Shown here piece after piece: positions 1-64,000 of a stretch of 64,000 bases of DNA. Both the position numbers and the translations under genes were made by a program. The stretch is from Elusimicrobiota bacterium. GTDB lineage: Bacteria > Elusimicrobiota > Elusimicrobia > Elusimicrobiales > UBA9959. The stretch lies in contig DMES01000037.1 in assembly GCA_003450815.1 (NCBI GenBank), positions 831 to 64,830 on the forward strand. Reading direction: 5' to 3'. How positions within the stretch are numbered: position 1 is the stretch's first letter; each line of letters starts with the position of its first letter. Below the pieces are notes generated by a model. That model was not told the origin of the DNA, did not search any database, and saw only the letters and a list, made by a program, of their open reading frames with translations.

Positions 1-1467
1 AAGTTTTGAGACGAACCATGCGGGAGGCTCGGCCGCGGGCAATTTTACGGTTACAGTCGTTCCCTTTCCCAATTCCGAAGTAATTACCAGACCGCCGCCC
101 CAGCTTTCAGCCGTGGTTCTGGCATGAAACAGCCCCAGGCCGGAACCGCCGGCTTTGCCGTGCGTTTCGCCCCTCTGCCCAAGCTTCGCCAGTATTTCAG
201 GCGGTATGCCTTTGCCGCTGTCTTTTACTTCAATTAACACTTTACCGTCTGCTGCCGACAATAAAACCTTCACGTTTCCTTTGTGCCCCTCTGGCTTGTT
301 ACCTGTGACTTGTGTCCTGTGACTATCCAATGCTTCAACGGCATTGTTGACTAAATTGGACACCAGCCGCTTAAATTCCACCGGCTGAATTTTTGCGAAC
401 AGACCGTAGGAAGCGGCGGTTAACTCAAAATCAATATTGATTCCGGGCTTTGATTCAAATTGCAGGCGCTTTTCCGTAACAACGGGGTCAACAAGACTTG
501 AAAGCAGGCAGACTTCCAGCGACTCGGCAACGGCCGCTCCGACACCGGCGGCGTTATCCATGGCGGGAGCGGTTTTAGCCTGCTGCCTGTTTTTCTCAAG
601 CAGATTATTGGCTATATCGCGTATTCGGTTGACCGCGTGCCGCAAGATAATACGCTGTTCTTCCGGCATCTGTGCCGCATTCTTAAGCGCCGCATCCAGC
701 GCCGTCAAAGGCGACCTTATATCATGCGCCACCTGCGCCGCCAGGTTTGAAGTGGCATTTGCAACAGCCAGTTCGCTTTCAAGGTGGGAGGCGCGCTGAA
801 GCACTTCGGCCAACCGGCTTATTAATACGGCAAAAGGAGTGTTCCGCAGGCTTTGCGGCAGTGATTCTATATTGCGCTGTATAGCGTCCTGAATTTTACC
901 ATGTTCACCGGCATCCGCCAGGGCATTAGTCTCGGCCACGCAACGCTCTATACTGAAAATGGTTTTTATGGCCCCGATGTTGGACAAAAAAAGCAGGCCT
1001 AAAAAGAATATCACCACGGTTATAAACAAAATATAATTCTGCTTGAAAATAGCGTAGTTTACATCCACTAGGTCTACTACGTATTCAAGTTTTCCAATTT
1101 CTACCCCGTTAGCGATAAGTGGTATATTACGAGTTAGTTGTGCGTATGGACGATTATATAAGTTCCCCACTATCTCATTTTTAAATATCCATTTGCCACC
1201 GTTAAACTTGACTGGTTGGAAGATAATGCGTTTTATATTGTTGTTTTTGATTCGCCACATTATTTTTTGAGTTTCAAGAACATCACCGTCCAGAAAAGCC
1301 TTTTCGAAATAAGCGGCGTTCTGATGCATACTAGCCAACAGATTGTTGTTCGCCATGCATACTACGGAAACAACTGAAAAAATTTGCCAGAATGCCACAA
1401 ATATCGCCAACGCGGCGGTGTAATATGTCCAATTATAAGAAAATGCTCGTCCCAAAATTTTCACCAT
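1..1467 (-). CDS. sensor histidine kinase; the C-terminus runs off the window start
   Basis: Absent from the ORF track because there is no stop inside the window. Hand translation of the minus strand from ATG 1467-1465 gives MVKILGRAFSYNWTYY... It shows two hydrophobic segments flanking a ~140-aa sensor region, H-box AHDIRSPLTAL, N-box LVSNLVNNAVEAL, and G-boxes VKDSGKGIP and GGSGLGL. It is still open at base 1 (...PPAWFVSKL). The start overlaps the stop of the upstream gene (ATGGTGA). Confidence 0.85.
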   Translation of the reverse strand, partial: MVKILGRAFSYNWTYYTAALAIFVAFWQIFSVVSVVCMANNNLLASMHQNAAYFEKAFLDGDVLETQKIMWRIKNNNIKRIIFQPVKFNGGKWIFKNEIVGNLYNRPYAQLTRNIPLIANGVEIGKLEYVVDLVDVNYAIFKQNYILFITVVIFFLGLLFLSNIGAIKTIFSIERCVAETNALADAGEHGKIQDAIQRNIESLPQSLRNTPFAVLISRLAEVLQRASHLESELAVANATSNLAAQVAHDIRSPLTALDAALKNAAQMPEEQRIILRHAVNRIRDIANNLLEKNRQQAKTAPAMDNAAGVGAAVAESLEVCLLSSLVDPVVTEKRLQFESKPGINIDFELTAASYGLFAKIQPVEFKRLVSNLVNNAVEALDSHRTQVTGNKPEGHKGNVKVLLSAADGKVLIEVKDSGKGIPPEILAKLGQRGETHGKAGGSGLGLFHARTTAESWGGGLVITSELGKGTTVTVKLPAAEPPAWFVSKL

Positions 1468-2918
1468 CTCAAATCCCCCACATCTGGATATTCAATAAAA
1501 TTTTTCCCAACTGTTAAGTTCTTAATCTCCGTTGGATAATAAAAGCTGCGCGTCTCTTGGTAAAGCGGCAAAACTGCGGCCTCGCTAGATAATCCTTCCG
1601 CAATTTTTACTGCGATGTTAGTTTTTTCATGGTCATCTTCTTCTTTAATCATTGAATTGCGTAAAGAGTTTAAGTGGGGCAAGTCAAAATCCAAAAGCCC
1701 GTCCTTTTTTAGAAAATCTTTAAAGAAAACGTCGTACTCCGGCTGTACGAGACTGTTCCCTATCATCACAAGATTGTAGGGATGAGGTCGTTTAAATAAT
1801 GTTTTAACCAAATCGTATGCGGAGTAGTTTTTAATTTTCATGATTATGCCGGTGGTTTTGTGAAAGTCTGTGGCAAATGTCTCAAGTTGCCTCTGATTAT
1901 CACTTCTCCAATTAGCAAAAATAAGAGTAGTCCCTTCCATCTGGTGCGGCTTACTACATAATTGCATTGGCCTACCAGCTTGTCCACCAGGAACGCCAAC
2001 AGGCAAGATGGTCGCAATATCATAAAAACCTTTGGTTTTAGGAAAGAATGCCTGCCTTAGTTTTACGATATCAACACAGTTATACACAATTTTACGCAGC
2101 TTTATGTTTGGAGAATTTATTACAAGACTAACAGATTTTAGCGAAATATTCTCAAAAGATAAAAACTGTTTAGAAACATTCTCTGGTATCTCGCTCTCAG
2201 GAATCCTGTTGAAATCCTTTAGATCTATTTTTTGTGGATTCAAATCAGAAATGCCGCCATACTCATATACTGTTATTGTGTTATATCCTTTACCACAATA
2301 TTTCTTTCGTTTGAGAACAATCTTTTCTTTCGAAATGTCCGCTACATAAAAAGCTCCCAGCCCCGCTTCAATATTTCCATTTTCCCGAATAGTGGGCGCA
2401 TTAGTATATTTGGTCAAAAATTCCAGGTACCCTTTTCTGCTTTTTTTAAAATCAACAACAACGCATCCTCCGGTTTGTGACACTGCAAAATCGGGCGAAT
2501 ATCTCCGCGTAATAAAAGCGATATGGGTTTTAAGGTATTCAGTGGAAAATGCGTATTGCGTATTAAACCGCTGTGATGTATCAGGGCAAAAAGTATATAT
2601 GGATGAGTCAACACTACGCCGCCAGTTTTTGAGTATCCTAGAGGAATAGTTTTCGCCGTCATCCCGTCTCAGTATGGGTTCATGGGTCTGCTTTAGGATA
2701 TAGAAAACGGCGTCCTCTCCGGCAAGCTCGGCAAAAATTCTTTCAGGTAATCCTGAAAAATAAACTCCCCAAAAATAATCTTTCGGTTTTGAACAACCAA
2801 AAACCAAAAAAGCACATAAGACAAACATAAGCAGTGGAATAATTTTGCTACATTGGAACAGGTTGGATCGCGATTTTGTCATAACAATCATGCACACATC
2901 AAAGCAAAATTCAGGCAA
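1461..2918 (-). CDS. extracellular solute-binding lipoprotein, ABC family-5 (peptide/nickel-type)-like
   Basis: 485-aa ORF. The hydrophobic N-terminus ends in the lipobox-like LVFGCSK. Size and general pattern fit family-5 SBPs. It is translationally coupled to the downstream kinase. The true start may be an internal Met (2891 or 2882). Confidence 0.55.
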   Translation of the reverse strand: MPEFCFDVCMIVMTKSRSNLFQCSKIIPLLMFVLCAFLVFGCSKPKDYFWGVYFSGLPERIFAELAGEDAVFYILKQTHEPILRRDDGENYSSRILKNWRRSVDSSIYTFCPDTSQRFNTQYAFSTEYLKTHIAFITRRYSPDFAVSQTGGCVVVDFKKSRKGYLEFLTKYTNAPTIRENGNIEAGLGAFYVADISKEKIVLKRKKYCGKGYNTITVYEYGGISDLNPQKIDLKDFNRIPESEIPENVSKQFLSFENISLKSVSLVINSPNIKLRKIVYNCVDIVKLRQAFFPKTKGFYDIATILPVGVPGGQAGRPMQLCSKPHQMEGTTLIFANWRSDNQRQLETFATDFHKTTGIIMKIKNYSAYDLVKTLFKRPHPYNLVMIGNSLVQPEYDVFFKDFLKKDGLLDFDLPHLNSLRNSMIKEEDDHEKTNIAVKIAEGLSSEAAVLPLYQETRSFYYPTEIKNLTVGKNFIEYPDVGDLRW

Positions 2919-2993
2919 TCAATCCTTAATATTGGACTGCGCCCTTCTCCCTGAACAGTATCTCTGCAAGTTTAGGATGGCTTGACAGGTTTT

Positions 2994-3785
2994 TCATACA
3001 CCCTCAAATTGCCGCTCAAACTCATCAGGGGGCATATAGCCCAGTGATGAATGTAACCGCTTCTTGTTGTAAAGCTCTTCTATGAAGTAAGGAAGTCGGT
3101 TTAACACGTCTTCGTAAGTTTCGTAGCCTCCCAGATACACCTCCTCGTATTTCAATGTCTTCATAAAACTCTCGGCGGCGGCATTATCGTACGGGTTCCC
3201 GCTCCTGGACATGCTGGGCCGCAACTTGTTATCTTCCAGCAGCTTTACATAGTCGTCGCACGCATACTGTACGCCCCGGTCCGAATGATGAAGGCAGCCT
3301 GCCGGCGGTTTACGCTCTCTTAAAGCCTGCTGCAACGCTCCCAGCGTCAACCGGCGGTCTATCTGCCGCGATATGGACCATCCGATGACTTTGCGTGAAT
3401 ACAGATCCAGAATGGCCGCCAGGTACACAAAGCCCGTAAGGATGCGGATATACGTGATATCCGCCACCCAAACCTGGTTCGGCCCGCTGATGGCCAATAT
3501 CCCAGCCAGCAGGTTCGGATAACACCGCCAAGGATGATCCGAATCAGTGGTCCTGATAAACGCCCGCGGACGTATCGGAAAAAGACCGTAGTCTTTCATT
3601 ATCCGCCGCAGCCGCTTGGCATTTACCCGCTTGCCGCCACGCAATAACGCATTGTATATGCGCCGGTATCCGTAAGCCGGAAATTCCACGTGGATAGCGT
3701 CTATCTCACCTTTGATCTCCGTGTCGGATATCTGTCGGCTTAGGCTCGGCTTATAATAATAAGCCCCGAGCTTCAGGCCGATCAT
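2994..3785 (-). CDS. IS3-family transposase OrfB (DDE/rve integrase core)
   Basis: 263-aa ORF with rve-type motifs VWVADITYI, HHSDRGVQY and SGNPYDNAAAESF. Its frame is open upstream of the listed ATG back to the slippery site. Confidence 0.9.
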   Translation of the reverse strand: MIGLKLGAYYYKPSLSRQISDTEIKGEIDAIHVEFPAYGYRRIYNALLRGGKRVNAKRLRRIMKDYGLFPIRPRAFIRTTDSDHPWRCYPNLLAGILAISGPNQVWVADITYIRILTGFVYLAAILDLYSRKVIGWSISRQIDRRLTLGALQQALRERKPPAGCLHHSDRGVQYACDDYVKLLEDNKLRPSMSRSGNPYDNAAAESFMKTLKYEEVYLGGYETYEDVLNRLPYFIEELYNKKRLHSSLGYMPPDEFERQFEGV

Positions 3786-4132
3786 TTCGCATCCTTGCGC
3801 GATTGTTCCCAGTTTAGCCCGGTTATCACGGAGGAATTGGCGCTTCTCAGTCGTCTTGCGTAGCCCGCCGTTTTTTTTAGAACACCAACCTGCATGTACA
3901 GCTCGCCGATCTGCTCTTTAAGCGCCCGATTCTCTTTCTCAAGGGCCTTCTCTCGCGTGGAAGGCCGATCAATCAGCGCGCCGTCGCGCGCTTTGTCGCG
4001 CCAGACTTGGATCAGGCTTGGGGCCAATTCGTAGCGCCTGGCCGCCTCGGCCAAACCGCATACGCCGGTTTCCACTTCCCGGACGACCTGCTTCTTGAAT
4101 TCAACTGAAAATATCCGCTTCTTCTTTCCCAT
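3782..4132 (-). CDS. IS3-family transposase OrfA (HTH)
   Basis: 116 aa. N-terminal MGKKKRIFSVEFKKQVV.. resembles an HTH. A leucine-zipper-like EKENRALKEQIGELYMQVGVLKK lies just before the slippery A8. Confidence 0.9.
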   Translation of the reverse strand: MGKKKRIFSVEFKKQVVREVETGVCGLAEAARRYELAPSLIQVWRDKARDGALIDRPSTREKALEKENRALKEQIGELYMQVGVLKKTAGYARRLRSANSSVITGLNWEQSRKDAK

Positions 4133-4259
4133 GGCTGGTTCCTCGCTTATTTCTCATTATATCACGGCACTTTGAGAAACCAGTCAAAACCATACCTAAT
4201 CTAGCCTTGAAATCTGTTCAGTTTTAGGGGCGCACTCCATATCATACCTTCACCCCTTG

Positions 4260-5888
4260 TTAAAGACTTGGGTGAGCTGGTTTTGAGGGAGTTTTTGCAA
4301 AAAAAAGATTCTTTACGCGCCCGGCCCCGATATAAAATCCGGTATGCCTGCCAAGGCTGTCGCCTATAAACCTCAGGGTGATCCATATGCCTGTAAACAA
4401 ATCTTCGCACACAAGCCGAAGCAGTTCTTTTACATTGCCCTGCCTGATTAATTGTAGTTTTCCGTCTTCTAACGTAACTTTATACACCGTGTCCAGTTCA
4501 TCGCAATAATATTCACCAGCAAAGGCTTTTAGTTTTTCTAGATTAATCGTTACCGGATCCATTTTGTGATAAACATCAGGTCTCCCACCGTCTTTTCTTG
4601 CTACCAACTGGAAAGGTTTTTTTGGTTTGCTTCTTTCGAATTTAATATCAAAAGAGTTCGCAGTCGCTACAAAGTGATTTAAACTGACCGAGTCTAATGG
4701 GTAACATGTCCCGGAAATGCCTAAAATCATTTTTCCATCTTTGACTAAGATTTCCGCAACGCCGCCGTTTTTTGAATTAACATAAAATCCGGACTTGTTC
4801 TCCATTGCAGGTAGCGATATAAGCGTTTTTCTGGTATGTGTCGAATGAGGCTTGTTCGTTTTTTCTGCAAAATCACCAGCCAGGCAAAGGTCAACTATTT
4901 GTTTCGCAATCTGTGTCGGGTGTGTATTGCCTAAATTTGACAAACAAATAACAGAGAATTTTCTTTGAGGTAATCGAAGCATTTCTGCCCTGTATCCAGC
5001 CCAGCTTCCTCCATGGCTGATCATCTTTATGCCTCTGTAAGAGGTAACGAATAAACCGAAAGCATAATCTAACGGGGCCCCATTGTTGAGCCTTCCCGGA
5101 GTGGTAATCTCTTTAATCAAATTCTGACCACCTCCGCCGAGTTTGTTATGATAAAAATTCTGATCCCAAAGGAAAAGATCTTCTGTTGTGGTATTTACTC
5201 CGCCATCACCCACAACATCAAAAATAGACATATCAATTTTAAAACCTTGGTTTCCTGATGAATAGCCTGTGGCTTTGTTTTTTACAATCATGGAGAAGTC
5301 ATCATGGAAGTGGGTGTTTTTCATTCCAAGCGGCGAAAAGATATTCTCTTCAGCAAAATCACGTAGTGATTGTCCGGAAACCCGTTTTACGATCTCACCC
5401 AGCAAAAGGTAGCCGGAATTGCTATATAAAAATTCTTTGCCAGGTTTAAAATTAAGTGCTTTTTGTCTTGAGATAAGCCCAATTATTTCCTCATCAGGAT
5501 ATTCATTCTCAAGACGCATCCCGGTCAGTTCCATAAGTGTCAAATAATCACGGATACCGCTTATATGATGAATTAAGTGACGAATGGTGATAGTGTCTTG
5601 ATATCTTGACATTTCCGGAATATGTCTTTGAATGTCATCCTCCAAGGAGAGCTTGCCTTCACTTGCAAGAACAGCAACACAAAATGCAACAAATTGCTTG
5701 GAAGTTGACCCAATGTCAAATACGGATGTAGTTGAGATTGGGATGTTATGTTCTAAACTGGCCATGCCATACCCGCGCTTAAATATTATTTTTCCGTTCT
5801 TAACGATTGCCAAAGAAAATCCGGGAGAATCCGGTTTATTCCATTCAACGAATAGCTGGTCGATTTTATTAACGGGAATTGTTTTCAT
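4260..5888 (-). CDS. serine hydrolase, beta-lactamase/transpeptidase-like (class C / D-aminopeptidase-like family)
   Basis: 542 aa. SxxK nucleophile motif in FDIGSTSKQF, a YSNSGY (YxN) motif, an HGGS tract, and an extra ~170-aa C-terminal domain. Confidence 0.8.
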   Translation of the reverse strand: MKTIPVNKIDQLFVEWNKPDSPGFSLAIVKNGKIIFKRGYGMASLEHNIPISTTSVFDIGSTSKQFVAFCVAVLASEGKLSLEDDIQRHIPEMSRYQDTITIRHLIHHISGIRDYLTLMELTGMRLENEYPDEEIIGLISRQKALNFKPGKEFLYSNSGYLLLGEIVKRVSGQSLRDFAEENIFSPLGMKNTHFHDDFSMIVKNKATGYSSGNQGFKIDMSIFDVVGDGGVNTTTEDLFLWDQNFYHNKLGGGGQNLIKEITTPGRLNNGAPLDYAFGLFVTSYRGIKMISHGGSWAGYRAEMLRLPQRKFSVICLSNLGNTHPTQIAKQIVDLCLAGDFAEKTNKPHSTHTRKTLISLPAMENKSGFYVNSKNGGVAEILVKDGKMILGISGTCYPLDSVSLNHFVATANSFDIKFERSKPKKPFQLVARKDGGRPDVYHKMDPVTINLEKLKAFAGEYYCDELDTVYKVTLEDGKLQLIRQGNVKELLRLVCEDLFTGIWITLRFIGDSLGRHTGFYIGAGRVKNLFFAKTPSKPAHPSL

Positions 5889-5983
5889 ATAAAAATGACT
5901 CTCTCTTGCTGTTTTAAAAAATCTTAAATTGCGATATTGGTTTTAACCTTTTTAGAAGCTTCTACTTTAAAATATTGGACATC

Positions 5984-6859
5984 TTAAGTGGAATTTTCGC
6001 TTTTAAGTATCCTGGGTATAACGTGTGAACAGAGCACACATGGATCTGAGTCCGCCGGAGACAAGTTTTTTTTAGGCAAACCAGACATCTGCAGGAGTCT
6101 GCCAAATGAAAACCTAGAAATTAATTTATAAAACCGACTACGCCGATGTATTTCTACGGTGGGGTGTACATAGTTTCTATTGTCAGACGCAGAAGCAAGA
6201 AAAGCACAGCAGGTGGTAAAGCCAAAGCCGCAATTATATACAAGTTTACCGAGATTTGGGCAGGTTTTTTTAAAAACATTACCATCAACTCGTTTATACC
6301 TGTACTCTATAGCATTCTTCTTTGCATTCCCTATTGATAAGACTTTCTGAATAGTAATAGGTACTCCAGGCAATTTAATACTGTTTAAAAAAACAAGATC
6401 CAATGGGGATTCTATCGCACAAACAATACTGAAAGATAGATTTAATTTAGCGCATGCTTCAAAAAGGTTGTAAATATGCGTAACGGGGGCAAATTTCGCA
6501 TGAAATTTATCATAAGACATCTGTACACTATGTAGCACACTAAAAGACCTGAGAGTTTTTTCCGCGGAGGCGGGGCTTATGGCAAAATGACCATTGGTAA
6601 CTATACGGGTTCTTATTTTATTGGGATCATCGATTGCCGAAAGAATTTTGGTTATTTCTTTAATATACAGTGTGGGCTCACCTCCCGTGAAGATAAGGGA
6701 GCGTGGATGATACTTATTAATTGTTTCAATTTGTAGGGAAACTTCCCTACTGGAAATCTTTTTGCGTCCTAAATTTCGATCTACAATGCAATGCCGGCAC
6801 TGAAAATTACATCTAGTGCCGACAGTGATTCCAAGCTCCAAATTGCCCGCACCACTCAT
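5984..6859 (-). CDS. radical SAM protein, with Cys-rich C-terminal region
   Basis: 291 aa. CNFQCRHC (CxxxCxxC) near the N-terminus and FTGGEPTL. C-terminal cysteines occur in CPNLG..YNCGFGFTTCC and CVLC. The start overlaps the upstream small ORF (ATGA). Confidence 0.8.
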   Translation of the reverse strand: MSGAGNLELGITVGTRCNFQCRHCIVDRNLGRKKISSREVSLQIETINKYHPRSLIFTGGEPTLYIKEITKILSAIDDPNKIRTRIVTNGHFAISPASAEKTLRSFSVLHSVQMSYDKFHAKFAPVTHIYNLFEACAKLNLSFSIVCAIESPLDLVFLNSIKLPGVPITIQKVLSIGNAKKNAIEYRYKRVDGNVFKKTCPNLGKLVYNCGFGFTTCCAFLASASDNRNYVHPTVEIHRRSRFYKLISRFSFGRLLQMSGLPKKNLSPADSDPCVLCSHVIPRILKSENST

Positions 6860-7059
6860 TCCCGTTTGGTGTTTTCTGTGGGTAGGCGGGTAGATGGATC
6901 AGAGCACTGGATATTGCCATCTGAGTGATTCGCTCTCAGTATATAAAAAGCTGTTTTCTGTCCGGTAGACAGCTTTTGAACATACTGGATAGCGCTACTC
7001 ATCGGGAAAAGGCCAATCGAAACCAAAAATGCCGCTATCACCTTATCGTTAATTTTCAT
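6856..7059 (-). CDS. 67-aa hypothetical protein with one N-terminal hydrophobic helix, coupled to the radical SAM gene
   Basis: Internal ATG at 7059 is preceded by GGGGAGGATAAA (strong SD). The sequence is MKINDKVIAAFLVSIGLFPM... Its stop overlaps the rSAM start. The longer form in the ORF track has no RBS. Confidence 0.5.
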   Translation of the reverse strand: MKINDKVIAAFLVSIGLFPMSSAIQYVQKLSTGQKTAFYILRANHSDGNIQCSDPSTRLPTENTKRE

Positions 7060-7377
7060 TTTATCCTCCCCTCTAATACTTATTTTACCATTATTGCCGC
7101 CGCTGCTCAAAAAAAGGGAAAGCAAATTTATTCGCTTTCCCTGGGTGCACCGGATTATGGTCCGGTCGTGATACTCTGGCGCCAATCCGCCAAATTACAA
7201 GGATAACTGCAAGTATAGGTTAGCCGCCGGATTCTCATACTACAAGGGCCGGAAGTCCTATGTGCTTTTGGGCCCAGAAAAGCAATTCTGGGCTTTGCTT
7301 TTTACAATGTGCCCGTGGTTTATTTTTGAAGTAAGTCATATATGTGGAAGATATTCGTTGTTCCAGTAGGATAAGAG

Positions 7378-7581
7378 TTATTTGCCTTGTTTGTTTATTC
7401 TTTCCAGTATCCACACATGTGCCCGGTGGCCCAAATAGGCGCCTACGGCAAAAGTCATTGGGGGTAAGACAATCTGGAATATTTTAGGAAGGCATACATA
7501 GTTATGCGCACCTAAAATAATTGGCAGAATTATCCCAGCTAGGGCGCCGATGAAAGCGCCATGTTCATGTTTAAGTTTCAT
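7378..7581 (-). CDS. small (67-aa) two-helix membrane protein, hypothetical
   Basis: AAGGAG lies 6 nt upstream of the ATG. It has two hydrophobic segments. Confidence 0.55.
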   Translation of the reverse strand: MKLKHEHGAFIGALAGIILPIILGAHNYVCLPKIFQIVLPPMTFAVGAYLGHRAHVWILERINKQGK

Positions 7582-7634
7582 TTTACTCTCCTTAGCTTTT
7601 TTGATCCGCAGTCAAAAGTATAAATGAGGTTTAA

Positions 7635-8300
7635 TTAACCACCTATGGGTGGTTCACAATTCCAGTTAGAGCAATAACGTTCAGGAATACAAGATGGTAT
7701 AATCGTAGCTACTGCCTTGCATATCATATAGGTGGCAGTGCATTCCGGCATAGTCCAGACTCCGCCAACCCATGACCCAGCTGCGCAAAGCCCGCCCACT
7801 TGCTCGCAAACATCCTTGTATACAGTGACATCATGACATACATCACGATAACTGTATTCTGAGCATGTGCAAACTCCGGGTGATCTTGTGGGCAGCAAAC
7901 AATTTTCAGGAAGCGTATGTGTCGAACCCTTTACAGCATACACAAAATCGTATTTTTGCTCCAAAGTTCCTTGGTCACGCAGGCATTCGAATCCGTCGCG
8001 AAGCTGGGGCGCAAGATTATTCGCATTTACATAAGCCATTGCGGAGCCAATAGCCTCATCCATTGCTATTAACATGCGCGGGCTGAAAACAGGTTCCGCT
8101 TCAACTGTTAAAACCGCCGCCGGCTTCGGTTTCTCACACGCTATATTATCATTTTGGCTGGAATCAGCGGTTTTTATTGCTTCCATGAAGTTTATGCCAC
8201 CTAAAGCTTTGCCGTCAAAGTCTACTTTTATATCCTCGGCATGAACAACGCCAAGTCCCAAACCGGCCACCGCCGCAACCGCCAGTATTAGTCTTTTCAT
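7635..8300 (-). CDS. secreted cysteine-rich hypothetical protein
   Basis: 221 aa. Signal peptide MKRLILAVAAVAGLGLGVVHA. I count 13 Cys, concentrated in the C-terminal half. GGAG lies upstream of the start. Confidence 0.65.
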   Translation of the reverse strand: MKRLILAVAAVAGLGLGVVHAEDIKVDFDGKALGGINFMEAIKTADSSQNDNIACEKPKPAAVLTVEAEPVFSPRMLIAMDEAIGSAMAYVNANNLAPQLRDGFECLRDQGTLEQKYDFVYAVKGSTHTLPENCLLPTRSPGVCTCSEYSYRDVCHDVTVYKDVCEQVGGLCAAGSWVGGVWTMPECTATYMICKAVATIIPSCIPERYCSNWNCEPPIGG

Positions 8301-8478
8301 CTTTTTTCTCCGGTCTTTTTGAATTACCGGTGAAGTTTTTCTCGCCGGTTTTGCTTATGCCTCTCACGGAGCAATTTTTGTGCCAAAATCAGGCAGATAG
8401 CCTGATTTTGGGCGGTTTCATTGGGAAAATATGGAGTTGAGTATTTATCAGGAGTAAGGAAAGCGGGCAAAAACATTT

Positions 8479-8506
8479 TCATTTGAAAACATTTGTTTTC
8501 AAATGA
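8479..8506. promoter_or_regulatory. perfect 13-bp inverted repeat TCATTTGAAAACA-tt-TGTTTTCAAATGA; candidate operator
   Basis: Read directly from the sequence. It lies ~180 nt upstream of the 7635..8300 gene, in a 600-bp non-coding gap next to the ZIP metal transporter. Confidence 0.3.
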
Positions 8507-8836
8507 AATGAAAAACCGCTTTAAGCAGAAATTAAAAAAGCATGCTGGCAGCGCTATTTTCCGCCGGTCAGCTATAAACACCGACTGAAGCATCTTGCAT
8601 TTAAGCGTTTAATCAACGTCCCGCCTGCCACCACGAGAACCAATATTCGCGTATTTTGGGGCCATAAGGAATTAAATGCACCGACCCGGCTGGCCGCATC
8701 AGTTTAGGGATGGGGGACGCAGCTTTGTTTCTTGGTTATTTTGCCGTATCGCAGATTATTTCAAAGACTGACGAGAAAAATTCAAGGCACTCTGAAAAGT
8801 GCCCTGAATTTTTCCCTGGGAGTTAGACAAGGTTTT

Positions 8837-8873
8837 ATCCTGAAAAACGGCGTTGTTAGCCGTTTTTCAGGAT
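8837..8873. other. 15-bp perfect-stem hairpin (ATCCTGAAAAACGGC-gttgtta-GCCGTTTTTCAGGAT)
   Basis: Read directly. A second hairpin, ATAAGCGCGCG-ttg-CGCGCGCTTAT (8887-8911), overlaps the ZIP stop codon. There is a weak U-tract on the plus side only. Confidence 0.4.
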
Positions 8874-8906
8874 TTAGAATTTCTAATAAGCGCGCGTTGC
8901 GCGCGC

Positions 8907-9632
8907 TTATCTGCCTATCGCGGTTATAGCCATAACCGCGACATAACCTAACGCGTAAAAAGCAGGGATAAGACGGTCGTGCGTTTTATGCAGGCCCGGC
9001 AAGATGTCCGCCATGGCGATATAGAGGAAAGAGCCGCCGCTTATGCCTAGCAGAAGGGATTCGGTCCAAGGGGTTACGCTCAGGAAAAAGGGCTCCACTA
9101 TCAGCGCCCCAAGCGGCGTGGCGAGTGCCAGCAGCAGGCTTAAATACATGGCCCGTTTGACGGTGCGGCCGGAATGCAGCAGAAGCGATACCAAGGCTAT
9201 GCCGTCGGCGAGTTTGTGCAGAATAACGCCTAGCGAGATATTAAGGCCCGCGAGCGAACCCGTTTTAAAACCCACCGCGATGTTGAACCCGTCAAGCACC
9301 GAGTGCACTGTCATGGCAGCCAGCGCGAAGGCGCCAAGCGCGTGCTCATGCACTTCGCAATTTTCCATGTATTCGCCGGAGGAATTTATTACCGTGAAAT
9401 TTTCAAGCGCGAAAAGAGTGAGCAGCGCCGCCAGGCAGCCGTAGGCCGCGGCCCCGGGGTTCAGGCGCCATGCTTCGGGGAAAATGTCAAGGAAAGCCGC
9501 CGACAGCAGAACTCCCGCCGAAAAAGCCAGCGTGCGCGAAAGCAGGCGCTTGTTCACGGCGCCGAAGCGGGCGGTCAGTCCCGCTCCAAGCATTGTGAAG
9601 GCTACGGCGATAAGGCTGAAGAGATAGATCAT
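8907..9632 (-). CDS. ZIP-family divalent metal (zinc) transporter
   Basis: 241 aa, polytopic. Has a His-rich loop EVHEH and ZIP signature-like HSVLDGFNIAVGF and HKLADGIAL. Confidence 0.8.
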   Translation of the reverse strand: MIYLFSLIAVAFTMLGAGLTARFGAVNKRLLSRTLAFSAGVLLSAAFLDIFPEAWRLNPGAAAYGCLAALLTLFALENFTVINSSGEYMENCEVHEHALGAFALAAMTVHSVLDGFNIAVGFKTGSLAGLNISLGVILHKLADGIALVSLLLHSGRTVKRAMYLSLLLALATPLGALIVEPFFLSVTPWTESLLLGISGGSFLYIAMADILPGLHKTHDRLIPAFYALGYVAVMAITAIGR

Positions 9633-9703
9633 GCAAATTCCCCGGAGGGAATTTGACGCCTATACAGGTATTGAAGTATTGTTTGTCTCATCCTTACATA
9701 ACT

Positions 9704-9731
9704 TCCGAAAATTGTGGTTGCAATTTTCGGA
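9704..9731. repeat. palindromic hairpin TCCGAAAATTG-N6-CAATTTTCGGA (family P2, copy 1)
   Basis: Directly abuts the msbA stop. The same arms recur at 21998-22022. Confidence 0.8.
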
Positions 9732-11501
9732 CTAATTCTGCGCTTCGTAGAGCGCCTTGTAAACCCCGTTTTTAGCCAGCAGTTCTTCGTGATTGCCCGT
9801 TTCCGCCAGTTCACCCTGTCTTAACACGAAAATTTTATCCGCGTTCCTTACTGTGGACAAGCGGTGCGCCACCATTACCACTGTGCGGCCCTTTAAAATC
9901 CGCTCTATGGCCGCCTGCACCACCTGCTCGCTGGTTGTATCCAGGTTTGAAGTGGCCTCGTCCAAAAGCAGTATTTCCGGTTTTTTTATTATGGCTCGCG
10001 CTATGGCAAGGCGCTGGCGCTGGCCGCCTGAAAGCTTTACGCCGCGCTCGCCCAGGCGGGTGTCGTAACCCTGCGGCATGGCTTTTATGAAATTATGGAC
10101 ATCGGCCGCAGTGGCTGCCTCAATAACTTCATCCATTGTGGCGGCCGGCTTGCCTATGGTGATGTTTTTTAAAACTGTGTCGTCAAAGAGTATGGTGTCC
10201 TGCGTCACAAGGCCCATGTGGTCTTTAAGCTCTTTGGTGTCTATCTCGCGCAACTCCCGCCCGTCTATTAAAACCCGGCCTGTGACAGGGTCAAAAAACC
10301 TGAGCAGCAGGTGGATAATGGTGGTTTTTCCGGAGCCAGAAGGCCCCACAAAGGCGGCCACCTGCCCCGGCTCAATCTGGAAGCTGAGGTTTTTAAGCAC
10401 CTGTGTGTCGCGGGAGGGGTACTTGTAGCCCAGGCGGTCAAATTCTATGCGGCCCTGAACACATTCTAGCGGCTTCGGGTTGTTTACTATGGTTACTGTC
10501 GGTTTTTCTTCCAGGATCTGAAAGATGCGTTCCCAGGAAGCCAGGCCAAGCTGTAGTTTTGAGTTGAGGTTGGCTATGTTCTTAAGCGGCATGTAGGCGG
10601 TAAAGAAAGCCGCTATAAAGGAGAAGAAAGCGGCGGTAGTCATGGTGCCTTCAAAAATAGCGTGTCCCCCAAGGTAAATTACAACCATCATTATGATGCT
10701 GCCTATAAACTCCATAAGCGGGCCGGTAAGGGCGGCGGCGCGCAGGTAGCGCATGGTTTTTCCGAAGTAGTCGTCGTTTGAGCGGCGGAATTTGGCTATA
10801 GCCTCTTCTTCGTAGTTAAAGGCTTTTACCACTGTCATGCCCTGCAGGCTTTCCTGGAAGCGGTGGGAGATCTCGCCCACTATCACCTGGGATTCCATGC
10901 TGGATTTACGCATTTTTTTGCCCAGCACTTTCATCACTGTGGAGGCGACCGGTATGATTACAAGCGAGATAAGCGCGAAGCGCCAGTTTACATAGAAAAG
11001 GACGCCTATAAGCCCCATTACGGTAAGCGAGTCGCGTATGAGGTAAAGCGGCACAAACTGCACGGCGGACTGCACATTATTCAGGTCGTTTATAACCCGG
11101 CTCATCACATCGGAGGAGCGTTTGCGCCAGTAAAATTCTATGGACAGGCGGTGGATGTGGGTAAAAAGGTCGTCGCGTATCTGCTGGACCGCTTTCTGGC
11201 CTATCCAGCTCATCAGGTAGCCGTTTATGTATTCGGCCGCCATGCGCACTATGGCTAGTATGGGCAGGCCTATAAGCACCAGGCGCAGCATGTCCAGGTT
11301 CTTTTCTATGAACACGCCCTGTATTACCGGGCCCATCAGGTAAACCAGTCCGCCGCGCACGGTGGCAAGGGCTATCATGGAAAGCGCCGCGTGCGCAAAT
11401 TTTTTCTTGTAAGGTTTTATGTATTCAAAAAGAGTTCTGGTCAGATAAGAGGTCTGGTTTTTGGCGGTTTGCGCGTCAGATTTGGTTTTTGTGTCGGGCA
11501 T
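9732..11501 (-). CDS. msbA: ABC exporter, fused permease and ATPase; lipid A flippase MsbA-like
   Basis: 589 aa. Six-TM N-terminal half, Walker A GPSGSGKTT, signature LSGGQRQR, Walker B ILLLDEATS. It sits immediately downstream of lpxB. Confidence 0.7.
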   Translation of the reverse strand: MPDTKTKSDAQTAKNQTSYLTRTLFEYIKPYKKKFAHAALSMIALATVRGGLVYLMGPVIQGVFIEKNLDMLRLVLIGLPILAIVRMAAEYINGYLMSWIGQKAVQQIRDDLFTHIHRLSIEFYWRKRSSDVMSRVINDLNNVQSAVQFVPLYLIRDSLTVMGLIGVLFYVNWRFALISLVIIPVASTVMKVLGKKMRKSSMESQVIVGEISHRFQESLQGMTVVKAFNYEEEAIAKFRRSNDDYFGKTMRYLRAAALTGPLMEFIGSIIMMVVIYLGGHAIFEGTMTTAAFFSFIAAFFTAYMPLKNIANLNSKLQLGLASWERIFQILEEKPTVTIVNNPKPLECVQGRIEFDRLGYKYPSRDTQVLKNLSFQIEPGQVAAFVGPSGSGKTTIIHLLLRFFDPVTGRVLIDGRELREIDTKELKDHMGLVTQDTILFDDTVLKNITIGKPAATMDEVIEAATAADVHNFIKAMPQGYDTRLGERGVKLSGGQRQRLAIARAIIKKPEILLLDEATSNLDTTSEQVVQAAIERILKGRTVVMVAHRLSTVRNADKIFVLRQGELAETGNHEELLAKNGVYKALYEAQN

Positions 11502-11527
11502 ATCAAATATTTAAGCGTTATAACCAA

Positions 11528-11616
11528 GGTTCACGGTTTAGCGGTTCAAAGGTTGAAGGAGCATCAGGAAAAAATAACCGTGAACCCTGAACTGTGAACC
11601 CCTGAACCGTTGAACC
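11528..11616. repeat. imperfect inverted repeat built from GGTTCA / TGAACC words (family P4)
   Basis: The left arm GGTTCACGGTTTAGCGGTTCAAAGGTTGAAGG faces the right arm ACCGTGAACCCTGAACTGTGAACCCCTGAACCGTTGAACC. It fills the lpxB-msbA gap. Confidence 0.7.
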
Positions 11617-11624
11617 AGACAACC

Positions 11625-12773
11625 TTAATTCAAATATGAAAGTATTTTTTCCGCAGCGCGCGCCGCCGCTCCCGGCGAACCGAGCATTGCCCTTAAGGAG
11701 GAGAATTCCGCCCGCTGAGCCGTCATTTTAGGGGGATTGTTGAAGAGGGCGAAGGCTTCCCGGGTCAGGAATTCAACCGTGGCCTTTTCCTGGATAAGCT
11801 CTTTTACCGCCGGTTTGTTCAGCAGGATGTTTACAAGCGAGATGTACGGTATCTTTATTACCCTGCGCGCCACTTCGTATGTGAGACGGGGCACTTTGTA
11901 GGCCACCACCATAGGTATGCCCAGCAGGGCGTTTTCAAGCGTGGCCGTGCCCGAACAGGTGAAGGCGAAATCCAGTGCGGCGCGTTCTTTGTAGCCGTAT
12001 TCGCGCACTATCTCAATATCCTTCGACCAGTATTTTTCCGCCCGTTCAAGGAACGGCACCAGTTTTTCGTCCGGGAATTCCGGCACGGCAAACACTTTCG
12101 CTTTGGCGTTCGGGCAGCTTGCCTTTATTTTGTAGAATGCGTTCAGGAAAATGGGCAGATGCCGTGAAATTTCGGTCTTTCGTGAGCCGGGCAGTATGCC
12201 GATCTGCCAGGAATTATCCGCAGGCGGGAAAGTCTTTTCCACCGGCGGGGGCAACAGGTCTAAAAGCGGATGCCCCACGAAAGTGACATTGGCCCCGGCT
12301 TTTTTGTAGATGGTTTCTTCAAAAGGAAAGATGACAAAAAGCTCTTTTGTGAGCTTGGCAAGTTTGGCCGCCCTGCCCAGGCGGGAGGCCCACACCTGCG
12401 GGCTGATATAATAAAACGCGGGAATGTGCCGGTGGGCCGCAAGCCCCAGCATCTGGTGGTTGAAGCCGTAAAAATCGACGGCTATAACGCAGGCCGGGCG
12501 TTTTTCCTCAAGGTAGCGGCGCACCAGCTTCAGCAGTTTCAGCCAGAGGAAAAAATTCTTGAAGGGTTCGGAAAATCCCACGGCTCCCACCGAAACAAGG
12601 TTGTAAATAAAATGCGAGGACACCTCCTGCATGCGCATTCCGCCTATAGAGGTTATAGAAAGGTCGGGGTCTTTCTCTTTCAGCGCCCTTATCAGGTTCG
12701 CGGCGTGCAAATCTCCCGACGGGTCGCCGGCGACTATAAGAATATTTTTTGTTGTAGGAGCGATTTTAGACAT
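11625..12773 (-). CDS. lpxB: lipid-A-disaccharide synthase
   Basis: 382 aa. Has VAGDPSGDLHAANLIRALK, YYISPQVWASR, LPGSRKTEI and TCSGTATLE.. PMVVAYK, collinear with E. coli LpxB. Confidence 0.9.
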   Translation of the reverse strand: MSKIAPTTKNILIVAGDPSGDLHAANLIRALKEKDPDLSITSIGGMRMQEVSSHFIYNLVSVGAVGFSEPFKNFFLWLKLLKLVRRYLEEKRPACVIAVDFYGFNHQMLGLAAHRHIPAFYYISPQVWASRLGRAAKLAKLTKELFVIFPFEETIYKKAGANVTFVGHPLLDLLPPPVEKTFPPADNSWQIGILPGSRKTEISRHLPIFLNAFYKIKASCPNAKAKVFAVPEFPDEKLVPFLERAEKYWSKDIEIVREYGYKERAALDFAFTCSGTATLENALLGIPMVVAYKVPRLTYEVARRVIKIPYISLVNILLNKPAVKELIQEKATVEFLTREAFALFNNPPKMTAQRAEFSSLRAMLGSPGAAARAAEKILSYLN

Positions 12774-12786
12774 AATTACCGGGGAA

Positions 12787-12960
12787 GATTACACAGATTA
12801 GGCTACGATTACACAGATTGCAATGAAAACCGCTTAATTTGATAATGTGTATCTCCAAAAGTCAACAAACAAACCCATCTTTAGATTATCAGCTTGAGAT
12901 ATCAGGTTGTTGCTTCAAGTCATATAATCTGTGTAATCGTCGTACTAAATCTGTGTAATC
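12787..12960. repeat. GATTACA hairpin element, copy A, with decayed GxxExxY remnant inside
   Basis: GATTACACAGATT at 12787-12799 and 12807-12819. The inverse AATCTGTGTAATC at 12926-12938 and 12948-12960. The interior keeps a recognisable 3' end of the GxxExxY ORF (AATGAAAACCGCTTAATTTGA..) and a short inverted piece of its 5' end (AGGTTGTTGCTTCAAG). Confidence 0.85.
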
Positions 12961-12963
12961 ATA

Positions 12964-14034
12964 TTACGACTTATCTATCCCCGCGTTTTTCAGGCCTTCT
13001 TCAACCACCACGCCTGCGGCATGGCCGATATCGGAAATGGAGCGGGCCAGCGACTGGCCGGGCTCATCCGTTTGTAAGCCGGAAACTTCAAAGCGCCGCA
13101 TAACCTCGGTTATGCTAAGCGCCAGGCGCATGGCTTTAAGACCTTTTTCGCCGCTTGGCGCCGGGGTTTTAGAGGTCTTAATGCAGTCAATAAAGTGATA
13201 AAGCTCTTCTTTTATGGGCTCTTTTTTCTCTAGTTTCGGGAACAGTATCTCTATGTCCTTCATGGATTTTACCGCCGGGGTTTTCTTGTGATAAATTTTA
13301 AGGCGGGCGCTCACATAATCCACCGATAGATAGGCGTCCTGCTGGTAAATGCGCATGCGGCGGGAATTCTCCATGCTGACGCGGCTGGCGGTGATATCGG
13401 CCACGCAGCCGTTTTTGAATTTAATGCGCACATTTGAGATGTCTTCGTGATTGGATAGTATGCTCGCGCCGATAGCCTCAAAAGTCGCCACTTCGGAATC
13501 TATCATAGTAAGGATGATGTCCAGGTCATGTATCATCAGGTCCAGCGTTACGCCGGTGGCCGCCACGCGCGGGTCGTATGGTCCAAGGCGCTCTATGGTG
13601 ACATAGCGCGGGTTTTTTACATGCTTAAGCGTTTCAACCACGGCTGGATTAAAGCGCTCGGAATGTCCCACCTGGAGCACCACATTGTTTTTTTCTGAGA
13701 GGGCCAGCAGGTTGCGAGCGCCTTCTTCCGAGTTGGCCAGCGGCTTTTCAATCAGCACATGCAGGCCGGCTTCCAAAGCTTTTATGCCTATTTCAGCATG
13801 GAATTCAGTGGGGGCGGCCAAAACCAGTGCGTCCACCTGGCCGAACATGTCAAGATAATCCTTATAGGCCACGCAGTTGTAGCGCCATGCCAGTGTCTGC
13901 GCACGCATGAGGTTGGGGTCGGAAACCCCTATCAGCTCAACTTCCGGCATTTTGGAGAGGGTGCGAGTATGGAAGCCGCCGAGTTTGCCGGCGCCGATCA
14001 CGCCGAAACGCATTTTCTTTTCTTTTTCAGCCAT
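12964..14034 (-). CDS. Gfo/Idh/MocA-family NAD(P)-dependent oxidoreductase
   Basis: 356 aa. N-terminal Rossmann motif MRFGVIGAGKLGG and an EKPLA motif. It sits inside the lipid A gene block. Confidence 0.8.
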   Translation of the reverse strand: MAEKEKKMRFGVIGAGKLGGFHTRTLSKMPEVELIGVSDPNLMRAQTLAWRYNCVAYKDYLDMFGQVDALVLAAPTEFHAEIGIKALEAGLHVLIEKPLANSEEGARNLLALSEKNNVVLQVGHSERFNPAVVETLKHVKNPRYVTIERLGPYDPRVAATGVTLDLMIHDLDIILTMIDSEVATFEAIGASILSNHEDISNVRIKFKNGCVADITASRVSMENSRRMRIYQQDAYLSVDYVSARLKIYHKKTPAVKSMKDIEILFPKLEKKEPIKEELYHFIDCIKTSKTPAPSGEKGLKAMRLALSITEVMRRFEVSGLQTDEPGQSLARSISDIGHAAGVVVEEGLKNAGIDKS

Positions 14035-14271
14035 ATAGTGTCCTCTAAATCAGATAATAAACCACTGCCGGCCCGAGGCCGGTCTTGTATTATCATTCTA
14101 CTAAATGTGCGGGCGATATGTGAGGGGGGAGCTGTGTAAAGCGGCACGATAGCTTAGAGCCCAATGGTGTCAGGCTTTTTGTCTCCAAAAGATACCATGA
14201 CACCAGGTCCTACGCTTTAATTATGTAAAATACCAATATGCCGCGCAATCTGTACTTTTGCAAGAGGATAT

Positions 14272-15483
14272 ATGAATAACAATAACCTGCCGGATGGAAT
14301 GGAAAAAGAAGAAAATTTTGCCGAGATGTTTGAGAATAACTCTATGGAAACGGACCGGTTGGAGCCGGGACAGAAGATCGAGGCCCCTATAGTAAAAATA
14401 ACCGCCGAATGGGCGCTCCTTCAGGTGGGGGGCAAGGGCGAGGGTTACCTGGACAGGAAAGAATTGCAGGATGAAAACGGCAGCCTGACCGTAAAAGAGG
14501 GCGACAAAATCCGCGCTTACTTCATGTTTTCAGAGGACGGCGAAATGCGCTTCACCACAAAAATAGGGTCGGGTCCGGCTGCCTATGTGCAGCTTGAAGA
14601 CGCCTGGAAGAACGGCATTCCCGTGGAAGGAACGGTATCAAAAGAAATGAAAGGCGGCTTTGAAATTACCATCAGCGGCGGAGCGCGCGCTTTCTGCCCC
14701 TTCTCGCAGATGGGCCTGCGGCGTGAGGAGAACAAGGAAAGTTACCTGAGCAGGGTTATGATATTTGAGATCATAGAGTGCGGCGAGCGCAACATTGTGC
14801 TTTCCCGCAAAGGCATACTGGGGCGTGAGAGACAGGCAAAAACGGCGGTTCTTAAAGAAACCCTGAAAGAGGGTGTTAGAATAAAAGGCATTGTGACTTC
14901 CATACAAAAATTCGGCGCTTTTATTGATATAGGCGGCGTGGAAGGCCTGCTGCCGGTTTCAGAGATAGCTTGGAACCGGACGGAAAACGTGAGCGACATC
15001 CTTTCAGTCGGCCAGAAGGTGGAAGTTATAATTAAAAGCCTGGACTGGGCGAATGAGAAAATGTCCTTCAGTCTCAAAGACACACTGCCCGACCCCTGGG
15101 ATCTGGCTGTGCAGAACTGGCCACCGGGTTCATATCACACGGGCACCGTTTCACGGCTTGCCCCTTTCGGCGCTTTTGTCACCCTGGGGGAAGGCGTGGA
15201 CGGACTTATACATATCTCCCGCCTGGGCGGAGAGCGGCGGATACAGCACCCGGATGAAGTATTGAAGGCGGGGGAGTCCATTGAGGTGTGCGTGGAATCG
15301 GTGGACAGGGAAAACAAGAAAATTTCGCTGGTTCCCGCCGATGTCCGCCGCGAAGAGGCGGAAACAGCGGCCACTTTGAAACAATATCAGCAACAGGATC
15401 TCTCGGAGCAGCCGATAATGAGTTCTTTCGGGGATTTGATTGAGCAGCAGTTGCAAAAAAAAGCGAAGACGCCAAGGCAGTAA
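14272..15483 (+). CDS. S1 RNA-binding domain protein (four S1 repeats; ribosomal protein S1-like)
   Basis: 403 aa. Has repeated G.V..(I/V)..FGAF(V/I) S1 signatures. AGAGGA is upstream of the ATG. Confidence 0.75.
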   Translation: MNNNNLPDGMEKEENFAEMFENNSMETDRLEPGQKIEAPIVKITAEWALLQVGGKGEGYLDRKELQDENGSLTVKEGDKIRAYFMFSEDGEMRFTTKIGSGPAAYVQLEDAWKNGIPVEGTVSKEMKGGFEITISGGARAFCPFSQMGLRREENKESYLSRVMIFEIIECGERNIVLSRKGILGRERQAKTAVLKETLKEGVRIKGIVTSIQKFGAFIDIGGVEGLLPVSEIAWNRTENVSDILSVGQKVEVIIKSLDWANEKMSFSLKDTLPDPWDLAVQNWPPGSYHTGTVSRLAPFGAFVTLGEGVDGLIHISRLGGERRIQHPDEVLKAGESIEVCVESVDRENKKISLVPADVRREEAETAATLKQYQQQDLSEQPIMSSFGDLIEQQLQKKAKTPRQ

Positions 15484-15529
15484 AAAAGCTAGAGTTGTAA
15501 AGGAACTCCTTAATACTATCCCCTCTACC

Positions 15530-16180
15530 CTATCCCCTAACCCCTGCACTTAATAGTTCTTCGGCTTCGGCGGTCAGCGCGTTCAGGATATTTTCAAGCT
15601 CAACAGCTTTGGCCGCCACGTCGTCGGTTTCCGTTATGATAAACGGAGCGCCGTAAACAGCCTGGATGCGGCCGAAGGGGAGAGGGAACTGATAGCGGTC
15701 CCAGCTGGGCAGGATCTTTTTTCTTGAAAGGGCGCACGCGGCCGGTATTATAGGCACTCCGGCTTTCCGGGCCAGGTATACCGCGCCTGGCTGCACCTTA
15801 AAAACGGGCCCGCGCGGGCCGTCGGGCGTGATGGCTATTGAGCTGCCGCCGCGCGCGGCTTTTATCAGGCCGCGCAGCGAAATGAAGCCGCCCGAAGTGG
15901 TGGAGCCGCGCACAAAAGTAAATCCAAAGAGCTTTAATATGCGGGCCATATATTCGCCGTCTTTGCTCTTGCTGATCAGGCCGCAGGTGCCGCGGTTCCT
16001 GTGCAGATAGATCATCAATACTTCCTGGCGGTGCCAGAGGGCGTAAATTACCGCGCCGGGATGGTCTTTTACGCCTTTAATTGAAATTTTAGAGGTAAGG
16101 GCTGTCAGTTGTATGTAAAACCAGGCAAGCCATGAAAGCAGGGTGTGGGCGGGGGAGTGTTTGTAAAAAAGTTCGTTCAT
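15530..16180 (-). CDS. DUF374 / lysophospholipid acyltransferase-like protein
   Basis: 216 aa. ALWHRQ.., ITPDGPRGP and GAVYLARKAGVPIIP are typical of the DUF374 family often linked to LPS core genes. Confidence 0.7.
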   Translation of the reverse strand: MNELFYKHSPAHTLLSWLAWFYIQLTALTSKISIKGVKDHPGAVIYALWHRQEVLMIYLHRNRGTCGLISKSKDGEYMARILKLFGFTFVRGSTTSGGFISLRGLIKAARGGSSIAITPDGPRGPVFKVQPGAVYLARKAGVPIIPAACALSRKKILPSWDRYQFPLPFGRIQAVYGAPFIITETDDVAAKAVELENILNALTAEAEELLSAGVRG

Positions 16181-16190
16181 TATTGAAGAA

Positions 16191-16681
16191 GATTACACAG
16201 ATTACTGAAGAAGATTACACGGATTAAACTACGATTAAACAGATTTCGAAAAGTTCCTGTGATAGCAGGAACGGATTATAATGAAAACCGTTTAATTTGA
16301 CAGCTTTTGTTCCCGAAATTAACAAGCAACCCTATCTTTAAATCAGCGGCTTTAAGATACGAAATAATTTGGTGTTTAAAAACCTCTGGGATAAACCCCG
16401 TAACAGCCTTAAGTTCAACAATAATCTCCCCTTCAACTACAAGGTCCAATAAAAAATTCCCCGCTTTTTGACCGCCAAAATTCACGCTAAAACTTTTTTC
16501 ATTCTGATATTTGAGCCCATTATCTTCAAGCGCAATCTGAAGAGCTTTATGATATATCTTTTCGGTAAAACCGGGTCCGAGCGCCGCATGAACCTTGAAG
16601 CAACAACCTATAATCCTACCTGTCAGATCATTGTTAGGAGCCATACAATCTGTGTAATCGTCGTGCTAAATCTGTGTAATC
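16191..16681. mobile_element. GATTACA hairpin element, copy B, carrying an intact GxxExxY gene
   Basis: GATTACACAGATT at 16191-16203, GATTACACGGATT at 16213-16225, and a degenerate GATTAAACAGATT at 16233-16245. The inverse AATCTGTGTAATC at 16647-16659 and 16669-16681. A 7-bp hairpin GTTCCTG-tgatag-CAGGAAC (16253-16272) follows the ORF stop. Confidence 0.7.
16276..16644 (-). CDS. GxxExxY protein (PD-(D/E)XK nuclease-fold family)
   Basis: 122 aa. Has GPGFTEKIYHKAL, LDLVVEGEIIVELKA and the family pattern throughout. Its length is typical. Confidence 0.85.
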   Translation of the reverse strand: MAPNNDLTGRIIGCCFKVHAALGPGFTEKIYHKALQIALEDNGLKYQNEKSFSVNFGGQKAGNFLLDLVVEGEIIVELKAVTGFIPEVFKHQIISYLKAADLKIGLLVNFGNKSCQIKRFSL

Positions 16682-17540
16682 AATCTGCCTCAAAAGACTG
16701 TTCGCTTGCGGCGCCGAAAACGGTTATACCTGTCTCTTTGGCGGCGGCCAGAAAGTCTTCCATGCCGAGTATCAGTGTTTTTCCGGCTTCAAGCACCAGA
16801 GTGTCCGCGCCGGCGGCTTTCATGTTATGCAGCGTGGGCGCGCCGGCAACCGGCAGGTCGAAGCGCATATCCTGGTCCGGGCGGGCCACTTTCACCACCA
16901 TCATGGCCTGGCCTTTGTGCCCCTGATTACGCAGACGGAGAAGAATTTCCCCCGCCCGTTTTATGCAGGCGTCCGTGCCTTCCTGGGCTTCTGCCGCCAC
17001 CACAATGTGGTCGCGCAGAACCACGGTGAGGCCTATATCCAGGGCGGCAAGGGTCTTTGCGGCTTTCCAGCCGAACGCGGCGCATTTAAGGCTGTCTGCG
17101 GAAAGTTTTTTGCCGGCCAGCAGGCCAGGTTTCATAAGCAGGTGTTCGAGCATTGTGGCGGAGTTTACAAGCTGTATGCCGTCGGAGGCCAGCTCTTCCG
17201 CTATTGCGCCAAGGATGGCGTTGGCTTTCTTATCTTTGAGTTTGAAAAGCAGCTTGGCGGCGCGCACATCGGGCAGGAGGCCTCCGAAAATAGACAGATG
17301 CGGGACCGAGCCCGCCATAAGAATTTTTTTTACGCCGTGGTTTTTCAGGAATTCAATGGGTCCGCTTACCTGGCCCAGCCGGAAATAGGCGGTTTCCTCA
17401 GCATAATTTTCTATCTCTTTCGGTGTAATGCCCTTAAGGCCGATGACAAATAACTTGCGCCCGGCTTTTTTAGCCTCGGCAGCGAACAGCAGGGGAAAAG
17501 AGCCTCCGCCGGATATCAGTCCTATTTTGTCGTCAGTCAT
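16680..17540 (-). CDS. lpxI: UDP-2,3-diacylglucosamine diphosphatase LpxI (DUF1009)
   Basis: 286 aa. Has IGLISGGGSFP.. and ..EAQEGTDACIKRAG. It lies between lpxA and lpxB as in LpxI-type clusters. No LpxH is present in the window. Confidence 0.8.
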   Translation of the reverse strand: MTDDKIGLISGGGSFPLLFAAEAKKAGRKLFVIGLKGITPKEIENYAEETAYFRLGQVSGPIEFLKNHGVKKILMAGSVPHLSIFGGLLPDVRAAKLLFKLKDKKANAILGAIAEELASDGIQLVNSATMLEHLLMKPGLLAGKKLSADSLKCAAFGWKAAKTLAALDIGLTVVLRDHIVVAAEAQEGTDACIKRAGEILLRLRNQGHKGQAMMVVKVARPDQDMRFDLPVAGAPTLHNMKAAGADTLVLEAGKTLILGMEDFLAAAKETGITVFGAASEQSFEAD

Positions 17541-18360
17541 TTGAGGTTTCGGTCAGTTCTTTTAAATTCCGGCGCGGCCGCGCTATGCCGCGTTTCGAAC
17601 CTTCGCAGAAATCAAGTATAAGCGCGGCTTCAGGCGGAAGTTTTTCTCCGCGCAGCCGGGCTAAGGCGTCTTTGAGCGGCAGGCCTTCAAAAAACAGCGT
17701 TTTAAAAACATGCTTTATAATTTTTATGTTTTCGCGGGAGATGCCGTTGCGCCTCATTCCGACAAGATTCAAGCCCACGGGTTTGGCCCGGTCGCCCTGG
17801 GCGATAACGTAGGGGATTATGTCCTGGTTGGCCATGGCTCCGCCGGAGAGCATGGCGAAATTGCCTATGCGGGTGAACTGATGTATGCCTACAAGTCCCG
17901 AGAGCAGGGCGCGGTCGCCTATATGCACATGCCCGGCGGCTGCGGCGGAATTCACCATTATTATGTTGTTTCCCAGTCGGCAGTCGTGGCCTATGTGGGA
18001 ATTTGCCATTAGCATGCAGCCCGATCCCATAGAGGTGAGATTTGTGGCATGCGAGCCGCGGTGCAGTGAAACACCCTCACGGATTATATTTGAGTCGCCC
18101 ATGGTGAAGCGGGTGTGCTCGCCGTGGTAAGAGTAGTCCTGAGGGGGCATTCCTATGTAGGCCGCGCCGGTAAACTGGTTGTTTTTGCCGATGGTGGAAA
18201 ATTCTATTATGCAGTGCGGGCCCACATAGGTGCCGGAGCCTATCTGGGTGTCTTCGCCAATTACGGTAAAGGGCCCTATTTCCACATTGTTGTCTATCAG
18301 AGCTTTGGGGTGTATAACCGCTGTGGTGTGTATTTTGGTAGCCATGCCATCCTCATTCAA
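17533..18360 (-). CDS. lpxA: acyl-ACP--UDP-N-acetylglucosamine O-acyltransferase
   Basis: 275 aa. Has left-handed beta-helix hexapeptide repeats and a C-terminal helical domain (..GLNLVGMRRNG..). The start may be the Met at 18345. Confidence 0.9.
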   Translation of the reverse strand: MNEDGMATKIHTTAVIHPKALIDNNVEIGPFTVIGEDTQIGSGTYVGPHCIIEFSTIGKNNQFTGAAYIGMPPQDYSYHGEHTRFTMGDSNIIREGVSLHRGSHATNLTSMGSGCMLMANSHIGHDCRLGNNIIMVNSAAAAGHVHIGDRALLSGLVGIHQFTRIGNFAMLSGGAMANQDIIPYVIAQGDRAKPVGLNLVGMRRNGISRENIKIIKHVFKTLFFEGLPLKDALARLRGEKLPPEAALILDFCEGSKRGIARPRRNLKELTETSND

Positions 18361-18387
18361 AATTCAAGATTTCGGATTCAAGATTCT

Positions 18388-18849
18388 CTAAGCCAGCGCG
18401 AAGGTCAGATCCGCCTCGGCCGCGAGTTCGTTTTCAACAAAGGCCCGGCCTCGCGCCTTGCCGACCTTTCCTTTTAACCGCAGTATTTCCACATAAAATT
18501 TAAGCACTTCCCCCGGTATCACCTGCCTGCGGAATTTGGCCGATCTTATGCCCGCAAGGTATGCAAAACGGTTCTTTGTTTCCGGCAGGTGCATCATCAT
18601 GGCGGCTCCGGTCTGGGCTATGCCCTCAATAATCAATACTCCCGGCATTATGGGTTTTTGCGGGAAATGGCCATGGAAATAAAGTTCGTTGGCGGTAACG
18701 CATTTTATGCCCACGCAGCTTTTGTTTTCTTCTATAATTTCCACCCTGTCCACCAGCAGAAAGGGATAGCGGTGCGGTATTATTTTTAAAATTTCCTCGC
18801 AGAGAATAATTCTGACTGGTTTGTGTACCGGCGGCTTGGTTTCGTTCAT
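18388..18849 (-). CDS. fabZ: 3-hydroxyacyl-ACP dehydratase FabZ
   Basis: 153 aa. Has HRYPFLLVD and FHGHFPQKPIMPGVLIIEGIAQ. Confidence 0.95.
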   Translation of the reverse strand: MNETKPPVHKPVRIILCEEILKIIPHRYPFLLVDRVEIIEENKSCVGIKCVTANELYFHGHFPQKPIMPGVLIIEGIAQTGAAMMMHLPETKNRFAYLAGIRSAKFRRQVIPGEVLKFYVEILRLKGKVGKARGRAFVENELAAEADLTFALA

Positions 18850-18878
18850 AGTCGGATTCCTGATCCCAGATTCAATAT

Positions 18879-19730
18879 TTAAGATTTAGAATAATTTTCA
18901 ATCGTTTCTCCTGATAATAGTTTAGCAAAATTAATATTACCCGCGTGTCCTGGGCGTTCGGCTTCAATGATAAGGTCTTCGAAAAACAGGCCTGTCAGCG
19001 CCAAATCTCCGATAAGGTCCAGCAGTTTGTGCCGGGCGAATTCGTCGGCGAAGCGCAGACCGTTCTTTGCCAGGATCTCTGTTTCGTCTATTAATACGGC
19101 ATTTTCAAGCGAACCGCCTTTTGCGAGTCCCGCCGCTTTCAGGGCTTTTAGTTCATGGCTGAAGGCAAAGGTTCGCGCCGGTGCTATTTCCCTGAGGTAT
19201 GCTTCTGGTGAAAGGCTAAACTCCACCGCCTGCCTGCCCACCAGCGGGTGCGGGTAGTCATAAACCAGCCTGAAGACCGCTTCGGAAGCTGCGGGCGCCG
19301 CGCGGTACCTGGTTTCGCCTTTTGAAAATTCCACCGGTTTGGTAAGGCGCCCGGCAGAGCGCTCAGAGCCGGGTTTTTCCGTGAGGCCGGCTTCCAGCAG
19401 GGCTTCGGCGAACGGCAGGGCCGAGCCGTCCATAGCCGGCGGCTCCTCTCCCGAGATCTCAATATCCAGATCATCCACGCCAAGCCCGGCGGCCGCCGAA
19501 AGCAAATGCTCAATGGTGTAGAGAGTGTTTTTACCGTCGCCTATATTGGTGCCGCGCGCTGTGCCGCATACATTTTCAGTCAGAGCCGGCATGGGGCCGT
19601 GGAAAAGGGGACTTATAAAGCGTATGCCTGATGAGCCGGGGGCGGGCAGAAAGGTGACCCGTGAAGGAGTTCCCCTGTGCAGGCCTATCCCTTCAAGAGC
19701 TATCGATTTTTTTATTGTTTTCCGGAACAT
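18879..19730 (-). CDS. lpxC: UDP-3-O-acyl-N-acetylglucosamine deacetylase
   Basis: MFRKTIKKSIALEGIGLHRG.. is a typical LpxC N-terminus. The track's GTG start at 19748 lies inside the GATTACA repeat, so ATG 19730 is preferred. Confidence 0.9.
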   Translation of the reverse strand: MFRKTIKKSIALEGIGLHRGTPSRVTFLPAPGSSGIRFISPLFHGPMPALTENVCGTARGTNIGDGKNTLYTIEHLLSAAAGLGVDDLDIEISGEEPPAMDGSALPFAEALLEAGLTEKPGSERSAGRLTKPVEFSKGETRYRAAPAASEAVFRLVYDYPHPLVGRQAVEFSLSPEAYLREIAPARTFAFSHELKALKAAGLAKGGSLENAVLIDETEILAKNGLRFADEFARHKLLDLIGDLALTGLFFEDLIIEAERPGHAGNINFAKLLSGETIENYSKS

Positions 19731-19740
19731 ATTTGAAGAA

Positions 19741-19899
19741 GATTGCACAGATTAAACCAGGATTACACGGATTTTTGTAGTCGCAAAGCTTGCTTTGCCT
19801 CTTCGGCGGTGACGGGCAGTGTCGTCGGCCTGTTCCGCCTATGTTTCTGTCCGTGAGTGATCTGTTAATCTGTGTAATCGCGGTCTAATCTGTGTAATC
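19741..19899. repeat. GATTACA hairpin element, copy C (non-coding insert)
   Basis: GATTGCACAGATT at 19741-19753 and GATTACACGGATT at 19761-19773. The inverse AATCTGTGTAATC at 19867-19879 and 19887-19899. The interior contains a P3 word, GTAGTCGCAAAGCTTGCTTTGCC (19777-19799). Confidence 0.85.
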
Positions 19900-19908
19900 A
19901 CTCAATCA

Positions 19909-20940
19909 CTAAATTCCCAGATGCTTTTTTATTTTGCGGATGGTGGTGTGCATTTCCGGAAGTTTTGAAAGCAGGACCTCTATTCTCATAGCCTGTATGC
20001 GGGGTCTTGCCATATGCCCAAAAACTATCTGGTTTGGGCCTAAATCCGAGATAACGCCCGTTTTGCCCATTACCACCGTATTGTCGCCTATAGTTATGTG
20101 GTCTGAGATCGCTACCTGACCGGCGAGAATAACGCTGTTGCCGATTACGGCTGAGCCGGCTATGCCGACCTGCCCCATAATAAGACAGTTTTTGCCCATG
20201 CGCACATTGTGCGCGATGTGCACGAGGTTGTCTATTTTGGTCCCGTCTCCTATGACGGTGGCTTCAAGTGCCGCCCGGTCTATGGCGGTGTTGGCGCCTA
20301 TTTCCACATCCGAACCTATAATTACCCTGCCTATCTGGGGGATTTTTTTATGAAGCCCTCCGTCGGGTGTGTAGCCGTATCCGTCTGAGCCCGCCACGGC
20401 GCCGGCGTGCAATATTGAGCGCTCGCCTACTTCGCAGTTGTCAAGCACTTTTACGCCGGGGTAAAGACGGGCGTTGGAGCCTATTTTGGCCCCGGCGCCC
20501 ACAAAGCATTGTGCGTCAACATAAGCTCCGTCGCCTATAACGGCGCTGTCTTCGATAATGGATAAGGGGCCTATATAAACGTCTTTTCCAAGCCGCGCTG
20601 TTATGGAGATAACAGCGGAAGGGTGGCAAACACGCGCTTTAAGCGGACGCAGTTCCTTCTCGAGAGCCGCAAGCGCGAGGCTGAAAGCCAGCCTGGGATT
20701 TTTAACCAGCACCAGCGTTCCCTTGAAATCCTTGAGCGCTTCCGCCGCCATTGGGCTTGCCAGCAGGCAGCCTGAGTTTGAGCGTCCGGCTGCCCCGGCA
20801 TATTTGGCGTCCGCCAGGAAACTGAGGTCTTTCGGCCCGGCTTTTTCAAGCGGTGCGGCGCCCGTTATTTCTACATTTTTGCCGGCGCCGCGCAGCTCAC
20901 CGCCGGTCAGTTTCGCCACGGCTTCGGACGTCAGCTTCAT
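19909..20940 (-). CDS. lpxD: UDP-3-O-acylglucosamine N-acyltransferase
   Basis: 343 aa. Has an N-terminal LpxD domain (..LSFLADAKY..) followed by hexapeptide repeats. Confidence 0.9.
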   Translation of the reverse strand: MKLTSEAVAKLTGGELRGAGKNVEITGAAPLEKAGPKDLSFLADAKYAGAAGRSNSGCLLASPMAAEALKDFKGTLVLVKNPRLAFSLALAALEKELRPLKARVCHPSAVISITARLGKDVYIGPLSIIEDSAVIGDGAYVDAQCFVGAGAKIGSNARLYPGVKVLDNCEVGERSILHAGAVAGSDGYGYTPDGGLHKKIPQIGRVIIGSDVEIGANTAIDRAALEATVIGDGTKIDNLVHIAHNVRMGKNCLIMGQVGIAGSAVIGNSVILAGQVAISDHITIGDNTVVMGKTGVISDLGPNQIVFGHMARPRIQAMRIEVLLSKLPEMHTTIRKIKKHLGI

Positions 20941-21986
20941 ATCGGGCTTTCCTCAAGTTTTTTAACAAGTTTGTCCGTAAGGTCAACTGCGGAATGACCG
21001 AAAAGGATGGTGCGCTTGTCCACTACCACGCTCACTCCCTCTTTCACGGCAAGTTCTTTAAGGACCAGGTAGATCCGGCCGAGTATTATTTCGCTTTTAT
21101 TGTTTTCAAATTCCAGGAGTTCCCGCTCGGTCTGGTGCTGGGACAGGCGCAGTCCTTCTTCTTTCTTTGCGAGTTCCGTTTCTTTGAGCACTATCGCGGA
21201 ATCAATTTCCGCGGCTGAGGTTGAAATGGAAAATTTGAAGTAATCCATCGGCACACGGCTTATGCCGGGCATATCTATGCCGGTCATTCCCGGCAGGCCT
21301 GGCGGAGGGACCACCAAAGCAGGCAGAGGTGAAGGGGGGGGAGAGGTTAAGGTGGAGGAAGAGGCTGCGGCTGCTTTACCTATACCTGCTGTTTCCCCGG
21401 CGGTGTTCGTGACTACGGCCGGAATTGTTTGGGTTGAAAGTTGTACCGCGGCGGTAGACATTGAGACTCCGCTGTTCGCCGGCCCGGTTTTGCCGGGCGC
21501 TTCAGGTCCCGAAGCCGGCGGCAGGGGGACTACGGCCGGTTGCGGACCATTTGGGGTGTCAGTGGTTGGAAAATTTGACTGCGCTTCCCCGGGTGAAAGC
21601 TGTACCGGGACGATTTGGGTGGAAATTTGCGGGATTGGAATCTCGGCGGCTTTAGCCGCGGCGGCTGATATCTCTTCAGCCTGGCGCATGAGGCCGGGCA
21701 AAGTAAGGGCGAATTCACGCTCCTGTTTTAGTTTCGCTATATCGGCTTTCAGAGAAAAAATGGCCTGTTTTTTAATGTTCAGGGCGTCTTCTTTCTTTTT
21801 TATTCTGTCTAAAAACTCCTCCCTGGCGTTGGAAGTGCCGGAAAAATTCTTGAAAACACGGTCTATGTCCACATAGCCTATGGTGCCGGACTCGCCCTTG
21901 TTTTCTTCAAGTGAAAGTTCAAGCGCCAAAGCGCGTGATGCCGTAAAAAAAGCTAAAGCGGATAAAAAAAGCGTCAGTTTTTTCAT
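20937..21986 (-). CDS. skp: OmpH/Skp-family periplasmic chaperone with a long Pro/Ala/Thr-rich insertion
   Basis: Signal peptide MKKLTLFLSALAFFTASRALA. OmpH-like coiled segments lie at both ends (IGYVDIDRVF.., ..VVVDKRTILFG). About 150 aa of low complexity lies between them. GAGGG is upstream of ATG 21986. Confidence 0.7.
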   Translation of the reverse strand: MKKLTLFLSALAFFTASRALALELSLEENKGESGTIGYVDIDRVFKNFSGTSNAREEFLDRIKKKEDALNIKKQAIFSLKADIAKLKQEREFALTLPGLMRQAEEISAAAAKAAEIPIPQISTQIVPVQLSPGEAQSNFPTTDTPNGPQPAVVPLPPASGPEAPGKTGPANSGVSMSTAAVQLSTQTIPAVVTNTAGETAGIGKAAAASSSTLTSPPPSPLPALVVPPPGLPGMTGIDMPGISRVPMDYFKFSISTSAAEIDSAIVLKETELAKKEEGLRLSQHQTERELLEFENNKSEIILGRIYLVLKELAVKEGVSVVVDKRTILFGHSAVDLTDKLVKKLEESPI

Positions 21987-21997
21987 GTCAACCCTCA

Positions 21998-22022
21998 TCC
22001 GAAAATTGCTGCAATTTTCGGA
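21998..22022. repeat. palindromic hairpin TCCGAAAATTGC-t-GCAATTTTCGGA (family P2, copy 2)
   Basis: Sits between the bamA stop and the skp start. Its arms are identical to those of the copy at 9704-9731. Confidence 0.8.
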
Positions 22023-24512
22023 TTAGAACAAATTCCCGAGCGTGAAATAAATATCCGAACGCTGCTCTCCGGGCTTATGGTTGAAGCCGTAACCCCAGTC
22101 AAGCCGTATTGGGAAGGCAGGCGTGGTGAAACGGATGCCGAAACCCGCTCCGGCTTTCAGGTTGTTCTGGCTTGTGCCGCTGCGCAGGTTTATGTTGTTG
22201 AAGTGGTCCCAGGAATTGCCCAGATCAAAGAAGAAGGCCCATTGTACTATGGTGCGCTTGCGTTCCCTGGCTATCGGGATCTTGAGCTCTATGTTCAGTA
22301 TGTCGTAAACCTTGCCGCCGTTTTGAGGCCCGATCTGGCCGTTATTGGCGTATCCCCTGATGGTGTCGGCGCCGCCGATGAAATAACGCTCATAAACAGG
22401 CACGCTTTTGGTGGAGCCGAAACGCGCCGCGTAACCCAGACGGTTTGAGATTGCCAGCACAAATGGATAATCTTCTATGGAGAAAAGCTTGAGATTATAA
22501 CTGGCGGTAAGGCTCGGTTTATAATAATCCGCATCCCCCATAAGAGGTCCGCCGGTAAAATCAAGTCCCAGCGCTATGCGCGAACCGCGGGTGGGATCCC
22601 ACACGCTATCCCTGGTATCGCGCGCGAATTCCAGGTAAATGGAGGAAGTGACGCTGGTGCCCTCCAGCAGTTCGCCGGTATAGAGCGGATCTACCGCCGA
22701 AATCCTTACTTTTTCATAGGTATAGGAGGTGGTAAGGGTATATTTGTCGTTCTGAAATCTGGGGGCGAGCGTTACCTTGCCTCCGGCGCGCTGCTCGGTA
22801 TAGGCGGAAAGAGAGGTTTTGTAAGGTTTATAGCGGCGGGTGTTGTAAACATCCACACCAAGGGTAGTGGGATGTGTTCCCATCCAGGGGGTGGACCAGC
22901 TTAGGGTATAATCGTTCACCTTTTTACCGAAGTTCCACGACAGGGAGGTTTTGTAGGCCCGTCCGAAAAGGTTCAGGTGCGACAGCGCGACCGTTCCCAC
23001 CAGCCCGTCCACGGAGGAGATTCCCATGCCGGCGGTAAGCATGCCGGGTTTGCCCTCGGCAACATCAAAAACCAGGTCCACTTTATCCGGGTCGGAGGTG
23101 GGGTTTATTACGGGGCTCACATCGTCTATGAAACCCAGGTTGAAGATCCTTTCCTGGCTGCGCCGTATTTTTGTGGAACTGAAAACTTCGCCCTCTTTTT
23201 GCGTTATTTCGCGCCGTAGCACATAGGTTTTGGTGGCCTTGTTGCCCTCAACGTCTATGTGGTCCACATAGATCGGTTTGTTTTCGGTAATGACAAATTC
23301 AATGTCCAGCGCGCCTGTTTTTTCATTGGGCACTTTCACGGGCTTTATCTGGGCCTTCAGGTAGCCTTTGTCGGCATATTTGTCCTGGATTCCGCGCAGG
23401 GTGTCGTCGAAGCGTTCCTGGTTGAAAAGCTTGCCTTCGCGATATTCCACGGCCGTGGAGAGGTCTTTTGAAAGATAAACGGTGTTGCCAGAAAAATAGG
23501 TGCGGCCGAAGCTTTGCAGCAGGCCCTCGGCAATGTCTATGTGTATAAAAACCCGGCTCCGGTCCTCGTTGAATGAAACTGAAGACGAAGTTATGCTGAA
23601 GTTGCTGTAGCCGTTGTTTTTGTAGAAGGTCTCCAGAACTTTCAGATCGGCGTCAATATCCTGCGGGGAGTAGATCTTTTTAGGGCGGTTTTTCAGTTTC
23701 TTCAGCAGTTTGTTGGTTTTAAATGCTTTGGCTCCTTCAAGCTTCACCTCGGCTACCCTGGCCTTTTTACCCTCGGCTACCGACACCGTAAGGAAGCAGA
23801 GGCGAGCGGCCGTGTCATAGCGGATTTCGTAATCGGTTGTGGCGTCTATGAAGCCTTTTTCATGGTATTTATCGGTTATTTTTATGAGGTCTTCCCTGAT
23901 TTTTAGTTCGTCAAAAAAATCCTTTTCTTTCAGGGACATCTCGTCTTTAACGGAGGTTTTTGAAAGTTCTTTATTGCCTTTCAGCGCTATTTCCTTTATC
24001 ATCGGTTTTTCCGAAACAATATAAGTGATGCGCGCGGTAATGCTTGACGCCGACAGGGCGCTGAACTTGGCCGCCGAGGGCTTGTCGGGAAGTTCCGCGA
24101 TATCCACTGAAACGGTATCCATGCTGCCAAGGCCTAAAATCGCCTCTATGTCCAGGTTGACATAGTCCGGGTAGTAAAGCGCGCCTTTTTTAGCCTTGCC
24201 GGTTTTAAGCACGACTTTTGGTTTCACATTAACCGTGCCTTTCACGGCGGTTTCATACACTTCCCAGGGGCCCCTGGCCTTTTCAAGCGCCGGCTCCGAC
24301 ATGCCCGGCAGGGCGGAGGGGGCAACCGCGGTAACTGTGGATATTTCAGCAGGCGCCGGGGAGGAGGGCGTGGGAGCCGGCTGGGTGGCGGAAGAGGGGG
24401 ATTCTGCGGTGTCGGTGGAAACCGCGCTTGCGGCCGGAACCGGCGCGCCCTGGGCCGCTGAGAAGGAAGCGGAAGCGAAAGGTAAAAGAAGGAGCAGTAA
24501 ATATTTTTTCAT
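22023..24512 (-). CDS. bamA: outer membrane protein assembly factor BamA
   Basis: 829 aa. Signal peptide, POTRA-like repeats, and a C-terminal Omp85 barrel ending ..IYFTLGNLF. It is followed by skp-lpxD in the canonical order. Confidence 0.9.
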   Translation of the reverse strand: MKKYLLLLLLPFASASFSAAQGAPVPAASAVSTDTAESPSSATQPAPTPSSPAPAEISTVTAVAPSALPGMSEPALEKARGPWEVYETAVKGTVNVKPKVVLKTGKAKKGALYYPDYVNLDIEAILGLGSMDTVSVDIAELPDKPSAAKFSALSASSITARITYIVSEKPMIKEIALKGNKELSKTSVKDEMSLKEKDFFDELKIREDLIKITDKYHEKGFIDATTDYEIRYDTAARLCFLTVSVAEGKKARVAEVKLEGAKAFKTNKLLKKLKNRPKKIYSPQDIDADLKVLETFYKNNGYSNFSITSSSVSFNEDRSRVFIHIDIAEGLLQSFGRTYFSGNTVYLSKDLSTAVEYREGKLFNQERFDDTLRGIQDKYADKGYLKAQIKPVKVPNEKTGALDIEFVITENKPIYVDHIDVEGNKATKTYVLRREITQKEGEVFSSTKIRRSQERIFNLGFIDDVSPVINPTSDPDKVDLVFDVAEGKPGMLTAGMGISSVDGLVGTVALSHLNLFGRAYKTSLSWNFGKKVNDYTLSWSTPWMGTHPTTLGVDVYNTRRYKPYKTSLSAYTEQRAGGKVTLAPRFQNDKYTLTTSYTYEKVRISAVDPLYTGELLEGTSVTSSIYLEFARDTRDSVWDPTRGSRIALGLDFTGGPLMGDADYYKPSLTASYNLKLFSIEDYPFVLAISNRLGYAARFGSTKSVPVYERYFIGGADTIRGYANNGQIGPQNGGKVYDILNIELKIPIARERKRTIVQWAFFFDLGNSWDHFNNINLRSGTSQNNLKAGAGFGIRFTTPAFPIRLDWGYGFNHKPGEQRSDIYFTLGNLF

Positions 24513-24651
24513 TTTAATCGGACCGCACGAAAACTTCAGACTTATCCTTTGGGCCGCATTTCATCTAAACACGCGGTCTCAAATTCCTGACTATAACAGC
24601 ACATATAATACAAATTTTGGTCGCAGTTTTGGAAAACCGCTTTCTAACACT

Positions 24652-24680
24652 TTGCGAGCGAACGACAAATAGACTATAAT
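24652..24680 (+). promoter_or_regulatory. sigma70-type promoter candidate for the PIN-PhoH gene
   Basis: TTGCGA (24652-24657), a 17-nt spacer, then a perfect TATAAT (24675-24680), ~45 nt upstream of ATG 24725. Confidence 0.5.
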
Positions 24681-24724
24681 CTCATTGTTCAATGCAAAGG
24701 CCGGTGGAAAATGGAAGGTTCACA

Positions 24725-26026
24725 ATGAAAAAGATCTATATTCTGGACACAAACGTGCTCATTCACGATCCGCTTTCTTTTACCAAATTCGACGACAACA
24801 CCGTTGTAATACCTATTTCTGTTCTGCAGGAGCTGGATACTTTCAAAACCGCCGGCGACGAGCGCGGAAAGAGCGCCCGCGTGATCTCGCGCCGCCTTGA
24901 TGAGTACCGGGTTAAGGGCAAGCTTAATGTCGGAGTTAAACTTGAAAACGGCGGAACGCTGAAAATTGAGCTTGATCATCAGCAGGTGCTGCCGCCGGAG
25001 TTTAGGCTAACGGAGATGGATGACCGCATTCTTAACAGCGCTTTCTGGCTGGCCAAAGAAAAAAATAATGTGGTGCTGGTCACCAAAGATATTAATCTGC
25101 GCCTGAAATCAGATGCCGTGGGCATTAAGGCTGAGGATTACAAGGCGGGCAAGGTAAAGGTGGACGAGTTGTACCCGGGGTTGGAGTTCAGGGATGTTGG
25201 TTCCGCCGTCATAGATAAATTTTATAAAGACAAATCCGTAAAAAACGAAGCGGCGGACCTGGTGCCTAATGAATTCGTCATTTTCAGGGCCAAGGAAGAC
25301 CCGAAAAAAACGGCCATAGGCCGCTGCGACCCCGCGGACGCCTCGGTAATAAGGGCGCTTAGCCCGGAACCGTCACCCTGGGGTATCAGGCCCCTGAACA
25401 AAGAACAGCGCTGCGCCATGGAACTTTTGCTCGACGATAATGTAAAGCTGGTAACCCTTATCGGCACGGCGGGCACGGGTAAAACGCTTATATCGCTGGC
25501 CTGCGGTCTGCAGAAAGCCGTTGACGACAATATTTACAAGCGGCTGATCATATGCCGTTCAGTGGTGCCCGTGGGACGCGACATCGGTTTCCTGCCCGGC
25601 ACCAAGGAAGAGAAACTTTCCACCTGGATGGGCGCCATTTACGATAACCTTGAGATAATAATGGACAAGCGCCACCAGGAGGACTCCCTGCAGAAGTTCG
25701 AATACCTCCTGCAGAACGAGAAGATCGAAATAGCTTCCGTCAGCCATATCCGCGGCCGTTCGCTGCCAAAACAATATATGCTGGTGGACGACGCGCAGAA
25801 CCTGAGCCCGCACGAAATTAAAACCATACTGAGCCGCGCGGGCGAGGGCACCAAGGTGGTGGTGACAGGCGATCCCTATCAGATCGACAACCCCTACCTG
25901 GATATCGCCTCTAACGGACTTACCTATATAGTGGACCGCATGAAAGGCCAGAAGCTTTACGGCCATCTGACCTTCACCAAAACCGAGCGCAGCCAGCTGG
26001 CGTCACTGGTGGCGGAGCTGTTGTAA
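24725..26026 (+). CDS. PhoH-family ATPase with N-terminal PIN domain (YlaK-like)
   Basis: MKKIYILDTNVLIHDP (PIN), Walker A GTAGTGKT, and DDAQN / TGDPYQID. GGAAGG is upstream of ATG 24725. The track's 24692 start has no RBS. Confidence 0.85.
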   Translation: MKKIYILDTNVLIHDPLSFTKFDDNTVVIPISVLQELDTFKTAGDERGKSARVISRRLDEYRVKGKLNVGVKLENGGTLKIELDHQQVLPPEFRLTEMDDRILNSAFWLAKEKNNVVLVTKDINLRLKSDAVGIKAEDYKAGKVKVDELYPGLEFRDVGSAVIDKFYKDKSVKNEAADLVPNEFVIFRAKEDPKKTAIGRCDPADASVIRALSPEPSPWGIRPLNKEQRCAMELLLDDNVKLVTLIGTAGTGKTLISLACGLQKAVDDNIYKRLIICRSVVPVGRDIGFLPGTKEEKLSTWMGAIYDNLEIIMDKRHQEDSLQKFEYLLQNEKIEIASVSHIRGRSLPKQYMLVDDAQNLSPHEIKTILSRAGEGTKVVVTGDPYQIDNPYLDIASNGLTYIVDRMKGQKLYGHLTFTKTERSQLASLVAELL

Positions 26027-26031
26027 ACATG

Positions 26032-26056
26032 GGCTGCTGAAAAAAATCAGCAGCCT
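26032..26056 (+). terminator. hairpin GGCTGCTGA-a7-TCAGCAGCC after the phoH-like gene
   Basis: 9-bp perfect stem 6 nt after the stop. The U-tract is weak (TTGTG). Confidence 0.45.
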
Positions 26057-26059
26057 TGT

Positions 26060-26142
26060 GATTACACGGATTAGCAACAGCGATTACACAGATTATTTTG
26101 TATGAGAAAATCAGTGTAATCTTTTCAGGAATCTGTGTAATC
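26060..26142. repeat. GATTACA hairpin element, copy D (minimal, empty form)
   Basis: GATTACACGGATT at 26060-26072 and GATTACACAGATT at 26082-26094. A 14-nt loop follows, then AATCAGTGTAATC at 26109-26121 and AATCTGTGTAATC at 26130-26142. Confidence 0.85.
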
Positions 26143-26149
26143 CATTTTC

Positions 26150-26971
26150 TTATGGGAACGGGCAATATACCAGGCGGTCAACGCGCAGCTTCTTAAGTTC
26201 TTTTTCCGAAGAATAAAACTTATCGGGAAATTCAATAAACATTGTGTTCCCCCGTATCAGCAGTTTTTCCTTTATCCAGGGGTGGGTTACTTCGAACGCG
26301 CAGGCGCGGCATTCGCGGTCGCAGTCTATGCTGCGCACGGAATTGTCGGGCGCTATGTAGGGCATTCCAACCATGCATGTGCGGGTGGTGGTCAGGTTCA
26401 GGTAGGGATAGTAAAGCGTAAGGCTGAATTTTTTCGGGTTAAACCCATAGGCTCTGTCTCTGAAGTTGGTGCGGGGTCTGATGCCTATGGTTGAAAGTTC
26501 ATAGCGGTTTATACCGATTTTTGTGAAAAAGTCCAGCGCCAGCCGGTTGAGGACTCTGAGCTGGGTCCTTTTCAGCACGAAAATATTGTCGTAAAGCTGC
26601 CGCCCGATGTTTATCTTAAACGGCAGGTTTTCCCTCTCGGCCAGTTCAAGCGCGCCGAAGTCGTTGACGGTGATTTCAAGGTTGTTAATATCCAGTCGCC
26701 CCGCGCTGCGCAGTTTAATAAGTTTTTTGAAGACGGCGGTCAGACGCTTCAGTCCCTTTTCGCTTAAAAGCGGTGTTAGAAGGCAGACTTTTTTGCCTTT
26801 TTCCTGAAAGCGGACGATTTCCGAAACTACCGCGTTTTCCAGCAGATTTTCGCAAAATTCAGGCCCCAGATAAACCCAGTCAAAACGCTCCAGCAGATCT
26901 TTAAGCCTGCCGGAATTCTCCAGCTTGGAAAAGGAGAGGCTGCCCAGCCTTATGCCGTGTTCAATGCTCAT
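26150..26971 (-). CDS. U32-like partner protein (UbiV-like position), Cys cluster
   Basis: About 273 aa from ATG 26971. YLGPEFCENLL, ITVNDFGALELA and the Cys cluster TRTCMVG..CDRECRAC are paralogous to 41583..42278. It starts 2 nt after the upstream U32 stop. Confidence 0.6.
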   Translation of the reverse strand: MSIEHGIRLGSLSFSKLENSGRLKDLLERFDWVYLGPEFCENLLENAVVSEIVRFQEKGKKVCLLTPLLSEKGLKRLTAVFKKLIKLRSAGRLDINNLEITVNDFGALELAERENLPFKINIGRQLYDNIFVLKRTQLRVLNRLALDFFTKIGINRYELSTIGIRPRTNFRDRAYGFNPKKFSLTLYYPYLNLTTTRTCMVGMPYIAPDNSVRSIDCDRECRACAFEVTHPWIKEKLLIRGNTMFIEFPDKFYSSEKELKKLRVDRLVYCPFP

Positions 26972-26973
26972 AA

Positions 26974-27930
26974 TCAAAATTTGTTTCCGTCCCAGCCTGT
27001 CATTTTTTCAATAAAACAGGCCCGGGCGTCTTTGTGCGGAAGTGTTGTGGAAAACTTTTCCACCAGGTCAAGCATTGCGCGCAATTCCCGCACCTTTTTT
27101 ATTTTTATTTCACTCGCGTCCTGGCGGGTGCCGTATTTAAGGTAATTAACTCCCGCCGAAAAAAAATCAAAAAAAGAGGCGGCATTGGCCATTCTGGGCG
27201 CTCCGCCGCAGCCGAGCCTGACCGAGAGGCGTTTCATTACAGGGCCAAGACGCGGTTTCCAAGCCGGGTCCGTTTCAATACAACTGAGCGCCGGCAGTTT
27301 TTCAGCTTTGACATTCAGGCGGCACATGGAGCCGTCACGGATGGCGATATTTGGGGTGTAATGATCGGGGAAGTGCAGGTGGCAGCGGCCGTTCAGGTAA
27401 GCGCAGCCGAAAAAGCGGTAATCAAAAATTTCCGTTTCAACTTTGCGCGCGCGGCAAAGCTTTATGATTTCACGCGCTTCAAAAGGGGCCAGTTGATTCG
27501 GGAGTATCAGCCTTGAAACGCCCAGTTTTATAAAAAAACCGGCTGTCAGGCTGTTGAAACACGGTTGCACCGAACTAAGGTGCAGTTTAGCGCGCAACTG
27601 CGGCTTAAGTTTTGACAACAGGCTGAACATGGAGGGGCTTGCGGTTATAAACGCGTCCACGCCGGACGCGTCCGCCGCGGCCAGGCGTTTCAGCAGACCG
27701 GCTTCCTGTTTAAGTGTAAATTCGGGCGCTATGCCGTTAACCGCAAGTGAAAGTTTCATGCCCAGGCCATGTGCCGCGCGGACGGCGGTTTTAAGCGGAC
27801 CGATGCCAGTGAGAGCGGCGGGTTTACCGAAGTGAGGCAGAGTGGCGACGGCACAGTAAAGCTCGTCCGCCCCGGCTTGGGCCAAAGGCTTGATTTCTTC
27901 CAGATATGAAAAGCAGGAGACTATTTTCAT
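26974..27930 (-). CDS. peptidase-U32-family protein (RlhA/TrhP/UbiU-type fold)
   Basis: 318 aa. Has AGADELYC.., ..GVDAFITASP, ..RLILPNQLAPFEAREI, and the Cys cluster FFGCAYLNGRCH..MCRL. Confidence 0.7.
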   Translation of the reverse strand: MKIVSCFSYLEEIKPLAQAGADELYCAVATLPHFGKPAALTGIGPLKTAVRAAHGLGMKLSLAVNGIAPEFTLKQEAGLLKRLAAADASGVDAFITASPSMFSLLSKLKPQLRAKLHLSSVQPCFNSLTAGFFIKLGVSRLILPNQLAPFEAREIIKLCRARKVETEIFDYRFFGCAYLNGRCHLHFPDHYTPNIAIRDGSMCRLNVKAEKLPALSCIETDPAWKPRLGPVMKRLSVRLGCGGAPRMANAASFFDFFSAGVNYLKYGTRQDASEIKIKKVRELRAMLDLVEKFSTTLPHKDARACFIEKMTGWDGNKF

Positions 27931-28033
27931 ATGGAGAGATTGCAGTGATAAAACAACGATTGCGGTGATATGGCGGAGATCATAGTAATTTCTTAATCGC
28001 TGTCATCGCTTCCCCTATCACCGTAAGCTCCTC

Positions 28034-28954
28034 TTAAAATCTTTCGGGAGTTATGGAGAAAAGGTCTTTTTGTGAGGCCTTGAGTTCTCCGCCGCCGTGA
28101 ACTTTCAGGTAATCAGGCCTGGCCCCGCAGCACGCGGGCTTAAGGCTGCAGCGCGAACAGGCGGGCCGGCGCGCCTTTGGGGCTATGCCGTCTTCAAGCA
28201 CCCTGTCGCCGCGGCGCCAGCGCTGGAATTCAAAGGAAAACCCCTCAAATTTTTCCAGCGCGCAAAGCGGCATATTCTGCACCACCGCCTTGCGGCCTTT
28301 GAGCTTGAGGTTTGCGAGTGCCAGTTTGATAAACGGTGAAACCTGCGTATAGCGCGGCACTATTCCAGGGGCTTTGAGGGCTCTGCCTTTATTGCGCACA
28401 AAAGTAAAATTTACAAATGCGGCGCGCGGAAAATTTGCCGCCGTCCAGAGCGCGAACTCGGGCAGCTGGCGATAGTTTTCGCTTGAGATGATGTGGAAAA
28501 ACCGCAGCTTTTCCTCGGCGCCGGCGGCTTTAATGTTAGCAAGGCCTTTAAGGGCCATCTGGAATTTTATGCTGCGCGTTACTTTTGCGTAAATTTCAGC
28601 GCGGTGGGAGGGGAAGTTTACGGTAAAAAAATCGATATCAGCGGCCGCTTTCCGGCAAAAAGCGCGATCTGAGAGCGCCACGGCGTTTGTGGAAAGCATG
28701 AAATTTTTTACCCCCGCGGCTTTAAGCGCCTTTATCCAGTTAAAAAAATCCGTGCCGGCGGTGGGTTCGCCTCCGCCTTCAAGGCTTACGGCTTTCACCC
28801 CCGCGGTTTTTATCAGGGCGGCTGTTTTCAGGGGATCTTGTCTCTTTCCATCCGGAGGATTATGGCAGTAAAGGCAGTAGAGGTTGCAAGTGTGGGCCAT
28901 GCTGACACAGGCCTGTTCGCTTATCCATTTATTTTTTTGTCCACAGTTCGCCAT
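28034..28954 (-). CDS. radical SAM protein, compact family with C-terminal CX2CX5C
   Basis: 306 aa. Has CNLYCLYC, EGGGEPT, MPLCALEKFEGF, and the C-terminal CSRCSLKPACCGARPDYLKVHGGGEL. It is paralogous to seven genes in the 39.6-52 kb operon. Confidence 0.8.
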   Translation of the reverse strand: MANCGQKNKWISEQACVSMAHTCNLYCLYCHNPPDGKRQDPLKTAALIKTAGVKAVSLEGGGEPTAGTDFFNWIKALKAAGVKNFMLSTNAVALSDRAFCRKAAADIDFFTVNFPSHRAEIYAKVTRSIKFQMALKGLANIKAAGAEEKLRFFHIISSENYRQLPEFALWTAANFPRAAFVNFTFVRNKGRALKAPGIVPRYTQVSPFIKLALANLKLKGRKAVVQNMPLCALEKFEGFSFEFQRWRRGDRVLEDGIAPKARRPACSRCSLKPACCGARPDYLKVHGGGELKASQKDLFSITPERF

Positions 28955-29237
28955 ATTGCCGGGTTCATTATACCATTAAGAATTACCGTTGCGAATTGAA
29001 TAAGTGAACAGGACGAATATGATGATTCGCAGGTTCAATTCGTGATGTCCATTGTCATTCGCTTTGAGTATTGTTTCATTCAGCGGCCCCGGTGACAAGA
29101 CGCTGCTTGCCCCAGACACACCCGGAAAAATAGGTGGGACTTTAGACCCATAATATTATGGGTCTTTTGGCACTTACTTCCCCCAACTCCGCACATTATC
29201 ATATTATGGTGCACAAGCAGTCATAAAGGATAAAACA

Positions 29238-29804
29238 ATGAAAAAAACGAAAGCTGCGCTGCTCTCCCTGTCGGTCGTCTTGTTCTCGTCGGTGTTTTCT
29301 TTTTCCCAGCAGGTAAATGAAATCTCATCTCCTTCTCTGGACAATATCGCGTCCGAGGCGGCCTCCGCTTTCAGTCTGAGCGCAGAGCTCAATGTCCGGG
29401 AAAAACTTTCCGCCGGGCTCCCTCTGCCGCTGCCGGAAAACTCAGACAGGGCCCAGCAGTCGATCACTCCACTCATTGAGGACCCTCTGCGCGTCAAGTG
29501 TATCCTGAAACTCATAAATGATATTTATGCCGGCGTGCACCTGCCGTTCAAAGAGGACGGGCAGATATTTTCGAATAAGGAAAAAATCCTGCCGCCCCAG
29601 GCCGCCGGCTATTATCGTGAATATACGCTTATAGTGCCCACTCAGTATCCCGGCACTGTCGTGGTGGGCGGCGTTACCTACCAGGTCCCTCCGTCTCTGT
29701 CAAAGCGCGGCCCTGAGCGGATGGTTATAGGCGGAGGAAAGACGATTTATTACAGCCCGGACCACTACAAGAGTTTTATAGAAATACAGGTGGTGAATAG
29801 TTGA
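29238..29804 (+). CDS. secreted guanyl-specific ribonuclease (barnase / RNase Sa family)
   Basis: 188 aa. Signal peptide MKKTKAALLSLSVVLFSSVFSFS. The C-terminal domain carries YYREYTL, KRGPERMV and YYSPDHYKSF (catalytic Glu/Arg/His contexts). Confidence 0.8.
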   Translation: MKKTKAALLSLSVVLFSSVFSFSQQVNEISSPSLDNIASEAASAFSLSAELNVREKLSAGLPLPLPENSDRAQQSITPLIEDPLRVKCILKLINDIYAGVHLPFKEDGQIFSNKEKILPPQAAGYYREYTLIVPTQYPGTVVVGGVTYQVPPSLSKRGPERMVIGGGKTIYYSPDHYKSFIEIQVVNS

Positions 29805-30220
29805 TGGAGCCGCCGGCCTTCGCATTAACACAGGAGGCTGTTGTAAAACTTGACGGTCCGGTTGCAAAAGCCGGGGAGGTGGAAAAAATTTTCACCGACC
29901 TCGGCTTTTTCTTTTGCCGGGTTGATTGCGCGGGCCTGGGCGGCAAAGGGGAGTTTATAACGGCCGTGGGAACGGGTTTCGGTTTTAGCGGCGTGGACGC
30001 GCACAATTGGGATTCGCTTGAGGATTCTCTGGGCTCGCTGCCATGTTTCAGAAAAGCCGCCGGTTACGCCGCGGTTCTTTCAAATTTTTCAGGTCTGCCG
30101 CCTGGGGAGCTGGCGCTTTTTGAAGAAGTGGTCCGCGATGCGGCGGCCGCGCTTTGGAGAAATTACTCCCTTCGGCTGAAAGTCGTTTTACTGAAACCCG
30201 AAAAATCCAGCCGGAAATAA
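29804..30220 (+). CDS. barstar-family ribonuclease inhibitor
   Basis: Its ATG overlaps the RNase stop (TGATG). HNWDSLEDSLGSL matches the barstar NxDALWDxL core. Its position is that of an immunity gene. Confidence 0.7.
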   Translation: MEPPAFALTQEAVVKLDGPVAKAGEVEKIFTDLGFFFCRVDCAGLGGKGEFITAVGTGFGFSGVDAHNWDSLEDSLGSLPCFRKAAGYAAVLSNFSGLPPGELALFEEVVRDAAAALWRNYSLRLKVVLLKPEKSSRK

Positions 30221-30261
30221 ATTTCCCGGGCTGGGCTTGATGATTTACCGGATTGTTGTGG

Positions 30262-30397
30262 GTAAATATTCGGTGACCTTGTGTATCTTACACTGACCCT
30301 TGTTCGGTGTGTAGTGGCAGAGCTTGCTCTGCCAGCGGAAGAGGCAAAGCAAGCTTTGCCACTACAAGGGCAAATGACGGGTTCACCGAATATTTAC
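30262..30397. repeat. nested long palindrome (family P3)
   Basis: Outer arms are GTAAATATTCGGTGACC and GGGTTCACCGAATATTTAC. Inner arms are GTAGTGGCAGAGCTTGCTCTGCC (30311-30333) and GGCAAAGCAAGCTTTGCCACTAC (30343-30365). Each inner arm is itself a hairpin. Confidence 0.8.
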
Positions 30398-30464
30398 TGT
30401 TGTGGTGTGGGGCACAATTCAATAAACAAGTGTGAATTTTTCTATAGGCGGACAAGGAAATACC

Positions 30465-31274
30465 ATGGTTGCTGAACTTAAACACAGGCAGTTATTGAGA
30501 AAAATTTTTTTCGCCGCTTTGCTGATCACCGCGACCGGTTCATTGAAAGCTGTTGAAAGTGTGCGCTTTAAAACAGCCGATGACTGCCTTGTTGCCGCCT
30601 CTTACCAGGCGCCGGCCAGGGGCGGGATGGTTTTTGTCAATGTGCACGGCCTTGGGTCTAATAAAGGCGAATGGGCCCCATTTGAAAAAGTCCTTAAAGC
30701 GCGGGGGGTGGGCTGGCTGACGCTTGATCTGAGGGGGCATGGGCAAAGTGTTGAGTGTGCGGGTAAGAAAGCTGACTACCGGTTTTTTAGCGCTGAAGCC
30801 TGGAACTCGGCTGCCAAAGACATTGTTGCCGCGTCCGGGTATCTGAAAAAAAGGAAGATTCCCGCTTCAAGAACGGCGCTTTGCGGCGCGAGCGTAGGGG
30901 CGAATCTGGTTTTGAAAGCGGCGGTTGATCACTCACTTAAACCTGCCGCTGTAATAATGCTTTCCCCGGGTCTTATTTACGCAGGTGTCGGTATTGAGGA
31001 GTATTTCACGCGGCCGGGGCCTTTCCCCTTGTTGTTGGTGGCATCACCTGACGATTCTTATGCCTGGCAAAGCTCCAAGCGTCTTTTTGAAGCGGCAAAC
31101 TCCCAAAAGCTCTCCGCCAAACAAGCCAGTGTCACTGGCGGAGAAGTCATTTTCAGGCAAGGTGTTTCAGGTCACGGAGTCAATATGTTTTCAGGCTCCG
31201 GAAAGCACTTAATGGAAGAAATTGCTGTTTGGGCCGCGGGCAATCAAGCTGTGGCGGCGGGAAGACAGAACTGA
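30465..31274 (+). CDS. alpha/beta-fold hydrolase with signal/anchor sequence
   Basis: AAGGA is upstream of ATG 30465. Has VNVHGLGSNKGEW, nucleophile elbow GASVGA, and a late His (VSGHGV). Confidence 0.7.
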   Translation: MVAELKHRQLLRKIFFAALLITATGSLKAVESVRFKTADDCLVAASYQAPARGGMVFVNVHGLGSNKGEWAPFEKVLKARGVGWLTLDLRGHGQSVECAGKKADYRFFSAEAWNSAAKDIVAASGYLKKRKIPASRTALCGASVGANLVLKAAVDHSLKPAAVIMLSPGLIYAGVGIEEYFTRPGPFPLLLVASPDDSYAWQSSKRLFEAANSQKLSAKQASVTGGEVIFRQGVSGHGVNMFSGSGKHLMEEIAVWAAGNQAVAAGRQN

Positions 31275-31481
31275 AGCGCTGAAGGCTGTGGTTACCGGAT
31301 TTTAGTACCATCCGACACCCCAGTTCTGACCTTGGTTTCCTTTTGATTTCCCCTGCTAACTTCCCCTTGTAAAATACGCCTTTATATATTAGACTATTAA
31401 AGCGCGCTGTGACCCGCATGGAAAAATCTGTACGGGTGGTTTTTTTGTTGAACTTTCCCCTGATAACAACAGGGGGACTTT

Positions 31482-32252
31482 ATGGCAAATAGAAAATTTG
31501 TGATTTTAAGACTTAAACTAACCAGAAAGAGCTGTCTTTTCGCCCTGACGCTCGCTTTCCTGTGTTTTCATCCGCGGCCACTTGGGTCGGAAACATTGAC
31601 GCTTACCACTTACTATCCGGCCCCTTATGGCGCCTATATCAGCCTGCTTACCACCCAGCAGACCCTGCTTGCCCGCGACGGCAGCAGCGTGGGTATAGGG
31701 ACATCGGGGCCTGTTCCCGCTAATATAAAGCTTTCGGTCCATTCCGGAACTACCCAAGGGAATATCTCAATCAGCGGCGTATCAGACAACGGCGCCACTT
31801 ATTCAAGTTTAACTCTAAATGACAATAATTTGGACAACAGGATAAATGCATGGGGGCTTGCCCATAAAAGGGCTCTTGGAACTGTGGAGGATAATGACTT
31901 CCAGATAGTGAGATGTAGAGGGGCTTGTGCGACACGTATGGATTTAGCTATTGACAATACCACCGGCAACGTCGGAATACAAACAAACAATCCAGCGTAT
32001 AAGTTCGATGTGTCAGGCGATGCCAGGGTGACTGGCGCCCTCAGAAGTCAGTGCACTGTCGTATGGTACTCCGGCACGACGTACTGCCCCGCCACCTATT
32101 CTTTTATGAGCAATTTGGGCGGTGGAGCCAGTTGCATTTCCGGTGGGCAATTGTTCCTTGGCGGAAATGTTAATACCCCGACTAGCTGGGTGCCGCATAG
32201 AGAAGAGAATTGTACCGGCAATATGCTTTGCTGCAGAGTACAAACAAACTAA
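31482..32252 (+). CDS. secreted/anchored protein with tail-fibre-like GNVGIxTNNP motif and Cys-rich C-terminus (paralogue 1)
   Basis: 256 aa. Has a hydrophobic N-terminus, TLTTYYPAPYGAY, IDNTTGNVGIQTNNPAYKFDVSGDARVTG, and 6 Cys in the last ~70 aa. Confidence 0.7.
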   Translation: MANRKFVILRLKLTRKSCLFALTLAFLCFHPRPLGSETLTLTTYYPAPYGAYISLLTTQQTLLARDGSSVGIGTSGPVPANIKLSVHSGTTQGNISISGVSDNGATYSSLTLNDNNLDNRINAWGLAHKRALGTVEDNDFQIVRCRGACATRMDLAIDNTTGNVGIQTNNPAYKFDVSGDARVTGALRSQCTVVWYSGTTYCPATYSFMSNLGGGASCISGGQLFLGGNVNTPTSWVPHREENCTGNMLCCRVQTN

Positions 32253-32312
32253 ACTGGCTTAAATGTAGGGGGGTTGTTATTGAGCTTTTCCCCGGCAATG
32301 ATAGGGGGCTTT

Positions 32313-33080
32313 ATGGAAAATGAACCATTTATAGTTTTAGAACTTGAATTGACCAGAAAGCGCTGCCTTTTCGCCCTGACGCTCGCTTTTCTGTGTTTCC
32401 ACCCGCGTCCGCTTGGGTCGGAAACACTGACGCTTACCACTTACTATCCGGCCCCTTACGGCGCCTATGTAAGCCTGCTTACCACCCAGCAGACCCTGCT
32501 GGCCCGCGACGGCGGCAGTGTGGGCATCGGGACATCGGGGCCTCTACCAGCGAATGTAAAGCTTTCGGTCCATTCCGGAACTACCCAAGGGAATATCTCT
32601 ATCAGCGGCGTATCAGATAGCGGCGCCACTTATTCAAGTTTGCAGTTGAATGACAATAATCTGGCAAGCACAAATGCCTGGGGAATTGCACATAAAAAGG
32701 CCCTTGGCACTGTGGAGGATAATGATTTTCAGATAGTAAAAGTTAATAATGGTGTCGCAACAGCTGCCAGACTTGCCATTGATAATACCACCGGCAATGT
32801 CGGTATAGGTACAAACAATCCATTGTATAGGTTCGATGTGTCAGGCGATGCCAGGGTGACTGGCGCCCTCAGAAGTCACTGCACTGTCGTATGGTACTCC
32901 GGCACGGCGTACTGCCCCGCCACCTACTCTTTTATGGGCAACCTGGGCGGCGGAGCCAGTTGTATTTCTGGCGGGCAATTGTTCCTTGGAGGAAATATTA
33001 ATTCCCCGACCAGATGGGTGCCGCATAGAGAAGAGAATTGTACCGGCAATATGCTTTGCTGCAGGATGCAAATAAATTGA
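32313..33080 (+). CDS. paralogue 2 of the tail-fibre-motif protein
   Basis: The start at ATG 32313 (MENEPF..) is placed by alignment with paralogue 1 and the AGGGGG SD. The N- and C-terminal thirds are near-identical to 31482..32252, while the middle diverges. Confidence 0.7.
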   Translation: MENEPFIVLELELTRKRCLFALTLAFLCFHPRPLGSETLTLTTYYPAPYGAYVSLLTTQQTLLARDGGSVGIGTSGPLPANVKLSVHSGTTQGNISISGVSDSGATYSSLQLNDNNLASTNAWGIAHKKALGTVEDNDFQIVKVNNGVATAARLAIDNTTGNVGIGTNNPLYRFDVSGDARVTGALRSHCTVVWYSGTAYCPATYSFMGNLGGGASCISGGQLFLGGNINSPTRWVPHREENCTGNMLCCRMQIN

Positions 33081-33296
33081 AAGCGTGCCAATGAAGAAAG
33101 ATGTATAAACTTGTTACTGCCAATAAAACAGAATATCGAAAACACCAGGTGTGGCGCCGCCGTGATTTGCCCTTGGTTGCCCTGGCAACTCCTGCCGCTT
33201 TGTGTTTTGAGTCGGGTTGCAAGGAAATATCCTCTGCGAGAAAGCATACAAGGTAACAGGAGCGCTCATAAGATTTAGTAGAGGAGGAACGCGACA

Positions 33297-33785
33297 TTGA
33301 AAGAAAAAATATCAGTCAGCGTAAGTTTAAAAAGCTATAAGGCCGATACTATCCGCTACGCGGCTTATGCGGTGAGCGGGGGGGCCTATGTTTTGCTCGG
33401 GCCGGGAAAAAAAGGGGAAGTGGAGGCGGCTTTTGAACCCAAGCCGAATGCGTCCGCAAAATATCGCGCCGGCCTTCAGAAGCTTTTTGAGTCGGAGTTG
33501 AGGGACGAAAAAATGCGTTCTGAAATAGCTGATGCCAACAGGGAACTAAGGGAATTTATGGTTCTTAAAGCTCTTTCTGCCGCCGACGACGCGGGAACTC
33601 AGGCAGGCGATTATGCCGGGCTTACCCCCGCCCAGGAAAAGGAATTGGACGCGCTTATTGCCGAGGTTGAGCGCGAAATAAAAACCGAAACCGCCGGCAA
33701 AGAGCGTAAAGATCCGCTTGGCATAACCAAAACATGGGAAGAAAAACATGGCTCAGAACCTTTTAAAAATAAAAACAAAAAATAG
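33297..33785 (+). CDS. HxsD-like small protein with charged C-terminal extension
   Basis: TTG start with GAGGAGGA 9 nt upstream. The N-terminus ISVSVSLKSYKADTIRYAAYAVSGGAYVLL parallels 35196..35516. It overlaps the following HxsB-like gene by 38 nt. Confidence 0.55.
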   Translation: MKEKISVSVSLKSYKADTIRYAAYAVSGGAYVLLGPGKKGEVEAAFEPKPNASAKYRAGLQKLFESELRDEKMRSEIADANRELREFMVLKALSAADDAGTQAGDYAGLTPAQEKELDALIAEVEREIKTETAGKERKDPLGITKTWEEKHGSEPFKNKNKK

Positions 33786-35211
33786 TGTCGCGCAAACCAA
33801 TCCGCCGCATTTTTATTGGCGGGAAGTAGACGGGGCTTACCTCATAAGCAATGATTCCGGCTGCCATGCGTGGCTGGACGCGGCGGCTTTTAAGCGCTTT
33901 TCCGCCGGCACGCTCAGGGAAAAAGACAAAGCCTTTGAGGAGCTTTCTTCAAAAGGTTTTATCAGAGACAGGCTGGATTTCGCGGATTTGGCCGCAAAAT
34001 GGAAGAGCAAAAATTCCCACCTGTCCTGCGGGCCGGGGCTGCATATTTTTGTAATGACGCTGCGGTGTGACCATAAGTGCCTTTATTGCCAGTCAGGGGC
34101 CATAAGCCTGAGCGCCAAAGGCGCGGATATGAAATGGCCCGCGGCCAAAAAAAGCGTGGATTTCGCATTTCAGACCACCGCTCCCGGCCTGACTATTGAG
34201 TTTCAGGGCGGCGAGCCGCTGCTTAACTGGGCGGTCCTTAAAAAAACCGTTTCCTACGCCAGGAAAAAAGAAAAGCTTTCGGGTAAACGCCTTAATCTTG
34301 GCCTTGTTTCAAATTTCAGCCGGATGACCGAAGGGTATGCCCGGTTTCTGCTTGAAAACGAGGTTTCCCTCTGCACCTCGCTTGACGGCCCGGCTGACCT
34401 GCACAACAGAAACAGAATTTGCTCCGGCGGCAATGCCCACGTGTCGGTACGCAAATGGCTAAGGTATTTCACGCGCAGGAACACCGGGCAGGGAGCCGGG
34501 TACAGGATTTTCAAGCCCAGCGCTCTGCTTACGGTCACCAAGTTTTCGCTGGGCCGTGCGCCCGAGATAATTGATGAATATGCCGGGCTTGGGCTTGAGG
34601 ATGTCTTTATACGGCCGCTTTCGCCAATCGGTTACGCTAAAAACAGCTGGAGCGCCATAGGCTATACGGCCGCGGATTTTGTGGCTTTCTACAAAGAAAG
34701 TCTTGGATATATACTGAAACTGAACCGTAAGGGCGCCGTTATAAGGGAAAAAATGGCCGCCATGCTCCTTGAAAAGATAATCGGTTTCAGTGACCCCGGG
34801 TATCTGGACATGCGGTGTCCCTGCGGCGCCGCGGTGGGGCAGATAGCTTACAACTACAACGGAGATCTTTACACCTGCGATGAGGGCCGCATGGCGGCCT
34901 GGGAGGGGGACGATCTTTTTAAAATAGGCAATGTGTTCAGGGACAGTTATAAAAAAGCCGTTTCCTGCTCCACCGCCAGGTCATGCGTGGCCGCTTCCGA
35001 GCTGCATTTACAGCCGGCGTGCTCAAGGTGCGCTTACAGCCCTTATTGCGGTGTTTGCCCCGTGTATAACTACGAAGCGCAGGGCTCGTTGTGGGGCAAT
35101 ATGCCCGCAAACGAGAGATGCGCTTTCATGAAAGGCATATTCGGTATTCTGTTTTCCAAACTAAAAAATTCCAAAGACAGGGAGATACTGCAAAAATGGG
35201 TGAAAAAGTGA
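33748..35211 (+). CDS. radical SAM/SPASM peptide maturase, HxsB-like (copy 1)
   Basis: 487 aa. It has an ~100-aa N-terminal extension (..YLISNDSGCHAWLDAAAFKRF..), CDHKCLYC, EFQGGEPLLN, and a SPASM-type C-terminus CPCGAA..YNYNGDLYTCDEG..ACSRCAYSPYCGVCPVYN. Confidence 0.7.
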   Translation: MAQNLLKIKTKNSVAQTNPPHFYWREVDGAYLISNDSGCHAWLDAAAFKRFSAGTLREKDKAFEELSSKGFIRDRLDFADLAAKWKSKNSHLSCGPGLHIFVMTLRCDHKCLYCQSGAISLSAKGADMKWPAAKKSVDFAFQTTAPGLTIEFQGGEPLLNWAVLKKTVSYARKKEKLSGKRLNLGLVSNFSRMTEGYARFLLENEVSLCTSLDGPADLHNRNRICSGGNAHVSVRKWLRYFTRRNTGQGAGYRIFKPSALLTVTKFSLGRAPEIIDEYAGLGLEDVFIRPLSPIGYAKNSWSAIGYTAADFVAFYKESLGYILKLNRKGAVIREKMAAMLLEKIIGFSDPGYLDMRCPCGAAVGQIAYNYNGDLYTCDEGRMAAWEGDDLFKIGNVFRDSYKKAVSCSTARSCVAASELHLQPACSRCAYSPYCGVCPVYNYEAQGSLWGNMPANERCAFMKGIFGILFSKLKNSKDREILQKWVKK

Positions 35212-35516
35212 AAAGTCATTCGCGTAGAATTATGTTCTCTAAACAAATATACGCGGCCGAAGCGGTTAAACTTGCGGCTTATGTTTTTTCAGACAAAGCC
35301 GATATAAAATTAGCATCCTCCGCCGGCGGCGTCGAGGCTGAAGTGTCCTGGGAAGGGAAGGATTGCGCGGTCGCCGGAGAATTTGCGAACGAGGTTCTTA
35401 ACCAGCAATGCCGGCTTGATCTGGCCGTGAAAAATGGAAAGGTCGCAAACATGATAGTTACCAAGGCCTTGCTTTCCGCTTCCGGTGAAACAGTGAAAAA
35501 GAGGGGGAAACAGTGA
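35196..35516 (+). CDS. HxsD-like small protein (copy 2)
   Basis: About 106 aa. ..FSKQIYAAEAVKLAAYVFSDKADIKL.. resembles 33297..33785. It overlaps the upstream stop. The start is uncertain (35196, 35208 or 35232). Confidence 0.5.
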   Translation: MGEKVKSHSRRIMFSKQIYAAEAVKLAAYVFSDKADIKLASSAGGVEAEVSWEGKDCAVAGEFANEVLNQQCRLDLAVKNGKVANMIVTKALLSASGETVKKRGKQ

Positions 35517-36529
35517 AAAAGTGGACTGTTCTTGTTTTTATAGCGCTTTTGGGGCTTATACTTGGCCTGCGTTATCTGAGTAAAAAGAATGAGGCAAAAG
35601 TGGAACAGAACGCAGGCATGCAGCTGTCCGAACCGGTGGGGGTTGCTCTGCCGCAGGGGGTGAATACCTACTCTCCATCAGGCTCTGTGGCGTCTTCTCC
35701 CGCAGACTCTTCCGCCCTGGATGCGGCCGCTTCCAAAGGGGCTTGTGAGGGCGGCGCTCTTAACGACATACTGTCTTCGCACGGAGTGTCATGGGGTTAT
35801 TCTACAAAAGGCGTTGTTTTTGAACCGTCTGAAACTGAAAAGATCTATGAGGCTTTGGAAAATTATTTTTCCTGCGAGGCTGTCGCCATGGACGATATGG
35901 CTGCATGTGGGCCCTTAACGACCGATTCGGGTGATAAAGGCGATGTGCGTTTCAGTAATCCAAGATATAAATGTTCCGATAGCGCGAACAGGGTGCTGTT
36001 CAAGGCCTATATGGCGGGGATGCACGGCAATGCTTCGGCTTGTGCGTCATTTCTTGCAGGCGATAGTGTCAAGGACATCAAGTTGGATACTGTTGAGTTT
36101 TGCAATATAGCCGCAAAGGGGATGGAGAATATCTGTGTCGGCCTTGCTCCCTTTCTTCCGGCCTCAAAAAAAGCGGAATGCCTGACGGTTTTTCCAGCTA
36201 AAAAAACCGACTGTAGCGGCAAAGAATTCTGTCTGGATAATTACAAAATATATTCCGCCATCAAGGCCAGAAATCCGGGCCAGTGCCCTGAGAAGTACCG
36301 GCCCGCTTGTGAAGCTTTCTTCTCTAAGCGTCAGGCTTCCTGTTCAAATCTCATCACGAAGGCCAGTAAACTGTATTGCTCATCCCTTGCCGTGTTAAAA
36401 AAGAAACAAGCCAGCGGCATGTTTTTGTCTGAGCAAGAAAAGAAAGATGCCGAAATACGGAAAAAGGAAGAGGAAAGAATAATGCAGGAAGTAAATAAAA
36501 ATGCGAGGAAAATGCTGGGTAAGGAGTGA
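35513..36529 (+). CDS. membrane-anchored cysteine-rich protein, hypothetical
   Basis: GTG start overlaps the previous stop (GTGA) and has GAGGGGG upstream. It has one N-terminal TM helix. I count 14 Cys. The tail is Lys/Glu-rich. Confidence 0.65.
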   Translation: MKKWTVLVFIALLGLILGLRYLSKKNEAKVEQNAGMQLSEPVGVALPQGVNTYSPSGSVASSPADSSALDAAASKGACEGGALNDILSSHGVSWGYSTKGVVFEPSETEKIYEALENYFSCEAVAMDDMAACGPLTTDSGDKGDVRFSNPRYKCSDSANRVLFKAYMAGMHGNASACASFLAGDSVKDIKLDTVEFCNIAAKGMENICVGLAPFLPASKKAECLTVFPAKKTDCSGKEFCLDNYKIYSAIKARNPGQCPEKYRPACEAFFSKRQASCSNLITKASKLYCSSLAVLKKKQASGMFLSEQEKKDAEIRKKEEERIMQEVNKNARKMLGKE

Positions 36530-36536
36530 AAATTTT

Positions 36537-36869
36537 ATGGCTCAAAAAAAATCCAAGCTTAAAAAAAATATAAAAATGTTCCTTAACAGCGAAGAAGGTA
36601 AAATGCTGGATGCCGATATTGTTAAAACCGGCATCGCCTTGGGTATTATGGGCGCGGTCATGGCGGATCAGGCTGCGGCTCAGGCCGTTGTACATTCAAA
36701 CTATTTTTTTAATTCAGGCCCAGGCAGTGGTTCAGGCCATGCCAGCCACCAGAGCCACGGTTCGCACGGTTCGCACGGTTCGCACGGCTCACACGCCTCG
36801 CACGGTTCGCACGGTTCGCACGGTTCGCACGGTTCGCATGGCTCGCACTCGCGCGGCGGCTGGTGCTGA
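36537..36869 (+). CDS. His-Xaa-Ser repeat peptide (HxsA-like candidate precursor)
   Basis: AAGGAG is 9 nt upstream of ATG 36537. It is 110 aa: [21 protein letters not shown] / [29 protein letters not shown] / ..GPGSGSG / HAS HQS (HGS)4 HAS (HGS)5 HSR / GGWC. Confidence 0.8.
36738..36854 (+). repeat. 9-bp tandem repeat (CACGGTTCG and variants) encoding the His-Xaa-Ser triplets
   Basis: Read directly. There are 12 full 9-nt units plus a terminal CAC TCG CGC. Most units are identical at the nucleotide level. Confidence 0.95.
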
Positions 36870-36927
36870 TGCTTTTTTCCGGCGCTTTGCTCTTGTTTGA
36901 ATAGCTGATGGATGTTTAAAAAATCCG

Positions 36928-37056
36928 ATGGCGCAGACGTATGTGTGGCGCCATAACGAGTGGAAAGGCGGTCGTCTGGCGGCTCAGTACGCTGTCAAAA
37001 ACGGCTTTAAATTGGAAAGCCTTATATCTTACAATTATCCCCCCCGCATCTTTTGA
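36928..37056 (+). CDS. candidate 42-aa small ORF coupled to the following radical SAM gene
   Basis: Below the track's size cutoff. [42 protein letters not shown]. Its TGA abuts ATG 37057 (TGAATG), and 37057 has no SD of its own. The sORF has no SD either. Confidence 0.3.
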
Positions 37057-38157
37057 ATGAAAGTTCCAAAAGAAATACAGAAACTGAAAATAGCGCTCAC
37101 AACGGATTGCGTTCTTGCCTGCCGGCACTGTCGGGTGGACAAAAAGGCCGGACTCACTATAAGTTTAGACGACGCTGCCCGTGGAGTGGATATGCTGATT
37201 TCCTCTCCCGGGAAATTGAAACGTCTTGAACTTTATGGAGGTGAGCCGTTTCTTAAATTCCGGCTGTTTAAGGATATCGTGCAATACGCCGTAAGGCTTT
37301 CGGCGCGGTCCTGCAAAAAACTTTCAATTTCAGCGGCCTCAAACGGGCTTGTGCTGAATGAAGACCACCTGAAGTTTATCAGGGAAAACCGTGTTAATCT
37401 CTCCATAAGCATTTCCGGCTCGGAGAAGGCTCATGACCTGACACGCGTTTATCCCGGAGGCGGTGGAAGCTACGCCGACCTCAAAAAAAAGCTGGCGCTT
37501 ATCTTCTCCCGGCTTGAGGCTGAAAATATTGTGGCGCTTGAATGCGTACATCCGGCCTGTGCCGCGTCGCTTGGACCCGATTTGCGCCGCTTGGCCGACT
37601 TTGGTTTTAAAGTGATAAATATAGAATGTGTGCACGGGCCTGATTGGGGGCAAAGCTCTCTTAAGGCATTTGAAAGTGCCCTCCTTTCTTTCTCGGGCCG
37701 GCTTTTTACGGCAGTTAAAAAAGGCGTTTACATAGCGCCGGAGCCGTTTCTGGAATTTTTTCGGGTAAAAGGCGCGGCTGCCAGTCTTCAATGTCCTCTT
37801 TACAGAGATCTTGAGCTTTATCCCGACGGTGTTTTTTCTTTTTATCCGTTTGCCTTTATGGATTATTCTAAATGGCGAAAAGCGGTTAAACTAGGAACCT
37901 CCATTTCCGGACTTTGCAGGAGGTATTCGGCCTGTATACCTGGTGGAAAATTGTGCGCCGGCTGCGTCAGTAAATATTATGTGATCGGAGGACTTGCCGG
38001 CGGAGCGCGTGCCTATACCCTTAGAACGGCGGTGCTTAAAAAAGTGCTTCTGGATATAATGCGGCGTGCCCGCACAGAAAAGGCCTTTAACGGGTATGTG
38101 CGCTGGCTTGCAGGCATTGAGCAAAGAACCTATGTCGATTACCGTGGAATGAAGTGA
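37057..38157 (+). CDS. radical SAM protein with auxiliary-cluster (SPASM/twitch-like) C-terminus
   Basis: 366 aa. Has CVLACRHC, LYGGEPFL, and later Cys motifs CPLY..PDGVFSFYP and CRRYSACIPGGKLCAGC. Confidence 0.75.
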   Translation: MKVPKEIQKLKIALTTDCVLACRHCRVDKKAGLTISLDDAARGVDMLISSPGKLKRLELYGGEPFLKFRLFKDIVQYAVRLSARSCKKLSISAASNGLVLNEDHLKFIRENRVNLSISISGSEKAHDLTRVYPGGGGSYADLKKKLALIFSRLEAENIVALECVHPACAASLGPDLRRLADFGFKVINIECVHGPDWGQSSLKAFESALLSFSGRLFTAVKKGVYIAPEPFLEFFRVKGAAASLQCPLYRDLELYPDGVFSFYPFAFMDYSKWRKAVKLGTSISGLCRRYSACIPGGKLCAGCVSKYYVIGGLAGGARAYTLRTAVLKKVLLDIMRRARTEKAFNGYVRWLAGIEQRTYVDYRGMK

Positions 38158-38220
38158 ATGCCGCAAACGGCGGGTTGCAGGATGTCTCAAAAATAAAAAA
38201 AATCTTTTCCATTGAAATAT

Positions 38221-39624
38221 ATGAAAAAACCATTCATAGCATCGTACAATTTCAATTTTGTAAAAAAAGGCCGAAATATTTTAATTTCAAACGAGTTCGG
38301 CGGCTGGAGTCTTATAGGTGAGGCTGATTTTAAAAAATTGGCCGCCGGAAGGCTTTTACACGGCAGTTTAGCGCGTGAGCTTTCCGAAAAGGGGTTTGCG
38401 GCCAACCGCATGGATATGAAAGGCATGGCATTAGGGCTCTCCAAAACGCTGTTTGGTGGTTGGAAAGGGCCGCACGTACATATAATTTCGCTCACACAGC
38501 GTTGCAACCAAGCCTGCGCGTATTGCTGCGCCTCAGCGGGTCACGGCGGCGGCGGCATGAGCCGTAAGACCGCGGCCAAAACCCTTGATTTTATTTTTTC
38601 CATCCCCTGCGGGGACCTGGTTATGGAATTTCAGGGTGGAGAGCCGCTGCTTAATTTCAGCGTTCTGCGGTTCATGGTGAACTCGGCGCGGCGCCGCGCC
38701 GTTGCGCAAGGCCGAAGGGTTCATTTCTCAGTGGTCACAAACCTTACCGCCATGACCGCGGCAAAGCTGGAATTTTTGGTTTTAAACGGTGTTACAATCT
38801 GCACCTCCCTTGACGGGCCCGCTTCCCTGCACGACGCGAACCGCAGATTGGCCGGGCGCGGGACACACGCGCTGGTAACCGCCTGGCTTAAAAAAACAAG
38901 AGTTGCGGCAAAGAAATACCCAGGGTTTGAGCCGCCGAACGCAATCAGCACTATAACGCGCGCTTCGCTGGCGCAGCCCGAGCGTATAGTGGACGAGTTT
39001 ATCAGGCAGGGCATACGCCGCGTGCAACTTGGGCCGCTGGATCCGTTGGGACGCGCCGCCGGCGGCTGGGGCGCGCTGGGTTTTTCCGCCGCGGAATTTC
39101 TGGCTTTTTATTCACGGGCGCTGGATTACATGCTGGCGCTTAACCGCCGCGGTAATCCGGTTTATGAGAAAGGCGCGGTTATGTTCTTAAAGGAAATATT
39201 CGGATTCGGGCGGCCGCGCTACCAGAACCTGGATATTTTTTACCGTCTCGCTTACAATATAGACGGCGGAGTTTACGGGTCGGACGAGGCCCGGATGCTG
39301 GCCAACTCCGGAGACGACTCCTTCCGCCTTGGCAGTGTGCAGCGGGATAGTTTTAAGAGGCTTATAAAAAAACCGACTACCAGGCTGCTGCTGCTTTCGG
39401 CCTTTCCGCAGCTTACCCAGAGCGCCTGCGCCCGCTGTCCATATTCGGTCTGGTGTCGTGTAAGCCCTGCTCATAACTGGGCCGCGCAGGGTTCCTTCTG
39501 GGGAGATATGATGACCAGCCAGCGCTGTGCGATTTTTAAAGGGGTGTTTGACCTGCTTTTATCCAGGCTGAGTGATCGCGCCGCCGGGCCTGTCCTGCGG
39601 CATTGGTCGGAGTTTGAGCCTTAA
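38221..39624 (+). CDS. radical SAM/SPASM peptide maturase, HxsB-like (copy 2)
   Basis: MKKPFIASYNFNFVKKGRNILISNEFGGWSLIGEADFKKL.., CNQACAYC, EFQGGEPLLN, ..ACARCPYSVWC. The track's start at 38212 is TTG, so ATG 38221 is preferred. Confidence 0.7.
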   Translation: MKKPFIASYNFNFVKKGRNILISNEFGGWSLIGEADFKKLAAGRLLHGSLARELSEKGFAANRMDMKGMALGLSKTLFGGWKGPHVHIISLTQRCNQACAYCCASAGHGGGGMSRKTAAKTLDFIFSIPCGDLVMEFQGGEPLLNFSVLRFMVNSARRRAVAQGRRVHFSVVTNLTAMTAAKLEFLVLNGVTICTSLDGPASLHDANRRLAGRGTHALVTAWLKKTRVAAKKYPGFEPPNAISTITRASLAQPERIVDEFIRQGIRRVQLGPLDPLGRAAGGWGALGFSAAEFLAFYSRALDYMLALNRRGNPVYEKGAVMFLKEIFGFGRPRYQNLDIFYRLAYNIDGGVYGSDEARMLANSGDDSFRLGSVQRDSFKRLIKKPTTRLLLLSAFPQLTQSACARCPYSVWCRVSPAHNWAAQGSFWGDMMTSQRCAIFKGVFDLLLSRLSDRAAGPVLRHWSEFEP

Positions 39625-39636
39625 ATTCCCGTCACT

Positions 39637-40680
39637 ATGATAAAATCTAGGTATATGAAGGCAAAAGCTCTTTCCTACAGGCAGGCTGCGGCGCGTTTCG
39701 GCTGGCCGGCAGGGCGGATGAAAATTTGCGAACTAACGCTCGGCTACTCCTGTAACGCCCGCTGCGTGTTCTGCTACAGTTCGCCGGAGCTTGAAAACTG
39801 GAAAGAGCGTCCGTCCATGGATTTAAGGCGGGCGGGGGAGCATTTGCTGGCTTCCTATAAAAATGGCGCCCGCATGCTACAGATTATAGGCGGCGAGCCC
39901 ACCATAAACGAAGACCTTCCCCGCGTAATAAGTCTGGCCAAACGCACAGGTTACCTGGCGGTGCAGATAGTGTCAAATGGCCTTAAGCTTGCGGACGAGG
40001 ATTTTGTTAAAACGCTTGTAAAATCAGGCTTGAATACCGCCAATCTTTCTATCCACGGCCCTGACCGCGTCACCCACGACGCGGTAGTGGGGGTTGAGGG
40101 GGCTTTTGAAAGCACTCTTAAAGCGGCGCGCAATTTAATAGATGCCGGGGTTTACATCAACACCGGCACAGCCGTCACAGGCATTAATTACCGTAAAATT
40201 CCGGCCCTGGCCGCTTTTGTTCTGCGTGAGCTGGGAGTGGATTCCTGCCACATTATAGCCGCGCATTACCTTGGAGCGGCCTTCAAAAGGCGCAGGGCCC
40301 TGCGTGTTACTTACACTGAACAGATGCCGTATATTAAGAAGGCTGTGGCGGCCTTCCGCTTGGCGTATGTGAGGCCGGCTTTCGCTTTCCTAAGCAATTA
40401 TCTGCCCTGTGTGCTGCCCGGCTACGAGGCCCTGATGGGCGACTGGAAGTATCCTGAGGCTGACGACGACCTGTATCTGCCGGAAGCCAGTCACGAAGGA
40501 CGGATGTACACGATGATAACCGAAACTCTGCGCATGAAGTCTCCTTACTGCAAGCGGTGTGTTTATTGTGGCGTCTGCGCCGGTTTTGAAAAAACATATT
40601 TTGAAATGTTTGGCGGCGGGGAATTTGTTCCGCTTCTTGAGAAACCGGATGTTTACCCACTGAAGCCGGTGTGCGTATGA
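39637..40680 (+). CDS. radical SAM protein, compact CX2CX5C family
   Basis: 347 aa. Has CNARCVFC, IIGGEPT, LPCVLPGYEALM, and the C-terminal CKRCVYCGVCAGFEKTYFEMFGGGEFVP. Confidence 0.8.
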   Translation: MIKSRYMKAKALSYRQAAARFGWPAGRMKICELTLGYSCNARCVFCYSSPELENWKERPSMDLRRAGEHLLASYKNGARMLQIIGGEPTINEDLPRVISLAKRTGYLAVQIVSNGLKLADEDFVKTLVKSGLNTANLSIHGPDRVTHDAVVGVEGAFESTLKAARNLIDAGVYINTGTAVTGINYRKIPALAAFVLRELGVDSCHIIAAHYLGAAFKRRRALRVTYTEQMPYIKKAVAAFRLAYVRPAFAFLSNYLPCVLPGYEALMGDWKYPEADDDLYLPEASHEGRMYTMITETLRMKSPYCKRCVYCGVCAGFEKTYFEMFGGGEFVPLLEKPDVYPLKPVCV

Positions 40681-40736
40681 GTTGTACTAGGGTGAAATTT
40701 CTTCTTAATTTTTACCGGTCAGGCGTGATCTGAAGT

Positions 40737-41582
40737 ATGAAAATGCAGGTGGGGATAGGCTCTTTCAGGGAATTGGATTACTTTCTGGCCGCGGGCGCCG
40801 GGGAGTTCTACTGCGGCCTTGATAAAATACCAAGCCATGTTGAGGGCGCGTGTAATTTCGGGAGTTTGGACGATATCCTGACGGCCGCAAGGCTGGTCCA
40901 TGCCGCAGGCGGAAAAATGTTTTTTGCCGCCAACGAGGTTCATGCTTCTCTGCTGGAAGAGACCGGGTGCGTTATAAGAGAACTGGCGAACGGCGGCATA
41001 GACGGCGTGATAATAAAAGATCTAGCCCTGCTGGACCTGCTTAAGCGCCGCGGCATTAAGACCGCTTATATTCTCAGCACTCTTTCATGCTGCATGAACG
41101 CCGCCACGCTGGCCGTTTACCGCGGATACGGGGTTAAGCGGCTCGCTCTGCCCGAGCAGCTTAACCCGGCCGAAACCCGCGAACTGGTGTGTAATTCCTG
41201 GGGTATAGTCTCCGAGGTCTTTCTGAAAGCTCGGGAATGCTGCAGGAATTTCAACGGCCTCTGTTTCCTGGACTGCCACGGAAAACAATCCAACACCTGC
41301 GGGAAGAGCTTCCGCCGTGAAGGCGGCGGTGTTTTTCGGATGCCGGGCTTTTCCCCGGAGGAACATATGGCCCAGCTGCATGACTATTACCATATGGGCG
41401 TGGGAGTGCTGAAAGTGGGGCGCTCTCCCAGACCCGAAACCTCGCGGCTGGTTTTTAAGGAGGCGCTGCTGCTTCTGGATCTATTGAAATCAGGTTTGGG
41501 CCGTAAAGCCTTTACAGGTGAAGCCTTGCGCGTACATACTGTCTTTGACAAGGCTTATCGTCACCTTATAGAGAGAGTCTGA
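40737..41582 (+). CDS. peptidase-U32-family protein
   Basis: 281 aa. Has AGAGEFYCG, GIDGVIIKDLALL, RLALPEQLNPAETREL, and the Cys cluster ECCRNFNGLCFLDCHG..TCG. It is paralogous to 26974..27930. Confidence 0.7.
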   Translation: MKMQVGIGSFRELDYFLAAGAGEFYCGLDKIPSHVEGACNFGSLDDILTAARLVHAAGGKMFFAANEVHASLLEETGCVIRELANGGIDGVIIKDLALLDLLKRRGIKTAYILSTLSCCMNAATLAVYRGYGVKRLALPEQLNPAETRELVCNSWGIVSEVFLKARECCRNFNGLCFLDCHGKQSNTCGKSFRREGGGVFRMPGFSPEEHMAQLHDYYHMGVGVLKVGRSPRPETSRLVFKEALLLLDLLKSGLGRKAFTGEALRVHTVFDKAYRHLIERV

Positions 41583-42278
41583 ATGGAATTAGCCGTGCTG
41601 CTTACTCCCGAAGAGGCCCGCGCCGCGGGCCCCGGCTTGTTTAAAAGGTATTCCAGGGCTTATGTCGGAAGCGGGTTCTGCCAGAACCTCCTGCCGGAAG
41701 CGCGGGATATAGGCATGCTTCATTCAAAAGGCGCTAAAACCATTACACTGGCAACTCCGCTGTTTACCGGCGCCGGCCTGAAAAAATTCGAAAAAATCCT
41801 GAAAGCGGTGCTGGAAACGGAAAAAAGGATTGAGGTTTCGGTAAATGATTTGGGTTTGCTGGCCTTGCTGCGACGGCGCTACCGCGCGCGGGTGACGCCG
41901 CTGCTCGGCAGGCCGGTCTCGCATGATTATCTCCGCATGGAGCCGTCTTTTTTGAAACGGTTTTTGCGGTATTACGGCGTGAAATACCTTGAAAGCGACG
42001 AAAATTCCATGGTGCGCAATCTTCCGGCTTCGTCAAAACTGGCAGTGTCTTTTCATTACCCGCTTGCCTGCCTAGCCATGAGCCGTTTTTGCCCGCACGA
42101 GGGCCGTATGGACGACAGTTGCGCTCGGTCCTGCGCGGTAGGCCCTGTAAAACTGGAAGACGCCTGCGGAGAACAGCTGATTTTAAAGAACGGCGCGTAT
42201 TTTGCAGGGAATACGCCCTGCCGTCACAAGGCTGTAAAGCGTCTGGTTTACGCTCCGGGCGGTTCACTTAAGCTTTAG
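41583..42278 (+). CDS. U32-like partner protein
   Basis: 231 aa. Its ATG directly abuts the upstream stop. YVGSGFCQNLLPE, VSVNDLGLLALL and the Cys cluster SRFCPHEG..DSCARSC are paralogous to 26150..26971. Confidence 0.6.
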   Translation: MELAVLLTPEEARAAGPGLFKRYSRAYVGSGFCQNLLPEARDIGMLHSKGAKTITLATPLFTGAGLKKFEKILKAVLETEKRIEVSVNDLGLLALLRRRYRARVTPLLGRPVSHDYLRMEPSFLKRFLRYYGVKYLESDENSMVRNLPASSKLAVSFHYPLACLAMSRFCPHEGRMDDSCARSCAVGPVKLEDACGEQLILKNGAYFAGNTPCRHKAVKRLVYAPGGSLKL

Positions 42279-42314
42279 AAGCCTGTCCGGCATAAAGAAA
42301 AGAATTATTAAAAA

Positions 42315-43220
42315 ATGAAAAGAGTTGATATAAAAATAGGCTTCAACTGCAATAACCGCTGCGATTTCTGCGCGCAGGGGGACAAGCGTTACAAGAGCAA
42401 ACAAAAATCCCTGACAGAAATAAAACAAATTCTTCGGACCGCCCGCGCCTCCGGAGTGAGCGGGGTGGTTTTTACCGGCGGCGAACCCACGCTGCACCCC
42501 GGCCTTATAGATGCCGTAAAGGCCGCCCGCGCCATGGGGTATGTCAGCGTGCAGGTGCAGACCAACGGGCGGCATTTTGCCTATTACGATTACTGCGCGG
42601 GGCTTAAATCCGCCGGGGTCACTGAAATGGGGCCCTCGCTTCACGGCTCCAGCCCTGAAATTCATGAGGGCCTGACCAACGCCCCGGGAAGTTTTAGCGA
42701 GGTGGTTAAAGGCATACTCAATTGCAAGCGACTCGGGATGTATGTGTTGACCAATTCCGTGATTACAAAAAAAAATTACAAAGATTTGCCCGCGCTTGCT
42801 AAATTGCTCTTATATCTTAAGGTCGATCAGTATCAGCTGGCTTTTATTCATATAATAGGCACGGCTCTTGAAAACCGTGCCGGGATAGTGCCCCTAAAAA
42901 GCGACGCTATGCCGTTTATCCGCCGCGCCCTTGACGCTGGTATAAAAAAAGGCGTGCCCTGCTACACCGAAGCCATACCCTTTTGCCTGATGAAAGGGTA
43001 TGAGCGGTGCGTGGCCGAACGGATAATTCCTGAAGGGCCTGTAGCCGATGCCGGCATTTACGTTAAAAGTTACGGCGATTGGCGCCGCAACCAGGGCAAG
43101 CTCAAGCGAAAAGAGTGCCGGAGCTGCCGCTGGTTTGCGATCTGCGAGGGGCCCTGGCGGGAATATCCTGGGTTATACGGCTGGGATGAATTTGTGCCGG
43201 TCAAGAATAAAGCCGGTTAA
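42315..43220 (+). CDS. radical SAM protein, compact CX2CX5C family
   Basis: 301 aa. Has CNNRCDFC, FTGGEPTL, IPFCLMKGYERC, and CRSCRWFAICEGPWREYPGLYGWDEFVP. Confidence 0.8.
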   Translation: MKRVDIKIGFNCNNRCDFCAQGDKRYKSKQKSLTEIKQILRTARASGVSGVVFTGGEPTLHPGLIDAVKAARAMGYVSVQVQTNGRHFAYYDYCAGLKSAGVTEMGPSLHGSSPEIHEGLTNAPGSFSEVVKGILNCKRLGMYVLTNSVITKKNYKDLPALAKLLLYLKVDQYQLAFIHIIGTALENRAGIVPLKSDAMPFIRRALDAGIKKGVPCYTEAIPFCLMKGYERCVAERIIPEGPVADAGIYVKSYGDWRRNQGKLKRKECRSCRWFAICEGPWREYPGLYGWDEFVPVKNKAG

Positions 43221-43314
43221 AGCGATCCCGTTTAGCTGGATATTGAAAATGAATATAATGAACTATACCGGACTTATACCGAAGGCGGCTTGGCACGGGT
43301 TTTCTGCATAATCA

Positions 43315-44250
43315 ATGTCTGAAACCGGAATTTACGAATGTTATCTTACATACAGGTGCAATCAGCGCTGCACATTTTGCTTTGTGTCGGAGGCGGAGCG
43401 CGCGGTCGGAGCGCCAATCGGTTTCAAAAGCATAATAGGCAAAATTTACAAAATGAGAAAGGCCGGCTGCGATGACCTGCGGCTACTGGGGGGGGAACCG
43501 GCCATGTATCCGGATATAACCGGAGTATGCGCGGCTGCCTCAAAGATCGGTTATAAGAGCATAACTATTTTCACCAATGGAACCTGTTTTGCCGGCAATG
43601 AGCTCGCCAGTCAACTGAAGAAATACGGGCTTGACAGGGCGAATGTAAGTATTCATTCGCACAAGCCGGAAGTCCACGACAAGATAACCGGGGTGAAGGG
43701 TTCTTTTTACAGGATGCTTTCCGGTCTGGACAGCCTCCGACGCGCCGGAGTGAGGATTAGCTTTATCTGTGTGGTGAATTTCCTCAATGCCACAGAACTC
43801 AACAGGACGACGGCTTTTTTTCTGAACAAGGGCATTTCCGGATTCACTTTCTTTTTCACAAAATATCAGGGACGGATGGTTGAAGAGCCTACCAGGTCTG
43901 ATAAACTTTCCATCAGCATGTCCGAAGCGGCGGCCGTGGTGAAAAAAGCTCTCGGAGTATTCAGGCGCCATAAAATGCCATTGCCCGGGCTGGAACATTT
44001 TCTTCCGTGCGTTCTTCCAGGCTATGTACGGCTGATGACCGATTATTTTCCGGCAGAGGCTGGAAAACCGGACACTGGCTATCTGGTGCATCCGGATGGT
44101 ATTACGGCCCGAGTGTATGCCACAGCATATAAAGGCCGCAGATGGCTTGAAACCTGTTCCCGCTGCAGATTTCGGCGGGGCTGCTGCGGGATAGATCCCG
44201 GATATCTGGCTAAATTCGGTTCGCGGGAGTTTAAGCCGGTAAAAAAATGA
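43315..44250 (+). CDS. radical SAM protein, compact CX2CX5C family
   Basis: 311 aa. Has CNQRCTFC, LLGGEPAM, LPCVLPGYVRLM, and CSRCRFRRGCCGIDPGYLAKFGSREFKP. Confidence 0.8.
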   Translation: MSETGIYECYLTYRCNQRCTFCFVSEAERAVGAPIGFKSIIGKIYKMRKAGCDDLRLLGGEPAMYPDITGVCAAASKIGYKSITIFTNGTCFAGNELASQLKKYGLDRANVSIHSHKPEVHDKITGVKGSFYRMLSGLDSLRRAGVRISFICVVNFLNATELNRTTAFFLNKGISGFTFFFTKYQGRMVEEPTRSDKLSISMSEAAAVVKKALGVFRRHKMPLPGLEHFLPCVLPGYVRLMTDYFPAEAGKPDTGYLVHPDGITARVYATAYKGRRWLETCSRCRFRRGCCGIDPGYLAKFGSREFKPVKK

Positions 44251-45671
44251 AAAAAACCATGTCGCTTATGCCTTTTGGTTTTGCGCCGGTTACCGGAGGG
44301 GTGTTGGTTTCCAACGACTTCGGCGGCTGGCTGGTTCTGGACGGAAGGGAGTTCAGGAGCCTGAAAGACGGAAGCTTTGCGCGCAAGAAAGGGCTTTGCG
44401 CCAAACTTGCACGGCGCGGTTTTATAAAAGAGCGGCTTGATTTTGAAAGCCTCGGGCAGGATATGGGCGGACTTCACAGGCACAGTTTCGGCGGCCCGAG
44501 CCTGCACATACTTGTGGTAACGCTGAAGTGCAACCACGCCTGCGTTTATTGCAGGGCGGTAAAAGCCGGCGGGTTTGAAAAAGCCGTGATGAGTCTTGAG
44601 ACCGCCAAAAAAAGCATAGACATGGCCTTTTCCTCACCGAATAAAAATATCGTTATTGAGTTCCAGGGCGGCGAGGCGCTCATAAACTGGCCGGTAGTCA
44701 GGAACGCCATTCTTTACGCCCGGAAGAAAAACACGGCATACGACAAAAACCTTGAAATTTCGGTTGTAACGAATCTTAGCCTGATGGACGAGGAAAAATT
44801 TTCTTTCCTTACCGGTCACGGCGCCGGGGTATGCGCCTCTCTTGACGGCCCCGCTTTTTTGCACGACGCCAACCGGCGCTACGCTGGAGGCTCTTCGCAT
44901 GAAAAGACCTTGTATTGGCTGAAAAAAGCGCTTTCCTTGAAACATGGCGGGGAAAAAGACTCGCTCCCTTCGGCTCTAATGACGGCCACAAAGCTTTCAC
45001 TGAAGTATCCGGAAGAAATTGTTGAAACTTACCGCAAGATCGGGCTGGGCGGTATATTTCTGCGTCCGCTATCGCCGATAGGCTTCGCGCGGTCTGTTTG
45101 GGGCGATATCGGCTATAAGTCTGAGGAATTCGGTTCTTTTTACCGTTCGGCGCTTGAACATATTCTCAGGCTGAACCGGCGCGGCGAGCGTTTTGTGGAG
45201 CGCAATGCCGCCATAGTGGCCCGGAAAGCGCTTAAAAAAGAAGACCCCAACTTTCTGGATCTGCGTTCTCCGTGCGGAGGAGCCATTGGACAGCTAGCCT
45301 ATAACTGGGATGGCGGGGTTTACACCTGCGACGAAGGCAGGATGGCAGGTTTCGGCCGGGACGATTTTTTCAGGCTCGGCAGCGTTTACAAAAACTCTTA
45401 TCAGGAAATAATCAGCGCTCCCGCGGCCAGAGTTTGCGCTTTGGCTTCCTGTCTAGAAAACCAGAGCGCCTGCTCGCGCTGCGCGTGGAAGCCTTTTTGC
45501 GGAGTTTGTCCCGTGTATAATTATGAAACCCAGGGGTCTCCGTGGGGAGATATAGTCACCGGGGACTGGTGTAAAATACAAAAAGGCATTTTCTCGGCGG
45601 TTTTTGACGCCTTGTCAAAACCCTCCAGCCGTAAGATTATAGAGGGCTGGCTGGACACAACGGATAGGTAG
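44247..45671 (+). CDS. radical SAM/SPASM peptide maturase, HxsB-like (copy 3)
   Basis: 474 aa. ATGA overlap with the upstream gene. Has ..VLVSNDFGGWLVLDGREFRSL.., CNHACVYC, EFQGGEALIN, and CGGAIGQLAYNWDGGVYTCDEG..ACSRCAWKPFCGVCPVYN. Confidence 0.7.
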   Translation: MKKTMSLMPFGFAPVTGGVLVSNDFGGWLVLDGREFRSLKDGSFARKKGLCAKLARRGFIKERLDFESLGQDMGGLHRHSFGGPSLHILVVTLKCNHACVYCRAVKAGGFEKAVMSLETAKKSIDMAFSSPNKNIVIEFQGGEALINWPVVRNAILYARKKNTAYDKNLEISVVTNLSLMDEEKFSFLTGHGAGVCASLDGPAFLHDANRRYAGGSSHEKTLYWLKKALSLKHGGEKDSLPSALMTATKLSLKYPEEIVETYRKIGLGGIFLRPLSPIGFARSVWGDIGYKSEEFGSFYRSALEHILRLNRRGERFVERNAAIVARKALKKEDPNFLDLRSPCGGAIGQLAYNWDGGVYTCDEGRMAGFGRDDFFRLGSVYKNSYQEIISAPAARVCALASCLENQSACSRCAWKPFCGVCPVYNYETQGSPWGDIVTGDWCKIQKGIFSAVFDALSKPSSRKIIEGWLDTTDR

Positions 45672-45803
45672 ATAGGCTGTAGGCAGTTAGCCTGTGGGAG
45701 GAAATTTTTCGCGGTCATGCGAAGTGTAGAGCGTTCTGGGCGCCTTGGTCGGTTAATGCGTAACGACTAACAGCCTTCAGTCTATAGCGTAAACAACCTA
45801 TTT

Positions 45804-46691
45804 ATGCCTGATATATCTTTTTGGAACAAATGCAACAGCAAGTGCGTGATGTGTACAAACATGGCTTCTTTTTCCTCGCAGGACAGCTCGCAGTACGGCT
45901 TGAAGAGGCAGATACGGAAAATGGAAAGCTATCTGAAGGGGGAGAGCGTATATTTCAAGAACGCAGACAAATCCGATTTTTTAAGCCTTACCGGCGGCGA
46001 GCCCACCTTACACCCCGATTTTTTCCAGCTGCTCGCCTATTTCAGGCGGAGGCTTGCCGGGACGCCCATCAGGCTTCTGACAAACGGAAGGACGCTTGCT
46101 GATACCGGGTTTACCGCTAAATTGCTGAAAACAGCCGGTCCTCCTTTCTGTTTTATAATTCCTCTGCATGGCTCCGGCCCCTCTCTGCACGATAAGGTCG
46201 CCGGAGTGAAAGGCTGTTTTATGCAGACCATGAAAGGGCTGGAGAACCTGTTTTCCATGGCCGGCGGCAGGGATATAGAAATACGCGTTGTTCTTCATAA
46301 GTTGAACGCCGTGGCTTTGCCTGACATCCTGAAACTTCTGCTTAAAAAATTCCCCCGCACTTCCCGCTACCGCGTGGTAGTTATACACTATGAGATAGAG
46401 GGGGAGTCGGAAAGAAACCACCCCCTGCTGGCGTTACGGTTTAAAAATTCTGTCCGGGCCGTGCGCGCCTGCGTGCGCCTTCTGCCAAAATTCGCGCATC
46501 TTGAGCTTTATCATTTTCCACTTTGTGTTCTTCCGCCGTCTTTGCGTGCCCTGGCCCGCGTCACCCTGCCCCGCGCGGACAGAATATATCCGCCCTCAAA
46601 ATGCGGCCGCTGCGCGCTCAAAGCAAAATGCCTGGGGCTTATGCGTGCATACCACAAAAAATTCGGGGCCTCGGAGCTGAAAACTATATGA
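45804..46691 (+). CDS. radical SAM protein, compact CX2CX5C family
   Basis: 295 aa. Has CNSKCVMC, LTGGEPTL, FPLCVLPPSL, and CGRCALKAKCLGLMRAYHKKFGASEL. Confidence 0.8.
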   Translation: MPDISFWNKCNSKCVMCTNMASFSSQDSSQYGLKRQIRKMESYLKGESVYFKNADKSDFLSLTGGEPTLHPDFFQLLAYFRRRLAGTPIRLLTNGRTLADTGFTAKLLKTAGPPFCFIIPLHGSGPSLHDKVAGVKGCFMQTMKGLENLFSMAGGRDIEIRVVLHKLNAVALPDILKLLLKKFPRTSRYRVVVIHYEIEGESERNHPLLALRFKNSVRAVRACVRLLPKFAHLELYHFPLCVLPPSLRALARVTLPRADRIYPPSKCGRCALKAKCLGLMRAYHKKFGASELKTI

Positions 46692-47839
46692 AACCGGTCT
46701 CTCTTTCCTTTCTTGCGGTTTTGGTTCTTTGGGCGGTTTCCGTGGTAAGCGCCGATATCGCCACTAATAAAATAACCAACCGGAAAATTATTCTGGGCGC
46801 GAAAATACTTTTGGGGGCGTGCATTGCCCAGGCTTTCGTTACGTATCTCGGTTACAAAGGGGATACCCCCGTCTTTTTGCTGTGGGAGTTTTATCCAATG
46901 CTGGCGCGTCACGCGCTGTGGTCGGCGCTGGCCGGCATTATCTTGTGGTACGCTGAAATATGGCCTGCAGGAGACGCCAAATTTTTTATTCTTGTTTCGG
47001 CTTCATTGCCTGTTGTTAATTCGCAGATCCGGAATTTTCCGAATTATCTTTTTCTCTCCCTGCTTGTGAATATTTTCGTTCTCGCCTCCATTTTCGCGGT
47101 GTGCGGGTTTATTTCTTCAGGTATGCGCTCCGCTTCGCCCGGGGATTTTTTAAGCGGACTTTGGACGGATATGCGAAAAAGGTTGTCATCTCTCGGATCT
47201 GGAAAAAGCCGTCTGACAGCCCTGGCATACCTGTTTAATATGATTTTTGTCTTTCTCATGCAGCAGATATTCGCGTTTGAGGCCGCCGGGGCGTTAGGCA
47301 GGCTGTTTTCACGCGTGGAAGTCCTTTATTTCTTTATTTTTATACTTTGGGGTAAGATAGGCGGAGTTTTCAAAGGCCGGCGCCTGTTTTACCTTACAAC
47401 CTGCTGTTACCTTGTGTATTTTTTTGCCGGTTATTTCTTTTTCTATGACCGCCTGGCGCTCATGATAATCACGGCCATAGTCAATGTGCTTAAATTCAGC
47501 CTGCTTTTGTTTTTCGGGCGTTTCATGCTTGAATTCCTGATGGAAAAAAAGGATCTGATCTATGTGGGCGCTGAGGAGCTCTCGCCGGGCATGGTGCTTT
47601 CTTCAAAAGAGAGCGCAAGGCTTAAGGCGAACCCCGTTTTTGAGGGCGCCTTTGATGATTCTTTCAGAGACGGGCTTGTGGCGGAACAGGTGGAACTCCT
47701 GAGAAGCTGGCTTAAAAAGCTGCCGCTTGAGAATGCCAAAATGGAAATGGTCAAAGGCCGGCCTTTCGCTCTTTGGATATCCGCGGGCGCCGCCATTTCG
47801 CTGCTGTTTGACAGAAATCTGGTGCATCTTCTGAAATGA
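46688..47839 (+). CDS. polytopic membrane protein with A24 (prepilin/TadV-type) aspartyl peptidase motifs
   Basis: ATGA overlap at 46688; the track's upstream extension runs inside the previous gene. SADIATNKITN matches D-x5-IPN, WPAGDAKFF matches GGGDAKL, and KGRPFALWISAGAAISL matches the PFGP-type motif. Extra helices and a ~90-aa soluble insert are present. Confidence 0.55.
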   Translation: MKPVSLSFLAVLVLWAVSVVSADIATNKITNRKIILGAKILLGACIAQAFVTYLGYKGDTPVFLLWEFYPMLARHALWSALAGIILWYAEIWPAGDAKFFILVSASLPVVNSQIRNFPNYLFLSLLVNIFVLASIFAVCGFISSGMRSASPGDFLSGLWTDMRKRLSSLGSGKSRLTALAYLFNMIFVFLMQQIFAFEAAGALGRLFSRVEVLYFFIFILWGKIGGVFKGRRLFYLTTCCYLVYFFAGYFFFYDRLALMIITAIVNVLKFSLLLFFGRFMLEFLMEKKDLIYVGAEELSPGMVLSSKESARLKANPVFEGAFDDSFRDGLVAEQVELLRSWLKKLPLENAKMEMVKGRPFALWISAGAAISLLFDRNLVHLLK

Positions 47840-48765
47840 AAAAGAAAATAGCGAAGAAGCTCAAAATTGTGGTTTTTACCGGCTACGCCTGCAATAATAA
47901 CTGCCGGTTCTGCATTGCCGCCGATAAGCGTCTGCTGCCCCAGAAAACCACGGCGGAGCTTTCGCGTGAAATTTATCAGGCGCGCAATAAGGGCGCGCAA
48001 ATACTTGAAATCATAGGCGGCGAGGCCACGATAAGAAAAGACTTCTCTCACATGGTTTCTCTCGCCAAAAAGATAGGCATTCCTGAGGTTATATGCGCCA
48101 CCAACGGCCGTGTGTTCTCGGATTTAAGCCGCGCGCGCGAAATAGTGGAGGCGGGAATGGATACCCTTGTTTTTTCCGTGCACGGCGCCAAAGCGGCCGT
48201 GCATGACGCTTTGACCCGAAGCCCCGGCAGTTTCAGCGAGTTGTGCCGCGGCCTGGAAAACTTAAAAAAAATCGGGTTCTCGAACATAAATGGCAATACG
48301 GCCGTTGTAAAAACCAATATGCGCGGGCTGCCGGAGATAGCAGGGTTTTACGCGGAACATAAAGTGCGCAATGTAGAATACATTTTCGTCGATTCAAATT
48401 CCGGCGGTGCCAATAATAATTTTTTTGAGCTTGTTCCCCATATTTCAAAAGCCGCGCCTTTCATGAGGCGGGCTCTGGAGATAGGGCTTAAGGCCGGTTT
48501 TGGACAGTGGAAAGTGCGTTATGTGCCCCTTTGCCATTTTACCGGCTATGAGGCTCAGATAAGCGAAATCAACGAGAAGGCTCTTTTTCTTACCGAGCAT
48601 TGGGCGCCCGATTTTAAAAACCTCGATGTGGTAAAATCCAGAGCCGCTGTCGGCCGGAGAAAAACTGAAAAGTGCCTTGGCTGCCGGCTTTACGGAACTT
48701 GCGAAGGTATTTGGGTGGAATATCTTAAAAACTACGGAGACGAAGAGCTGCATCCGGTACAATAA
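47836..48765 (+). CDS. radical SAM protein, compact CX2CX5C family
   Basis: 309 aa. ATGA overlap. Has CNNNCRFC, IIGGEATI, VPLCHFTGYEAQI, and CLGCRLYGTCEGIWVEYLKNYGDEELHP. Confidence 0.8.
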   Translation: MKKKIAKKLKIVVFTGYACNNNCRFCIAADKRLLPQKTTAELSREIYQARNKGAQILEIIGGEATIRKDFSHMVSLAKKIGIPEVICATNGRVFSDLSRAREIVEAGMDTLVFSVHGAKAAVHDALTRSPGSFSELCRGLENLKKIGFSNINGNTAVVKTNMRGLPEIAGFYAEHKVRNVEYIFVDSNSGGANNNFFELVPHISKAAPFMRRALEIGLKAGFGQWKVRYVPLCHFTGYEAQISEINEKALFLTEHWAPDFKNLDVVKSRAAVGRRKTEKCLGCRLYGTCEGIWVEYLKNYGDEELHPVQ

Positions 48766-49839
48766 ATGCGCGCGCCAAACCATCTTGTGATATACCTGAG
48801 CGGCAGATGCAATCTTGCCTGCGTTTACTGCTATGCCAGGTTTAAAGGCGCGCCCATAAGCCGTAAACGCCTTCTGGCCGCTTTGGACATTTTTTTTAAA
48901 AACGGCATTACAGGAAAAAAAATTACTTTTTTAGGCGGAGAGCCCGCGCTGCATCCCGCCCTGCTGAAGGCGGCGGTTTTAAGAGCGCGCCTGAAGGCCG
49001 GACGGGATTTGCCGATACAGGTTTTCACCAACGGCACCATGCTCACCCGGTCTCTTTTAAACTTTTTGTCCGGCCGGGGGGTGAAGATTGTTCTCAGCCT
49101 TGACGGGCCCGCGTCCGAAACCGACCTTAACAGGCGCTTCAAGGCCGGCGGCGGCTCGGTTTTTTCCTCGGCGGTCAAAAATGCGGGGAACAGGGAAAAT
49201 ATTGTCGTGAGCATGGTTGTTACTCCGCAAAGCGCCTTAAGGCTGGCGGAAAACATTGAGAGCCTGCTGGCCCTTGGGTTTAAAAGGCTTGCCTGGGCGC
49301 CTGACATCTCCACCCTTTGGAATCAGCGCTCGCTGGCGGAGCTGAAAAAATCGGCGCTGAAAGCTAAGGCCGGCTACTTCAAGGCTTTAAGAAGCGGCGG
49401 CCGGATTTACGAGATAGCCAATATATATGAAATACTTAAGCTTGCGCGCGGCGGCGGCAAGCTGCCCGGCTGCATGAATATAACGCTTGGCCCGGATGGA
49501 TTCTTTTATCCTTGCGATAAAATTTTTGCCGGAGGGCTTGACCGCATAAAGCGTTTCAGGGTTGGGGCCGATGGAACCGGGAGAGAAAAATTTTTTCGCT
49601 TCGCCTCCGCCCTCGGGGCCGGCTCAAAGCAGGTACTGTGCGCTGTGGCGCCCTGGGCGCTGCGCCATTTCTCTCCGGGAGGCCCTGGGCCTCAGGACGC
49701 GGCGGCGCTTAAGCGGCAATACCAGGCGCGCAAGACGGTTCTGGCCTGGCTTGAAGGGATGGCCGTAGAAGGTTGTAAATATCCGGCTTTCCGTTCGGTG
49801 CATGGTTTAAAAAGCTGTAGTCGCCAAAAAATCAGATAA
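48766..49839 (+). CDS. radical SAM protein with partial SPASM/twitch region
   Basis: 357 aa. Its start abuts the previous TAA. Has CNLACVYC, FLGGEPAL, and GCMNITLGPDGFFYPCD. Confidence 0.75.
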   Translation: MRAPNHLVIYLSGRCNLACVYCYARFKGAPISRKRLLAALDIFFKNGITGKKITFLGGEPALHPALLKAAVLRARLKAGRDLPIQVFTNGTMLTRSLLNFLSGRGVKIVLSLDGPASETDLNRRFKAGGGSVFSSAVKNAGNRENIVVSMVVTPQSALRLAENIESLLALGFKRLAWAPDISTLWNQRSLAELKKSALKAKAGYFKALRSGGRIYEIANIYEILKLARGGGKLPGCMNITLGPDGFFYPCDKIFAGGLDRIKRFRVGADGTGREKFFRFASALGAGSKQVLCAVAPWALRHFSPGGPGPQDAAALKRQYQARKTVLAWLEGMAVEGCKYPAFRSVHGLKSCSRQKIR

Positions 49840-49877
49840 AGCTGATTTTTTGGGACTTTTTAAGTTAAAATCAAAAT

Positions 49878-51140
49878 ATGGAGCCGAAAAATAATAATAA
49901 GTGTTACGAACTTATACTGAATTATAACTGTAACGCGCGTTGTCTGTTTTGCTCGCAGGGCTCCTTTGATAAGTCTCTTAACGCCGATTTTAAGCTGACG
50001 GCTGAAAACATCTACGGGGCGTATAAAAGCGGATACAGGCGCCTGGGGCTTACCGGCGGAGAGCCGCTTATCCGGACTGACATCCTGAAAGTTATCTCGC
50101 TCGCCAGGTCTGTCGGATTTAATTTTATCAGGGTTCAGACCAACGGTATAAAACTCTCCGACCCGGCTTTCTGCCGTCGCCTGGCGGGCGCCGGGCTTAC
50201 TTTCTGCAAATTATCGCTGACCTCTGACAGGCCGGCCGAACATGACCGCCTGCTGGGGGTAAGCGGCGCCTGGGAATCCGCCGTTCGGGGCGCCAAAACC
50301 CTGCGCAAACTAAAAATACGCCTTGGCAATAATATTCTGATAAATGCCCTGAATTATAAGCGGCTGCCGGAAATAATCCGGTCATTTCTGGAATTGGGAA
50401 TAACAAACTTTGTGGTTATTTACCCGGTTTATATCGGCAGCATGGCTTCGCATTCGGCCGAGCTGGGTGTGAGCCTGGGAGAATGCGAAAAATATTTTGC
50501 CGAAGCCGCCGACCTTATGGACAAATCCGGGCTGGCGGGCGAAATTCTTTTTTTGAATGTGCCGCCCTGCTTTTTGAAAGGCCGCGAGTCTTTAGCCATA
50601 GGGCTGGATCTTTTTAATACGGTGGTTACAGACCCGGCGGGAGGAAAAAACGATCTGGATGTCACCGCCAACCGGGCCAAGGTGCGCGCTCCCGCCTGCC
50701 GGTATTGTTCTCTCAGGCGTCGCTGCGCGGGGGTGGACGCCCATTATGCGGAGATATTGGGCTTTGACGGTTTTAAGCCGGTCCTTAAACCCCGCCTCGC
50801 GCAAGGCGCCGTTCGCGAAACACCGCGCGTATTCTTTTCCGATAACGAACTTTGCCTTATTGAAATACTTAAAAAAGAAAATCCTTCCTCCACCGCGAGG
50901 GTTTTAAAACTGGCAAAAAACATCGTCCTTTGCCGGGACTGCTCCGACGGCAACTCTGTGCTGAACGCCGCGCAAAGCCTTGTAAAAAAAGGCCTTGTTG
51001 AAAGCGTCTTTGAGCGCGGGCATTATTACTGGAGGCTCATCAAGAGCACAGGAGAGCGGGTCACAGGTCACAAGTCACAAGTCACAAGTTACAAGAGCAT
51101 AAGAGTACAGAAAAATAATGTCGCGGGAGAAGAAGACTGA
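49878..51140 (+). CDS. radical SAM protein (compact CX2CX5C family) fused to a C-terminal winged-helix-like domain
   Basis: 420 aa. Has CNARCLFC, LTGGEPLI, PPCFLKGRESL, and CRYCSLRRRCAGVDAHYAEILGFDGFKP. A ~90-aa domain follows (..NELCLIEILKKENPSSTARVLKLA..AAQSLVKKGLVESVFERGHYYWRL), then a tail encoded by GTCACAAG word repeats. Confidence 0.75.
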   Translation: MEPKNNNKCYELILNYNCNARCLFCSQGSFDKSLNADFKLTAENIYGAYKSGYRRLGLTGGEPLIRTDILKVISLARSVGFNFIRVQTNGIKLSDPAFCRRLAGAGLTFCKLSLTSDRPAEHDRLLGVSGAWESAVRGAKTLRKLKIRLGNNILINALNYKRLPEIIRSFLELGITNFVVIYPVYIGSMASHSAELGVSLGECEKYFAEAADLMDKSGLAGEILFLNVPPCFLKGRESLAIGLDLFNTVVTDPAGGKNDLDVTANRAKVRAPACRYCSLRRRCAGVDAHYAEILGFDGFKPVLKPRLAQGAVRETPRVFFSDNELCLIEILKKENPSSTARVLKLAKNIVLCRDCSDGNSVLNAAQSLVKKGLVESVFERGHYYWRLIKSTGERVTGHKSQVTSYKSIRVQKNNVAGEED

Positions 51141-52033
51141 TGGCTCTCTTGCGTCTGTTTGCCAAGTGCTGCCAGAAATGCGTTTTCTGCTCATATCCCC
51201 GGGAAAAGGAAAGCGGCCGCGCGGCTGAGGAAAAACTTTCGTATTGGCTTAAGTCCGCCGCCGCCGTGAAAGCCCCGCTTATACAGATTTCAGGCGGGGA
51301 GCCGTTGCTGGCCGAGCCTTACGATCTGCTCAAGCTTGCGGCCTTCTGCGCGCGGTTGGGCCGCCGGGTGGAGATCCAGACCAACGCTTCCGGCATTTCG
51401 GGCAGGTTTTCCGAGACGGAACTACAAAAACTGATTAAAATAATTTCCGGGAGCGGCGGCTACTTTAATATTAATTTTTCCGCCGATACTCCCGGGAGCG
51501 ACCTTAAAATTACCCGGACACGCGGCGCTTTTGCCCGGCGCCTTGAAACGGTTAAAAAAATGCTTTCACAGGGCGCGAGCGTGCGTCTGACTTTTGTGAT
51601 CACTAAGCTCAATTACCGGCGCCTTGAAAAATTCGGTTTTTTTGTCGTAAAAGAGTTGAAAGGGGTGTCCTGGGTCCAATTCAGTTTTGTAAAGGGGAGC
51701 GGCCGTGCGGCTTTTGCGAAGAAAATAGTCCCGCGATACGCTATGGCCGCTCCGTATCTGCGCCGTGCGCTTGCGGTTTGCGGGGCCGCCGGTCTTAAGT
51801 GCGAGGTGGATCATATCCCGCCATGTTTTCTCGGTGAGTATTACCGCTGCCATGTGGATATCGGGAAAATGAAGCTTGGTTCGCCAGGGCCTCATTTGGC
51901 CGAGAAAGAGAAACTGACAGAGTGCCTCGGCTGCGGGCTTTACAGTGGTTGTTCAGGCCCCAGGAAAGATTATATAGCCATTTACCCCGGTGCCGGCCTT
52001 ACTGGCGCCGGGATTTACGGCGGATTAAAATGA
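51140..52033 (+). CDS. radical SAM protein, compact family (divergent)
   Basis: 297 aa. TGATG overlap. Has CCQKCVFC, ISGGEPLL, IPPCFLGEYYRC, and CLGCGLYSGCSGPRKDY. Confidence 0.7.
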   Translation: MALLRLFAKCCQKCVFCSYPREKESGRAAEEKLSYWLKSAAAVKAPLIQISGGEPLLAEPYDLLKLAAFCARLGRRVEIQTNASGISGRFSETELQKLIKIISGSGGYFNINFSADTPGSDLKITRTRGAFARRLETVKKMLSQGASVRLTFVITKLNYRRLEKFGFFVVKELKGVSWVQFSFVKGSGRAAFAKKIVPRYAMAAPYLRRALAVCGAAGLKCEVDHIPPCFLGEYYRCHVDIGKMKLGSPGPHLAEKEKLTECLGCGLYSGCSGPRKDYIAIYPGAGLTGAGIYGGLK

Positions 52034-53280
52034 AAAAAATGAATACTGCGTTTGAAAAAGAATTCCCCGCGCTTGGGAGTAACTTCGGCGGCAAAAAGCT
52101 GGTTTACCTTGACAGCGCCTGTACCGCGCTTAAGATGCGGACGGCCGCCGCCGCCCATTCGGAGTTCTTGCTTGAAAGCGGTTTTTGCGGCGGCAGGCGT
52201 TCAGCCCATCTGCCGGCGGTGGCGGTGGAAGAGGCGTTCTTTGAAGCCAGGAGGACAGTGGCGGGTTTTATAGGCGCGGCCCGGGCGGAGGAGATAATCT
52301 TCACGGCTGGGACCACGGACGCGTTTAATTTGTTCCTGTCTTCGTTCCCATTTGAGGGGTCCAGAAAGGAAGTGATTGTTTCTCCGCTTGAGCATAATGC
52401 TGTTTTTCTGCCGCTTTTAAATATGTCAAAGCGCGGCGGGATCCGGCTCAGGGTTATCCCGCTCAGGAACTGGGCGCCTGATCTTTCCGCGTACCGGAAA
52501 CTTTTATCCGCGAAGACGGCTTTGGTATGCCTCAACCGCGCCTCTAATATTTTTGGCGGCGTCACTGACACCGCCCCGTTCGCGCGGCTGGCCAGGGAGG
52601 CGGGGGCTAAAGTGTTTTTGGATGAAGCGCAATATCTGCCCACGCACGCGGAAAATGTCCGCTCCGCCGGGGCCGACGCCTGCGCTTTTTCCGGTCATAA
52701 ACTGGGCGCGCCTTTCGGCACAGGCGCTCTTTATGTCGAACGCTCGCTGATGGAACGACTTGTGCACGGCAAAGTGGGCGGGGGCACTGTGCGTGAAGTT
52801 TCAAGAACGCCCGGCGGCTTTTGCGCGGAGTATTTGAGCGGCTACCAGGGTTTTGAGCCGGGGGTGCAGAATTACGCCGGCGCAGTGGCGCTGGCCGCGG
52901 CAATTAACGCCCTCTCAAAAACTGGAATGCCCGCTATACGGACCCGCGTGGAAGAACTTGTTTCCTATGGTCTTAAAAAGTTTTCGCGGGCGAAGGCCGT
53001 GCGCGTAGTCGGCGACCGGACCCGGCTGAAACTCGGATCTATAATCCCGCTGGTTCCAGCGGCCCCCGGGTTTTCCACGGTTGATTTTAACCTTTACCTG
53101 AACCACGGGGTGAGGGGCAGGGTTATCGCTTTGCGCACGGGCCGGCATTGCGCGGATCTGGCCGCTTTAACATCAGGTACGGACGATATCATCCGCTTGT
53201 CTTTTTTTGTCTATAACAGCAGGGCTGACATAGACGCTTTTGCCGAAGCCCTTGAGGAATACGCGTCCTGCCTCGGCTGA
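52030..53280 (+). CDS. class-V aminotransferase / cysteine desulfurase (SufS/CsdA-like)
   Basis: ATGA overlap with the last rSAM gene. Has YLDSACTAL, the PLP-lysine context FSGHKLGAPFGTGALYV, and the active-site Cys context RTGRHCADL. Confidence 0.75.
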   Translation: MKKMNTAFEKEFPALGSNFGGKKLVYLDSACTALKMRTAAAAHSEFLLESGFCGGRRSAHLPAVAVEEAFFEARRTVAGFIGAARAEEIIFTAGTTDAFNLFLSSFPFEGSRKEVIVSPLEHNAVFLPLLNMSKRGGIRLRVIPLRNWAPDLSAYRKLLSAKTALVCLNRASNIFGGVTDTAPFARLAREAGAKVFLDEAQYLPTHAENVRSAGADACAFSGHKLGAPFGTGALYVERSLMERLVHGKVGGGTVREVSRTPGGFCAEYLSGYQGFEPGVQNYAGAVALAAAINALSKTGMPAIRTRVEELVSYGLKKFSRAKAVRVVGDRTRLKLGSIIPLVPAAPGFSTVDFNLYLNHGVRGRVIALRTGRHCADLAALTSGTDDIIRLSFFVYNSRADIDAFAEALEEYASCLG

Positions 53281-53327
53281 ATAAAATATAATAATATTGT
53301 GCGGTAAATCTGTTTGAAGGAGGCGAA

Positions 53328-54518
53328 ATGAAAGACCTGAACGCCATAAACGAAAAAATCTTAAGCTATAAAAAAGATATGACCGCTTTTGCCAGGGATA
53401 TGATCCGGATTCCCAGCTTTTCCACTAAAGAAGGCAAATTGGTGGCTAGGATAAAAAAAGAGATGTTGAGGGTAGGTTTTGACAGGGTTAAGGTGGACGG
53501 GGTGGGCAATATCATCGGTTTCATAGGCGGCGGAAAAAAGAAAATAATGATAGATGCTCATATAGATACCGTAGGCGTTGGCGACCGGTCCGCCTGGAAA
53601 ATAGACCCGTTTGCCGGCGTGATTAAGAATGATGTCATCTACGGCAGGGGCGCTACCGACCAGAAACTTTCAATGGTTTCAATGGTGTATGCCGGCAAGG
53701 CCATAAAAGAGCTGGGACTTGAGGGCGGGTATACTTTTATGGCTGTGGGTTCAGTTATGGAGGAAGACTGCGACGGGTTGCCGCTTCTGCACCTTATAAA
53801 CAAGGAAAAAATAAGGCCGGACTTTGTGGTGCTGACCGAACCCACGAACCTGGCCGTTTACCGCGGGCACAGGGGCCGTATGGAAATTAAAGTGGTAACC
53901 AAGGGCCGCTCCTGCCACGCCTCGGCGCCGGAGCGAGGCGATAACGCCGTGGTCAAAATGTCCGAAATAGTAAAAGAGATAACCGCCCTTAACCCGAAGC
54001 TTAAAAAAGACAGATTTCTGGGCAAAGGCACCGTTGCAGTCACCTGCATAGAATGCAAGACGCCGTCTTTGAACGCCGTGCCGGACGAATGCACTATTTA
54101 TCTGGACCGCCGCCTTACTGTGGGGGAAACTTTAAAATCTTCCGTGGCCGAGATAAAACGCCTTGGAACGGTTAAAAAATACGGAGCCGAAGTGGAAGTG
54201 CTTTATTACAACGCCGTCGCCTGGACAGGCCTTAAAGTGGGGCAGGAAAAATATTTTCCCACCTGGGTTTTGCCGGAAGCTCATCAACTGGTGCAGGCGG
54301 GAGTAAAGGCCGGTATAACGGCGCTTGGCAAAAAGCCTGTGGTGGATAAATGGGTATTTTCCACCAATGGCGTGGCCACGGCCGGCCGCCTTGGCATTCC
54401 TACTATAGGGTTCGGCCCTTCAAACGAGATATATGCCCACACCGTCAACGAGAACATGCCGGTGGGGGATTTGCTGAAAGCCGCTGTGTTCTACGCGGCA
54501 ATACCGCAGTATCTTTAA
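53328..54518 (+). CDS. ygeY: YgeY-family M20 metallohydrolase
   Basis: 396 aa. Has FARDMIRIPSFSTKEG, DAHIDTVGVGDRSAWKIDPF, and GRGATDQK. It lies directly upstream of ygeW. Confidence 0.8.
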   Translation: MKDLNAINEKILSYKKDMTAFARDMIRIPSFSTKEGKLVARIKKEMLRVGFDRVKVDGVGNIIGFIGGGKKKIMIDAHIDTVGVGDRSAWKIDPFAGVIKNDVIYGRGATDQKLSMVSMVYAGKAIKELGLEGGYTFMAVGSVMEEDCDGLPLLHLINKEKIRPDFVVLTEPTNLAVYRGHRGRMEIKVVTKGRSCHASAPERGDNAVVKMSEIVKEITALNPKLKKDRFLGKGTVAVTCIECKTPSLNAVPDECTIYLDRRLTVGETLKSSVAEIKRLGTVKKYGAEVEVLYYNAVAWTGLKVGQEKYFPTWVLPEAHQLVQAGVKAGITALGKKPVVDKWVFSTNGVATAGRLGIPTIGFGPSNEIYAHTVNENMPVGDLLKAAVFYAAIPQYL

Positions 54519-54586
54519 TCAATAAGGGGCGGAAAAGTAAAACAACAACGGTCCCGCTCATTATTGTAAACGCCTGGAGGTAAAAA

Positions 54587-55777
54587 ATGTCTATTGATAT
54601 CGCTAAGTCTTTAACCGAACTGGATGGCCTTGGCTCCAGCCTGTACGGCAAGGATTTCCTGTTGACCTGGGAAAAATCCGATGCGGAACTCAAATCTGTG
54701 TTCATCATAGCCGAGCTGCTGAAGGAGCTGCATGCGAAGAACATTTCGCTTGATATGTTCCGGACGGGGCTTGCCGTTTCTAACTTTCGGGACAATTCCA
54801 CCAGGACCAGGTTCTCCTTTGCCTCCGCCTGCAACCTGCTCGGGCTCGCCGTGCAGGACCTCGACGAGGGCAAATCGCAGATAGCCCATGGCGAGACCGT
54901 GCGGGAAACGGCCAACATGATCTCCTTTCTGACCGAAGTGGTCGGCATAAGGGACGATATGTTCATAGGCAAAGGCCACCCCTATATGAAGGAAGTGGCC
55001 GAAGCCCTTGATGACGGTTTCAAGAACGGGGTGCTGAACCAGCGCCCAGCCGTGGTGAACCTGCAGTGCGACCTGGACCATCCCACCCAGACGATGGCCG
55101 ACATGCTTTTCATAAAGAACCATTTTGGCGGGTTCGACAAGCTGAAGGGTAAGAAGATAGCTATGACCTGGGCTTATTCGCCGAGCTACGGCAAACCACT
55201 TTCCGTTCCCCAGGGCGTCATAGCCCTCATGACCAGGTACGGGATGAATGTTGATCTCGCCTACCCCGAAGGCTACGACCTGATGCCGGAGACTATAAAG
55301 GCGGCCGGAGACAACGCGAAGAGATCCGGCGGATCTTTCAAGGTTTCCAACAGCATGGAGAGCGCCTTCAAAGACGCCGATATTGTTTATCCTAAAAGCT
55401 GGGCACCCTACAAGGTGATGGAGCGCCGCACCCAGTTGCTTGAGAAGTCCGACACGGTGGGCCTGAAGGAGCTAGAGAAAGAATGCCTCGCGCAGAACGC
55501 GCAGCATATGGACTGGATCTGCGACGAGAAGAAGATGACGCTCACAAACAAAGGCGGGGGCCTTTACCTGCACTGTCTCCCCGCGGACATCAAGGACGTT
55601 TCCTGCGAAAACGGCGAAGTCACCGCAGGAGTATTCGAGAAATACAGGATAGGGACCTACAAAGAAGCCGGGTACAAGCCCTTCGTCATCGCGGCCATGA
55701 TAGCGGCTTGCACTAAAAAGAATCCCGCGAAAGTGATTGGGGAGCTGTATAAGTCCGGGCAGAAACGGGTTCTGTAG
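54587..55777 (+). CDS. ygeW: knotted carbamoyltransferase YgeW
   Basis: 396 aa, collinear with E. coli YgeW as I recall it. Has KDFLLTWEKS, FRDNSTRTRFSFASACNLLGLAVQDLDEGKSQIAHGETVRETANMISF, and MTWAYSPSYGKPLSVPQG. Confidence 0.9.
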   Translation: MSIDIAKSLTELDGLGSSLYGKDFLLTWEKSDAELKSVFIIAELLKELHAKNISLDMFRTGLAVSNFRDNSTRTRFSFASACNLLGLAVQDLDEGKSQIAHGETVRETANMISFLTEVVGIRDDMFIGKGHPYMKEVAEALDDGFKNGVLNQRPAVVNLQCDLDHPTQTMADMLFIKNHFGGFDKLKGKKIAMTWAYSPSYGKPLSVPQGVIALMTRYGMNVDLAYPEGYDLMPETIKAAGDNAKRSGGSFKVSNSMESAFKDADIVYPKSWAPYKVMERRTQLLEKSDTVGLKELEKECLAQNAQHMDWICDEKKMTLTNKGGGLYLHCLPADIKDVSCENGEVTAGVFEKYRIGTYKEAGYKPFVIAAMIAACTKKNPAKVIGELYKSGQKRVL

Positions 55778-55824
55778 GTTTGGTAAACGGACAGGCTCCT
55801 AAAGGCATCCGCCCCCGATTCTTT

Positions 55825-56556
55825 ATGAAAAAAACGCTGGCATTTTTGTTGAAAAGTCAGCTTGTTCAGTGTTTTTTCCGAAAGGACAGAAGTGCGTGGT
55901 TTATAGCGCTCGCGGTTGTTGCCTGTGCCTGCGCCTCCGCGCCTCTCAGGTACGGCGGCGCGGATAGCTATAAAAACTTTGCCGAACTTAGCGCGGCAAA
56001 TACAGAAGGGCGCGATTATTCCTGTGAGGTCTACGATCGCGGTTCTAAAATAACGGTTTTTGCCGTACACGGCGGAGACATTGAACTTACCACGTCGCGT
56101 GTGGCCAGAAAACTCGCCGGCGCTGAGTTTAACCTTTATATCTTCAATGGCTGGCTGCAAAAAGAAAGCCGCAAACTGCATATGACCTCCACGCATTTTG
56201 ATGATCCCCGGGCCATAGGACTTTCCACCGGCGCGGTTCTTGGAGTGTCGGTTCATGCTCAGTTGGAACCAGGACGCTGGGTTTGCGTGGGAGGCTTGAA
56301 TAAGGCAGCGGCTGAAATGACCGCGTCAGGGCTTCGCGCGGCCGGTTTTTCAGCCGAAACGCCCTGCGCGCTAAACCCCGGAGTTTCGCCGCAAAATATA
56401 TCGAACCGCGCTTCCGCGGGGGGGGTGCAGCTTGAAATAAGCCTGCAGCTCCTGAAAGGACTTGAAAGCTCGCCTCCTGATTTAACAAAATTTACGGAAG
56501 CTGTAAGAAACTCGGTTTTGGACTATTTAAACACTATGCAAGGAGAAAAGAAATGA
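55825..56556 (+). CDS. poly-gamma-glutamate hydrolase-like (DUF867/PghP family) protein, probable lipoprotein
   Basis: MKKTLAFLL..VVACACAS. Has VFAVHGGDIELTTSRVA, LHMTSTHFDDP, VSVHA, and GGVQLEIS. The track's earlier start lacks support. Confidence 0.65.
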   Translation: MKKTLAFLLKSQLVQCFFRKDRSAWFIALAVVACACASAPLRYGGADSYKNFAELSAANTEGRDYSCEVYDRGSKITVFAVHGGDIELTTSRVARKLAGAEFNLYIFNGWLQKESRKLHMTSTHFDDPRAIGLSTGAVLGVSVHAQLEPGRWVCVGGLNKAAAEMTASGLRAAGFSAETPCALNPGVSPQNISNRASAGGVQLEISLQLLKGLESSPPDLTKFTEAVRNSVLDYLNTMQGEKK

Positions 56557-57656
56557 AAAGAATAAGAATTTTCGCTTTTGGTGGCAATGAGGTATCCCCT
56601 GTTGGCCTGAAAGATAAAAGCGGCAAGGCCATAAATCCGGATATCGCGATGCAGTGGCAGCGCACGGCCGATACCTGCAAACTTGTGGCCGATATCTTCC
56701 AGCAGCATCCGGAAGACCTTTACGTGATGACGCACGGCAATGGCCCTCAGGTGGGCAATGTGCTGATGCGCGCTGAACTTTGCCGCGACACCCTGCCGCC
56801 GCTGCCGCTGGATGTCTGCGTGGCCGACACCCAGGGCGCTATGGCCTATATGCTGGGCCAGCTAAACAATGAACTGAACATACGCGGCATAGACAATATT
56901 CTCTCCGGTATTGTGACCCAGGTGGTGGTGGATAAGGACGACCCCGACTTCAAGAACCCCTCCAAGTATATTGGTCCCTCCTATTCCCGCGAAGAGGCTG
57001 ACCGGCGCGTAAAAGAAAACGGCTGGGTCATGAAGCTTTATAAGAAAGACGACAAGGGCGCGGAAATATGGCGGCGCGTTGTGCCCTCTCCGGTGCCAAC
57101 GGATATAGTTGAAATAGACGCCATAGAGGCAATGCTCGCAAAAGGCATAGTTCCCGTCACAGTGGGGGGCGGCGGCATCCCAGTGCGCGAAGTCAGGCCG
57201 GAAATTGAAGGCGGGAAGGAAACTTATACCTGTAATTACGGCGTTAAATTCTCCAGGAAAGCCAAGGCGGCCCAGAAACCGCTTAAAATGTACACCGGCG
57301 TGGAAGCCGTGATAGACAAGGACCTAGCTTCCGCGCTTTTAGGCGTGATGCTGATGAAACGCGCAAGGGCCCGCAGCGAGGAGGTGGAAGTAAGCCTTAC
57401 TATTTTTACGGGTGAGGACGGCGCGAAGCTCAATTACCAGAAGTCTGACCAGCGGGACCTGCGCGTGATAAAGGTATCGGAACTGGAAGACATTTATAAC
57501 CAGACTCCGCCCCCGTTCCCCGCCGGTTCCATGGGACCGAAAATAAAAGCCGCCATAGAGTTTGTCAAACACGGCGGAAGTGTGGCGTATATCTCAAAGA
57601 CCGACCTCTTTGAGGAAACGCTTAAGGGTAAGGCCGGCACTACGGTGATACCTTAA
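56553..57656 (+). CDS. carbamate kinase-family protein (YqeA-like, long form)
   Basis: 367 aa. Has IFAFGGNEV, MTHGNGPQVGN, and the GGGGIPV motif. ATGA overlap with the upstream gene. Confidence 0.8.
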   Translation: MKRIRIFAFGGNEVSPVGLKDKSGKAINPDIAMQWQRTADTCKLVADIFQQHPEDLYVMTHGNGPQVGNVLMRAELCRDTLPPLPLDVCVADTQGAMAYMLGQLNNELNIRGIDNILSGIVTQVVVDKDDPDFKNPSKYIGPSYSREEADRRVKENGWVMKLYKKDDKGAEIWRRVVPSPVPTDIVEIDAIEAMLAKGIVPVTVGGGGIPVREVRPEIEGGKETYTCNYGVKFSRKAKAAQKPLKMYTGVEAVIDKDLASALLGVMLMKRARARSEEVEVSLTIFTGEDGAKLNYQKSDQRDLRVIKVSELEDIYNQTPPPFPAGSMGPKIKAAIEFVKHGGSVAYISKTDLFEETLKGKAGTTVIP

Positions 57657-57785
57657 TCATAGCGTAAACGCTATGATTGCTATAGGCCATCTGCCGGAGG
57701 CCATAAACCAGAAGGAAACTCCTAAAAAAGCATATGGCGTACGGCTTAGGGCTTATGGCATATATTGTAATATAACAAGGACGTT

Positions 57786-59024
57786 ATGAAGAAAATCAAG
57801 ACTTTACAGTGCATTAACTGCGGAAAGGACCATGCGCAGGACGATGTGAAGTACACCTGTTCGTCATGCGGCGGGAACCTGCAGGTGCTTTATGACTACA
57901 ATCTGATAAAGAAGCGGCTTAATTATGAGGTGCTTAAGAACAACCATGACCTGAGCATCTGGCGCTATATGGAAATACTGCCGCTGGCCGGGTTTAAAAA
58001 TATTCCGCCCGTGCAGGTGGGCTGGACGCCGCTCTATAAAGCCGAGCGGCTGGGCGCCGAGGCCGGAGTGCCGAATCTTTACATCAAGGACGATGGCCGT
58101 AACCCAAGCGCCTCTTTCAAGGACCGGGCCAGCGCCGTGGTGGTGGCAAAGGCGCGCGAGCTGAAAGAAAAAATTATAACCACGGCCTCCACCGGCAATG
58201 CGGCTTCTTCCCTTGCCTGCCTGACCGGCAGTCTGGATTTGAAAACAATTATCTTTGTGCCGGAAACCGCCCCGACGGCTAAAGTGGCGCAGCTCCTTGT
58301 GTTCGGCGCGGTCGTCATTATGGTGAAAGGCACCTATGACGACGCTTTTGAGCTGTGCCTCAAGGCCTCGCAGGAATACGGCTGGTATAACCGCAGCACC
58401 GGCATAAACCCGTTCACCCGGGAGGGGAAAAAGACCTGCGCTTTTGAAATTTGCGAACAGCTTAAATGGGAAACTCCCGATAAGGTTTTTGTTTCGGTGG
58501 GCGACGGCAATATCATAAGCGGCATGTGGAAAGGGTTTGTTGAGTTTCATCGGCTGGGTATAATCGACAGGCTGCCGCAGCTGATAGCCGTGCAGGCGGA
58601 GAAATCCGACGCCGTGAAGCGCGCTTTTGAGGCGGGAGGGGAAATCCAGCCCGTGTCCGGCGCCACCATAGCCGACAGCATTTCGGTAAGTGTGCCGCGC
58701 GACGGGCTGGCCGCCGTTATGGCTATAAGGGACTCGGGAGGATTTGCCGTTTCCGTTACCGACGCGGAAATACTGGAAGCAATCCCGCAGATCGCCAGGG
58801 GCTCAAATGTGTTCGCGGAACCGGCCGCCGCGGCGGCGTACGCCGGCCTTAAAAAAACAGCCGCCGCCGGAAAAATAAAAGACAGCGAATCCGCGGTTGT
58901 CCTGATAAGCGGCAACGGCCTCAAAGATATACAGAGCGCCATGAAATCAGTGGGCAAGCCCTTTGTGATCAGGCCGGATATAGGCGAACTTAAAAAACTT
59001 GTGGCGGAAAATAAAATAGGATAG
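57786..59024 (+). CDS. threonine-synthase-family PLP enzyme with N-terminal Zn-ribbon
   Basis: 412 aa. Has CINCGK..CSSCGG, the PLP-lysine motif NPSASFKDRA, and TASTGNAASSLA. Confidence 0.75.
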   Translation: MKKIKTLQCINCGKDHAQDDVKYTCSSCGGNLQVLYDYNLIKKRLNYEVLKNNHDLSIWRYMEILPLAGFKNIPPVQVGWTPLYKAERLGAEAGVPNLYIKDDGRNPSASFKDRASAVVVAKARELKEKIITTASTGNAASSLACLTGSLDLKTIIFVPETAPTAKVAQLLVFGAVVIMVKGTYDDAFELCLKASQEYGWYNRSTGINPFTREGKKTCAFEICEQLKWETPDKVFVSVGDGNIISGMWKGFVEFHRLGIIDRLPQLIAVQAEKSDAVKRAFEAGGEIQPVSGATIADSISVSVPRDGLAAVMAIRDSGGFAVSVTDAEILEAIPQIARGSNVFAEPAAAAAYAGLKKTAAAGKIKDSESAVVLISGNGLKDIQSAMKSVGKPFVIRPDIGELKKLVAENKIG

Positions 59025-59060
59025 AAGGTTGAGGGCAAGAATAGCCGGACTTAAATAAAA

Positions 59061-59088
59061 ATGTCCCGACGTTTTTACGTCGGGACAT
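59061..59088. terminator. bidirectional rho-independent terminator
   Basis: ATGTCCCGACG-ttttta-CGTCGGGACAT is flanked by an A-run (5') and a T-run (3'). It lies between the convergent thrC-like (+) and histidine kinase (-) genes. Confidence 0.8.
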
Positions 59089-59121
59089 TTTTATTCCTAT
59101 GGCTTCCGGCTTATGGCGGTA

Positions 59122-60684
59122 TTACAGCGGAAGCAGCAGGGTAAAAGCGGAACCCCTCTGCAGCTGCGATTTCGCAAAAATGCGGCCATGATGTATGTCC
59201 GCGGTTTTTTTAACAAGAGAAAGTCCGATTCCCCAGCCTTCCACCTGGCCGGTGAAGGAGGCTTCCACCTGGTAGAATTTATTGAAAATATTTTCCAGTT
59301 CTTCTCCGGGGATGCCCGGGCCGTTGTCGCCGACCGATAACAGGGTGTGTCCGTCCCTGTTCTGGGCGGAGAGGATAACCAGCTTTTCCGGGGCTGGGTT
59401 GAATTTAATGGCGTTTTCAATAAGACATTTAAGAGCGTTTTTTATCAGGTTCCTGTCGGCGTTCAGCGTCACGGTTTCCGTAACCGCCGTTTTAAAGGTA
59501 AGGTTCGCTACATCCCTGAAGCGGATTTTCATCATGTCCACCGTTTCATTTATCAGCTCAAGGGCGTCAAAACTTATTTTATTGAGGGCTGTTTCATCCA
59601 GATTCTCTATCGTCACAAAATCAAGCAGGCTTTCCACAAGGGTGTTAAGTTTCAGGCCCTGTGCAAGGATTGTGCCGGAAGATTTTTTTACCATCTCGGG
59701 CAGGCCCTTGGACTGCGCTTCTTCGTTGAGTATGTGCGCGTATCCGTTAATTGAGGCCAGTGGCGTTTTAAATTTATGCGAGATAAGCGACAGGAAATTC
59801 CTCGCCATGTGCTCTTCCAGGCGCTGGGCGGTTATATCAGAGAGTATCCAAAGCCAGCCTTCGTGAATGGAAACCCCGTCCTTATCTTCTTTGAAAAGTT
59901 TTATGGCCGCGCCTTCCAGATAGAACTTTTTTGGTTTTTCCCTGCAGACCTCAAAAAGCGATACCGTCTGCGCGCAGCCCAGAATGGTTTCAGGCGCGGG
60001 CTTTATGGAAAAACCCTGAAAGGCGGCTGTTACATTGCTGAATTTGTATTTGTCGTGTTCAAGATACAGATCTGCGGCGCTATTGAGTATCAATATCTCT
60101 CCGGCGGTATCGGTCAGTATGGCGCCTTCTTTTATCTTTTTAAAGACAATTTCCATCTTGCGTTTTTCCTCTTTCACCGAGGAAAAAAGCCGCGAATTTT
60201 CTATGGCGATGGCGGCCTGCGAAGCGAAGGCCTCAAAATTATTCTTATCGGTTTCCGAAAAATCCCCGTCTGTCTTGTTTATGGCCTGCACAACCCCTAT
60301 AACCTTGCCCTTGATGATCATGGGGCAGGTTAAAAGCGACCGGGTGGTATATCCGCTTTTGGCGTCCGCTTTTTTTGAATGCCGCGGGTCGCTGGCCGCG
60401 TCGTTAATTATTATGGAGCGAGCCTCTTTGGCGCAGGAGCCGGCCATCCCTTCTCCGAGCTGGAAACGCATTTTCTGCACATCTTCCGGCAGGCCGAGCG
60501 CCACGTCAAAATAAAGTTCTTTGGTTTTTTCATCCAGCAGGTAAAGCGAGGCGCGCTCCGCCCCCACCACCCGCGAGGCCAGGCGCATTATGGTGGTCAG
60601 TAGTTCCGAGATTTCCAGTTTTGAGGACAGCAGCCGTGAAACCATCACAAGCATTTCAAGGCTTTCCTGCGATTGCAGTATCAT
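59122..60684 (-). CDS. GAF-domain sensor histidine kinase
   Basis: 520 aa. Has an N-terminal GAF domain (..ASLYLLDEKTKELYF..), H-box SLISHKFKTPL, N-box IENAIKFN, and G-boxes GDNGPGIP and GWGIGLS. Confidence 0.85.
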   Translation of the reverse strand: MILQSQESLEMLVMVSRLLSSKLEISELLTTIMRLASRVVGAERASLYLLDEKTKELYFDVALGLPEDVQKMRFQLGEGMAGSCAKEARSIIINDAASDPRHSKKADAKSGYTTRSLLTCPMIIKGKVIGVVQAINKTDGDFSETDKNNFEAFASQAAIAIENSRLFSSVKEEKRKMEIVFKKIKEGAILTDTAGEILILNSAADLYLEHDKYKFSNVTAAFQGFSIKPAPETILGCAQTVSLFEVCREKPKKFYLEGAAIKLFKEDKDGVSIHEGWLWILSDITAQRLEEHMARNFLSLISHKFKTPLASINGYAHILNEEAQSKGLPEMVKKSSGTILAQGLKLNTLVESLLDFVTIENLDETALNKISFDALELINETVDMMKIRFRDVANLTFKTAVTETVTLNADRNLIKNALKCLIENAIKFNPAPEKLVILSAQNRDGHTLLSVGDNGPGIPGEELENIFNKFYQVEASFTGQVEGWGIGLSLVKKTADIHHGRIFAKSQLQRGSAFTLLLPL

Positions 60685-60687
60685 ATA

Positions 60688-61557
60688 TTAGAAAAACGCC
60701 TGAACAAATATCTTATAGTAGCTCTTGCAGGGCCCGGTACTTTGCTTATACAAATTATAAGCAAAGTCGAACGAGGATGTTTCATTCAGGCGCAATTTGA
60801 GCCCGAAAACAGCCGAATCAGCCGGGGCCTCCTGCCTGAAAGATATTCTACTAAATCCCGCGTAAAAATAACTATCAAAATCAGGCGCCATGTTGCGAGC
60901 GAATTGCAGAACCAAAGCCAGCTCGGGAAGGGCGGTGACCGTTTTGAAGGTTCCCAGGTCGGCCAATTCCGACTGGTCAAGAACCGGGTTTATTAAATCC
61001 CGGCTTTTAACCCCGGCGGGTTTGGTGAAGCCGGAGGCTGAGAGCGAAAAGAAGAACTGGTCATCCATGGCCTTTTCCAATTGCGCGCCAAAGGCGCTCT
61101 GGCTGAATGTTTTATCTATTCTTGTGCCGCCAATGTTTTGGCCGGTCTTTTGTTCGGCTATCGCTCCTGAAATAGTGAGGTGCAGATAGTTCGGATTTAA
61201 GTTGCCGTTCAAAGAGGTCAGGGCGGAAAACCGGGCCCCGTGTGCGCTTGATTTTATCAGACCGGCGGGATAAAGAAAGGGCCTGAAAGACAGGAAATAA
61301 TTTTTGCCTGAATATAAGACAGGCAGGCGCAGAGAATACACTTTGTCCCGGTATATCCCTCCATCCTTATAGAATGCGACGCCCAGCGCCATCACGGTTC
61401 TGGTGGAGATTTTGGAAAAAAAAGAGAAAGAGTCTTTGGCAAAATTGTTAGAGCCAAAGGAGTAATCATTTTCCGCCCATGTGGCTCCGCGAAGCGGAGC
61501 GTGCGCAAACAACAAAAAGACCATCAACGCCAGAGATGTCTTTAGAGGCTCTTTCAT
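60688..61557 (-). CDS. predicted outer-membrane beta-barrel protein, hypothetical
   Basis: 289 aa. It has a signal peptide, an alternating amphipathic pattern, and a C-terminal ..IFVQAFF aromatic terminus. Its stop lies 3 nt from the downstream kinase start. Confidence 0.55.
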   Translation of the reverse strand: MKEPLKTSLALMVFLLFAHAPLRGATWAENDYSFGSNNFAKDSFSFFSKISTRTVMALGVAFYKDGGIYRDKVYSLRLPVLYSGKNYFLSFRPFLYPAGLIKSSAHGARFSALTSLNGNLNPNYLHLTISGAIAEQKTGQNIGGTRIDKTFSQSAFGAQLEKAMDDQFFFSLSASGFTKPAGVKSRDLINPVLDQSELADLGTFKTVTALPELALVLQFARNMAPDFDSYFYAGFSRISFRQEAPADSAVFGLKLRLNETSSFDFAYNLYKQSTGPCKSYYKIFVQAFF

Positions 61558-61840
61558 GTATTTACATTATATATTATTGAACCCTGCTGTCTATTTTTTT
61601 TTAGCATGCGCGTTTTCATGCCGTTCTGGATAACGGCTTTGGAGGCCGCAAGTTTCGGAAGGCGCAAGACTGAGGGCTGAAGTTGTCCGTCTGGAGGCCT
61701 TCAGCCTTATCTTACTTTACGGATAGGAAGAGATACTGCGGAAAATCGTAAAGGTCGCAGTTGGTAAGCGTTATGTCCACCGGCGAATTACTCATGCCGC
61801 CCTTCAGTGTCCCTGTTTTTACGGCGAAAGTGGACTTTGA

Positions 61841-62302
61841 TCAAACTCTGAATAGAACGTCAAACAGTGAGTCGTACACTTTCTGTCCCACCTGTACCTC
61901 GGTCACATAGTAGTATTTGGCAAGACCGATGGCCGCATCGCCCGCGTCCCTGCCTGAAACGTCAACCATAATAAAATAGTAGTTGCCTCCATCTGTGTAG
62001 GCCCCGGCTTTGAACCCCGCTGCATTCAGTTCTTTGAGTACCGCGTCAATATCCAGGCCTTTCTTCAGTTTTGCCACCAAAGTGTCATTCATGTCCGACT
62101 GCGCCTCGTTGACCTTTATTTTGGCGAGAGCTATGTTCTGCTGGTTGTATTTTACATCCGGCATAGGCGCGGCGGGCATGGGTATTTCTGTTTTAAGGAG
62201 TTGTTTGTTTATGTCTTTGAGAGTTATGGGCGAAAGTTCCCCGGCGAATACCGTGCCGGCCGCCAGTAAAAAGATGCCGATAAAATAAGCGTTGGTTTTC
62301 AT
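61841..62302 (-). CDS. secreted hypothetical protein
   Basis: 153 aa. AGGAGG is upstream. Signal peptide MKTNAYFIGIFLLAAGTVFA. Confidence 0.6.
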   Translation of the reverse strand: MKTNAYFIGIFLLAAGTVFAGELSPITLKDINKQLLKTEIPMPAAPMPDVKYNQQNIALAKIKVNEAQSDMNDTLVAKLKKGLDIDAVLKELNAAGFKAGAYTDGGNYYFIMVDVSGRDAGDAAIGLAKYYYVTEVQVGQKVYDSLFDVLFRV

Positions 62303-62480
62303 GTGTAGCCTCCTATGATTCTTACTTTCGTATATTATGCACTAAAGCGTAGTTTTTGACAAAGGTCCTAAGTCCCGGCGCGCTTGGGCCTTTTGGTCCA
62401 GCCGTTCCCGGGACTTTGGAGGCTTGACATGTAAAGGGCATCTGCTATACTATAAGCGTCCGGGTTTCCAAGGAGGATTT

Positions 62481-63971
62481 ATGACGCGGAAAATAATGGC
62501 GATGGCGGCTCTTTTAAGTTTCTGTCTGTCCGATATTTCGTATGCTGTCAGCCTTAATTTCAGCGGCTCAGCTTACAGTCTGGATAATTCCAATGTTCCC
62601 CTGCCCGATGTGGCAAAAGCGGCACGAATAACCCCGCCCGCTTCCAGGACGGAAAAAAAATGGACCGTTATGGTTTTTCTGAACGGAAAGAACAACCTTG
62701 AACCAGCCGGGCTTTATAATGTAAACCAGATGGAAAAAGTGGGTTCCACAAAGGATGTTAACATTGTGGTGGAGCTTGGGCGGCTGAACGGAGGAGGCGC
62801 GGCCGGCACGGCTGAAAACTGGACCGGCGCAAGGCGGCTGTTTATAAAGAAAGATAACGACCCGAATAAGATAACCTCTCCCGGAATAGAGGGCGGCGGT
62901 AATGCCGATATGGGCGATTACAAGCGGGTGGTAGATTTTATCAACTGGGCCAGGAAATATTACCCCGCGCGGAAGTACATGCTTATCCTCTGGGACCACG
63001 GCACAGGCTGGATGGACCCCCAGCAGACTACGAACCCCGACAACAAGGGCATCTCTTTTGACGATGAAACCAATAACTACATAAGGACCAGGCAGATAGG
63101 CCAGATACTGAAAGACGCGGGAAAGGTGAATGTGCTGGCTTTTGACGCCTGCCTGATGCAGATGGGTGAAGTGGCTTTTGAGGTTAAAGATAAAACCGAT
63201 GTTGTTGTGGGTTCGGAAGAGGTCGTTCCCGGGCTTGGTTTCCCTTACAGTCTGTTTCTCGGCGCTTTGGCAGGCAATCCTGACATGAGCGCGGAAACTC
63301 TGGGAGCCGCCACGGTTGAGTCCTTCAAAATGTTTTATGATGCGTTAAATACGAACGCTGCCGCGGCCGGCAAACCTGTATCCGGCGTGCAACTCTCCGC
63401 CATCCGCTCCGCCAAACTTGGCGATTTTGGGACCATGGTTTCCGCGTTTGCGGCCCTGGCCAAAGAAGTCAATGACACAGACGCGCTTCAGGCTGCCAGA
63501 GCCGGAGTCATGCGCTACGATATAATCGGTAAGAATTCCGATCTGCAAAAAACCATCAGCTTCTACGGCGATTTGCATAATTATGCCGGGCTGCTGGCCG
63601 CAGCCCTTAAGGGTACTGAGGGGCCTACAAAAGCCGCCACCCTGAAGCGCTATGCCGCCGACCTGCAGAACTTTATTGACAAGGAACTGGTCATTGATAA
63701 CAAAGCGTCAGGGAAAGACCGCCTGGGCCGCGATATGGCCGACAGCCACGGCATTTCCATCTATCTGCCTCCCGCAGAGGCCAGGGTGCCGCAGGAGAAG
63801 CTTGAGGGAATATTTGAGGGCAAGTATACCGACTTTGAATTTGATAAGGCGACCAGGTGGCATGACTTCATAAACTATCTGTATGGATTGAAGGACATTA
63901 CGGCTAAGGGAGAGACGCAGCGCGGAGGAGTTCCAGCAATGGATATTCCGGTCATAAACTTAGCGCGCTGA
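62481..63971 (+). CDS. clostripain-family (C11) cysteine peptidase, secreted
   Basis: AAGGAGG is upstream of ATG 62481. It has a signal peptide, WTVMVFLNGKNNLE, ILWDHGTGW (His) and LAFDACLM (Cys). Confidence 0.8.
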   Translation: MTRKIMAMAALLSFCLSDISYAVSLNFSGSAYSLDNSNVPLPDVAKAARITPPASRTEKKWTVMVFLNGKNNLEPAGLYNVNQMEKVGSTKDVNIVVELGRLNGGGAAGTAENWTGARRLFIKKDNDPNKITSPGIEGGGNADMGDYKRVVDFINWARKYYPARKYMLILWDHGTGWMDPQQTTNPDNKGISFDDETNNYIRTRQIGQILKDAGKVNVLAFDACLMQMGEVAFEVKDKTDVVVGSEEVVPGLGFPYSLFLGALAGNPDMSAETLGAATVESFKMFYDALNTNAAAAGKPVSGVQLSAIRSAKLGDFGTMVSAFAALAKEVNDTDALQAARAGVMRYDIIGKNSDLQKTISFYGDLHNYAGLLAAALKGTEGPTKAATLKRYAADLQNFIDKELVIDNKASGKDRLGRDMADSHGISIYLPPAEARVPQEKLEGIFEGKYTDFEFDKATRWHDFINYLYGLKDITAKGETQRGGVPAMDIPVINLAR

Positions 63972-64000
63972 TAACTTCCGGATTTTCCGCTGAATACTGT

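Follow-up and report, generated by a model that had tools for sequence, protein, structure and literature searches.

The genome of an uncultured Elusimicrobia bacterium (a metagenome-assembled genome, MAG) carries an operon of 20 co-directional plus-strand open reading frames (ORFs), comprising 12 radical-SAM (rSAM) proteins and one HxS-repeat peptide, at positions 33297-53280 of the window, the 64,000-nucleotide stretch of DNA analysed here. We consider this operon probably to be a lineage-specific, modular enlargement of the Hxs maturation system, with HxsA4 as substrate and with leader removal and export. Which genes it contains, the families they belong to, how far they are conserved and how they group into modules were observed directly, as described below and in Table 1.

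Operon layout

The 20 ORFs and the ten overlapping or abutting junctions given in the initial annotation were all recovered: overlaps are 38 nt (ORF1/2), 16 nt (ORF2/3), 4 nt (ORF3/4, 12/13, 14/15, 15/16 and 19/20) and 1 nt (ORF18/19), and ORF9/10 and ORF16/17 abut at 0 nt. The largest gap is 187 nt, between the ORF5 stop (36869) and the ORF6 start (37057), and not 132 nt as originally given, which is the second largest (45671 to 45804). Two independent assemblies (JGI 3300009296, SRR6482189) contain the identical operon, which is thus no assembly artefact. With 20 genes against the canonical four, the locus does hold far more than the canonical set, and the U32 pair, A24-like membrane protein, anchored Cys-rich protein and cysteine desulfurase described at the outset are real and conserved.

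Table 1 Genes of the operon and of the upstream minus-strand trio, with profile scores (cut-offs in parentheses)
Gene	Position	Strand	Length (aa)	Assignment	Profile scores
ORF1	33297..33785	+	162	HxsD-like, charged C-terminal tail	TIGR03976 38.5 bits, E 1e-9 (50)
ORF2	33748..35211	+	487	HxsB-type rSAM/SPASM	TIGR03978 468 (370); TIGR04085 SPASM 36 (27)
ORF3	35196..35516	+	106	Second small HxsD-like	TIGR03976 45.8 (50); NF038315 HxsD_rel 31.9 (41)
ORF4	35513..36529	+	338	Membrane-anchored Cys-rich all-alpha protein; N-terminal hydrophobic anchor, 14 Cys	
ORF5	36537..36869	+	110	HxsA4 precursor	NF038313 HxsA4 57.3 (55)
ORF6	37057..38157	+	366	Short rSAM	PF04055 37.9; PapB-like 107 bits, far below cut-off
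ORF7	38212..39624	+	470	HxsB paralogue, reduced SPASM region	TIGR03978 354 (370)
ORF8	39637..40680	+	347	HxsC-like rSAM	HxsC4 98.6, HxsC 92.8, both below cut-off; PF04055 70
ORF9	40737..41582	+	281	U32-family Fe-S protein, UbiU-like	PF01136 Peptidase_U32 47.8 (22.4)
ORF10	41583..42278	+	231	Remote U32-like partner, UbiV-like	Transitive profile match only
ORF11	42315..43220	+	301	HxsC4-like rSAM	NF038332 152 (500); PF04055 96
ORF12	43315..44250	+	311	HxsC/MoaA-like rSAM	PF04055 88.5; HxsC4 82, HxsC 77, both below cut-off
ORF13	44247..45671	+	474	HxsB paralogue, full SPASM	TIGR03978 445 (370)
ORF14	45804..46691	+	295	HxsC-like rSAM	TIGR03977 154 (268)
ORF15	46688..47839	+	383	Polytopic membrane protein, A24/GxGD-type aspartyl protease-like, soluble domain inserted	
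ORF16	47836..48765	+	309	HxsC4-like rSAM	NF038332 141 (500)
ORF17	48766..49839	+	357	Short PapB/HxsB-core-like rSAM	PF04055 54; PapB-like 113, below cut-off
ORF18	49878..51140	+	420	HxsC-like rSAM	HxsC 81, below cut-off
ORF19	51140..52033	+	297	Divergent HxsC-like rSAM	HxsC 78, below cut-off
ORF20	52030..53280	+	416	SufS/CsdA-like PLP cysteine desulfurase	PF00266 Aminotran_5 244; TIGR01979 248 (475)
13th rSAM	28034-28954	-		HxsC-like rSAM	PF04055 match; HxsC 67.5
Upstream U32	26974-27930	-		U32 protein	PF01136 match; UbiU-like 45.6
Upstream U32 partner	26150-26977	-		U32-like partner in the rSAM/U32 trio (26150..28954)	

Precursor and its Cys-rich partner

ORF5 consists of a K-rich leader containing FLNSEEGK, a hydrophobic helix, 12 HxS repeats and an HSRGGWC tail, and its translation matches exactly the ending first read as HAS-HQS-(HGS)4-HAS-(HGS)5-HSR-GGWC. 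A strong ribosome-binding site (AAGGAG) lies 8 nt upstream, and the repeats correspond to 10.3 copies of a 9-nt unit at the DNA level. A homologue search returned 290 homologues; across 22 HxsA4 homologues from two phyla the repeat number varies, but leader motif (FLxSEEGK), hydrophobic helix and C-terminal Trp are conserved. NCBIfam already holds a curated HxsA4 model (NF038313), so the peptide subtype is not wholly unrecognized. Whereas canonical HxsA carries a peptidoglycan-binding domain that is essential there (PMC13128918), none was detected in HxsA4 with Pfam profiles. No ABC exporter or C39 peptidase was found in the operon (ORF translations, Pfam profiles); this, together with the precursor’s own hydrophobic segment, was counted in favour of the export reading.

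The neighbouring ORF4 precedes the HxsA4 gene in loci L003, L005-L008 and L081, and appears to be a conserved partner of the precursor. A comparison of 9 homologues shows 12 of the 14 Cys residues to be invariant. It matched no Pfam or NCBIfam profile, and its all-alpha AF2 model (pLDDT 73.7) had no significant fold match in the PDB.

Radical-SAM enzymes and HxsD-like proteins

All 12 rSAM proteins exceed the PF04055 gathering score, and each of the 12 CxxxCxxC motifs listed initially is present in the translations. The motif is retained in 97-100% of orthologues (13-54 per rSAM family). For every paralogue there are 1:1 orthologues (24-76% identity) in which both CxxxCxxC and the auxiliary Cys are intact, which indicates functions that are old and separately maintained rather than recent duplicates; the paralogues appear to be under purifying selection.

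The assignment as an Hxs-type locus stands on two HxsB proteins and HxsA4 passing their cut-offs; no protein passes as HxsC, HxsC4 or HxsD. Three HxsB-like enzymes of ~470 aa had been proposed, of which ORF2 and ORF13 pass TIGR03978 and ORF7 falls just under. ORF2, the HxsB of the conserved core, has CxxxCxxC plus 8 conserved C-terminal Cys in the orthologue alignment. Outside the core motif, ORF7 retains only 5 conserved Cys compared with 7-8 in ORF2 and ORF13, and its orthologues share 33-54% identity. The SPASM region of ORF13 scores 23.5 against PF13186 (cut-off 21.5), and its nearest solved relative is CteB (5wgg, E 3e-17). Two shorter enzymes complete this group: ORF6 (conserved Cys C163, C191, C246, C293, C300 and C303), a relative of the PapB/HxsB-type maturases in their N-terminal core, and ORF17 (C236, C250 and C292). 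Both proteins proposed as HxsD-like, ORF1 and ORF3, lie under the TIGR03976 cut-off. ORF1 has 32 orthologues in the set collected. Precomputed PF27806 HxsD matches are found on orthologues of ORF1 and on a database protein identical to ORF3, and ORF1 and ORF3 share 31% identity over 84 aa.

None of the 20 proteins reached the HxsC or HxsC4 cut-offs in the NCBIfam profile search. ORF14 has the top TIGR03977 score in the window, lies immediately downstream of ORF3 in compact loci (order 1-2-3-14) and is the closest counterpart of canonical HxsC. ORF8 and ORF12 each conserve one Cys (C258 and C232, respectively) plus CxxCx5C. Orthologues 48% identical to ORF11 and to ORF16 are found in Omnitrophota loci, the latter adjoining HxsA4 in L005. 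ORF18 has a conserved C-terminal extension of ~120 aa, containing conserved C326, C352 and C355, that may be a winged-helix peptide-binding domain. ORF19 is a paralogue of the minus-strand rSAM protein upstream (26% identity, 90 bits).

U32, protease-like and desulfurase proteins

ORF9 scores 40.9 against the UbiU profile (cut-off 440) and conserves C119, C169, C176 and C188. ORF10 had no direct match among Pfam and NCBIfam profiles and is tied to U32 transitively: hhalign links it at 99.9% to the family of the upstream partner, which is linked at 91.8% to the ORF9 family. Each U32 protein here retains four Cys, as do UbiU and UbiV; the invariant pattern of ORF10 is CXnCX9CX3C, and that of UbiV CXnCX12CX3C. 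The upstream trio comprises paralogues of ORF19, ORF9 and ORF10; in L057, L059, L061, L065 and L071 it is part of the operon itself, with all genes on one strand.

In ORF15, the orthologue alignment shows D23 (D.A..KIPN), WPAGDAKF (D96) and GRPFALWI to be invariant, including both A24 aspartate motifs. PF01478 matches 8/19 orthologues (best E 4e-6), and two are named prepilin peptidase by NCBI; the window copy has no Pfam match and its model no PDB fold match. ORF20 contains SGHK and RTGRHCA motifs, with the Cys of the latter 100% conserved. It is the conserved last gene, keeping ORF19 as companion despite changing neighbours, and is found within the operon in L066.

Distribution and modularity

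Related loci occur at the same chromosomal site in about 70 species-level genomes, almost all of them Elusimicrobiota. The core (HxsD-HxsB-HxsD'-HxsC-like-membrane protease-rSAMs-SufS) has the order 1-2-3-14-15-16-18-19-20; the precursor with its Cys-rich partner, the extra HxsB/HxsC paralogues and the UbiU/UbiV-like U32 pairs are movable modules. The arrangement HxsD-HxsB-(HxsD')-ORF4-HxsA4, followed by HxsC-like rSAMs and an ORF15-like protein, recurs in Elusimicrobiota and Omnitrophota. The operon, initially termed ‘greatly expanded’, is a fusion of modules that stand apart in related genomes and not a single expansion. Linkage of substrate and enzymes is not absolute, because compact loci have the precursor gene away from the core enzymes and that of L003 has no flanking rSAM.

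Such modularity could also mean a composite locus, in which an Hxs core acts on the peptide beside separate rSAM/U32 modules with an unrelated task, for example hydroxylating RNA, a quinone or a lipid anaerobically, making two or three independent pathways. Related genomes do have the modules at separate places; in one of them, ~8.5 kb that includes ygeY and ygeW divides the core from the precursor/U32 module. In the window, the rSAM-U32-partner trio is encoded 4 kb upstream and on the other strand. Characterized U32 hydroxylases also all act on quinones or RNA. However, the modules always lie near each other, and are interleaved in varied order on one strand in L057, L059, L065 and L071; in the window, ORF9 and ORF10 have HxsC-like genes on either side and abutting junctions; and U32 genes also accompany a distinct HGQW-type Hxs locus. 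We therefore regard a composite locus as unlikely.

Proposed maturation and role

Although the system was initially described as having no known chemistry or product, this is outdated: canonical HXS, encoded by the four genes HxsDBCA, is a characterized antiphage system that blocks phage DNA entry in E. coli (Nat Commun 2026, PMC13128918). There, HxsB, HxsC and HxsD are all needed for HxsA to be cleaved N-terminally, to accumulate in the periplasm and to act against phage, and HxsD binds HxsC (PMC13128918). Cleaved HxsA carries a +8 Da modification whose dependence on HxsB/C/D was not directly assessable (PMC13128918).

For the enlarged system we infer substrate identity, step order, cleavage site, localization and chemistry as follows. 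HxsA4 would be made with its Lys-rich leader (FLxSEEGK), a single hydrophobic helix and a 12-HxS array ending in GGWC. In the cytoplasm, the leader would draw in the three HxsB-type SPASM enzymes, the two short rSAMs, the two HxsD-like adaptors and seven HxsC-like enzymes with a single auxiliary cluster, an eighth being encoded upstream. These enzymes may modify the His/Ser repeat units by radical chemistry in several different ways, and the UbiU/UbiV-like U32 pairs probably contribute oxygen-independent hydroxylations. The SufS-like ORF20 would provide sulfur for about 30 predicted Fe-S clusters. ORF15 would cut off the leader on the cytoplasmic side of the membrane, the most plausible site being the bond after the near-invariant Gly21; the residues downstream differ from those typical of prepilins, with no Phe/Met at +1 and no Glu at +5. 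The modified array would end up periplasmic, where its own helix or the disulfide-rich, anchored ORF4 would keep it in place. Counted against this reading are the sub-threshold HxsC, HxsC4 and HxsD scores, the absent peptidoglycan-binding domain of HxsA4, the incomplete linkage of precursor and enzyme genes, the failure of ORF15 and ORF10 to match a profile directly, the missing fold match of ORF15, the non-prepilin residues after Gly21, and the finding of no precedent, in the literature searched, for a U32 hydroxylase with a peptide substrate.

Less credible still than a composite locus is that the HxS repeats act as a scaffold and a modified amino acid or cofactor is cut out of them, one copy per repeat, in the manner of PQQ or mycofactocin. 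The many identical tandem tripeptides, the very large tailoring set, the weak matches of HxsC-like proteins to PqqE and mycofactocin maturase profiles, and the original description of U32 as a peptidase family are in keeping with this, but the conserved membrane/signal-like helix and C-terminal Trp are what an exported protein would show, the conserved disulfide-rich ORF4 looks extracytoplasmic, no soluble protease, carrier or consumer enzyme for this purpose is encoded in the operon, and the canonical effector is the modified HxsA protein itself (PMC13128918). The least probable reading, already raised in the initial annotation, is that the peptide is a chaperone or store of Ni, Zn, Cu or Fe for metalloenzymes while the rSAMs act on another molecule: His-Gly-Ser repeats with a terminal Cys do resemble metal-binding tails and some genomes have the precursor gene apart from the core enzymes, but it is made less likely by the strongly conserved FLxSEEGK leader and HxsB/HxsD co-location, typical of a recognized precursor, by a predicted topology in which the repeats are extracytoplasmic and remote from the Fe-S enzymes, and by the dependence of canonical HxsA processing on HxsB, HxsC and HxsD (PMC13128918).

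With modular enlargement of Hxs maturation as the preferred reading, defence, metal binding and envelope function are all candidate roles. The only experimental precedent is the periplasmic block to phage DNA entry (PMC13128918); that the locus keeps one chromosomal position throughout Elusimicrobiota instead suggests an inherited envelope trait. The locus is a much enlarged, unstudied relative of the four-gene HXS system and is of interest for enzymology.

A twenty-gene operon around a His-Xaa-Ser peptide

The locus is a greatly enlarged Hxs-type operon of 20 plus-strand genes (ORF1 to ORF20), and both this layout and the ten overlapping or abutting junctions described in the initial annotation were recovered. 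The largest gap, put there at 132 nt, is actually 187 nt, from the stop of the precursor peptide gene ORF5 at 36869 to ORF6 at 37057; the 132-nt gap ranks second. The 187-nt spacer contains inverted repeats (for example, at ~36919-36955 and 37003-37021) and might adjust how much precursor is made relative to the enzymes, through transcript processing or attenuation. Promoter and terminator scans within the operon returned signals that did not clearly exceed those expected from shuffled sequence. Two independent assemblies carry the operon with identical proteins, and the databases include an Elusimicrobia MAG protein identical to ORF15. The locus had been read as a greatly expanded, uncharacterised Hxs-type system; its type and enlargement stand, but the parent Hxs system has now been characterised, the HxsA4 subtype already has an NCBIfam name and several components do not qualify as family members on strict criteria.

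Features of the Hxs-type locus and its surroundings, with positions in the window
Feature	Position	Strand	Remarks
2dG-II purine riboswitch aptamer	7136-7205	-	Rfam RF03165
HxsC-like radical-SAM enzyme, U32 protein and U32-like partner (upstream trio)	26150-28954	-	306, 318 and 275 aa; paralogous to ORF19, ORF9 and ORF10
Barnase-like ribonuclease and barstar inhibitor	29238-30220	+	
Two paralogous secreted-looking proteins	31482-33080	+	256 and 268 aa
Hxs-type operon, ORF1 to ORF20	33297-53280	+	
ORF5, HxsA4 precursor peptide	36537-36869	+	
Spacer after ORF5	36870-37056		Longest in the operon
ORF18, HxsC-like radical-SAM enzyme	49878-51140	+	
YgeY (selenium-metabolism-linked M20 hydrolase), YgeW (knotted carbamoyltransferase), carbamate kinase and threonine synthase	53328-59024	+	

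The HxsA4 precursor and its Cys-rich partner

ORF5 passes the NCBIfam HxsA4 model NF038313 (57.3 bits; cut-off 55), as expected of that subtype, and its gene has an AAGGAG ribosome-binding site. Its repeats appear in the DNA as a 9-nt tandem repeat of 10.3 copies, and the peptide ends, as had been reported, in HAS-HQS-(HGS)4-HAS-(HGS)5-HSR-GGWC. The family has 290 homologues, the named ones coming from Elusimicrobiales and Omnitrophota MAGs and labelled HxsA4 by NCBI. Common to them are an FLxSEEGK leader motif, a hydrophobic helix, an H(S/T)N motif and a C-terminal Trp (RGGWC or HGQW), while the number of HxS repeats ranges from 7 to 22 across the loci examined. A literature search for ‘HxsA4’ and ‘HxsC4’ found no paper mentioning either, and the names exist as NCBIfam models only. 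A canonical HxsA is recognized by a signal peptide, a peptidoglycan-binding domain and ~5 HxS repeats, and the window peptide falls outside this definition. It shares with canonical HxsA the tandem His-Xaa-Ser units and a hydrophobic N-terminal export segment, but it is 110 aa long with 12 repeats, against ~214 aa and 5 repeats, and has neither a peptidoglycan-binding domain nor any Pfam domain; no canonical HxsA model is among its listed matches.

The neighbouring ORF4 carries an anchor at its N-terminus and 14 Cys, of which 12 are invariant; its predicted fold is all-alpha, and no known relative was matched. At two related loci in other genomes (L003 and L004, positions 10001-10330), an ORF4-like gene and an HxsA4 peptide stand alone beside isocitrate dehydrogenase with no adjoining radical-SAM (rSAM) gene; this precursor pair can be separated from its presumed maturases.

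Radical-SAM enzymes and HxsD-like proteins

All twelve CxxxCxxC motifs listed in the initial annotation were found, each in a protein above the PF04055 gathering score (12/12), and a 13th protein, upstream of the operon, has both features. The motif is kept in 97-100% of orthologues of each rSAM family. All-against-all comparison separated a B-type group (ORF2, ORF7 and ORF13; 38-43% identity), a short B-core-like group (ORF6 and ORF17) and a C-type group (ORF8, ORF11, ORF12, ORF16 and ORF18), with ORF14 apart and ORF19 paired with the upstream minus-strand rSAM enzyme. Every paralogue has its own orthologues (24-76% identity) with intact rSAM and auxiliary Cys motifs; these are old enzymes, each maintained separately. 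The C-terminal extension of ORF18 (residues ~300-420) is conserved, with C326, C352 and C355 invariant and a weak Plectin/S10-like (winged-helix) match, and may be a peptide-recognition or zinc-binding module.

The proposal that the three 470-aa proteins are HxsB-like and two small proteins HxsD-like held in part. ORF2 and ORF13 pass the HxsB equivalog TIGR03978 (468 and 445; cut-off 370), as in canonical systems, and ORF7 falls just short (354). Taking as SPASM a C-terminal domain of 7-8 Cys at or above the TIGR04085 or PF13186 cut-off, ORF2 (TIGR04085, 36; cut-off 27) and ORF13 (PF13186, 23.5; cut-off 21.5) qualify, and ORF7 matches neither model, with only five conserved extra Cys and a SPASM Cys set that is partly lost. 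HxsC- and HxsD-like proteins are present, as in the canonical system, but unlike their canonical counterparts they score below the family cut-offs. No protein reaches HxsC (TIGR03977, cut-off 267.9; best ORF14 at 154, the rest 68-104) or the HxsC4 of the HxsA4 subtype (NF038332, cut-off 500; closest ORF11 at 152 and ORF16 at 141). Matches to HxsD (TIGR03976, cut-off 50) are specific but sub-threshold for ORF3 (45.8, E 6e-12) and ORF1 (38.5, E 1e-9), and ORF3 is likewise below the subtype’s HxsD_rel (NF038315, 31.9; cut-off 41). Precomputed PF27806 HxsD matches lie on ORF3 and on orthologues of ORF1.

An rSAM suite next to novel nitrogenase paralogues, known from groundwater Elusimicrobia (bioRxiv 10.1101/765248), was rejected as a parallel because the window has no NifH-type P-loop and the operon no nif-like gene.

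A protease-like membrane protein, U32 pairs and a SufS-like enzyme

The membrane protein ORF15 resembles A24 prepilin peptidases. In an alignment of the window protein with 18 orthologues (n = 19), D23 within D.A..KIPN, WPAGDAKF and the C-terminal GRPFALWI are invariant, and the first two motifs appear to correspond to the two-aspartate signature of these peptidases (D...(I/L)P(N/D) and GxGD(A/V)K-like), accompanied by the C-terminal PF..W. Eight of the 19 match PF01478 (cut-off 26.5 bits; best E 4e-6), and two orthologues are named prepilin peptidase by NCBI. Most members, unlike A24 proteins, are below the Pfam cut-off, the window ORF15 having no Pfam match, and 3 of 10 distant relatives match PF01478 below threshold. 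The family also differs from A24 in carrying a soluble insertion domain of ~60-70 aa, in which F..D...DG is invariant, and in lacking a fold match to solved structures: a good AlphaFold2 model (pLDDT 80.5) found none in the PDB, and an orthologue profile found nothing among PDB sequences. The putative ORF15 substrate is like prepilins in its short basic leader and conserved Gly followed by a hydrophobic helix, and unlike them in having neither +1 Phe/Met nor +5 Glu. The wider ORF15 family is large (929 clusters).

ORF9 and ORF10 adjoin as a U32-domain protein and smaller partner, as UbiU and UbiV do. UbiU-UbiV (PMC6747719, PMC10990095), a heterodimeric pair, belongs to the U32 Fe-S hydroxylases along with TrhP and RlhA; like related U32 proteins, it hydroxylates anaerobically and depends on prephenate. 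ORF9 passes PF01136 Peptidase_U32 (47.8) and has kept its four Cys. ORF10 has no direct family match, but hhalign shows it to be a clear paralogue of the upstream trio’s partner (99.9%) and aligns that partner’s family with the U32 family (91.8%), so ORF10 is linked to U32 via that paralogue. Four Cys are kept in all four U32 and U32-like proteins with UbiU/UbiV-like spacing (ORF10 CXnCX9CX3C; UbiV CXnCX12CX3C). Unlike UbiU, ORF9 (40.9) and the upstream U32 protein score 41-46 against the equivalog cut-off of 440, and neither UbiT nor a quinone-pathway context accompanies them; their presumed peptide substrate would also be new for the family. A literature search for U32 proteins in RiPP clusters found nothing relevant.

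ORF20 is an Aminotran_5 enzyme (PF00266, 244 bits) resembling SufS/CsdA group II cysteine desulfurases, with SGHK and RTGRHCA motifs and a 100% conserved Cys; it scores 248 on TIGR01979 (cut-off 475). It stays with ORF19 across rearrangements. Membership in the downstream ygeY/ygeW selenium-linked cluster was considered and rejected; ORF20 is assigned to the operon because it overlaps ORF19 by 4 nt, remains with ORF19 where ygeY is absent (related locus L023) and lies inside the operon at another (L066). The downstream genes form a separate catabolic cluster marking the 3’ edge of the operon, in which YgeY, YgeW and threonine synthase pass NCBIfam cut-offs and carbamate kinase does not (254 bits; cut-off 358).

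Related loci occupy a fixed chromosomal site

A scan with the ORF15 alignment, using one genome per species, found 70 loci, nearly all in Elusimicrobiota. In both Elusimicrobiota and Omnitrophota, the peptide gene sits in the arrangement HxsD-(small HxsD-like)-HxsB-ORF4-like-HxsA4, followed 3’ by HxsC-like rSAM enzymes, an ORF15-like membrane protein and more rSAM enzymes (B12-dependent ones in Omnitrophota). Best-hit synteny distinguished a compact layout (1-2-3-14-15-16-18-19-20) from expanded, window-like layouts. The core order D-B-(D’)-C, a further likeness to canonical systems, is kept as D-B-D’-C only in compact relatives, where ORF14 directly follows ORF3. On one 313-kb contig, a separate precursor module lies ~8.5 kb off, beyond ygeY/ygeW, and comprises HxsB-ORF4-HxsA4, three more rSAM enzymes and two U32 pairs; the window operon fuses modules, with genes 4-13 placed between 3 and 14. 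The window is among the fullest versions and is not unique (up to 13 rSAM enzymes per ±10 kb locus). One Elusimicrobiales MAG carries two Hxs-type loci (JAILAB010000017.1, L080; JAILAB010000059.1, L060), one window-like with an RGGWC peptide and the other with a shorter HGQW peptide, B12-binding rSAM enzymes and rSAM-flavodoxin fusions.

The order of the site is also conserved: bamA and phoH (rSAM-U32 trio), barnase-barstar, a secreted Cys-rich protein, the operon and ygeY-ygeW. In five related genomes the trio is part of the operon itself and shares its strand; it thus belongs to the system. The two secreted-looking proteins have a signal-like N-terminus, a repeated GIGT..P and a Cys-rich C-terminus, with no family match; since an orthologue lies directly 5’ of ORF1 in most related loci, they too may belong. 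Many Elusimicrobiota genomes keep the barnase-barstar pair immediately 5’ of the Hxs-type locus. Farther upstream in the window, the riboswitch aptamer scores 72.8 bits, above the Rfam gathering score.

A proposed maturation line for HxsA4

On the best-supported reading, the operon encodes a RiPP-like maturation line whose protein substrate is HxsA4. The rSAM enzymes, in three classes, together with HxsD-like adaptors would carry out leader-guided radical chemistry on the HxS units, and the U32 pairs would probably contribute anaerobic hydroxylation. SufS would supply sulfur for ~30 predicted Fe-S clusters, the A24-like protease would remove the leader at the membrane, and the modified repeat array would be displayed on the periplasmic side together with ORF4. 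Three other readings are less likely: a composite locus, production of a peptide-derived small molecule and a peptide that serves as a metal chaperone. As regards the product, the precursor’s own hydrophobic helix and the lack of an exporter or soluble protease favour an exported protein over a diffusible peptide or cofactor.

The maturation line can be compared with multi-rSAM RiPP pathways (SCIFF/CteB, PapB ranthipeptides and triceptide cyclophane enzymes such as FxsB, HaaB and HtkB), which likewise set a SPASM maturase on a repeat-containing precursor and follow a logic of three-residue repeats (aromatic residue-X-X); crosslinks from His to Cbeta are already known. Unlike in those pathways, the window’s distinct rSAM paralogues per precursor are much more numerous, its HxsB-like proteins score far below the corresponding families, and the product is apparently an exported, anchored protein rather than a small secreted peptide.

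The closest precedent is the canonical HxsD-B-C-A cassette, which blocks phage DNA entry (Li et al., Nat Commun 2026, PMC13128918). There, HxsB, HxsC and HxsD are each required for HxsA to be cleaved N-terminally and to accumulate in the periplasm, and for defence; HxsC binds HxsD; and a +8 Da modification, whose dependence on HxsB, HxsC and HxsD was not directly assessable, maps to an SHRSS motif on cleaved HxsA (PMC13128918). By analogy, N-terminal processing and a periplasmic product would be expected for the window system. Canonical systems have four genes in 99.8% of cases and belong to Pseudomonadota in 99.7% (PMC13128918), whereas the window has 20 genes in place of the four-gene cassette and 12-13 rSAM enzymes rather than 2, adds the A24-like membrane protease, the Cys-rich partner, U32 pairs and SufS, and represents a type found at a fixed chromosomal site in Elusimicrobiota and Omnitrophota.

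Biological role and significance

The periplasmic block to phage DNA is the only precedent for a role, and it may apply here too. A lineage-wide envelope function fits at least as well, because HxsA4 has no peptidoglycan-binding domain, the site is fixed and apparently vertically inherited among housekeeping genes, and PADLOC returned nothing specific (generic viperin-type rSAM similarity only, with no defence-system assignment). A bolder proposal, to which we give little credence, is that the system is not a sporadic defence cassette but an envelope trait that Elusimicrobiota inherit vertically and that has relatives in Omnitrophota. In this view, a dozen distinct rSAM enzymes and prephenate-type U32 hydroxylases would heavily cross-link and hydroxylate the genetically encoded (His-Gly-Ser)n array, giving a periplasmic polymer of new chemistry, perhaps a metal-binding or redox-active envelope component. 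If true, this would give U32 hydroxylases their first peptide substrate and an A24-type protease a new use as a RiPP leader peptidase.

For the four-gene Escherichia coli version, the +8 Da shift is all that is known of Hxs chemistry. Around a single repeat peptide, the window variant keeps 12-13 separately conserved rSAM paralogues, two UbiU/UbiV-like pairs, and a putative membrane protease and a desulfurase dedicated to it. These make a rich source of testable enzyme-substrate pairs, from which new radical chemistry on His and Ser could emerge, and perhaps the first example of a U32 enzyme hydroxylating a peptide under anaerobic conditions. The locus is of interest both to rSAM and RiPP enzymology and to the envelope and defence biology of candidate phyla. 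Widespread and diverse Hxs-type systems also exist outside Pseudomonadota, in phyla that are poorly known and for the most part uncultured. Their fixed chromosomal site in these phyla prompts one to ask whether Hxs first served phage defence or envelope biology.

Follow-up and report, generated by a model that had tools for sequence, protein, structure and literature searches.

Three diverged HxsB-family radical SAM proteins around a single His-Xaa-Ser repeat peptide in an enlarged Elusimicrobia gene cluster

When three HxsB-family maturases are encoded around what appears to be a single repeat peptide, it must be asked whether they perform different steps on that peptide, serve separate substrates or are redundant copies. 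Such an arrangement was found in 64,000 nt of the Elusimicrobiota contig DMES01000037.1 (GCA_003450815.1), here called the window, which was analyzed together with related loci covered at ±10 kb. This uncultured Elusimicrobia bacterium carries the four-gene His-Xaa-Ser system in a much enlarged form, with the cluster extending from about 26150 to 53280 (roughly 27 kb) and comprising about 20 genes on the + strand plus three divergent ones. Thirteen radical SAM genes (three HxsB, eight HxsC-like and two others) surround one repeat peptide, accompanied by two U32 pairs, one SufS and a conserved 383-aa ORF. An initial sequence-only reading had correctly placed the HxsB-family proteins B1, B2 and B3 at 33748, 38221 and 44247; it had overlooked this full span as well as the HxsC-like genes following B2 and B3. 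The features are as follows.

26150–26977, − strand: U32 partner-position ORF, 275 aa, divergently transcribed
26974–27930, − strand: peptidase-U32 gene, divergently transcribed (PF01136, 48 bits)
28034–28954, − strand: HxsC-like radical SAM gene of the divergent unit (PF04055, 48.5 bits)
31482–32252, + strand: pA, in tandem with pB and 84% identical to it
32274–33080, + strand: pB
33297–33785, + strand: D1, HxsD-like protein 1, 162 aa, C-terminal extension of ~60 aa
33748–35211, + strand: B1, HxsB paralogue, 487 aa (TIGR03978, 468 bits)
35196–35516, + strand: D2, HxsD-like protein 2, 106 aa (TIGR03976, 45.8 bits)
35513–36529, + strand: Cys-rich protein, 338 aa, N-terminal hydrophobic segment, 10 conserved Cys
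36537–36869, + strand: HxsA4-type precursor, 110 aa (NF038313, 57.3 bits)
37057–38157, + strand: S1, short radical SAM enzyme of peptide-maturase type
38221 (38212)–39624, + strand: B2, HxsB paralogue, 467–470 aa (TIGR03978, 354 bits)
39655–40680, + strand: Ca, HxsC-like radical SAM, directly 3′ of B2
40737–41582, + strand: peptidase-U32-like gene (PF01136, precomputed; UbiU model, 41 bits)
41583–42278, + strand: U32 partner ORF, 231 aa
42315–43220, + strand: Cb, HxsC-like radical SAM (HxsC4, 152 bits; HxsC, 104 bits)
43315–44250, + strand: Cc, HxsC-like radical SAM (HxsC4, 82 bits; HxsC, 77 bits)
44247–45671, + strand: B3, HxsB paralogue, 474 aa (TIGR03978, 445 bits)
45804–46691, + strand: Cd, HxsC-like radical SAM, directly 3′ of B3 (TIGR03977, 154 bits; cut-off 268)
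46688–47839, + strand: conserved 383-aa ORF, rich in hydrophobic residues
47836–48765, + strand: Ce, HxsC-like radical SAM
48766–49839, + strand: S2, other radical SAM (PapB model, 113 bits)
49878–51140, + strand: Cf, HxsC-like radical SAM
51140–52033, + strand: Cg, HxsC-like radical SAM
52027–53280, + strand: SufS-like cysteine desulfurase, end of cluster (TIGR01979, 248 bits)

All three HxsB paralogues match TIGR03978 (HxsB, NCBIfam) over the full length of the model (E 1e-140 to 1e-106), with B1 and B3 above the curated cut-off of 370 bits and B2 below it, and NCBI names both B1 and B3 HxsB. In each, an intact radical SAM site lies between an RRE-type domain at the N-terminus and a SPASM region at the C-terminus, with CX3CX2C and, as originally noticed, EFQGGE(P/A)L(L/I)N common to all. 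The N-terminal motif first described holds for B2 (LISNEFGGW) and B3 (LVSNDFGGW); in B1 (LISNDSGCH) it has GC for GG. The same reading took this N-terminal region for a candidate peptide-recognition module, a view that gained support from the confident AlphaFold model of B1 (pLDDT 92.7), in which strands 23–27, 30–34 and 40–43 are followed by helices 45–52, 61–68 and 78–88, so that by modelled topology the region is predicted to be a β3-α3 RRE-type domain. Foldseek gave CteB as top match (5wgg, E 3e-22, 484 aligned columns), and the whole HxsB chain aligned end to end with the RRE-bearing maturases CteB, TigE and SuiB, the profile alignment entering CteB at residue 51. The region is not unusual, as had been thought, since it is part of the HxsB family model and thus family-wide, and its conservation extends beyond this genome as far as Klebsiella HxsB, which is 27% identical. 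The RRE-like domains are the most diverged part of B1–B3 (25–31% identity vs 38–50% elsewhere), a divergence that could reflect recognition of different partners.

The predicted substrate, HxsA, has a conserved leader, 12 HxS units at 36738–36845, most of them His-Gly-Ser, and a C-terminal SRGGWC, its core consisting almost exclusively of His, Gly, Ser and Ala and containing just one Cys. Because it passes the HxsA4 cut-off (NF038313, 55 bits), the precursor type is one already catalogued by curators. A leader HMM gave 111 bits on this gene and matched no other ORF in the window, confirming that a single substrate gene is visible there. Among 48 related loci with HxsA, each covered at ±10 kb, none had more than one, whether the number of HxsB genes was one, two or three, and of the two options first considered, one peptide processed many times or further substrates encoded elsewhere, this favours the former. 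In raw counts that ignore shared ancestry, a gene of the B2 orthogroup was present in all 12 determinable contigs whose HxsA ends in RGGWC, and beside none of the 7 HxsA genes ending in GSY, GQW or GAW; at one further locus, L079, an RGGWC-type HxsA occurs alongside HxsB paralogues that independently lack the Aux I site.

Could each HxsB copy instead have its own substrate, such as the Cys-rich protein, pA/pB or peptides outside the window? Both the Cys-rich protein, which has no family match, and pB have conserved Cys, and CteB, the closest solved relative, makes Cys thioethers; at 260–340 aa and with N-terminal hydrophobic segments, however, these two proteins are unlike leader–core peptides. 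Their positions are suggestive: of the 26 related loci with mapped HxsA, 20 have the Cys-rich gene upstream of it (nearly always directly), and most Elusimicrobia loci have a pB homologue immediately before D1. Loci with a single HxsB also carry both genes, however, so that neither scales with HxsB number. The divergence of the RRE-like domains would likewise fit separate substrates, whereas the lack of any second leader-bearing ORF in the window and the 48 related loci, and the finding that B2 presence follows the RGGWC tail of HxsA itself, argue against them. We consider this explanation unlikely, although it is the most serious competitor. As for pA and pB, these conserved neighbours directly upstream of D1 had no match in Pfam and share a TLTTYYPAPYG motif and a Cys-rich C-terminus (35 conserved columns in an alignment of 22 sequences); whether they are part of the Hxs system is uncertain.

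The HxsD-like proteins D1 and D2, which are 32% identical, bracket B1, with D1 overlapping B1 by 38 nt, and neither adjoins B2 or B3. Both score below the TIGR03976 cut-off of 50 (D1, 38.5 bits; D2, 45.8 bits) and both have precomputed matches to PF27806 (HxsD), a family carried by nearly all of the 117 homologues of D2. An HMM of HxsD homologues gave 76 bits for D1 and, when run over six frames of the 64-kb window, found D1 and D2 and none beyond, in agreement with the early observation that such genes flank the first copy only. The D2 model (pLDDT 87) has a β-α-β-β-long-α fold without a match among PDB structures. The D-B-D sandwich is typical of the clade, 34 of 60 loci having two HxsD-like ORFs, and does not stem from a duplication in this genome.

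All of B1, B2 and B3 occur together on single contigs in L024 and L028 and across the contig pairs L011+L060, L014+L062 and L027+L067, and B2 and B3 co-occur in L052 and L072. The flanks of the locus are unchanged across species, with orthologues 50–79% identical. The B2–Ca adjacency recurs in five loci and B3–Cd in six, the U32 pair at 40737–42278 is kept in four, and the minus-strand trio of U32 partner, U32 and radical SAM genes lies upstream of the cluster in five; counterparts of the radical SAM gene at 28034–28954 are same-position minus-strand ORFs in related loci, with a 26–31% match to Cg. The order Cd, 383-aa ORF, Ce, (S2), Cf, Cg, SufS is likewise conserved, with the 383-aa ORF separating Cd from Ce in most loci and the SufS-like gene ending the cluster in nine. 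That ORF, without a match in Pfam or NCBIfam, is possibly a membrane protein, judging from its content of hydrophobic residues. Among the HxsC-like proteins, Cd is closest to canonical HxsC, Ca remains below both cut-offs (HxsC4, 98.6 bits; HxsC, 92.8 bits), and Ce, Cf and Cg reach 63–141 bits with these models. The best models for S1, which has no RRE-like N-terminus, were those of the PapB and nif11 maturases (92–107 bits, all far under cut-offs).

A somewhat less probable explanation than separate substrates, and one we doubt, is that the cluster is an enlarged HXS defence system, whose matured HxsA would block phage DNA entry in the periplasm. It has HxsA, B, C and D homologues in common with the system that defends E. 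coli (PMC13128918), and a barnase/barstar pair and a PIN-PhoH protein are encoded upstream. PADLOC, however, matched generic radical SAM proteins (pVip) only, and HxsA lacks both a Pfam-detectable peptidoglycan-binding domain and a standard N-terminal signal peptide, while its repeats contain no basic residues. The published survey consisted to >99.8% of four-gene systems, 99.7% of these in Pseudomonadota (PMC13128918), and the constant flanks seen here differ from the Klebsiella copy, which lies between IS elements on a plasmid. In three related genomes, moreover, the Hxs cluster is fused to nitrogenase-like genes, the HxsD–HxsB–HxsA genes of L033, L053 and L063 lying directly beside NifH- and NifD/K-like genes.

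That the copies are redundant duplicates, or that B2 is degenerating or a non-catalytic scaffold, is still harder to maintain, and we regard it as quite improbable. Pairwise identity is just 37–43% (B1–B2, 39%; B1–B3, 43%; B2–B3, 37%), and in an NJ tree, which has no firm root, each copy falls in an orthogroup of its own with members from different species: 34 sequences for B1 (bootstrap 94%), 14 for B2 (99%) and 8 for B3 (100%), the last sister to B1. No curated models separate the three types. B1, B2 and B3 are anciently diverged paralogues and not recent duplicates, so that the word triplicated, taken as an event in this genome, does not apply. The first auxiliary Fe–S site also differs, B1 having four Aux I Cys (C357, C359, C377 and C437), B3 three, with Ser at the C357 position in a full SPASM, and B2 none; Cys occupies position 357 in 31 of the 34 B1 sequences, whereas all 8 B3 sequences have Ser there. 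The full SPASM end ascribed to all three copies is thus not found in B2, whose C-terminal end reads CARCPYSVWCRVSP and lacks counterparts of Cys357/359, Cys377 and Cys437, retaining CX2CX5C and the last Cys, which constitute Aux II. By alignment, the B1 positions map to Aux I C255, C261, C276 and C330 of anSMEcpe and the HxsB Aux II positions to C317, C320, C326 and C348 (site assignment: PMC5715301). Having lost one cluster site, B2 makes the three copies non-equivalent. This loss of three to four SPASM cysteines and the score below the HxsB cut-off could be taken as signs of decay; the loss is however uniform in 14 of 14 B2 orthologues (39–57% identical) for Cys359, Cys377 and Cys437, with C425, C428, C434 and C458 kept, and CX3CX2C and GGE are invariant across 88 family members, B2 types included. 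Functional, canonical Klebsiella HxsB has the same Aux-II-only pattern, and in the Klebsiella-type system defence is lost in HxsB active-site mutants (PMC13128918).

Misassignment of B1–B3, as sulfatase maturases or another SPASM peptide-maturase family, is hardly credible, even though anSME was second in Foldseek (E 8e-18) and JGI annotates some homologues as ‘sulfatase maturation enzyme AslB’, since they gave 56–79 bits with the anaerobic sulfatase maturase model TIGR03942 (cut-off 349) against 354–468 bits for HxsB, and 63–127 bits, far below cut-offs, with PapB, SCIFF, nif11 and CcpM models, and since anSME has no N-terminal domain (388–409 aligned columns vs 484 for CteB) and the cluster no sulfatase gene.

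On balance we find it reasonably probable that 33297–45671 is the core of a ~27-kb, vertically conserved Elusimicrobia-type Hxs expansion, in which three specialised maturases and other enzymes act on one precursor. That the copies have different tasks, as initially suggested, fits with how old they are, with the separate, conserved orthogroup to which each belongs and with the differences in their Aux I sites. The three maturases would catalyze different, non-redundant steps, all on one HxsA peptide, being neither same-step copies nor enzymes for separate substrates. Each RRE-type domain would dock the HxsA leader, and B2 may be linked to the RGGWC tail. Further modifications could be introduced by the HxsC-like enzymes, some of them paired with HxsD as in the canonical HxsC–HxsD pair, with the U32 pairs possibly adding oxygen anaerobically and SufS supplying sulfur for the many Fe–S clusters.

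The closest known system is canonical HxsDBCA (HXS) of Klebsiella and E. coli (Haft & Basu 2011; Li et al. 2026, PMC13128918), which likewise combines HxsB, HxsC and HxsD proteins with a His-Xaa-Ser repeat protein. There, too, HxsD immediately precedes HxsB, and HxsB has the same N-terminal domain. Its HxsB and HxsC genes adjoin as a rule (PMC13128918), with which the B2–Ca and B3–Cd pairs agree. It differs in having four genes, with HxsB/HxsC/HxsD counts of 1/1/1 vs 3/8 (HxsC-like)/2 here, and its HxsB is 27–30% identical to the window copies, of which B1 and B3 have full SPASM. The 110-aa, leader-bearing precursor here contrasts with canonical HxsA, which has 211 aa, a signal peptide and a peptidoglycan-binding domain and whose five HxS repeats are basic; the canonical system resides on a mobile plasmid whereas the Elusimicrobia locus is syntenic and chromosomal. 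In the one HXS system studied, the mapped modification was modelled on HxsC–HxsD, not HxsB (PMC13128918).

The best sequence and fold matches of the HxsB copies, CteB (5wgg), TigE (8vpo) and SuiB (5v1q), share the N-terminal RRE-type domain, the radical SAM barrel and SPASM with two auxiliary clusters, and the Aux I site of CteB is reportedly a three-Cys site as in B3. They differ in identity (15–18%), in having one maturase per cluster, and in their Cys-rich (CteB) or Lys/Trp substrates, in contrast to the His/Gly/Ser/Ala core of HxsA. With anSMEcpe (4k36–4k39) the copies have the radical SAM and SPASM core in common (TM 0.64/0.84); in anSME, as in B1, Aux I is ligated by Cys alone, and the enzyme targets Ser or Cys, Ser being present in each HxS unit. 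It differs in having no RRE-type domain, and the copies score far below the TIGR03942 cut-off and have no sulfatase context. Of the NCBIfam models, HxsA4 thus covers the precursor, whereas the HxsC-like proteins give 27–152 bits with HxsC4 (NF038332; cut-off 500). Finally, group VI nitrogenase-like loci of groundwater Elusimicrobia carry a radical SAM suite for which tetrapyrrole reduction was proposed, with no mention of a His-Xaa-Ser or peptide substrate (Meheust et al. 2020, bioRxiv 10.1101/765248); the 64-kb window contains no NifH-like gene, unlike those loci, but shares with them the phylum and the richness in radical SAM genes, up to 13 per locus.

The HxsB-type radical SAM proteins B1, B2 and B3 are encoded within a stretch (33297–53280) in which every long open reading frame lies on the plus strand, with short gaps or overlaps between neighbours, and where scans with NCBIfam and Pfam models gave the gene identities listed below. 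About 20 co-directional plus-strand genes are found here, including three for HxsB, two for HxsD and seven for HxsC-like proteins. Together with the divergent upstream unit, the cluster spans about 27 kb and holds thirteen radical SAM genes (JGI contig Ga0103681_1000096; GenBank locus tags DCL44_048xx; GenBank proteins HAH31624–HAH31637 are from the same genome).

Genes of the cluster (start or range, strand, identity)
33297, plus, D1, HxsD-like
33748, plus, B1, HxsB-like
35196, plus, D2, HxsD-like
35513–36529, plus, Cys-rich protein of 338 residues
36537–36869, plus, HxsA, His-Xaa-Ser repeat protein (NF038313, HxsA4)
37057, plus, S1, short peptide-maturase-type radical SAM enzyme
38221, plus, B2, HxsB-like
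39655, plus, Ca, HxsC-like
40737 and 41583 (pair 40737–42278), plus, peptidase-U32-like gene and partner open reading frame
42315 and 43315, plus, Cb and Cc, HxsC-like
44247, plus, B3, HxsB-like
45804, plus, Cd, HxsC-like
46688, plus, Mem, 383-residue open reading frame without family match
47836, plus, Ce, HxsC-like
48766, plus, S2, second short radical SAM enzyme
49878 and 51140, plus, Cf and Cg, HxsC-like
52027, plus, SufS-like cysteine desulfurase
26150–28954, minus, second U32 pair and an accompanying HxsC-like radical SAM gene, divergent and upstream

No clear operon boundary was marked by terminator- or promoter-like sites across 33000–52900, where 48 of the former (33.9 ± 6.1 in shuffles) and 22 of the latter (14.7 ± 3.8) were counted, both about 2 standard deviations above the shuffled sequences. 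A search for an attenuator or terminator in the gap after HxsA was likewise negative, giving a fold z-score of 0.03 and a weak 5-bp stem at the stop codon. The Cys-rich protein carries a hydrophobic segment at its N-terminus and ten cysteines that are kept in 22 orthologues; it showed no known domain, and a large protein collection yielded only nine homologues. Among 26 related loci with a mapped HxsA, 20 have its gene upstream of HxsA, nearly always directly. The product of Cf (49878–51140) is extended at its C-terminus by about 120 further residues, with only a weak match to the winged-helix-like S10_plectin family (E 0.007). Upstream of D1 are the tandem genes pA and pB (31482–32252 and 32274–33080), 84% identical and without family match, whose products share, behind a hydrophobic segment, the conserved N-terminal motif GSE-L-LTTYYPAPYG-Y and are Cys-rich at the end (CTGNMLCCR); in most related Elusimicrobia loci a homologue directly precedes HxsD1. 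In many species the Hxs cluster is preceded, as here, by the gene pair for a secreted barnase-type ribonuclease and its inhibitor barstar (PF00545 and PF01337; 29238–30220). Further upstream, at 22023–26026, the minus strand encodes a BamA-type Omp85/POTRA protein and the plus strand a PIN-PhoH fusion; both are probably housekeeping proteins unrelated to the cluster.

The three copies matched the NCBIfam equivalog model for HxsB (TIGR03978, curated cut-off 370 bits) from end to end, with 468 bits for B1 (model positions 4–466), 445 bits for B3 (1–466) and 354 bits for B2 (5–465); B1 and B3 pass the cut-off and B2 is a near-miss subfamily. With the model for anaerobic sulfatase maturases (TIGR03942, cut-off 349) B1, B2 and B3 reached 67, 56 and 79 bits, and with further peptide-maturase models 63–127 bits. 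Since the HxsB model matches over the full length and the other models score low, the assignment to HxsB, rather than to sulfatase maturases or other SPASM families, as proposed in the sequence-only reading, therefore stands. The genomic company of HxsB is also present, with HxsA4 at 36537–36869, two genes of HxsD-like type (33297, 35196) and an HxsC-like neighbour for each of B2 and B3. B1 and B3 are already named HxsB by NCBI, and B2 is on record as a 467-residue form starting at ATG, with no match upon exact look-up of the 470-residue TTG form.

The pairwise comparison called for earlier gave identities of 39% for B1 and B2, 43% for B1 and B3, and 37% for B2 and B3. A scan of one genome per species yielded 78 related loci, mostly from Elusimicrobia but also some from Myxococcota, Omnitrophota, Schekmanbacteria and Patescibacteria-binned genomes, in which open reading frames were called and compared with the window proteins. 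The three HxsB copies are old and each is conserved separately, as seen in the neighbor-joining (NJ) orthogroups tabulated here together with their first auxiliary Fe-S site (Aux I).

Orthogroups of the three HxsB copies (identity is to the window copy; cysteines in B1 numbering)
B1; 34 sequences; 49–79% identity; NJ bootstrap 94; four Aux I cysteines (C357, C359, C377, C437), with C357 in 31/34
B2; 14 sequences; 39–57% identity; NJ bootstrap 99; zero Aux I cysteines, in 14/14
B3; 8 sequences; 55–59% identity; NJ bootstrap 100; three Aux I cysteines, with Ser at 357 in 8/8

B1 and B3 were sisters inside a large, almost wholly full-SPASM clade, with B2 branching outside. Rooting of this tree with the short enzymes S1 and S2 was abandoned, as distances were saturated and support reached 5–11 of 40 replicates. 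All three orthologues occur together on a single contig in two related loci (L024 and L028) and across contig pairs in three further cases (L011 with L060, L014 with L062 and L027 with L067), and B2 and B3 co-occur in L052 and L072. Two stretches of gene order are found again in many loci: barnase-barstar-pB-D1-B1-D2 at the front and Cd-Mem-Ce-(S2)-Cf-Cg-SufS at the tail. By comparison with the single-HxsB species (L012 and L016–L019), the window seems to have a block, running from the Cys-rich gene to B3, placed between D2 and Cd. The commonest state was two HxsD-like open reading frames per locus (34 of 60 loci).

The auxiliary sites were assigned in B1 numbering through alignment to anSMEcpe and published ligand lists, where Aux I is formed by Cys255, 261, 276 and 330 and Aux II, the second site, by Cys317, 320, 326 and 348 (PMC5715301). 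While the copies differ at Aux I as tabulated, the Aux II cysteines C425, C428, C434 and C458 are retained in all three, and none of 88 family members, B2 types among them, departs from the radical SAM motifs CX3CX2C and GGE. Because B2 has kept all of these residues, it appears to be an active enzyme that is short of one cluster, rather than a decaying gene. A full SPASM end had been ascribed to all three copies; that description fails for copy 2, which reads CARCPYSVWCRVSP, without the upstream cysteines. The other motifs quoted in the sequence-only reading were present in all copies, with the small deviation that B1 has SGCH where B2 and B3 have FGGW.

HxsB of a Klebsiella pneumoniae plasmid (NZ_CP092766.1; L085, 4004–5392), which derives from an annotated hxsD-hxsB-hxsC-hxsA operon located between IS elements, was without any Aux I Cys, as was a Microvirga homologue (L086, 7947–9425). 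The canonical SPASM region reads SPSG...YGSDE...CDTCAYQPFCGADP, and the Klebsiella protein has Aux II cysteines only, with Asp at the fourth CX2CX5CX2C position, the Microvirga homologue being alike. Judging from these residues, HxsB of this canonical type, the one studied by experiment, probably holds two, not three, Fe-S clusters. In contrast, B1 and B3 have a full SPASM with 7–8 cysteines, and therefore differ from the studied enzyme at the cofactor site. The canonical pattern is found only in B2, although there Ser replaces Asp at the fourth position. Scattered losses of Aux I cysteines were also seen inside the full-SPASM clade (L079 385–4278, L061 661–2172 and L081 9941–11440), and the Aux I site seems to have been lost repeatedly. 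Auxiliary clusters are not discussed in the 2026 functional paper (PMC13128918).

The N-terminal region, earlier regarded as unusual, belongs to the TIGR03978 model itself, and is conserved well outside this genome, as far as Klebsiella HxsB. An AlphaFold model of B1 built from 88 homologues (pLDDT 92.7, pTM 0.91; residues 21–100 at pLDDT 91–96) placed strands at 23–27, 30–34 and 40–43, and then helices at 45–52, 61–68 and 78–88, ahead of the radical SAM barrel. This modelled order of three strands followed by three helices is that of an RRE (PqqD-like winged helix), in line with the RRE-like fold for which a structure prediction had been suggested. Using Foldseek with the full chain, the best solved match was the peptide maturase CteB (E 3e-22, 484 aligned columns, TM 0.68/0.74), with TigE and SuiB aligned over about 480 columns; CteB and SuiB are RRE-bearing enzymes. 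The N-terminal domain is absent from anSME, which aligned over 388–409 columns only, and in a profile search the alignment entered CteB at residue 51, within its N-terminal domain. The two HxsD-like proteins proved real, being 32% identical to each other and the sole ones in the window; D1 and D2 gave 38.5 and 45.8 bits with TIGR03976 (cut-off 50), the NF038315 score was 31.9 bits (cut-off 41), and both have a precomputed PF27806 (HxsD) match. HxsD was rejected as a stand-alone RRE, as its model (pLDDT 87) has a different fold, beta-alpha-beta-beta-long helix, which no PDB entry matched with E under 6e-3 or with TM over 0.45.

The HxsA precursor passes the HxsA4 model with 57.3 bits (cut-off 55). 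It has a 29-residue conserved charged leader, K-N-I-K[24 protein letters not shown], preceding a hydrophobic segment, and repeats that are mostly HGS without Arg or Lys. The leader is strongly conserved in 28 species, which fits the expectation for a recognition sequence. That only one HxS gene would be visible in the 64 kb was borne out by both a repeat scan and a leader HMM, the latter finding one ORF in the window and never more than one in the neighbourhoods of 48 related loci, regardless of how many HxsB genes these have. A 42-residue ORF at 36928–37056, which one assembly annotates as a gene, was rejected as a second precursor, having no conserved counterpart in 84 loci. The alternative that the three copies are not confined to one peptide draws support from the RRE-like domains, where the paralogues have diverged most (25–31% identity); with at most one precursor found in each neighbourhood searched, we regard it as rather unlikely.

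HxsA4-type proteins end (window 36855–36869; L031 7792–8112) in (S/A/Q)RGGWC or in GSY/GQW/GAW, and repeat number varies between species from about 6 to more than 20. Of these two main kinds of tail, RGGWC was accompanied by a B2-orthogroup gene in 12 of 12 contigs with enough sequence, as compared to 0 of 7 contigs with other tails (within 8 kb or more), a naive Fisher test that ignores shared ancestry giving about 1e-5. In L079 (about 4300–4679) the tail is HCRGGWCNPRC and the Aux-I-less HxsB paralogues are from a different branch. RGGWC-type HxsA goes with B2-type, Aux-I-less HxsB paralogues.

With a single HxsA as substrate, the three HxsB-type enzymes would most likely dock the same leader, and each would start a different reaction by hydrogen abstraction, along the repeats and at the tail, with more steps added by the HxsC-like enzymes. 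Oxygen-independent hydroxylation may be the task of the U32 pairs; UbiU/UbiV and TrhP are O2-independent hydroxylases of the U32 family, and the U32-like gene matched the UbiU model with 41 bits. SufS would feed Fe-S assembly. With thirteen radical SAM genes around it, this one ribosomal peptide would be very heavily tailored. The HxsC-like proteins are, by their scores with TIGR03977 (HxsC, cut-off 267.9; best Cd, 154 bits) and NF038332 (HxsC4, cut-off 500; best Cb, 152 bits), relatives rather than equivalogs of HxsC and HxsC4. Ca comes after B2 and Cd after B3, an arrangement that echoes the canonical rule of HxsB beside HxsC. In the canonical system HxsC binds HxsD, processing of HxsA needs HxsB, HxsC and HxsD, all three, and a +8 Da change was found on the last HxS unit (PMC13128918).

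For Elusimicrobia, as many as 13 radical SAM genes have been described next to nitrogenase-like genes of group VI, with no mention of Hxs (Meheust et al. 2020). We found HxsD-HxsB-HxsA directly beside nitrogenase-like genes in L033 (3782–8507), L053 (12622–16610) and L063 (4890–8637 and 17336–20825), with Fer4_NifH at 195–265 bits, Oxidored_nitro at 60–125 bits and two NifH-NifD fusions; L033 also has a tetrapyrrole methylase. These genes appear to be the group VI nitrogenase paralogue and radical SAM suite of Meheust et al. 2020, and, given this adjacency, part of that suite is therefore probably an Hxs system, which would give a concrete candidate substrate for the unexplained group VI suite. 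A P-loop search of the window found no NifH-like gene. It is a long shot, to which we give little credence, that the product is no defence protein but a new metal-binding or redox cofactor made from a poly(His-Gly-Ser) peptide, which the thirteen radical SAM enzymes would rebuild stepwise along with anaerobic hydroxylases of the U32 type. In some Elusimicrobia the group VI nitrogenase-like enzymes would, on this view, then reduce the peptide product, and it rather than a tetrapyrrole would be their substrate.

The HxsB family and a curated HxsA4 model are already known, and no description of multi-HxsB clusters or of differing auxiliary sites was found in the literature searched. The function of the HXS system was first shown in 2026, as protection against phage by blocking DNA entry (Li et al. 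2026). A similar defence role for the window's locus is improbable, as that mechanism rests on an HxsA with signal peptide, peptidoglycan-binding domain and basic repeats, all of which are lacking from the window HxsA (no Pfam domain was found in it), and as the locus behaves as a stable chromosomal one, not a mobile island. PADLOC 2023, which is without an Hxs model, gave only weak, generic viperin-type radical SAM (pVip) matches in the window. The antiphage system is a four-gene HxsD-HxsB-HxsC-HxsA operon, with more than 99.8% of HXS systems having four genes and 99.7% found in Pseudomonadota according to the only functional study (Li et al. 2026, PMC13128918), a format that a cluster of about 20 genes does not fit. 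Within one operon, this cluster presents three natural HxsB variants, with four, three or zero Aux I cysteines and apparently facing one very simple repeat substrate, thereby providing a comparison set for the role of the first auxiliary cluster in SPASM enzymes.

Follow-up and report, generated by a model that had tools for sequence, protein, structure and literature searches.

A His-Xaa-Ser precursor of the HxsA4 family in an Elusimicrobiota bacterium: a predicted two-part N-terminus and a linked A24-like membrane protease

[quoted passage not shown] Its substrate, HxsA, is a protein of about 214 amino acids with a signal peptide of 22 residues, a peptidoglycan-binding domain and 5 repeats; it was located experimentally in the periplasm and its maturation needs HxsB, HxsC and HxsD (PMC13128918). 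Maturation is thought to occur in the cytoplasm and function to be exerted in the periplasm, and the N-terminal processing is not a simple removal of the signal peptide (PMC13128918). Here we describe a shorter His-Xaa-Ser peptide and its gene neighbourhood, found in a stretch of 64 000 nucleotides of contig DMES01000037.1 from an Elusimicrobiota bacterium (called the window below). The features to which the text refers are as follows:

33297–35516, + strand: hxsD, hxsB and a second hxsD-like gene, a maturase module 5' of protein X and of the peptide
35513–36529, + strand: protein X, 338 amino acids, with an N-terminal signal-anchor and a Cys-rich extracytoplasmic domain; directly 5' of the peptide gene
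36522–36527, + strand: Shine-Dalgarno sequence AAGGAG, 9 nt 5' of the ATG, read from the sequence
36537–36869, + strand: hxsA4 precursor gene, 110 codons and a stop (translation and NCBIfam NF038313)
36537–36599, + strand: aa 1–21, Lys-rich N-terminus and family-wide 12-residue motif ending at the invariant Gly21; putative docking motif
36600–36626, + strand: aa 22–30, charged spacer KMLDADIVK, the n-region of the predicted export signal
36627–36665, + strand: aa 31–43, h-region of 13 residues (T31 to A43, uncharged) with G-xxx-G-xx-G spacing
36666–36686, + strand: aa 44–50, c-region DQAAAQA with a polar/helix-breaking start and A-x-A; predicted signal peptidase I (SPase I) cut after A48 or A50
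36687–36737, + strand: aa 51–67, predicted start of the mature peptide (17 residues), containing a conserved H-x-N-x-F
36738–36845, + strand: aa 68–103, twelve His-Xaa-Ser repeats, mostly a 9-bp tandem array (six-frame scan)
36846–36866, + strand: aa 104–110, C-terminus HSRGGWC with the sole Cys of the peptide (Cys110)
36854–36878, + strand: weak terminator-like hairpin and T-run overlapping the stop codon (consensus scan only)
37057–38157, + strand: radical SAM protein, directly 3' of the peptide gene
46688–47839, + strand: divergent peptidase-A24-like polytopic membrane protein, 383 amino acids, whose gene shares 4 bp with the radical SAM gene on either side

The peptide belongs to a catalogued type, the HxsA4 family. 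Translation of its gene yields exactly the 110 residues, with [HxS]12-HSRGGWC at the end, that an initial annotation made from the DNA sequence alone had reported. NF038313 (HxsA4; the related HxsA3 model is NF038309) is matched with 57.3 bits and E 2.3e-15, the cutoff being 55 bits; the alignment pairs aa 7–104 with profile positions 4–90 of 93 and takes in leader, repeats and C-terminus. HxsD and HxsB flank the gene, as expected for this family, and Elusimicrobiota relatives are already called HxsA4 by NCBI. The NF038313 match, the existence of 14 close relatives and the leader-profile matches described below show that this is no chance open reading frame. The start codon was placed at 36537 because the next candidate, Met14, is replaced by Leu in several relatives and because of the Shine-Dalgarno sequence at the distance given above. 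A gene for 110 amino acids is also called at this position on a JGI contig; the exact peptide sequence is absent from the protein collection searched. No match was obtained to TIGR03979, the canonical HxsA model, and past the leader and the repeats Pfam shows no domain, with a weak low-complexity collagen match only.

In the maturase module, TIGR03976 (HxsD) is matched with 38.5 and 44.8 bits and TIGR03978 (HxsB) with 468 bits (cutoff 370). The order hxsD-hxsB-hxsD-like recurs in loci L001, L006–L009 and L116. Protein X, for which neither Pfam nor NCBIfam gave a match, has homologues of 30–35% identity directly 5' of the peptide gene in L001 and L006–L010; in L002/3 a homologue is present without a peptide gene next to it, and a Saccharibacteria locus carries in the same position a signal-anchored Cys-rich protein whose similarity to X is weak. 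On the other side of the peptide gene, the radical SAM protein finds its best matches in the N-terminal radical SAM core (aa 7–224) of PapB, SCIFF and QhpD, which are thioether-forming peptide maturases. Its NCBIfam scores (PapB 107 bits, SCIFF 83 bits) are both well under the family cutoffs, and Pfam detects Radical_SAM only, with no SPASM match. The gene is conserved beside the peptide in L001, L006 and L007, and we infer that its product would act on Cys110. The cluster as a whole contains 12 radical SAM genes in one run, protein X, U32-like proteins and the A24-like protein; PADLOC 2023 returned generic radical SAM–viperin similarity only.

For the analysis of the N-terminus, family statistics were taken over 73–75 members from several phyla, and 14 relatives served as the close set. 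A profile built from the leader only found 67 cluster representatives among 1.84 billion proteins, and also 55 genome loci. The leader motif is retained in the 75 members, and K10, N11, I12, F15, L16, S18, E19, E20 and G21 are invariant in the 14 relatives; in the wider family Gly21 is near-invariant, with Ala in a few members. The segment from F15 to G32 is 100% identical between genomes whose HxsB proteins share 61% and whose X proteins share 34% identity. HxsB-, HxsC- or HxsD-type radical SAM genes are nearby in all of the leader-family loci inspected in detail. To judge from this conservation, the 13-residue motif at aa ~10–22 would most likely serve to dock the precursor on the Hxs maturases.

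The charged spacer that follows Gly21 is 9 residues long in 73 of the 75 members and is bounded by Lys at +1 (70/75) and +9 (64/75), Lys being common at +4/+5 as well. Positions +1 to +10 carry 4.2 charges on average (75 members), and KMLDADIVK itself carries 4; at +5, 41 of the 75 members have Lys, 15 have Ala, as does this peptide, and 5 have Glu or Asp. Position +11 is G or A in 71/73. The hydrophobic fraction is at least 0.86 over +10 to +21 and falls to 0.36–0.58 at +22 and +23, where D, G and P are common; the resulting core measures 12–14 residues in 60/75 members (median 13). In the c-region, A/S-x-A is kept in all 14 close relatives with varying flanking residues. Across the family, A-x-A is found in 46/73 members against 30.5 expected from shuffles (it is absent in 27/73), a small-x-small pattern is found in 68/75, and the frequency of Ala at −1 is highest at position +27 relative to the Gly, corresponding to A48 in this peptide.

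The signal-peptide assignment was based on rules of anatomy. The net charge before the h-region is +4, the h-region has 13 residues, the c-region reads DQAAAQA|VV and there is no Pro at +1, all in keeping with a Sec/SPase I signal; aa 22–50 have the layout of a cleavable Sec-type signal peptide. This agrees with the alternative that the initial annotation had offered, namely cleavage by signal peptidase I at its AQA motif. Genes for LpxA/B/C/D/I, Skp and BamA in the window show that the bacterium possesses a periplasm. Other leader types were considered and rejected: a lipoprotein leader because there is no lipobox Cys, a Tat leader because there is no twin-Arg and a double-glycine leader of the C39 transporter kind because no GG/GA site occurs at the proper spacing. 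The one ABC transporter of the window has no C39 peptidase domain.

Several traits of this N-terminus are unusual. The n-region is very long for a generic signal peptide (~30 residues) and contains an acidic patch, which counts against such an assignment. A generic signal peptide has no need of the conserved G-xxx-G-xx-G spacing in the h-region; this spacing may point to a specific partner in the membrane. The invariant Gly of the leader is superficially like that of the FLxDExG motif of Flp prepilins; this, as well as the conserved A24-like protease, is a point against the explanation preferred below. Further points against it are the 27/73 members that lack A-x-A and the canonical HXS system, whose N-terminal processing is more complicated than the loss of a signal peptide (PMC13128918).

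Downstream of the predicted cleavage site, H53, N55 and F57 are invariant in the 14 relatives. The repeats were also detected at the DNA level by TRF (CACGGTTCG ×10.3 at 36756–36848), and their number differs widely among relatives. The C-terminal (A/S)RGGWC is conserved among close relatives; GGW(C) is the terminus of 23 of the 75 family members, and W, Y or F the last residue of most others. The hairpin at the end of the gene consists of a 5-bp stem followed by ATGCTTTTTT and is possibly an attenuator after the precursor gene.

The product of 46688–47839 had been called A24-like in the initial annotation, and the family to which it belongs bears this out. D23 (in D-x-A-T-x-K-I-x-N) and D96 (in WPAGDAKF, a motif of the G-x-G-D-x-K type), whose motifs we take to be the A24 active site, are invariant in 21 sequences and kept in CPR homologues, and 9 of the 21 relatives match PF01478 at E ≤ 1 (best E 4.4e-6). 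The copy in the window yields neither a PF01478 match at E ≤ 10 nor a match among solved structures. Precomputed PF01478 matches exist for two relatives (one is marked weak), and NCBI gives some relatives the name ‘prepilin peptidase’.

In at least 10 Elusimicrobia assemblies besides the window, the A24-like gene lies 3–20 kb from HxsA4 on the same contig; the distances are ~13.5 kb and ~20 kb in two of the other genomes. Locus L002 had been a candidate for an A24-like gene without HxsA4 and was rejected as such, since HxsA4 is located ~13.5 kb downstream on its contig (L018), past the ±10 kb flanks searched; L004/5 have an A24-like gene and no HxsA4 within the ±10 kb flanks. Azambacteria and two Saccharibacteria likewise have the gene close to that of an HxsA-type peptide (in L064 a single gene intervenes); in L148, a metagenome operon, the two are adjacent. 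In several HxsA-type loci (L001, L011, L013, L014, L066 and L068–L070) the available DNA contains no A24-like gene. Two candidates for A24-like homologues, the 547-aa protein of L001 and the product of the last gene of L006, turned out not to be such; the unannotated proteins of L011, L013 and L014 are soluble and unrelated. The linkage of the A24-like protease family to HxsA-type peptides is genuine and spans Elusimicrobia, Saccharibacteria and Azambacteria. It is this association that is new and previously undescribed, the peptide being of a known kind; the searchable literature yielded no description of the leader anatomy of HxsA4 or of its A24-like companion.

Linkage of this kind would be explained if the 46688–47839 protein were a dedicated processing enzyme that cuts at the cytoplasmic face after Gly21 (EEG|K) or Gly32 (K-T-G|I), with SPase I cleavage optional afterwards, i.e. 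prepilin-type chemistry without a pilin. The retention of both catalytic motifs and the PF01478 matches within the family speak for it, as do the 4-bp overlaps with the radical SAM neighbours, the recurrence of the gene pair in the Elusimicrobia assemblies, the proximity in Azambacteria and Saccharibacteria (in L148 adjacency), the near-invariance of Gly21 and the G or A at +11. The one hhalign alignment to Flp sequences, moreover, runs leader to leader and ends at the Gly. However, that alignment is not significant (P 0.15), the linkage could stem from joint membership of a large radical SAM cluster and several HxsA-type loci lack the gene in the DNA available. Gly21 is separated from the membrane segment by 9 charged residues, unlike in any known A24 substrate, and is followed by Lys at +1 and by a residue other than Glu at +5; the window copy itself is under every Pfam threshold and without a structural match. 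We consider this reading of the protein rather unlikely. The corresponding general proposal is that leader processing of HxsA4-type radical-SAM-modified peptides is the dedicated task of a divergent prepilin-peptidase-like A24 (GxGD) protease, which would cut at FLxSEEG|K or K-x-G|h on the cytoplasmic face after insertion of the short hydrophobic segment. Peptide maturation would then have borrowed class-III processing, in a form conserved among Elusimicrobia, Saccharibacteria and Azambacteria. As far as sequences allow a judgement, we put this forward as a tentative and doubtful possibility.

The initial annotation had gone further and read the N-terminus as the leader of a class-III (Flp-like) prepilin, in which the A24-like protease would cut after Gly21 and the helix would provide a membrane-anchored or pilus-like stem that carries the modified His-rich tail. 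Like Flp/Fap pilins (PF04964), the precursor has, before its hydrophobic segment, a short motif F-L-x-(D/S)-E-x-G with an invariant Gly as the last residue (F-L-x-S-E-E-G here, F-L-x-D-E-S-G in Flp leaders), and the system includes a gene for an A24-like aspartyl protease; the G-xxx-G-xx-G spacing, too, could mediate helix packing. The resemblance does not extend beyond the Gly, however. All 24 Flp sequences compared have E-Y at +5/+6 (A-T-A-I-E-Y after the Gly), whereas here the Gly is followed by the charged 9-residue spacer, with about 4 charges in +1 to +10 and Lys as the commonest residue at +5; the initial annotation had rightly recorded the missing Glu at +5 and the presence of AQA. It had overstated the hydrophobic stretch, given as ~20 residues after MFLNSEEG: such a stretch does follow, but only after the charged spacer, and it comprises 13 uncharged residues. 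With 12–13 residues in the family, the segment is half as long as that of Flp pilins, its hydropathy is well under that of a pilin helix (best 19-residue Kyte–Doolittle window 1.38 for the peptide versus 2.55 for Caulobacter PilA) and it leads into an SPase-I-type c-region. The full peptide, aa 1–61, aa 14–50 and the 14 relatives gave 0 matches to PF04964 at E ≤ 10, and hhalign against 24 PF04964 pilins returned a probability of 0.41% and P 0.15 over 13 columns, in which 13 leader residues are aligned to KFVTRFLKDESGA only, up to the Gly. No tad, cpa or pil genes (ATPase, platform proteins, secretin), TadA/B/C included, were detected by Pfam/NCBIfam in the large ORFs of the 64 kb, and no pilus assembly genes were seen in the gene tables or homology maps that were read for related loci. 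On this evidence a Flp identity is not sustained, the membrane-anchored or pilin-like stem is not borne out and we regard the prepilin reading as very improbable.

It is still less probable that the precursor stays in the cytoplasm, its N-terminal 50 residues forming a recognition helix for the maturases and the hydrophobic stretch lying in an enzyme groove. A34, G36 and G39 are more conserved than is usual for signal peptides and, as is generally known, many radical-SAM-modified peptides have long cytoplasmic leaders. Yet the c-region and the later half of the hydrophobic block show free variation within the rules of a signal peptide, and both protein X and the A24-like protein are membrane or extracytoplasmic proteins. 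Canonical HxsA, too, is exported (PMC13128918). The view that display on a membrane-anchored or pilin-like stem would be unusual for a radical SAM substrate is weakened by the same system, since canonical HxsA has a signal peptide and is periplasmic (PMC13128918). The claim of a pilin-like radical SAM substrate falls because HxsA4 is catalogued and exported His-Xaa-Ser proteins are known experimentally.

We favour, with moderate confidence, an HxsA4-family precursor whose two-part N-terminus combines a docking motif with a cleavable export signal, and which is not a Flp or type IV pilin. For such a precursor we infer the following order of events. The leader motif would dock it on the cytoplasmic HxsB/HxsD and on the many HxsC-like radical SAM enzymes, and the His-Xaa-Ser repeats, perhaps also the C-terminal Cys, would be modified before export. 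The modified peptide would then cross the inner membrane of the diderm host and would most likely be cut by SPase I behind A48 or A50; the periplasmic product would have ~60–62 residues and start near VVHSNYFF. The A24-like protease may, in addition, process the precursor at the invariant Gly. By analogy with canonical HxsA, the periplasm is the probable destination of the modified His-rich tail after its release.

The HxsA3/HxsA4-type leader is thereby given a precise anatomy, consisting of a putative docking motif, a spacer with a fixed length of 9 residues, a core of 12–13 residues and A-x-A. Likewise new is that HxsA-type peptides are associated, across phyla, with a signal-anchored Cys-rich protein as well as with an A24-like aspartyl protease. 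Should the peptide prove to be its substrate, this protease would be the first known prepilin-peptidase-type enzyme to serve a ribosomal peptide-modification pathway and would offer a handle on the processing and export of His-Xaa-Ser effectors.

Among known systems, TadV/CpaA A24 peptidases differ from the protease of the window, which has 383 amino acids, an extra C-terminal domain and marginal similarity to PF01478. HxsA4 systems have HxsC4 (NF038332) as a partner; in the window no HxsC-like protein reaches the cutoff of this model (best 152 and 141 bits versus 500), the HxsC-like proteins being divergent, and the cluster is very large. Sec-exported sulfatases (by anSME) and the QhpC subunit (by QhpD) are modified in the cytoplasm by radical SAM/SPASM enzymes before they cross the membrane. 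The peptide resembles them in having an N-terminal targeting or leader sequence and, as far as the genes tell here, radical SAM modification before export. They are, however, enzymes or enzyme subunits and not short repeat peptides, and they have neither the FLxSEEGK motif nor an A24-like companion. With canonical HXS the locus shares a His-Xaa-Ser repeat substrate, an N-terminal export signal (predicted here) and HxsB/HxsC/HxsD-type partners. In contrast to canonical HxsA, the peptide has 110 amino acids, 12 repeats, no peptidoglycan-binding domain, a conserved pre-signal motif of 30 residues and a GGWC end; and whereas the canonical system consists of the four genes hxsD-B-C-A, with no A24-like protein or protein X, the cluster in the window is expanded.

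The gene of the HxsA4-type precursor and the elements within it are as follows:
36537-36869, + strand: peptide gene, 110 residues
36756-36848, + strand: 9-bp tandem array (CACGGTTCG x10.3) encoding HGS repeats, the bulk of the repeat region
36854-36878, + strand: weak hairpin and T-run over the stop codon (consensus match only)

The peptide as quoted in the initial annotation is the exact translation of this gene. Its ribosome-binding site, AAGGAG, is 9 nt 5' of the ATG, and this upstream ATG was taken as the start because several relatives have Leu in place of Met14. The NCBIfam HxsA4 model NF038313 matches the peptide with 57.3 bits (cutoff 55); since the match spans residues 7-104, the N-terminus belongs to the curated family, and the ORF, judged by this above-cutoff match, is no chance product. 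The DNA is from an Elusimicrobia metagenome-assembled genome, relatives carry the NCBI name 'His-Xaa-Ser repeat protein HxsA4 [Elusimicrobiota]', and the peptide is a member of an already known family. Residues 68-103 form twelve His-Xaa-Ser triplets, followed by HSRGGWC; relatives carry anything from about 3 to over 25 repeats, which suggests length variation driven by slippage. The C-terminus of HxsA-type peptides is either GGWC or one aromatic residue (W, Y, F) directly after the last repeat (C-terminal residue in 75 family members: C, 20; W, 13; Y, 11). The hairpin may act as a partial terminator that raises the precursor transcript relative to those of the enzymes.

The peptide gene is embedded in a long radical SAM cluster:
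33297-52033, + strand: co-directional run with 12 radical SAM genes
35513-36529, + strand: protein X, 338 residues, unassigned, signal-anchored at the N-terminus, about 20 Cys
28034-28954, - strand: further radical SAM gene
5984-6859, - strand: further radical SAM gene

The run opens with hxsD, hxsB (468 bits), a second hxsD-like gene, X and the peptide gene. Next on the 3' side is a radical SAM gene most similar to thioether-forming peptide maturases; farther along are more genes of the HxsB- and HxsC-like types, members of the U32 family and the polytopic membrane protein of 46688-47839, whose gene overlaps each of its two neighbours by 4 bp. In all, the run, whose radical SAM genes span 33.7-52.0 kb, holds three HxsB-type genes (33748, 38212, 44247), at least five HxsC- or HxsC4-like genes and two HxsD-like genes; its order is kept in a metagenome locus (L116). 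This set of genes apparently serves a single 110-residue precursor. In Elusimicrobia, homologues of X with 30-35% identity immediately precede the peptide gene, and a Saccharibacteria counterpart in the same position is signal-anchored and Cys-rich with weak similarity (L001, 6566-7594; L002, 7076-8176; L064, 8993-9952). The peptide has a single Cys, its last residue, and X could be its partner outside the cytoplasm.

A 23-residue segment of the N-terminus is essentially invariant across fourteen close relatives. Between the window and a relative of 64% GC (L001), HxsB is 61% identical, X 34% and the peptide segment F15-G32 100%. A profile built on the leader only, run against 1.84 billion cluster representatives, returned 67 proteins, and a genome scan with the leader gave 55 loci, mainly from Elusimicrobia, with others in Azambacteria, Saccharibacteria, Schekmanbacteria, Bdellovibrio and Deltaproteobacteria. 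Counting from the Gly of the EEG motif (Gly21), the spacer is exactly 9 residues long in 73 of 75 members and follows the pattern K-h-x-[K/D]-[K/A]-[D/N]-h-h-K; members average 4.2 charges over +1 to +10. It leads into a hydrophobic block at +10 to +21 (median 13 residues) with a G-xxx-G-xx-G periodicity (+11, +15, +18), beyond which hydrophobicity falls steeply and D, G or P are common. In the peptide itself the hydrophobic stretch measures 13 residues, and the figure of about 20 given initially was an overstatement. Ala is most frequent at +25 and +27. Of 73 members, 46 contain A-x-A, against 30.5 predicted by shuffling within the segment; the -1 Ala stands most commonly at +27, which is A48 in the peptide. 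By its sequence, the leader is a strongly conserved extra motif followed by n-, h- and c-regions as in a Sec signal peptide of the signal peptidase I type. Cleavage at AQA by this enzyme, mentioned before as an alternative, fits this anatomy and the A-x-A enrichment. A two-part N-terminus, maturase-docking motif plus cleavable export signal, is the best-supported reading. The first part would dock the cytoplasmic Hxs maturases, a role we infer from the extreme conservation of the motif and from the HxsB-, HxsC- or HxsD-type genes at inspected loci; the second, judged by its anatomy, is predicted to direct Sec-type export and to be cleaved.

The initial annotation had instead proposed a Flp (class-III) prepilin-like leader and display on a membrane-anchored or pilin-like stem. 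Neither the peptide, nor its N-terminal fragments, nor 14 relatives matched PF04964 (E<=10), the comparison that it had suggested. The leader was also compared by profile-profile alignment with 24 genuine Flp pilins, all carrying PF04964 and including Caulobacter PilA (100% identity to the query). A likeness does exist in the motif preceding the Gly, where a 13-residue stretch pairs with KFVTRFLKDESGA, ending at Gly; this was all that paired, and it is not significant (probability 0.4%, P = 0.15). The features that define a mature pilin N-terminus are absent from the leader family: at position +5, 41 of 75 members have Lys and 5 have Glu or Asp, four charges follow the Gly of the peptide, and the hydrophobic core is about half as long as a pilin helix and far less hydrophobic (best 19-residue hydropathy 1.38, versus 2.55 for Caulobacter PilA). 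No Tad, Cpa or Pil genes were found within the window. On these findings a Flp-like identity is unsupported and a stably anchored stem unlikely; we regard the pilin-like stem as very improbable.

In the main rival to the two-part reading, the membrane protein of 46688-47839 would cleave the precursor at Gly21 or Gly32. The description of this protein as A24-like largely holds. Pfam gives no match for the window copy and no solved structure was matched, but PF01478 is matched by 9 of 21 members (best E = 4.4e-6), some members are named 'prepilin peptidase' by NCBI, and D23 (D-x-A-T-x-K-I-P-N) and D96 (W-P-A-G-D-A-K-F) are invariant. The family has more than 130 members, every named one from Elusimicrobia; candidate-phyla-radiation homologues keep both Asp motifs. 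A C-terminal soluble domain (F-[DE]-D-x-F-[KR]-D-G), followed by the last helix, is kept in the window copy and in L063, L064, L067 and L148. Linkage of this protease with the peptide is strong. The protease lies within 10 kb on either side of the leader at 9 of 55 loci, including one from Azambacteria and two from Saccharibacteria, where both Asp motifs are kept; at L064 (Saccharibacteria) a single gene, signal-anchored, Cys-rich and weakly X-like, separates the two, and at L148 (HxsD, HxsB, peptide, protease, three HxsC4-like genes) they adjoin. Conversely, of 22 metagenome loci that carry the protease and are well flanked, 6 have the peptide upstream. The protease was not seen in the available DNA of leader loci L001, L011, L013, L014, L066 and L068-L070. 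Apparent independent occurrence in a flank-limited test was partly an artefact, given peptide genes farther off: on the L002 contig an HxsA4 gene (L018) lies ~13.5 kb downstream of the protease gene, and in two other genomes the distances are ~13.5 kb and ~20 kb. The geometry of the Gly21 and Gly32 sites, however, is unlike that of any known A24 substrate, and we consider such cleavage unlikely, though well short of negligible. The association itself is a new variant that merits experiment.

Elsewhere in the window, genes for lipid A enzymes, Skp and BamA indicate that the organism is diderm. Other features are:
40737-42278, + strand: U32-family protein and unassigned partner of ~230-275 residues, pair one
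26150-27930, - strand: U32-family protein and unassigned partner of ~230-275 residues, pair two
29238-30220, + strand: barnase-like ribonuclease with a barstar-like inhibitor, a short distance upstream of the hxs cluster
51922-59024, + strand: region downstream of the radical SAM run
2994-3785, - strand: rve-family integrase/transposase gene

The two U32 pairs flank or sit inside the cluster and recur in L002, L004 and L011; a weak resemblance to UbiU/TrhP suggests chemistry of the hydroxylase type, not that of a protease. The barnase/barstar-like pair is syntenic in L002, L006, L007, L009 and L071. The downstream region encodes a class-V aminotransferase (cysteine-desulfurase-like), an M20 peptidase, an OTCase-like protein, poly-gamma-glutamate hydrolase-like and amino-acid-kinase-like proteins and a PALP enzyme. 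Of these, the first three are also encoded 3' of the A24-like gene in L002, L004 and L071. The rve-family gene lies far from the cluster; no other obvious mobile-element gene is present in the window.

[quoted passage not shown] This experimental picture agrees with the two-part reading of the N-terminus. The peptide differs from canonical HxsA in being half as large and devoid of a peptidoglycan-binding domain, and in having 12 repeats, a GGWC end and a far larger gene cluster.
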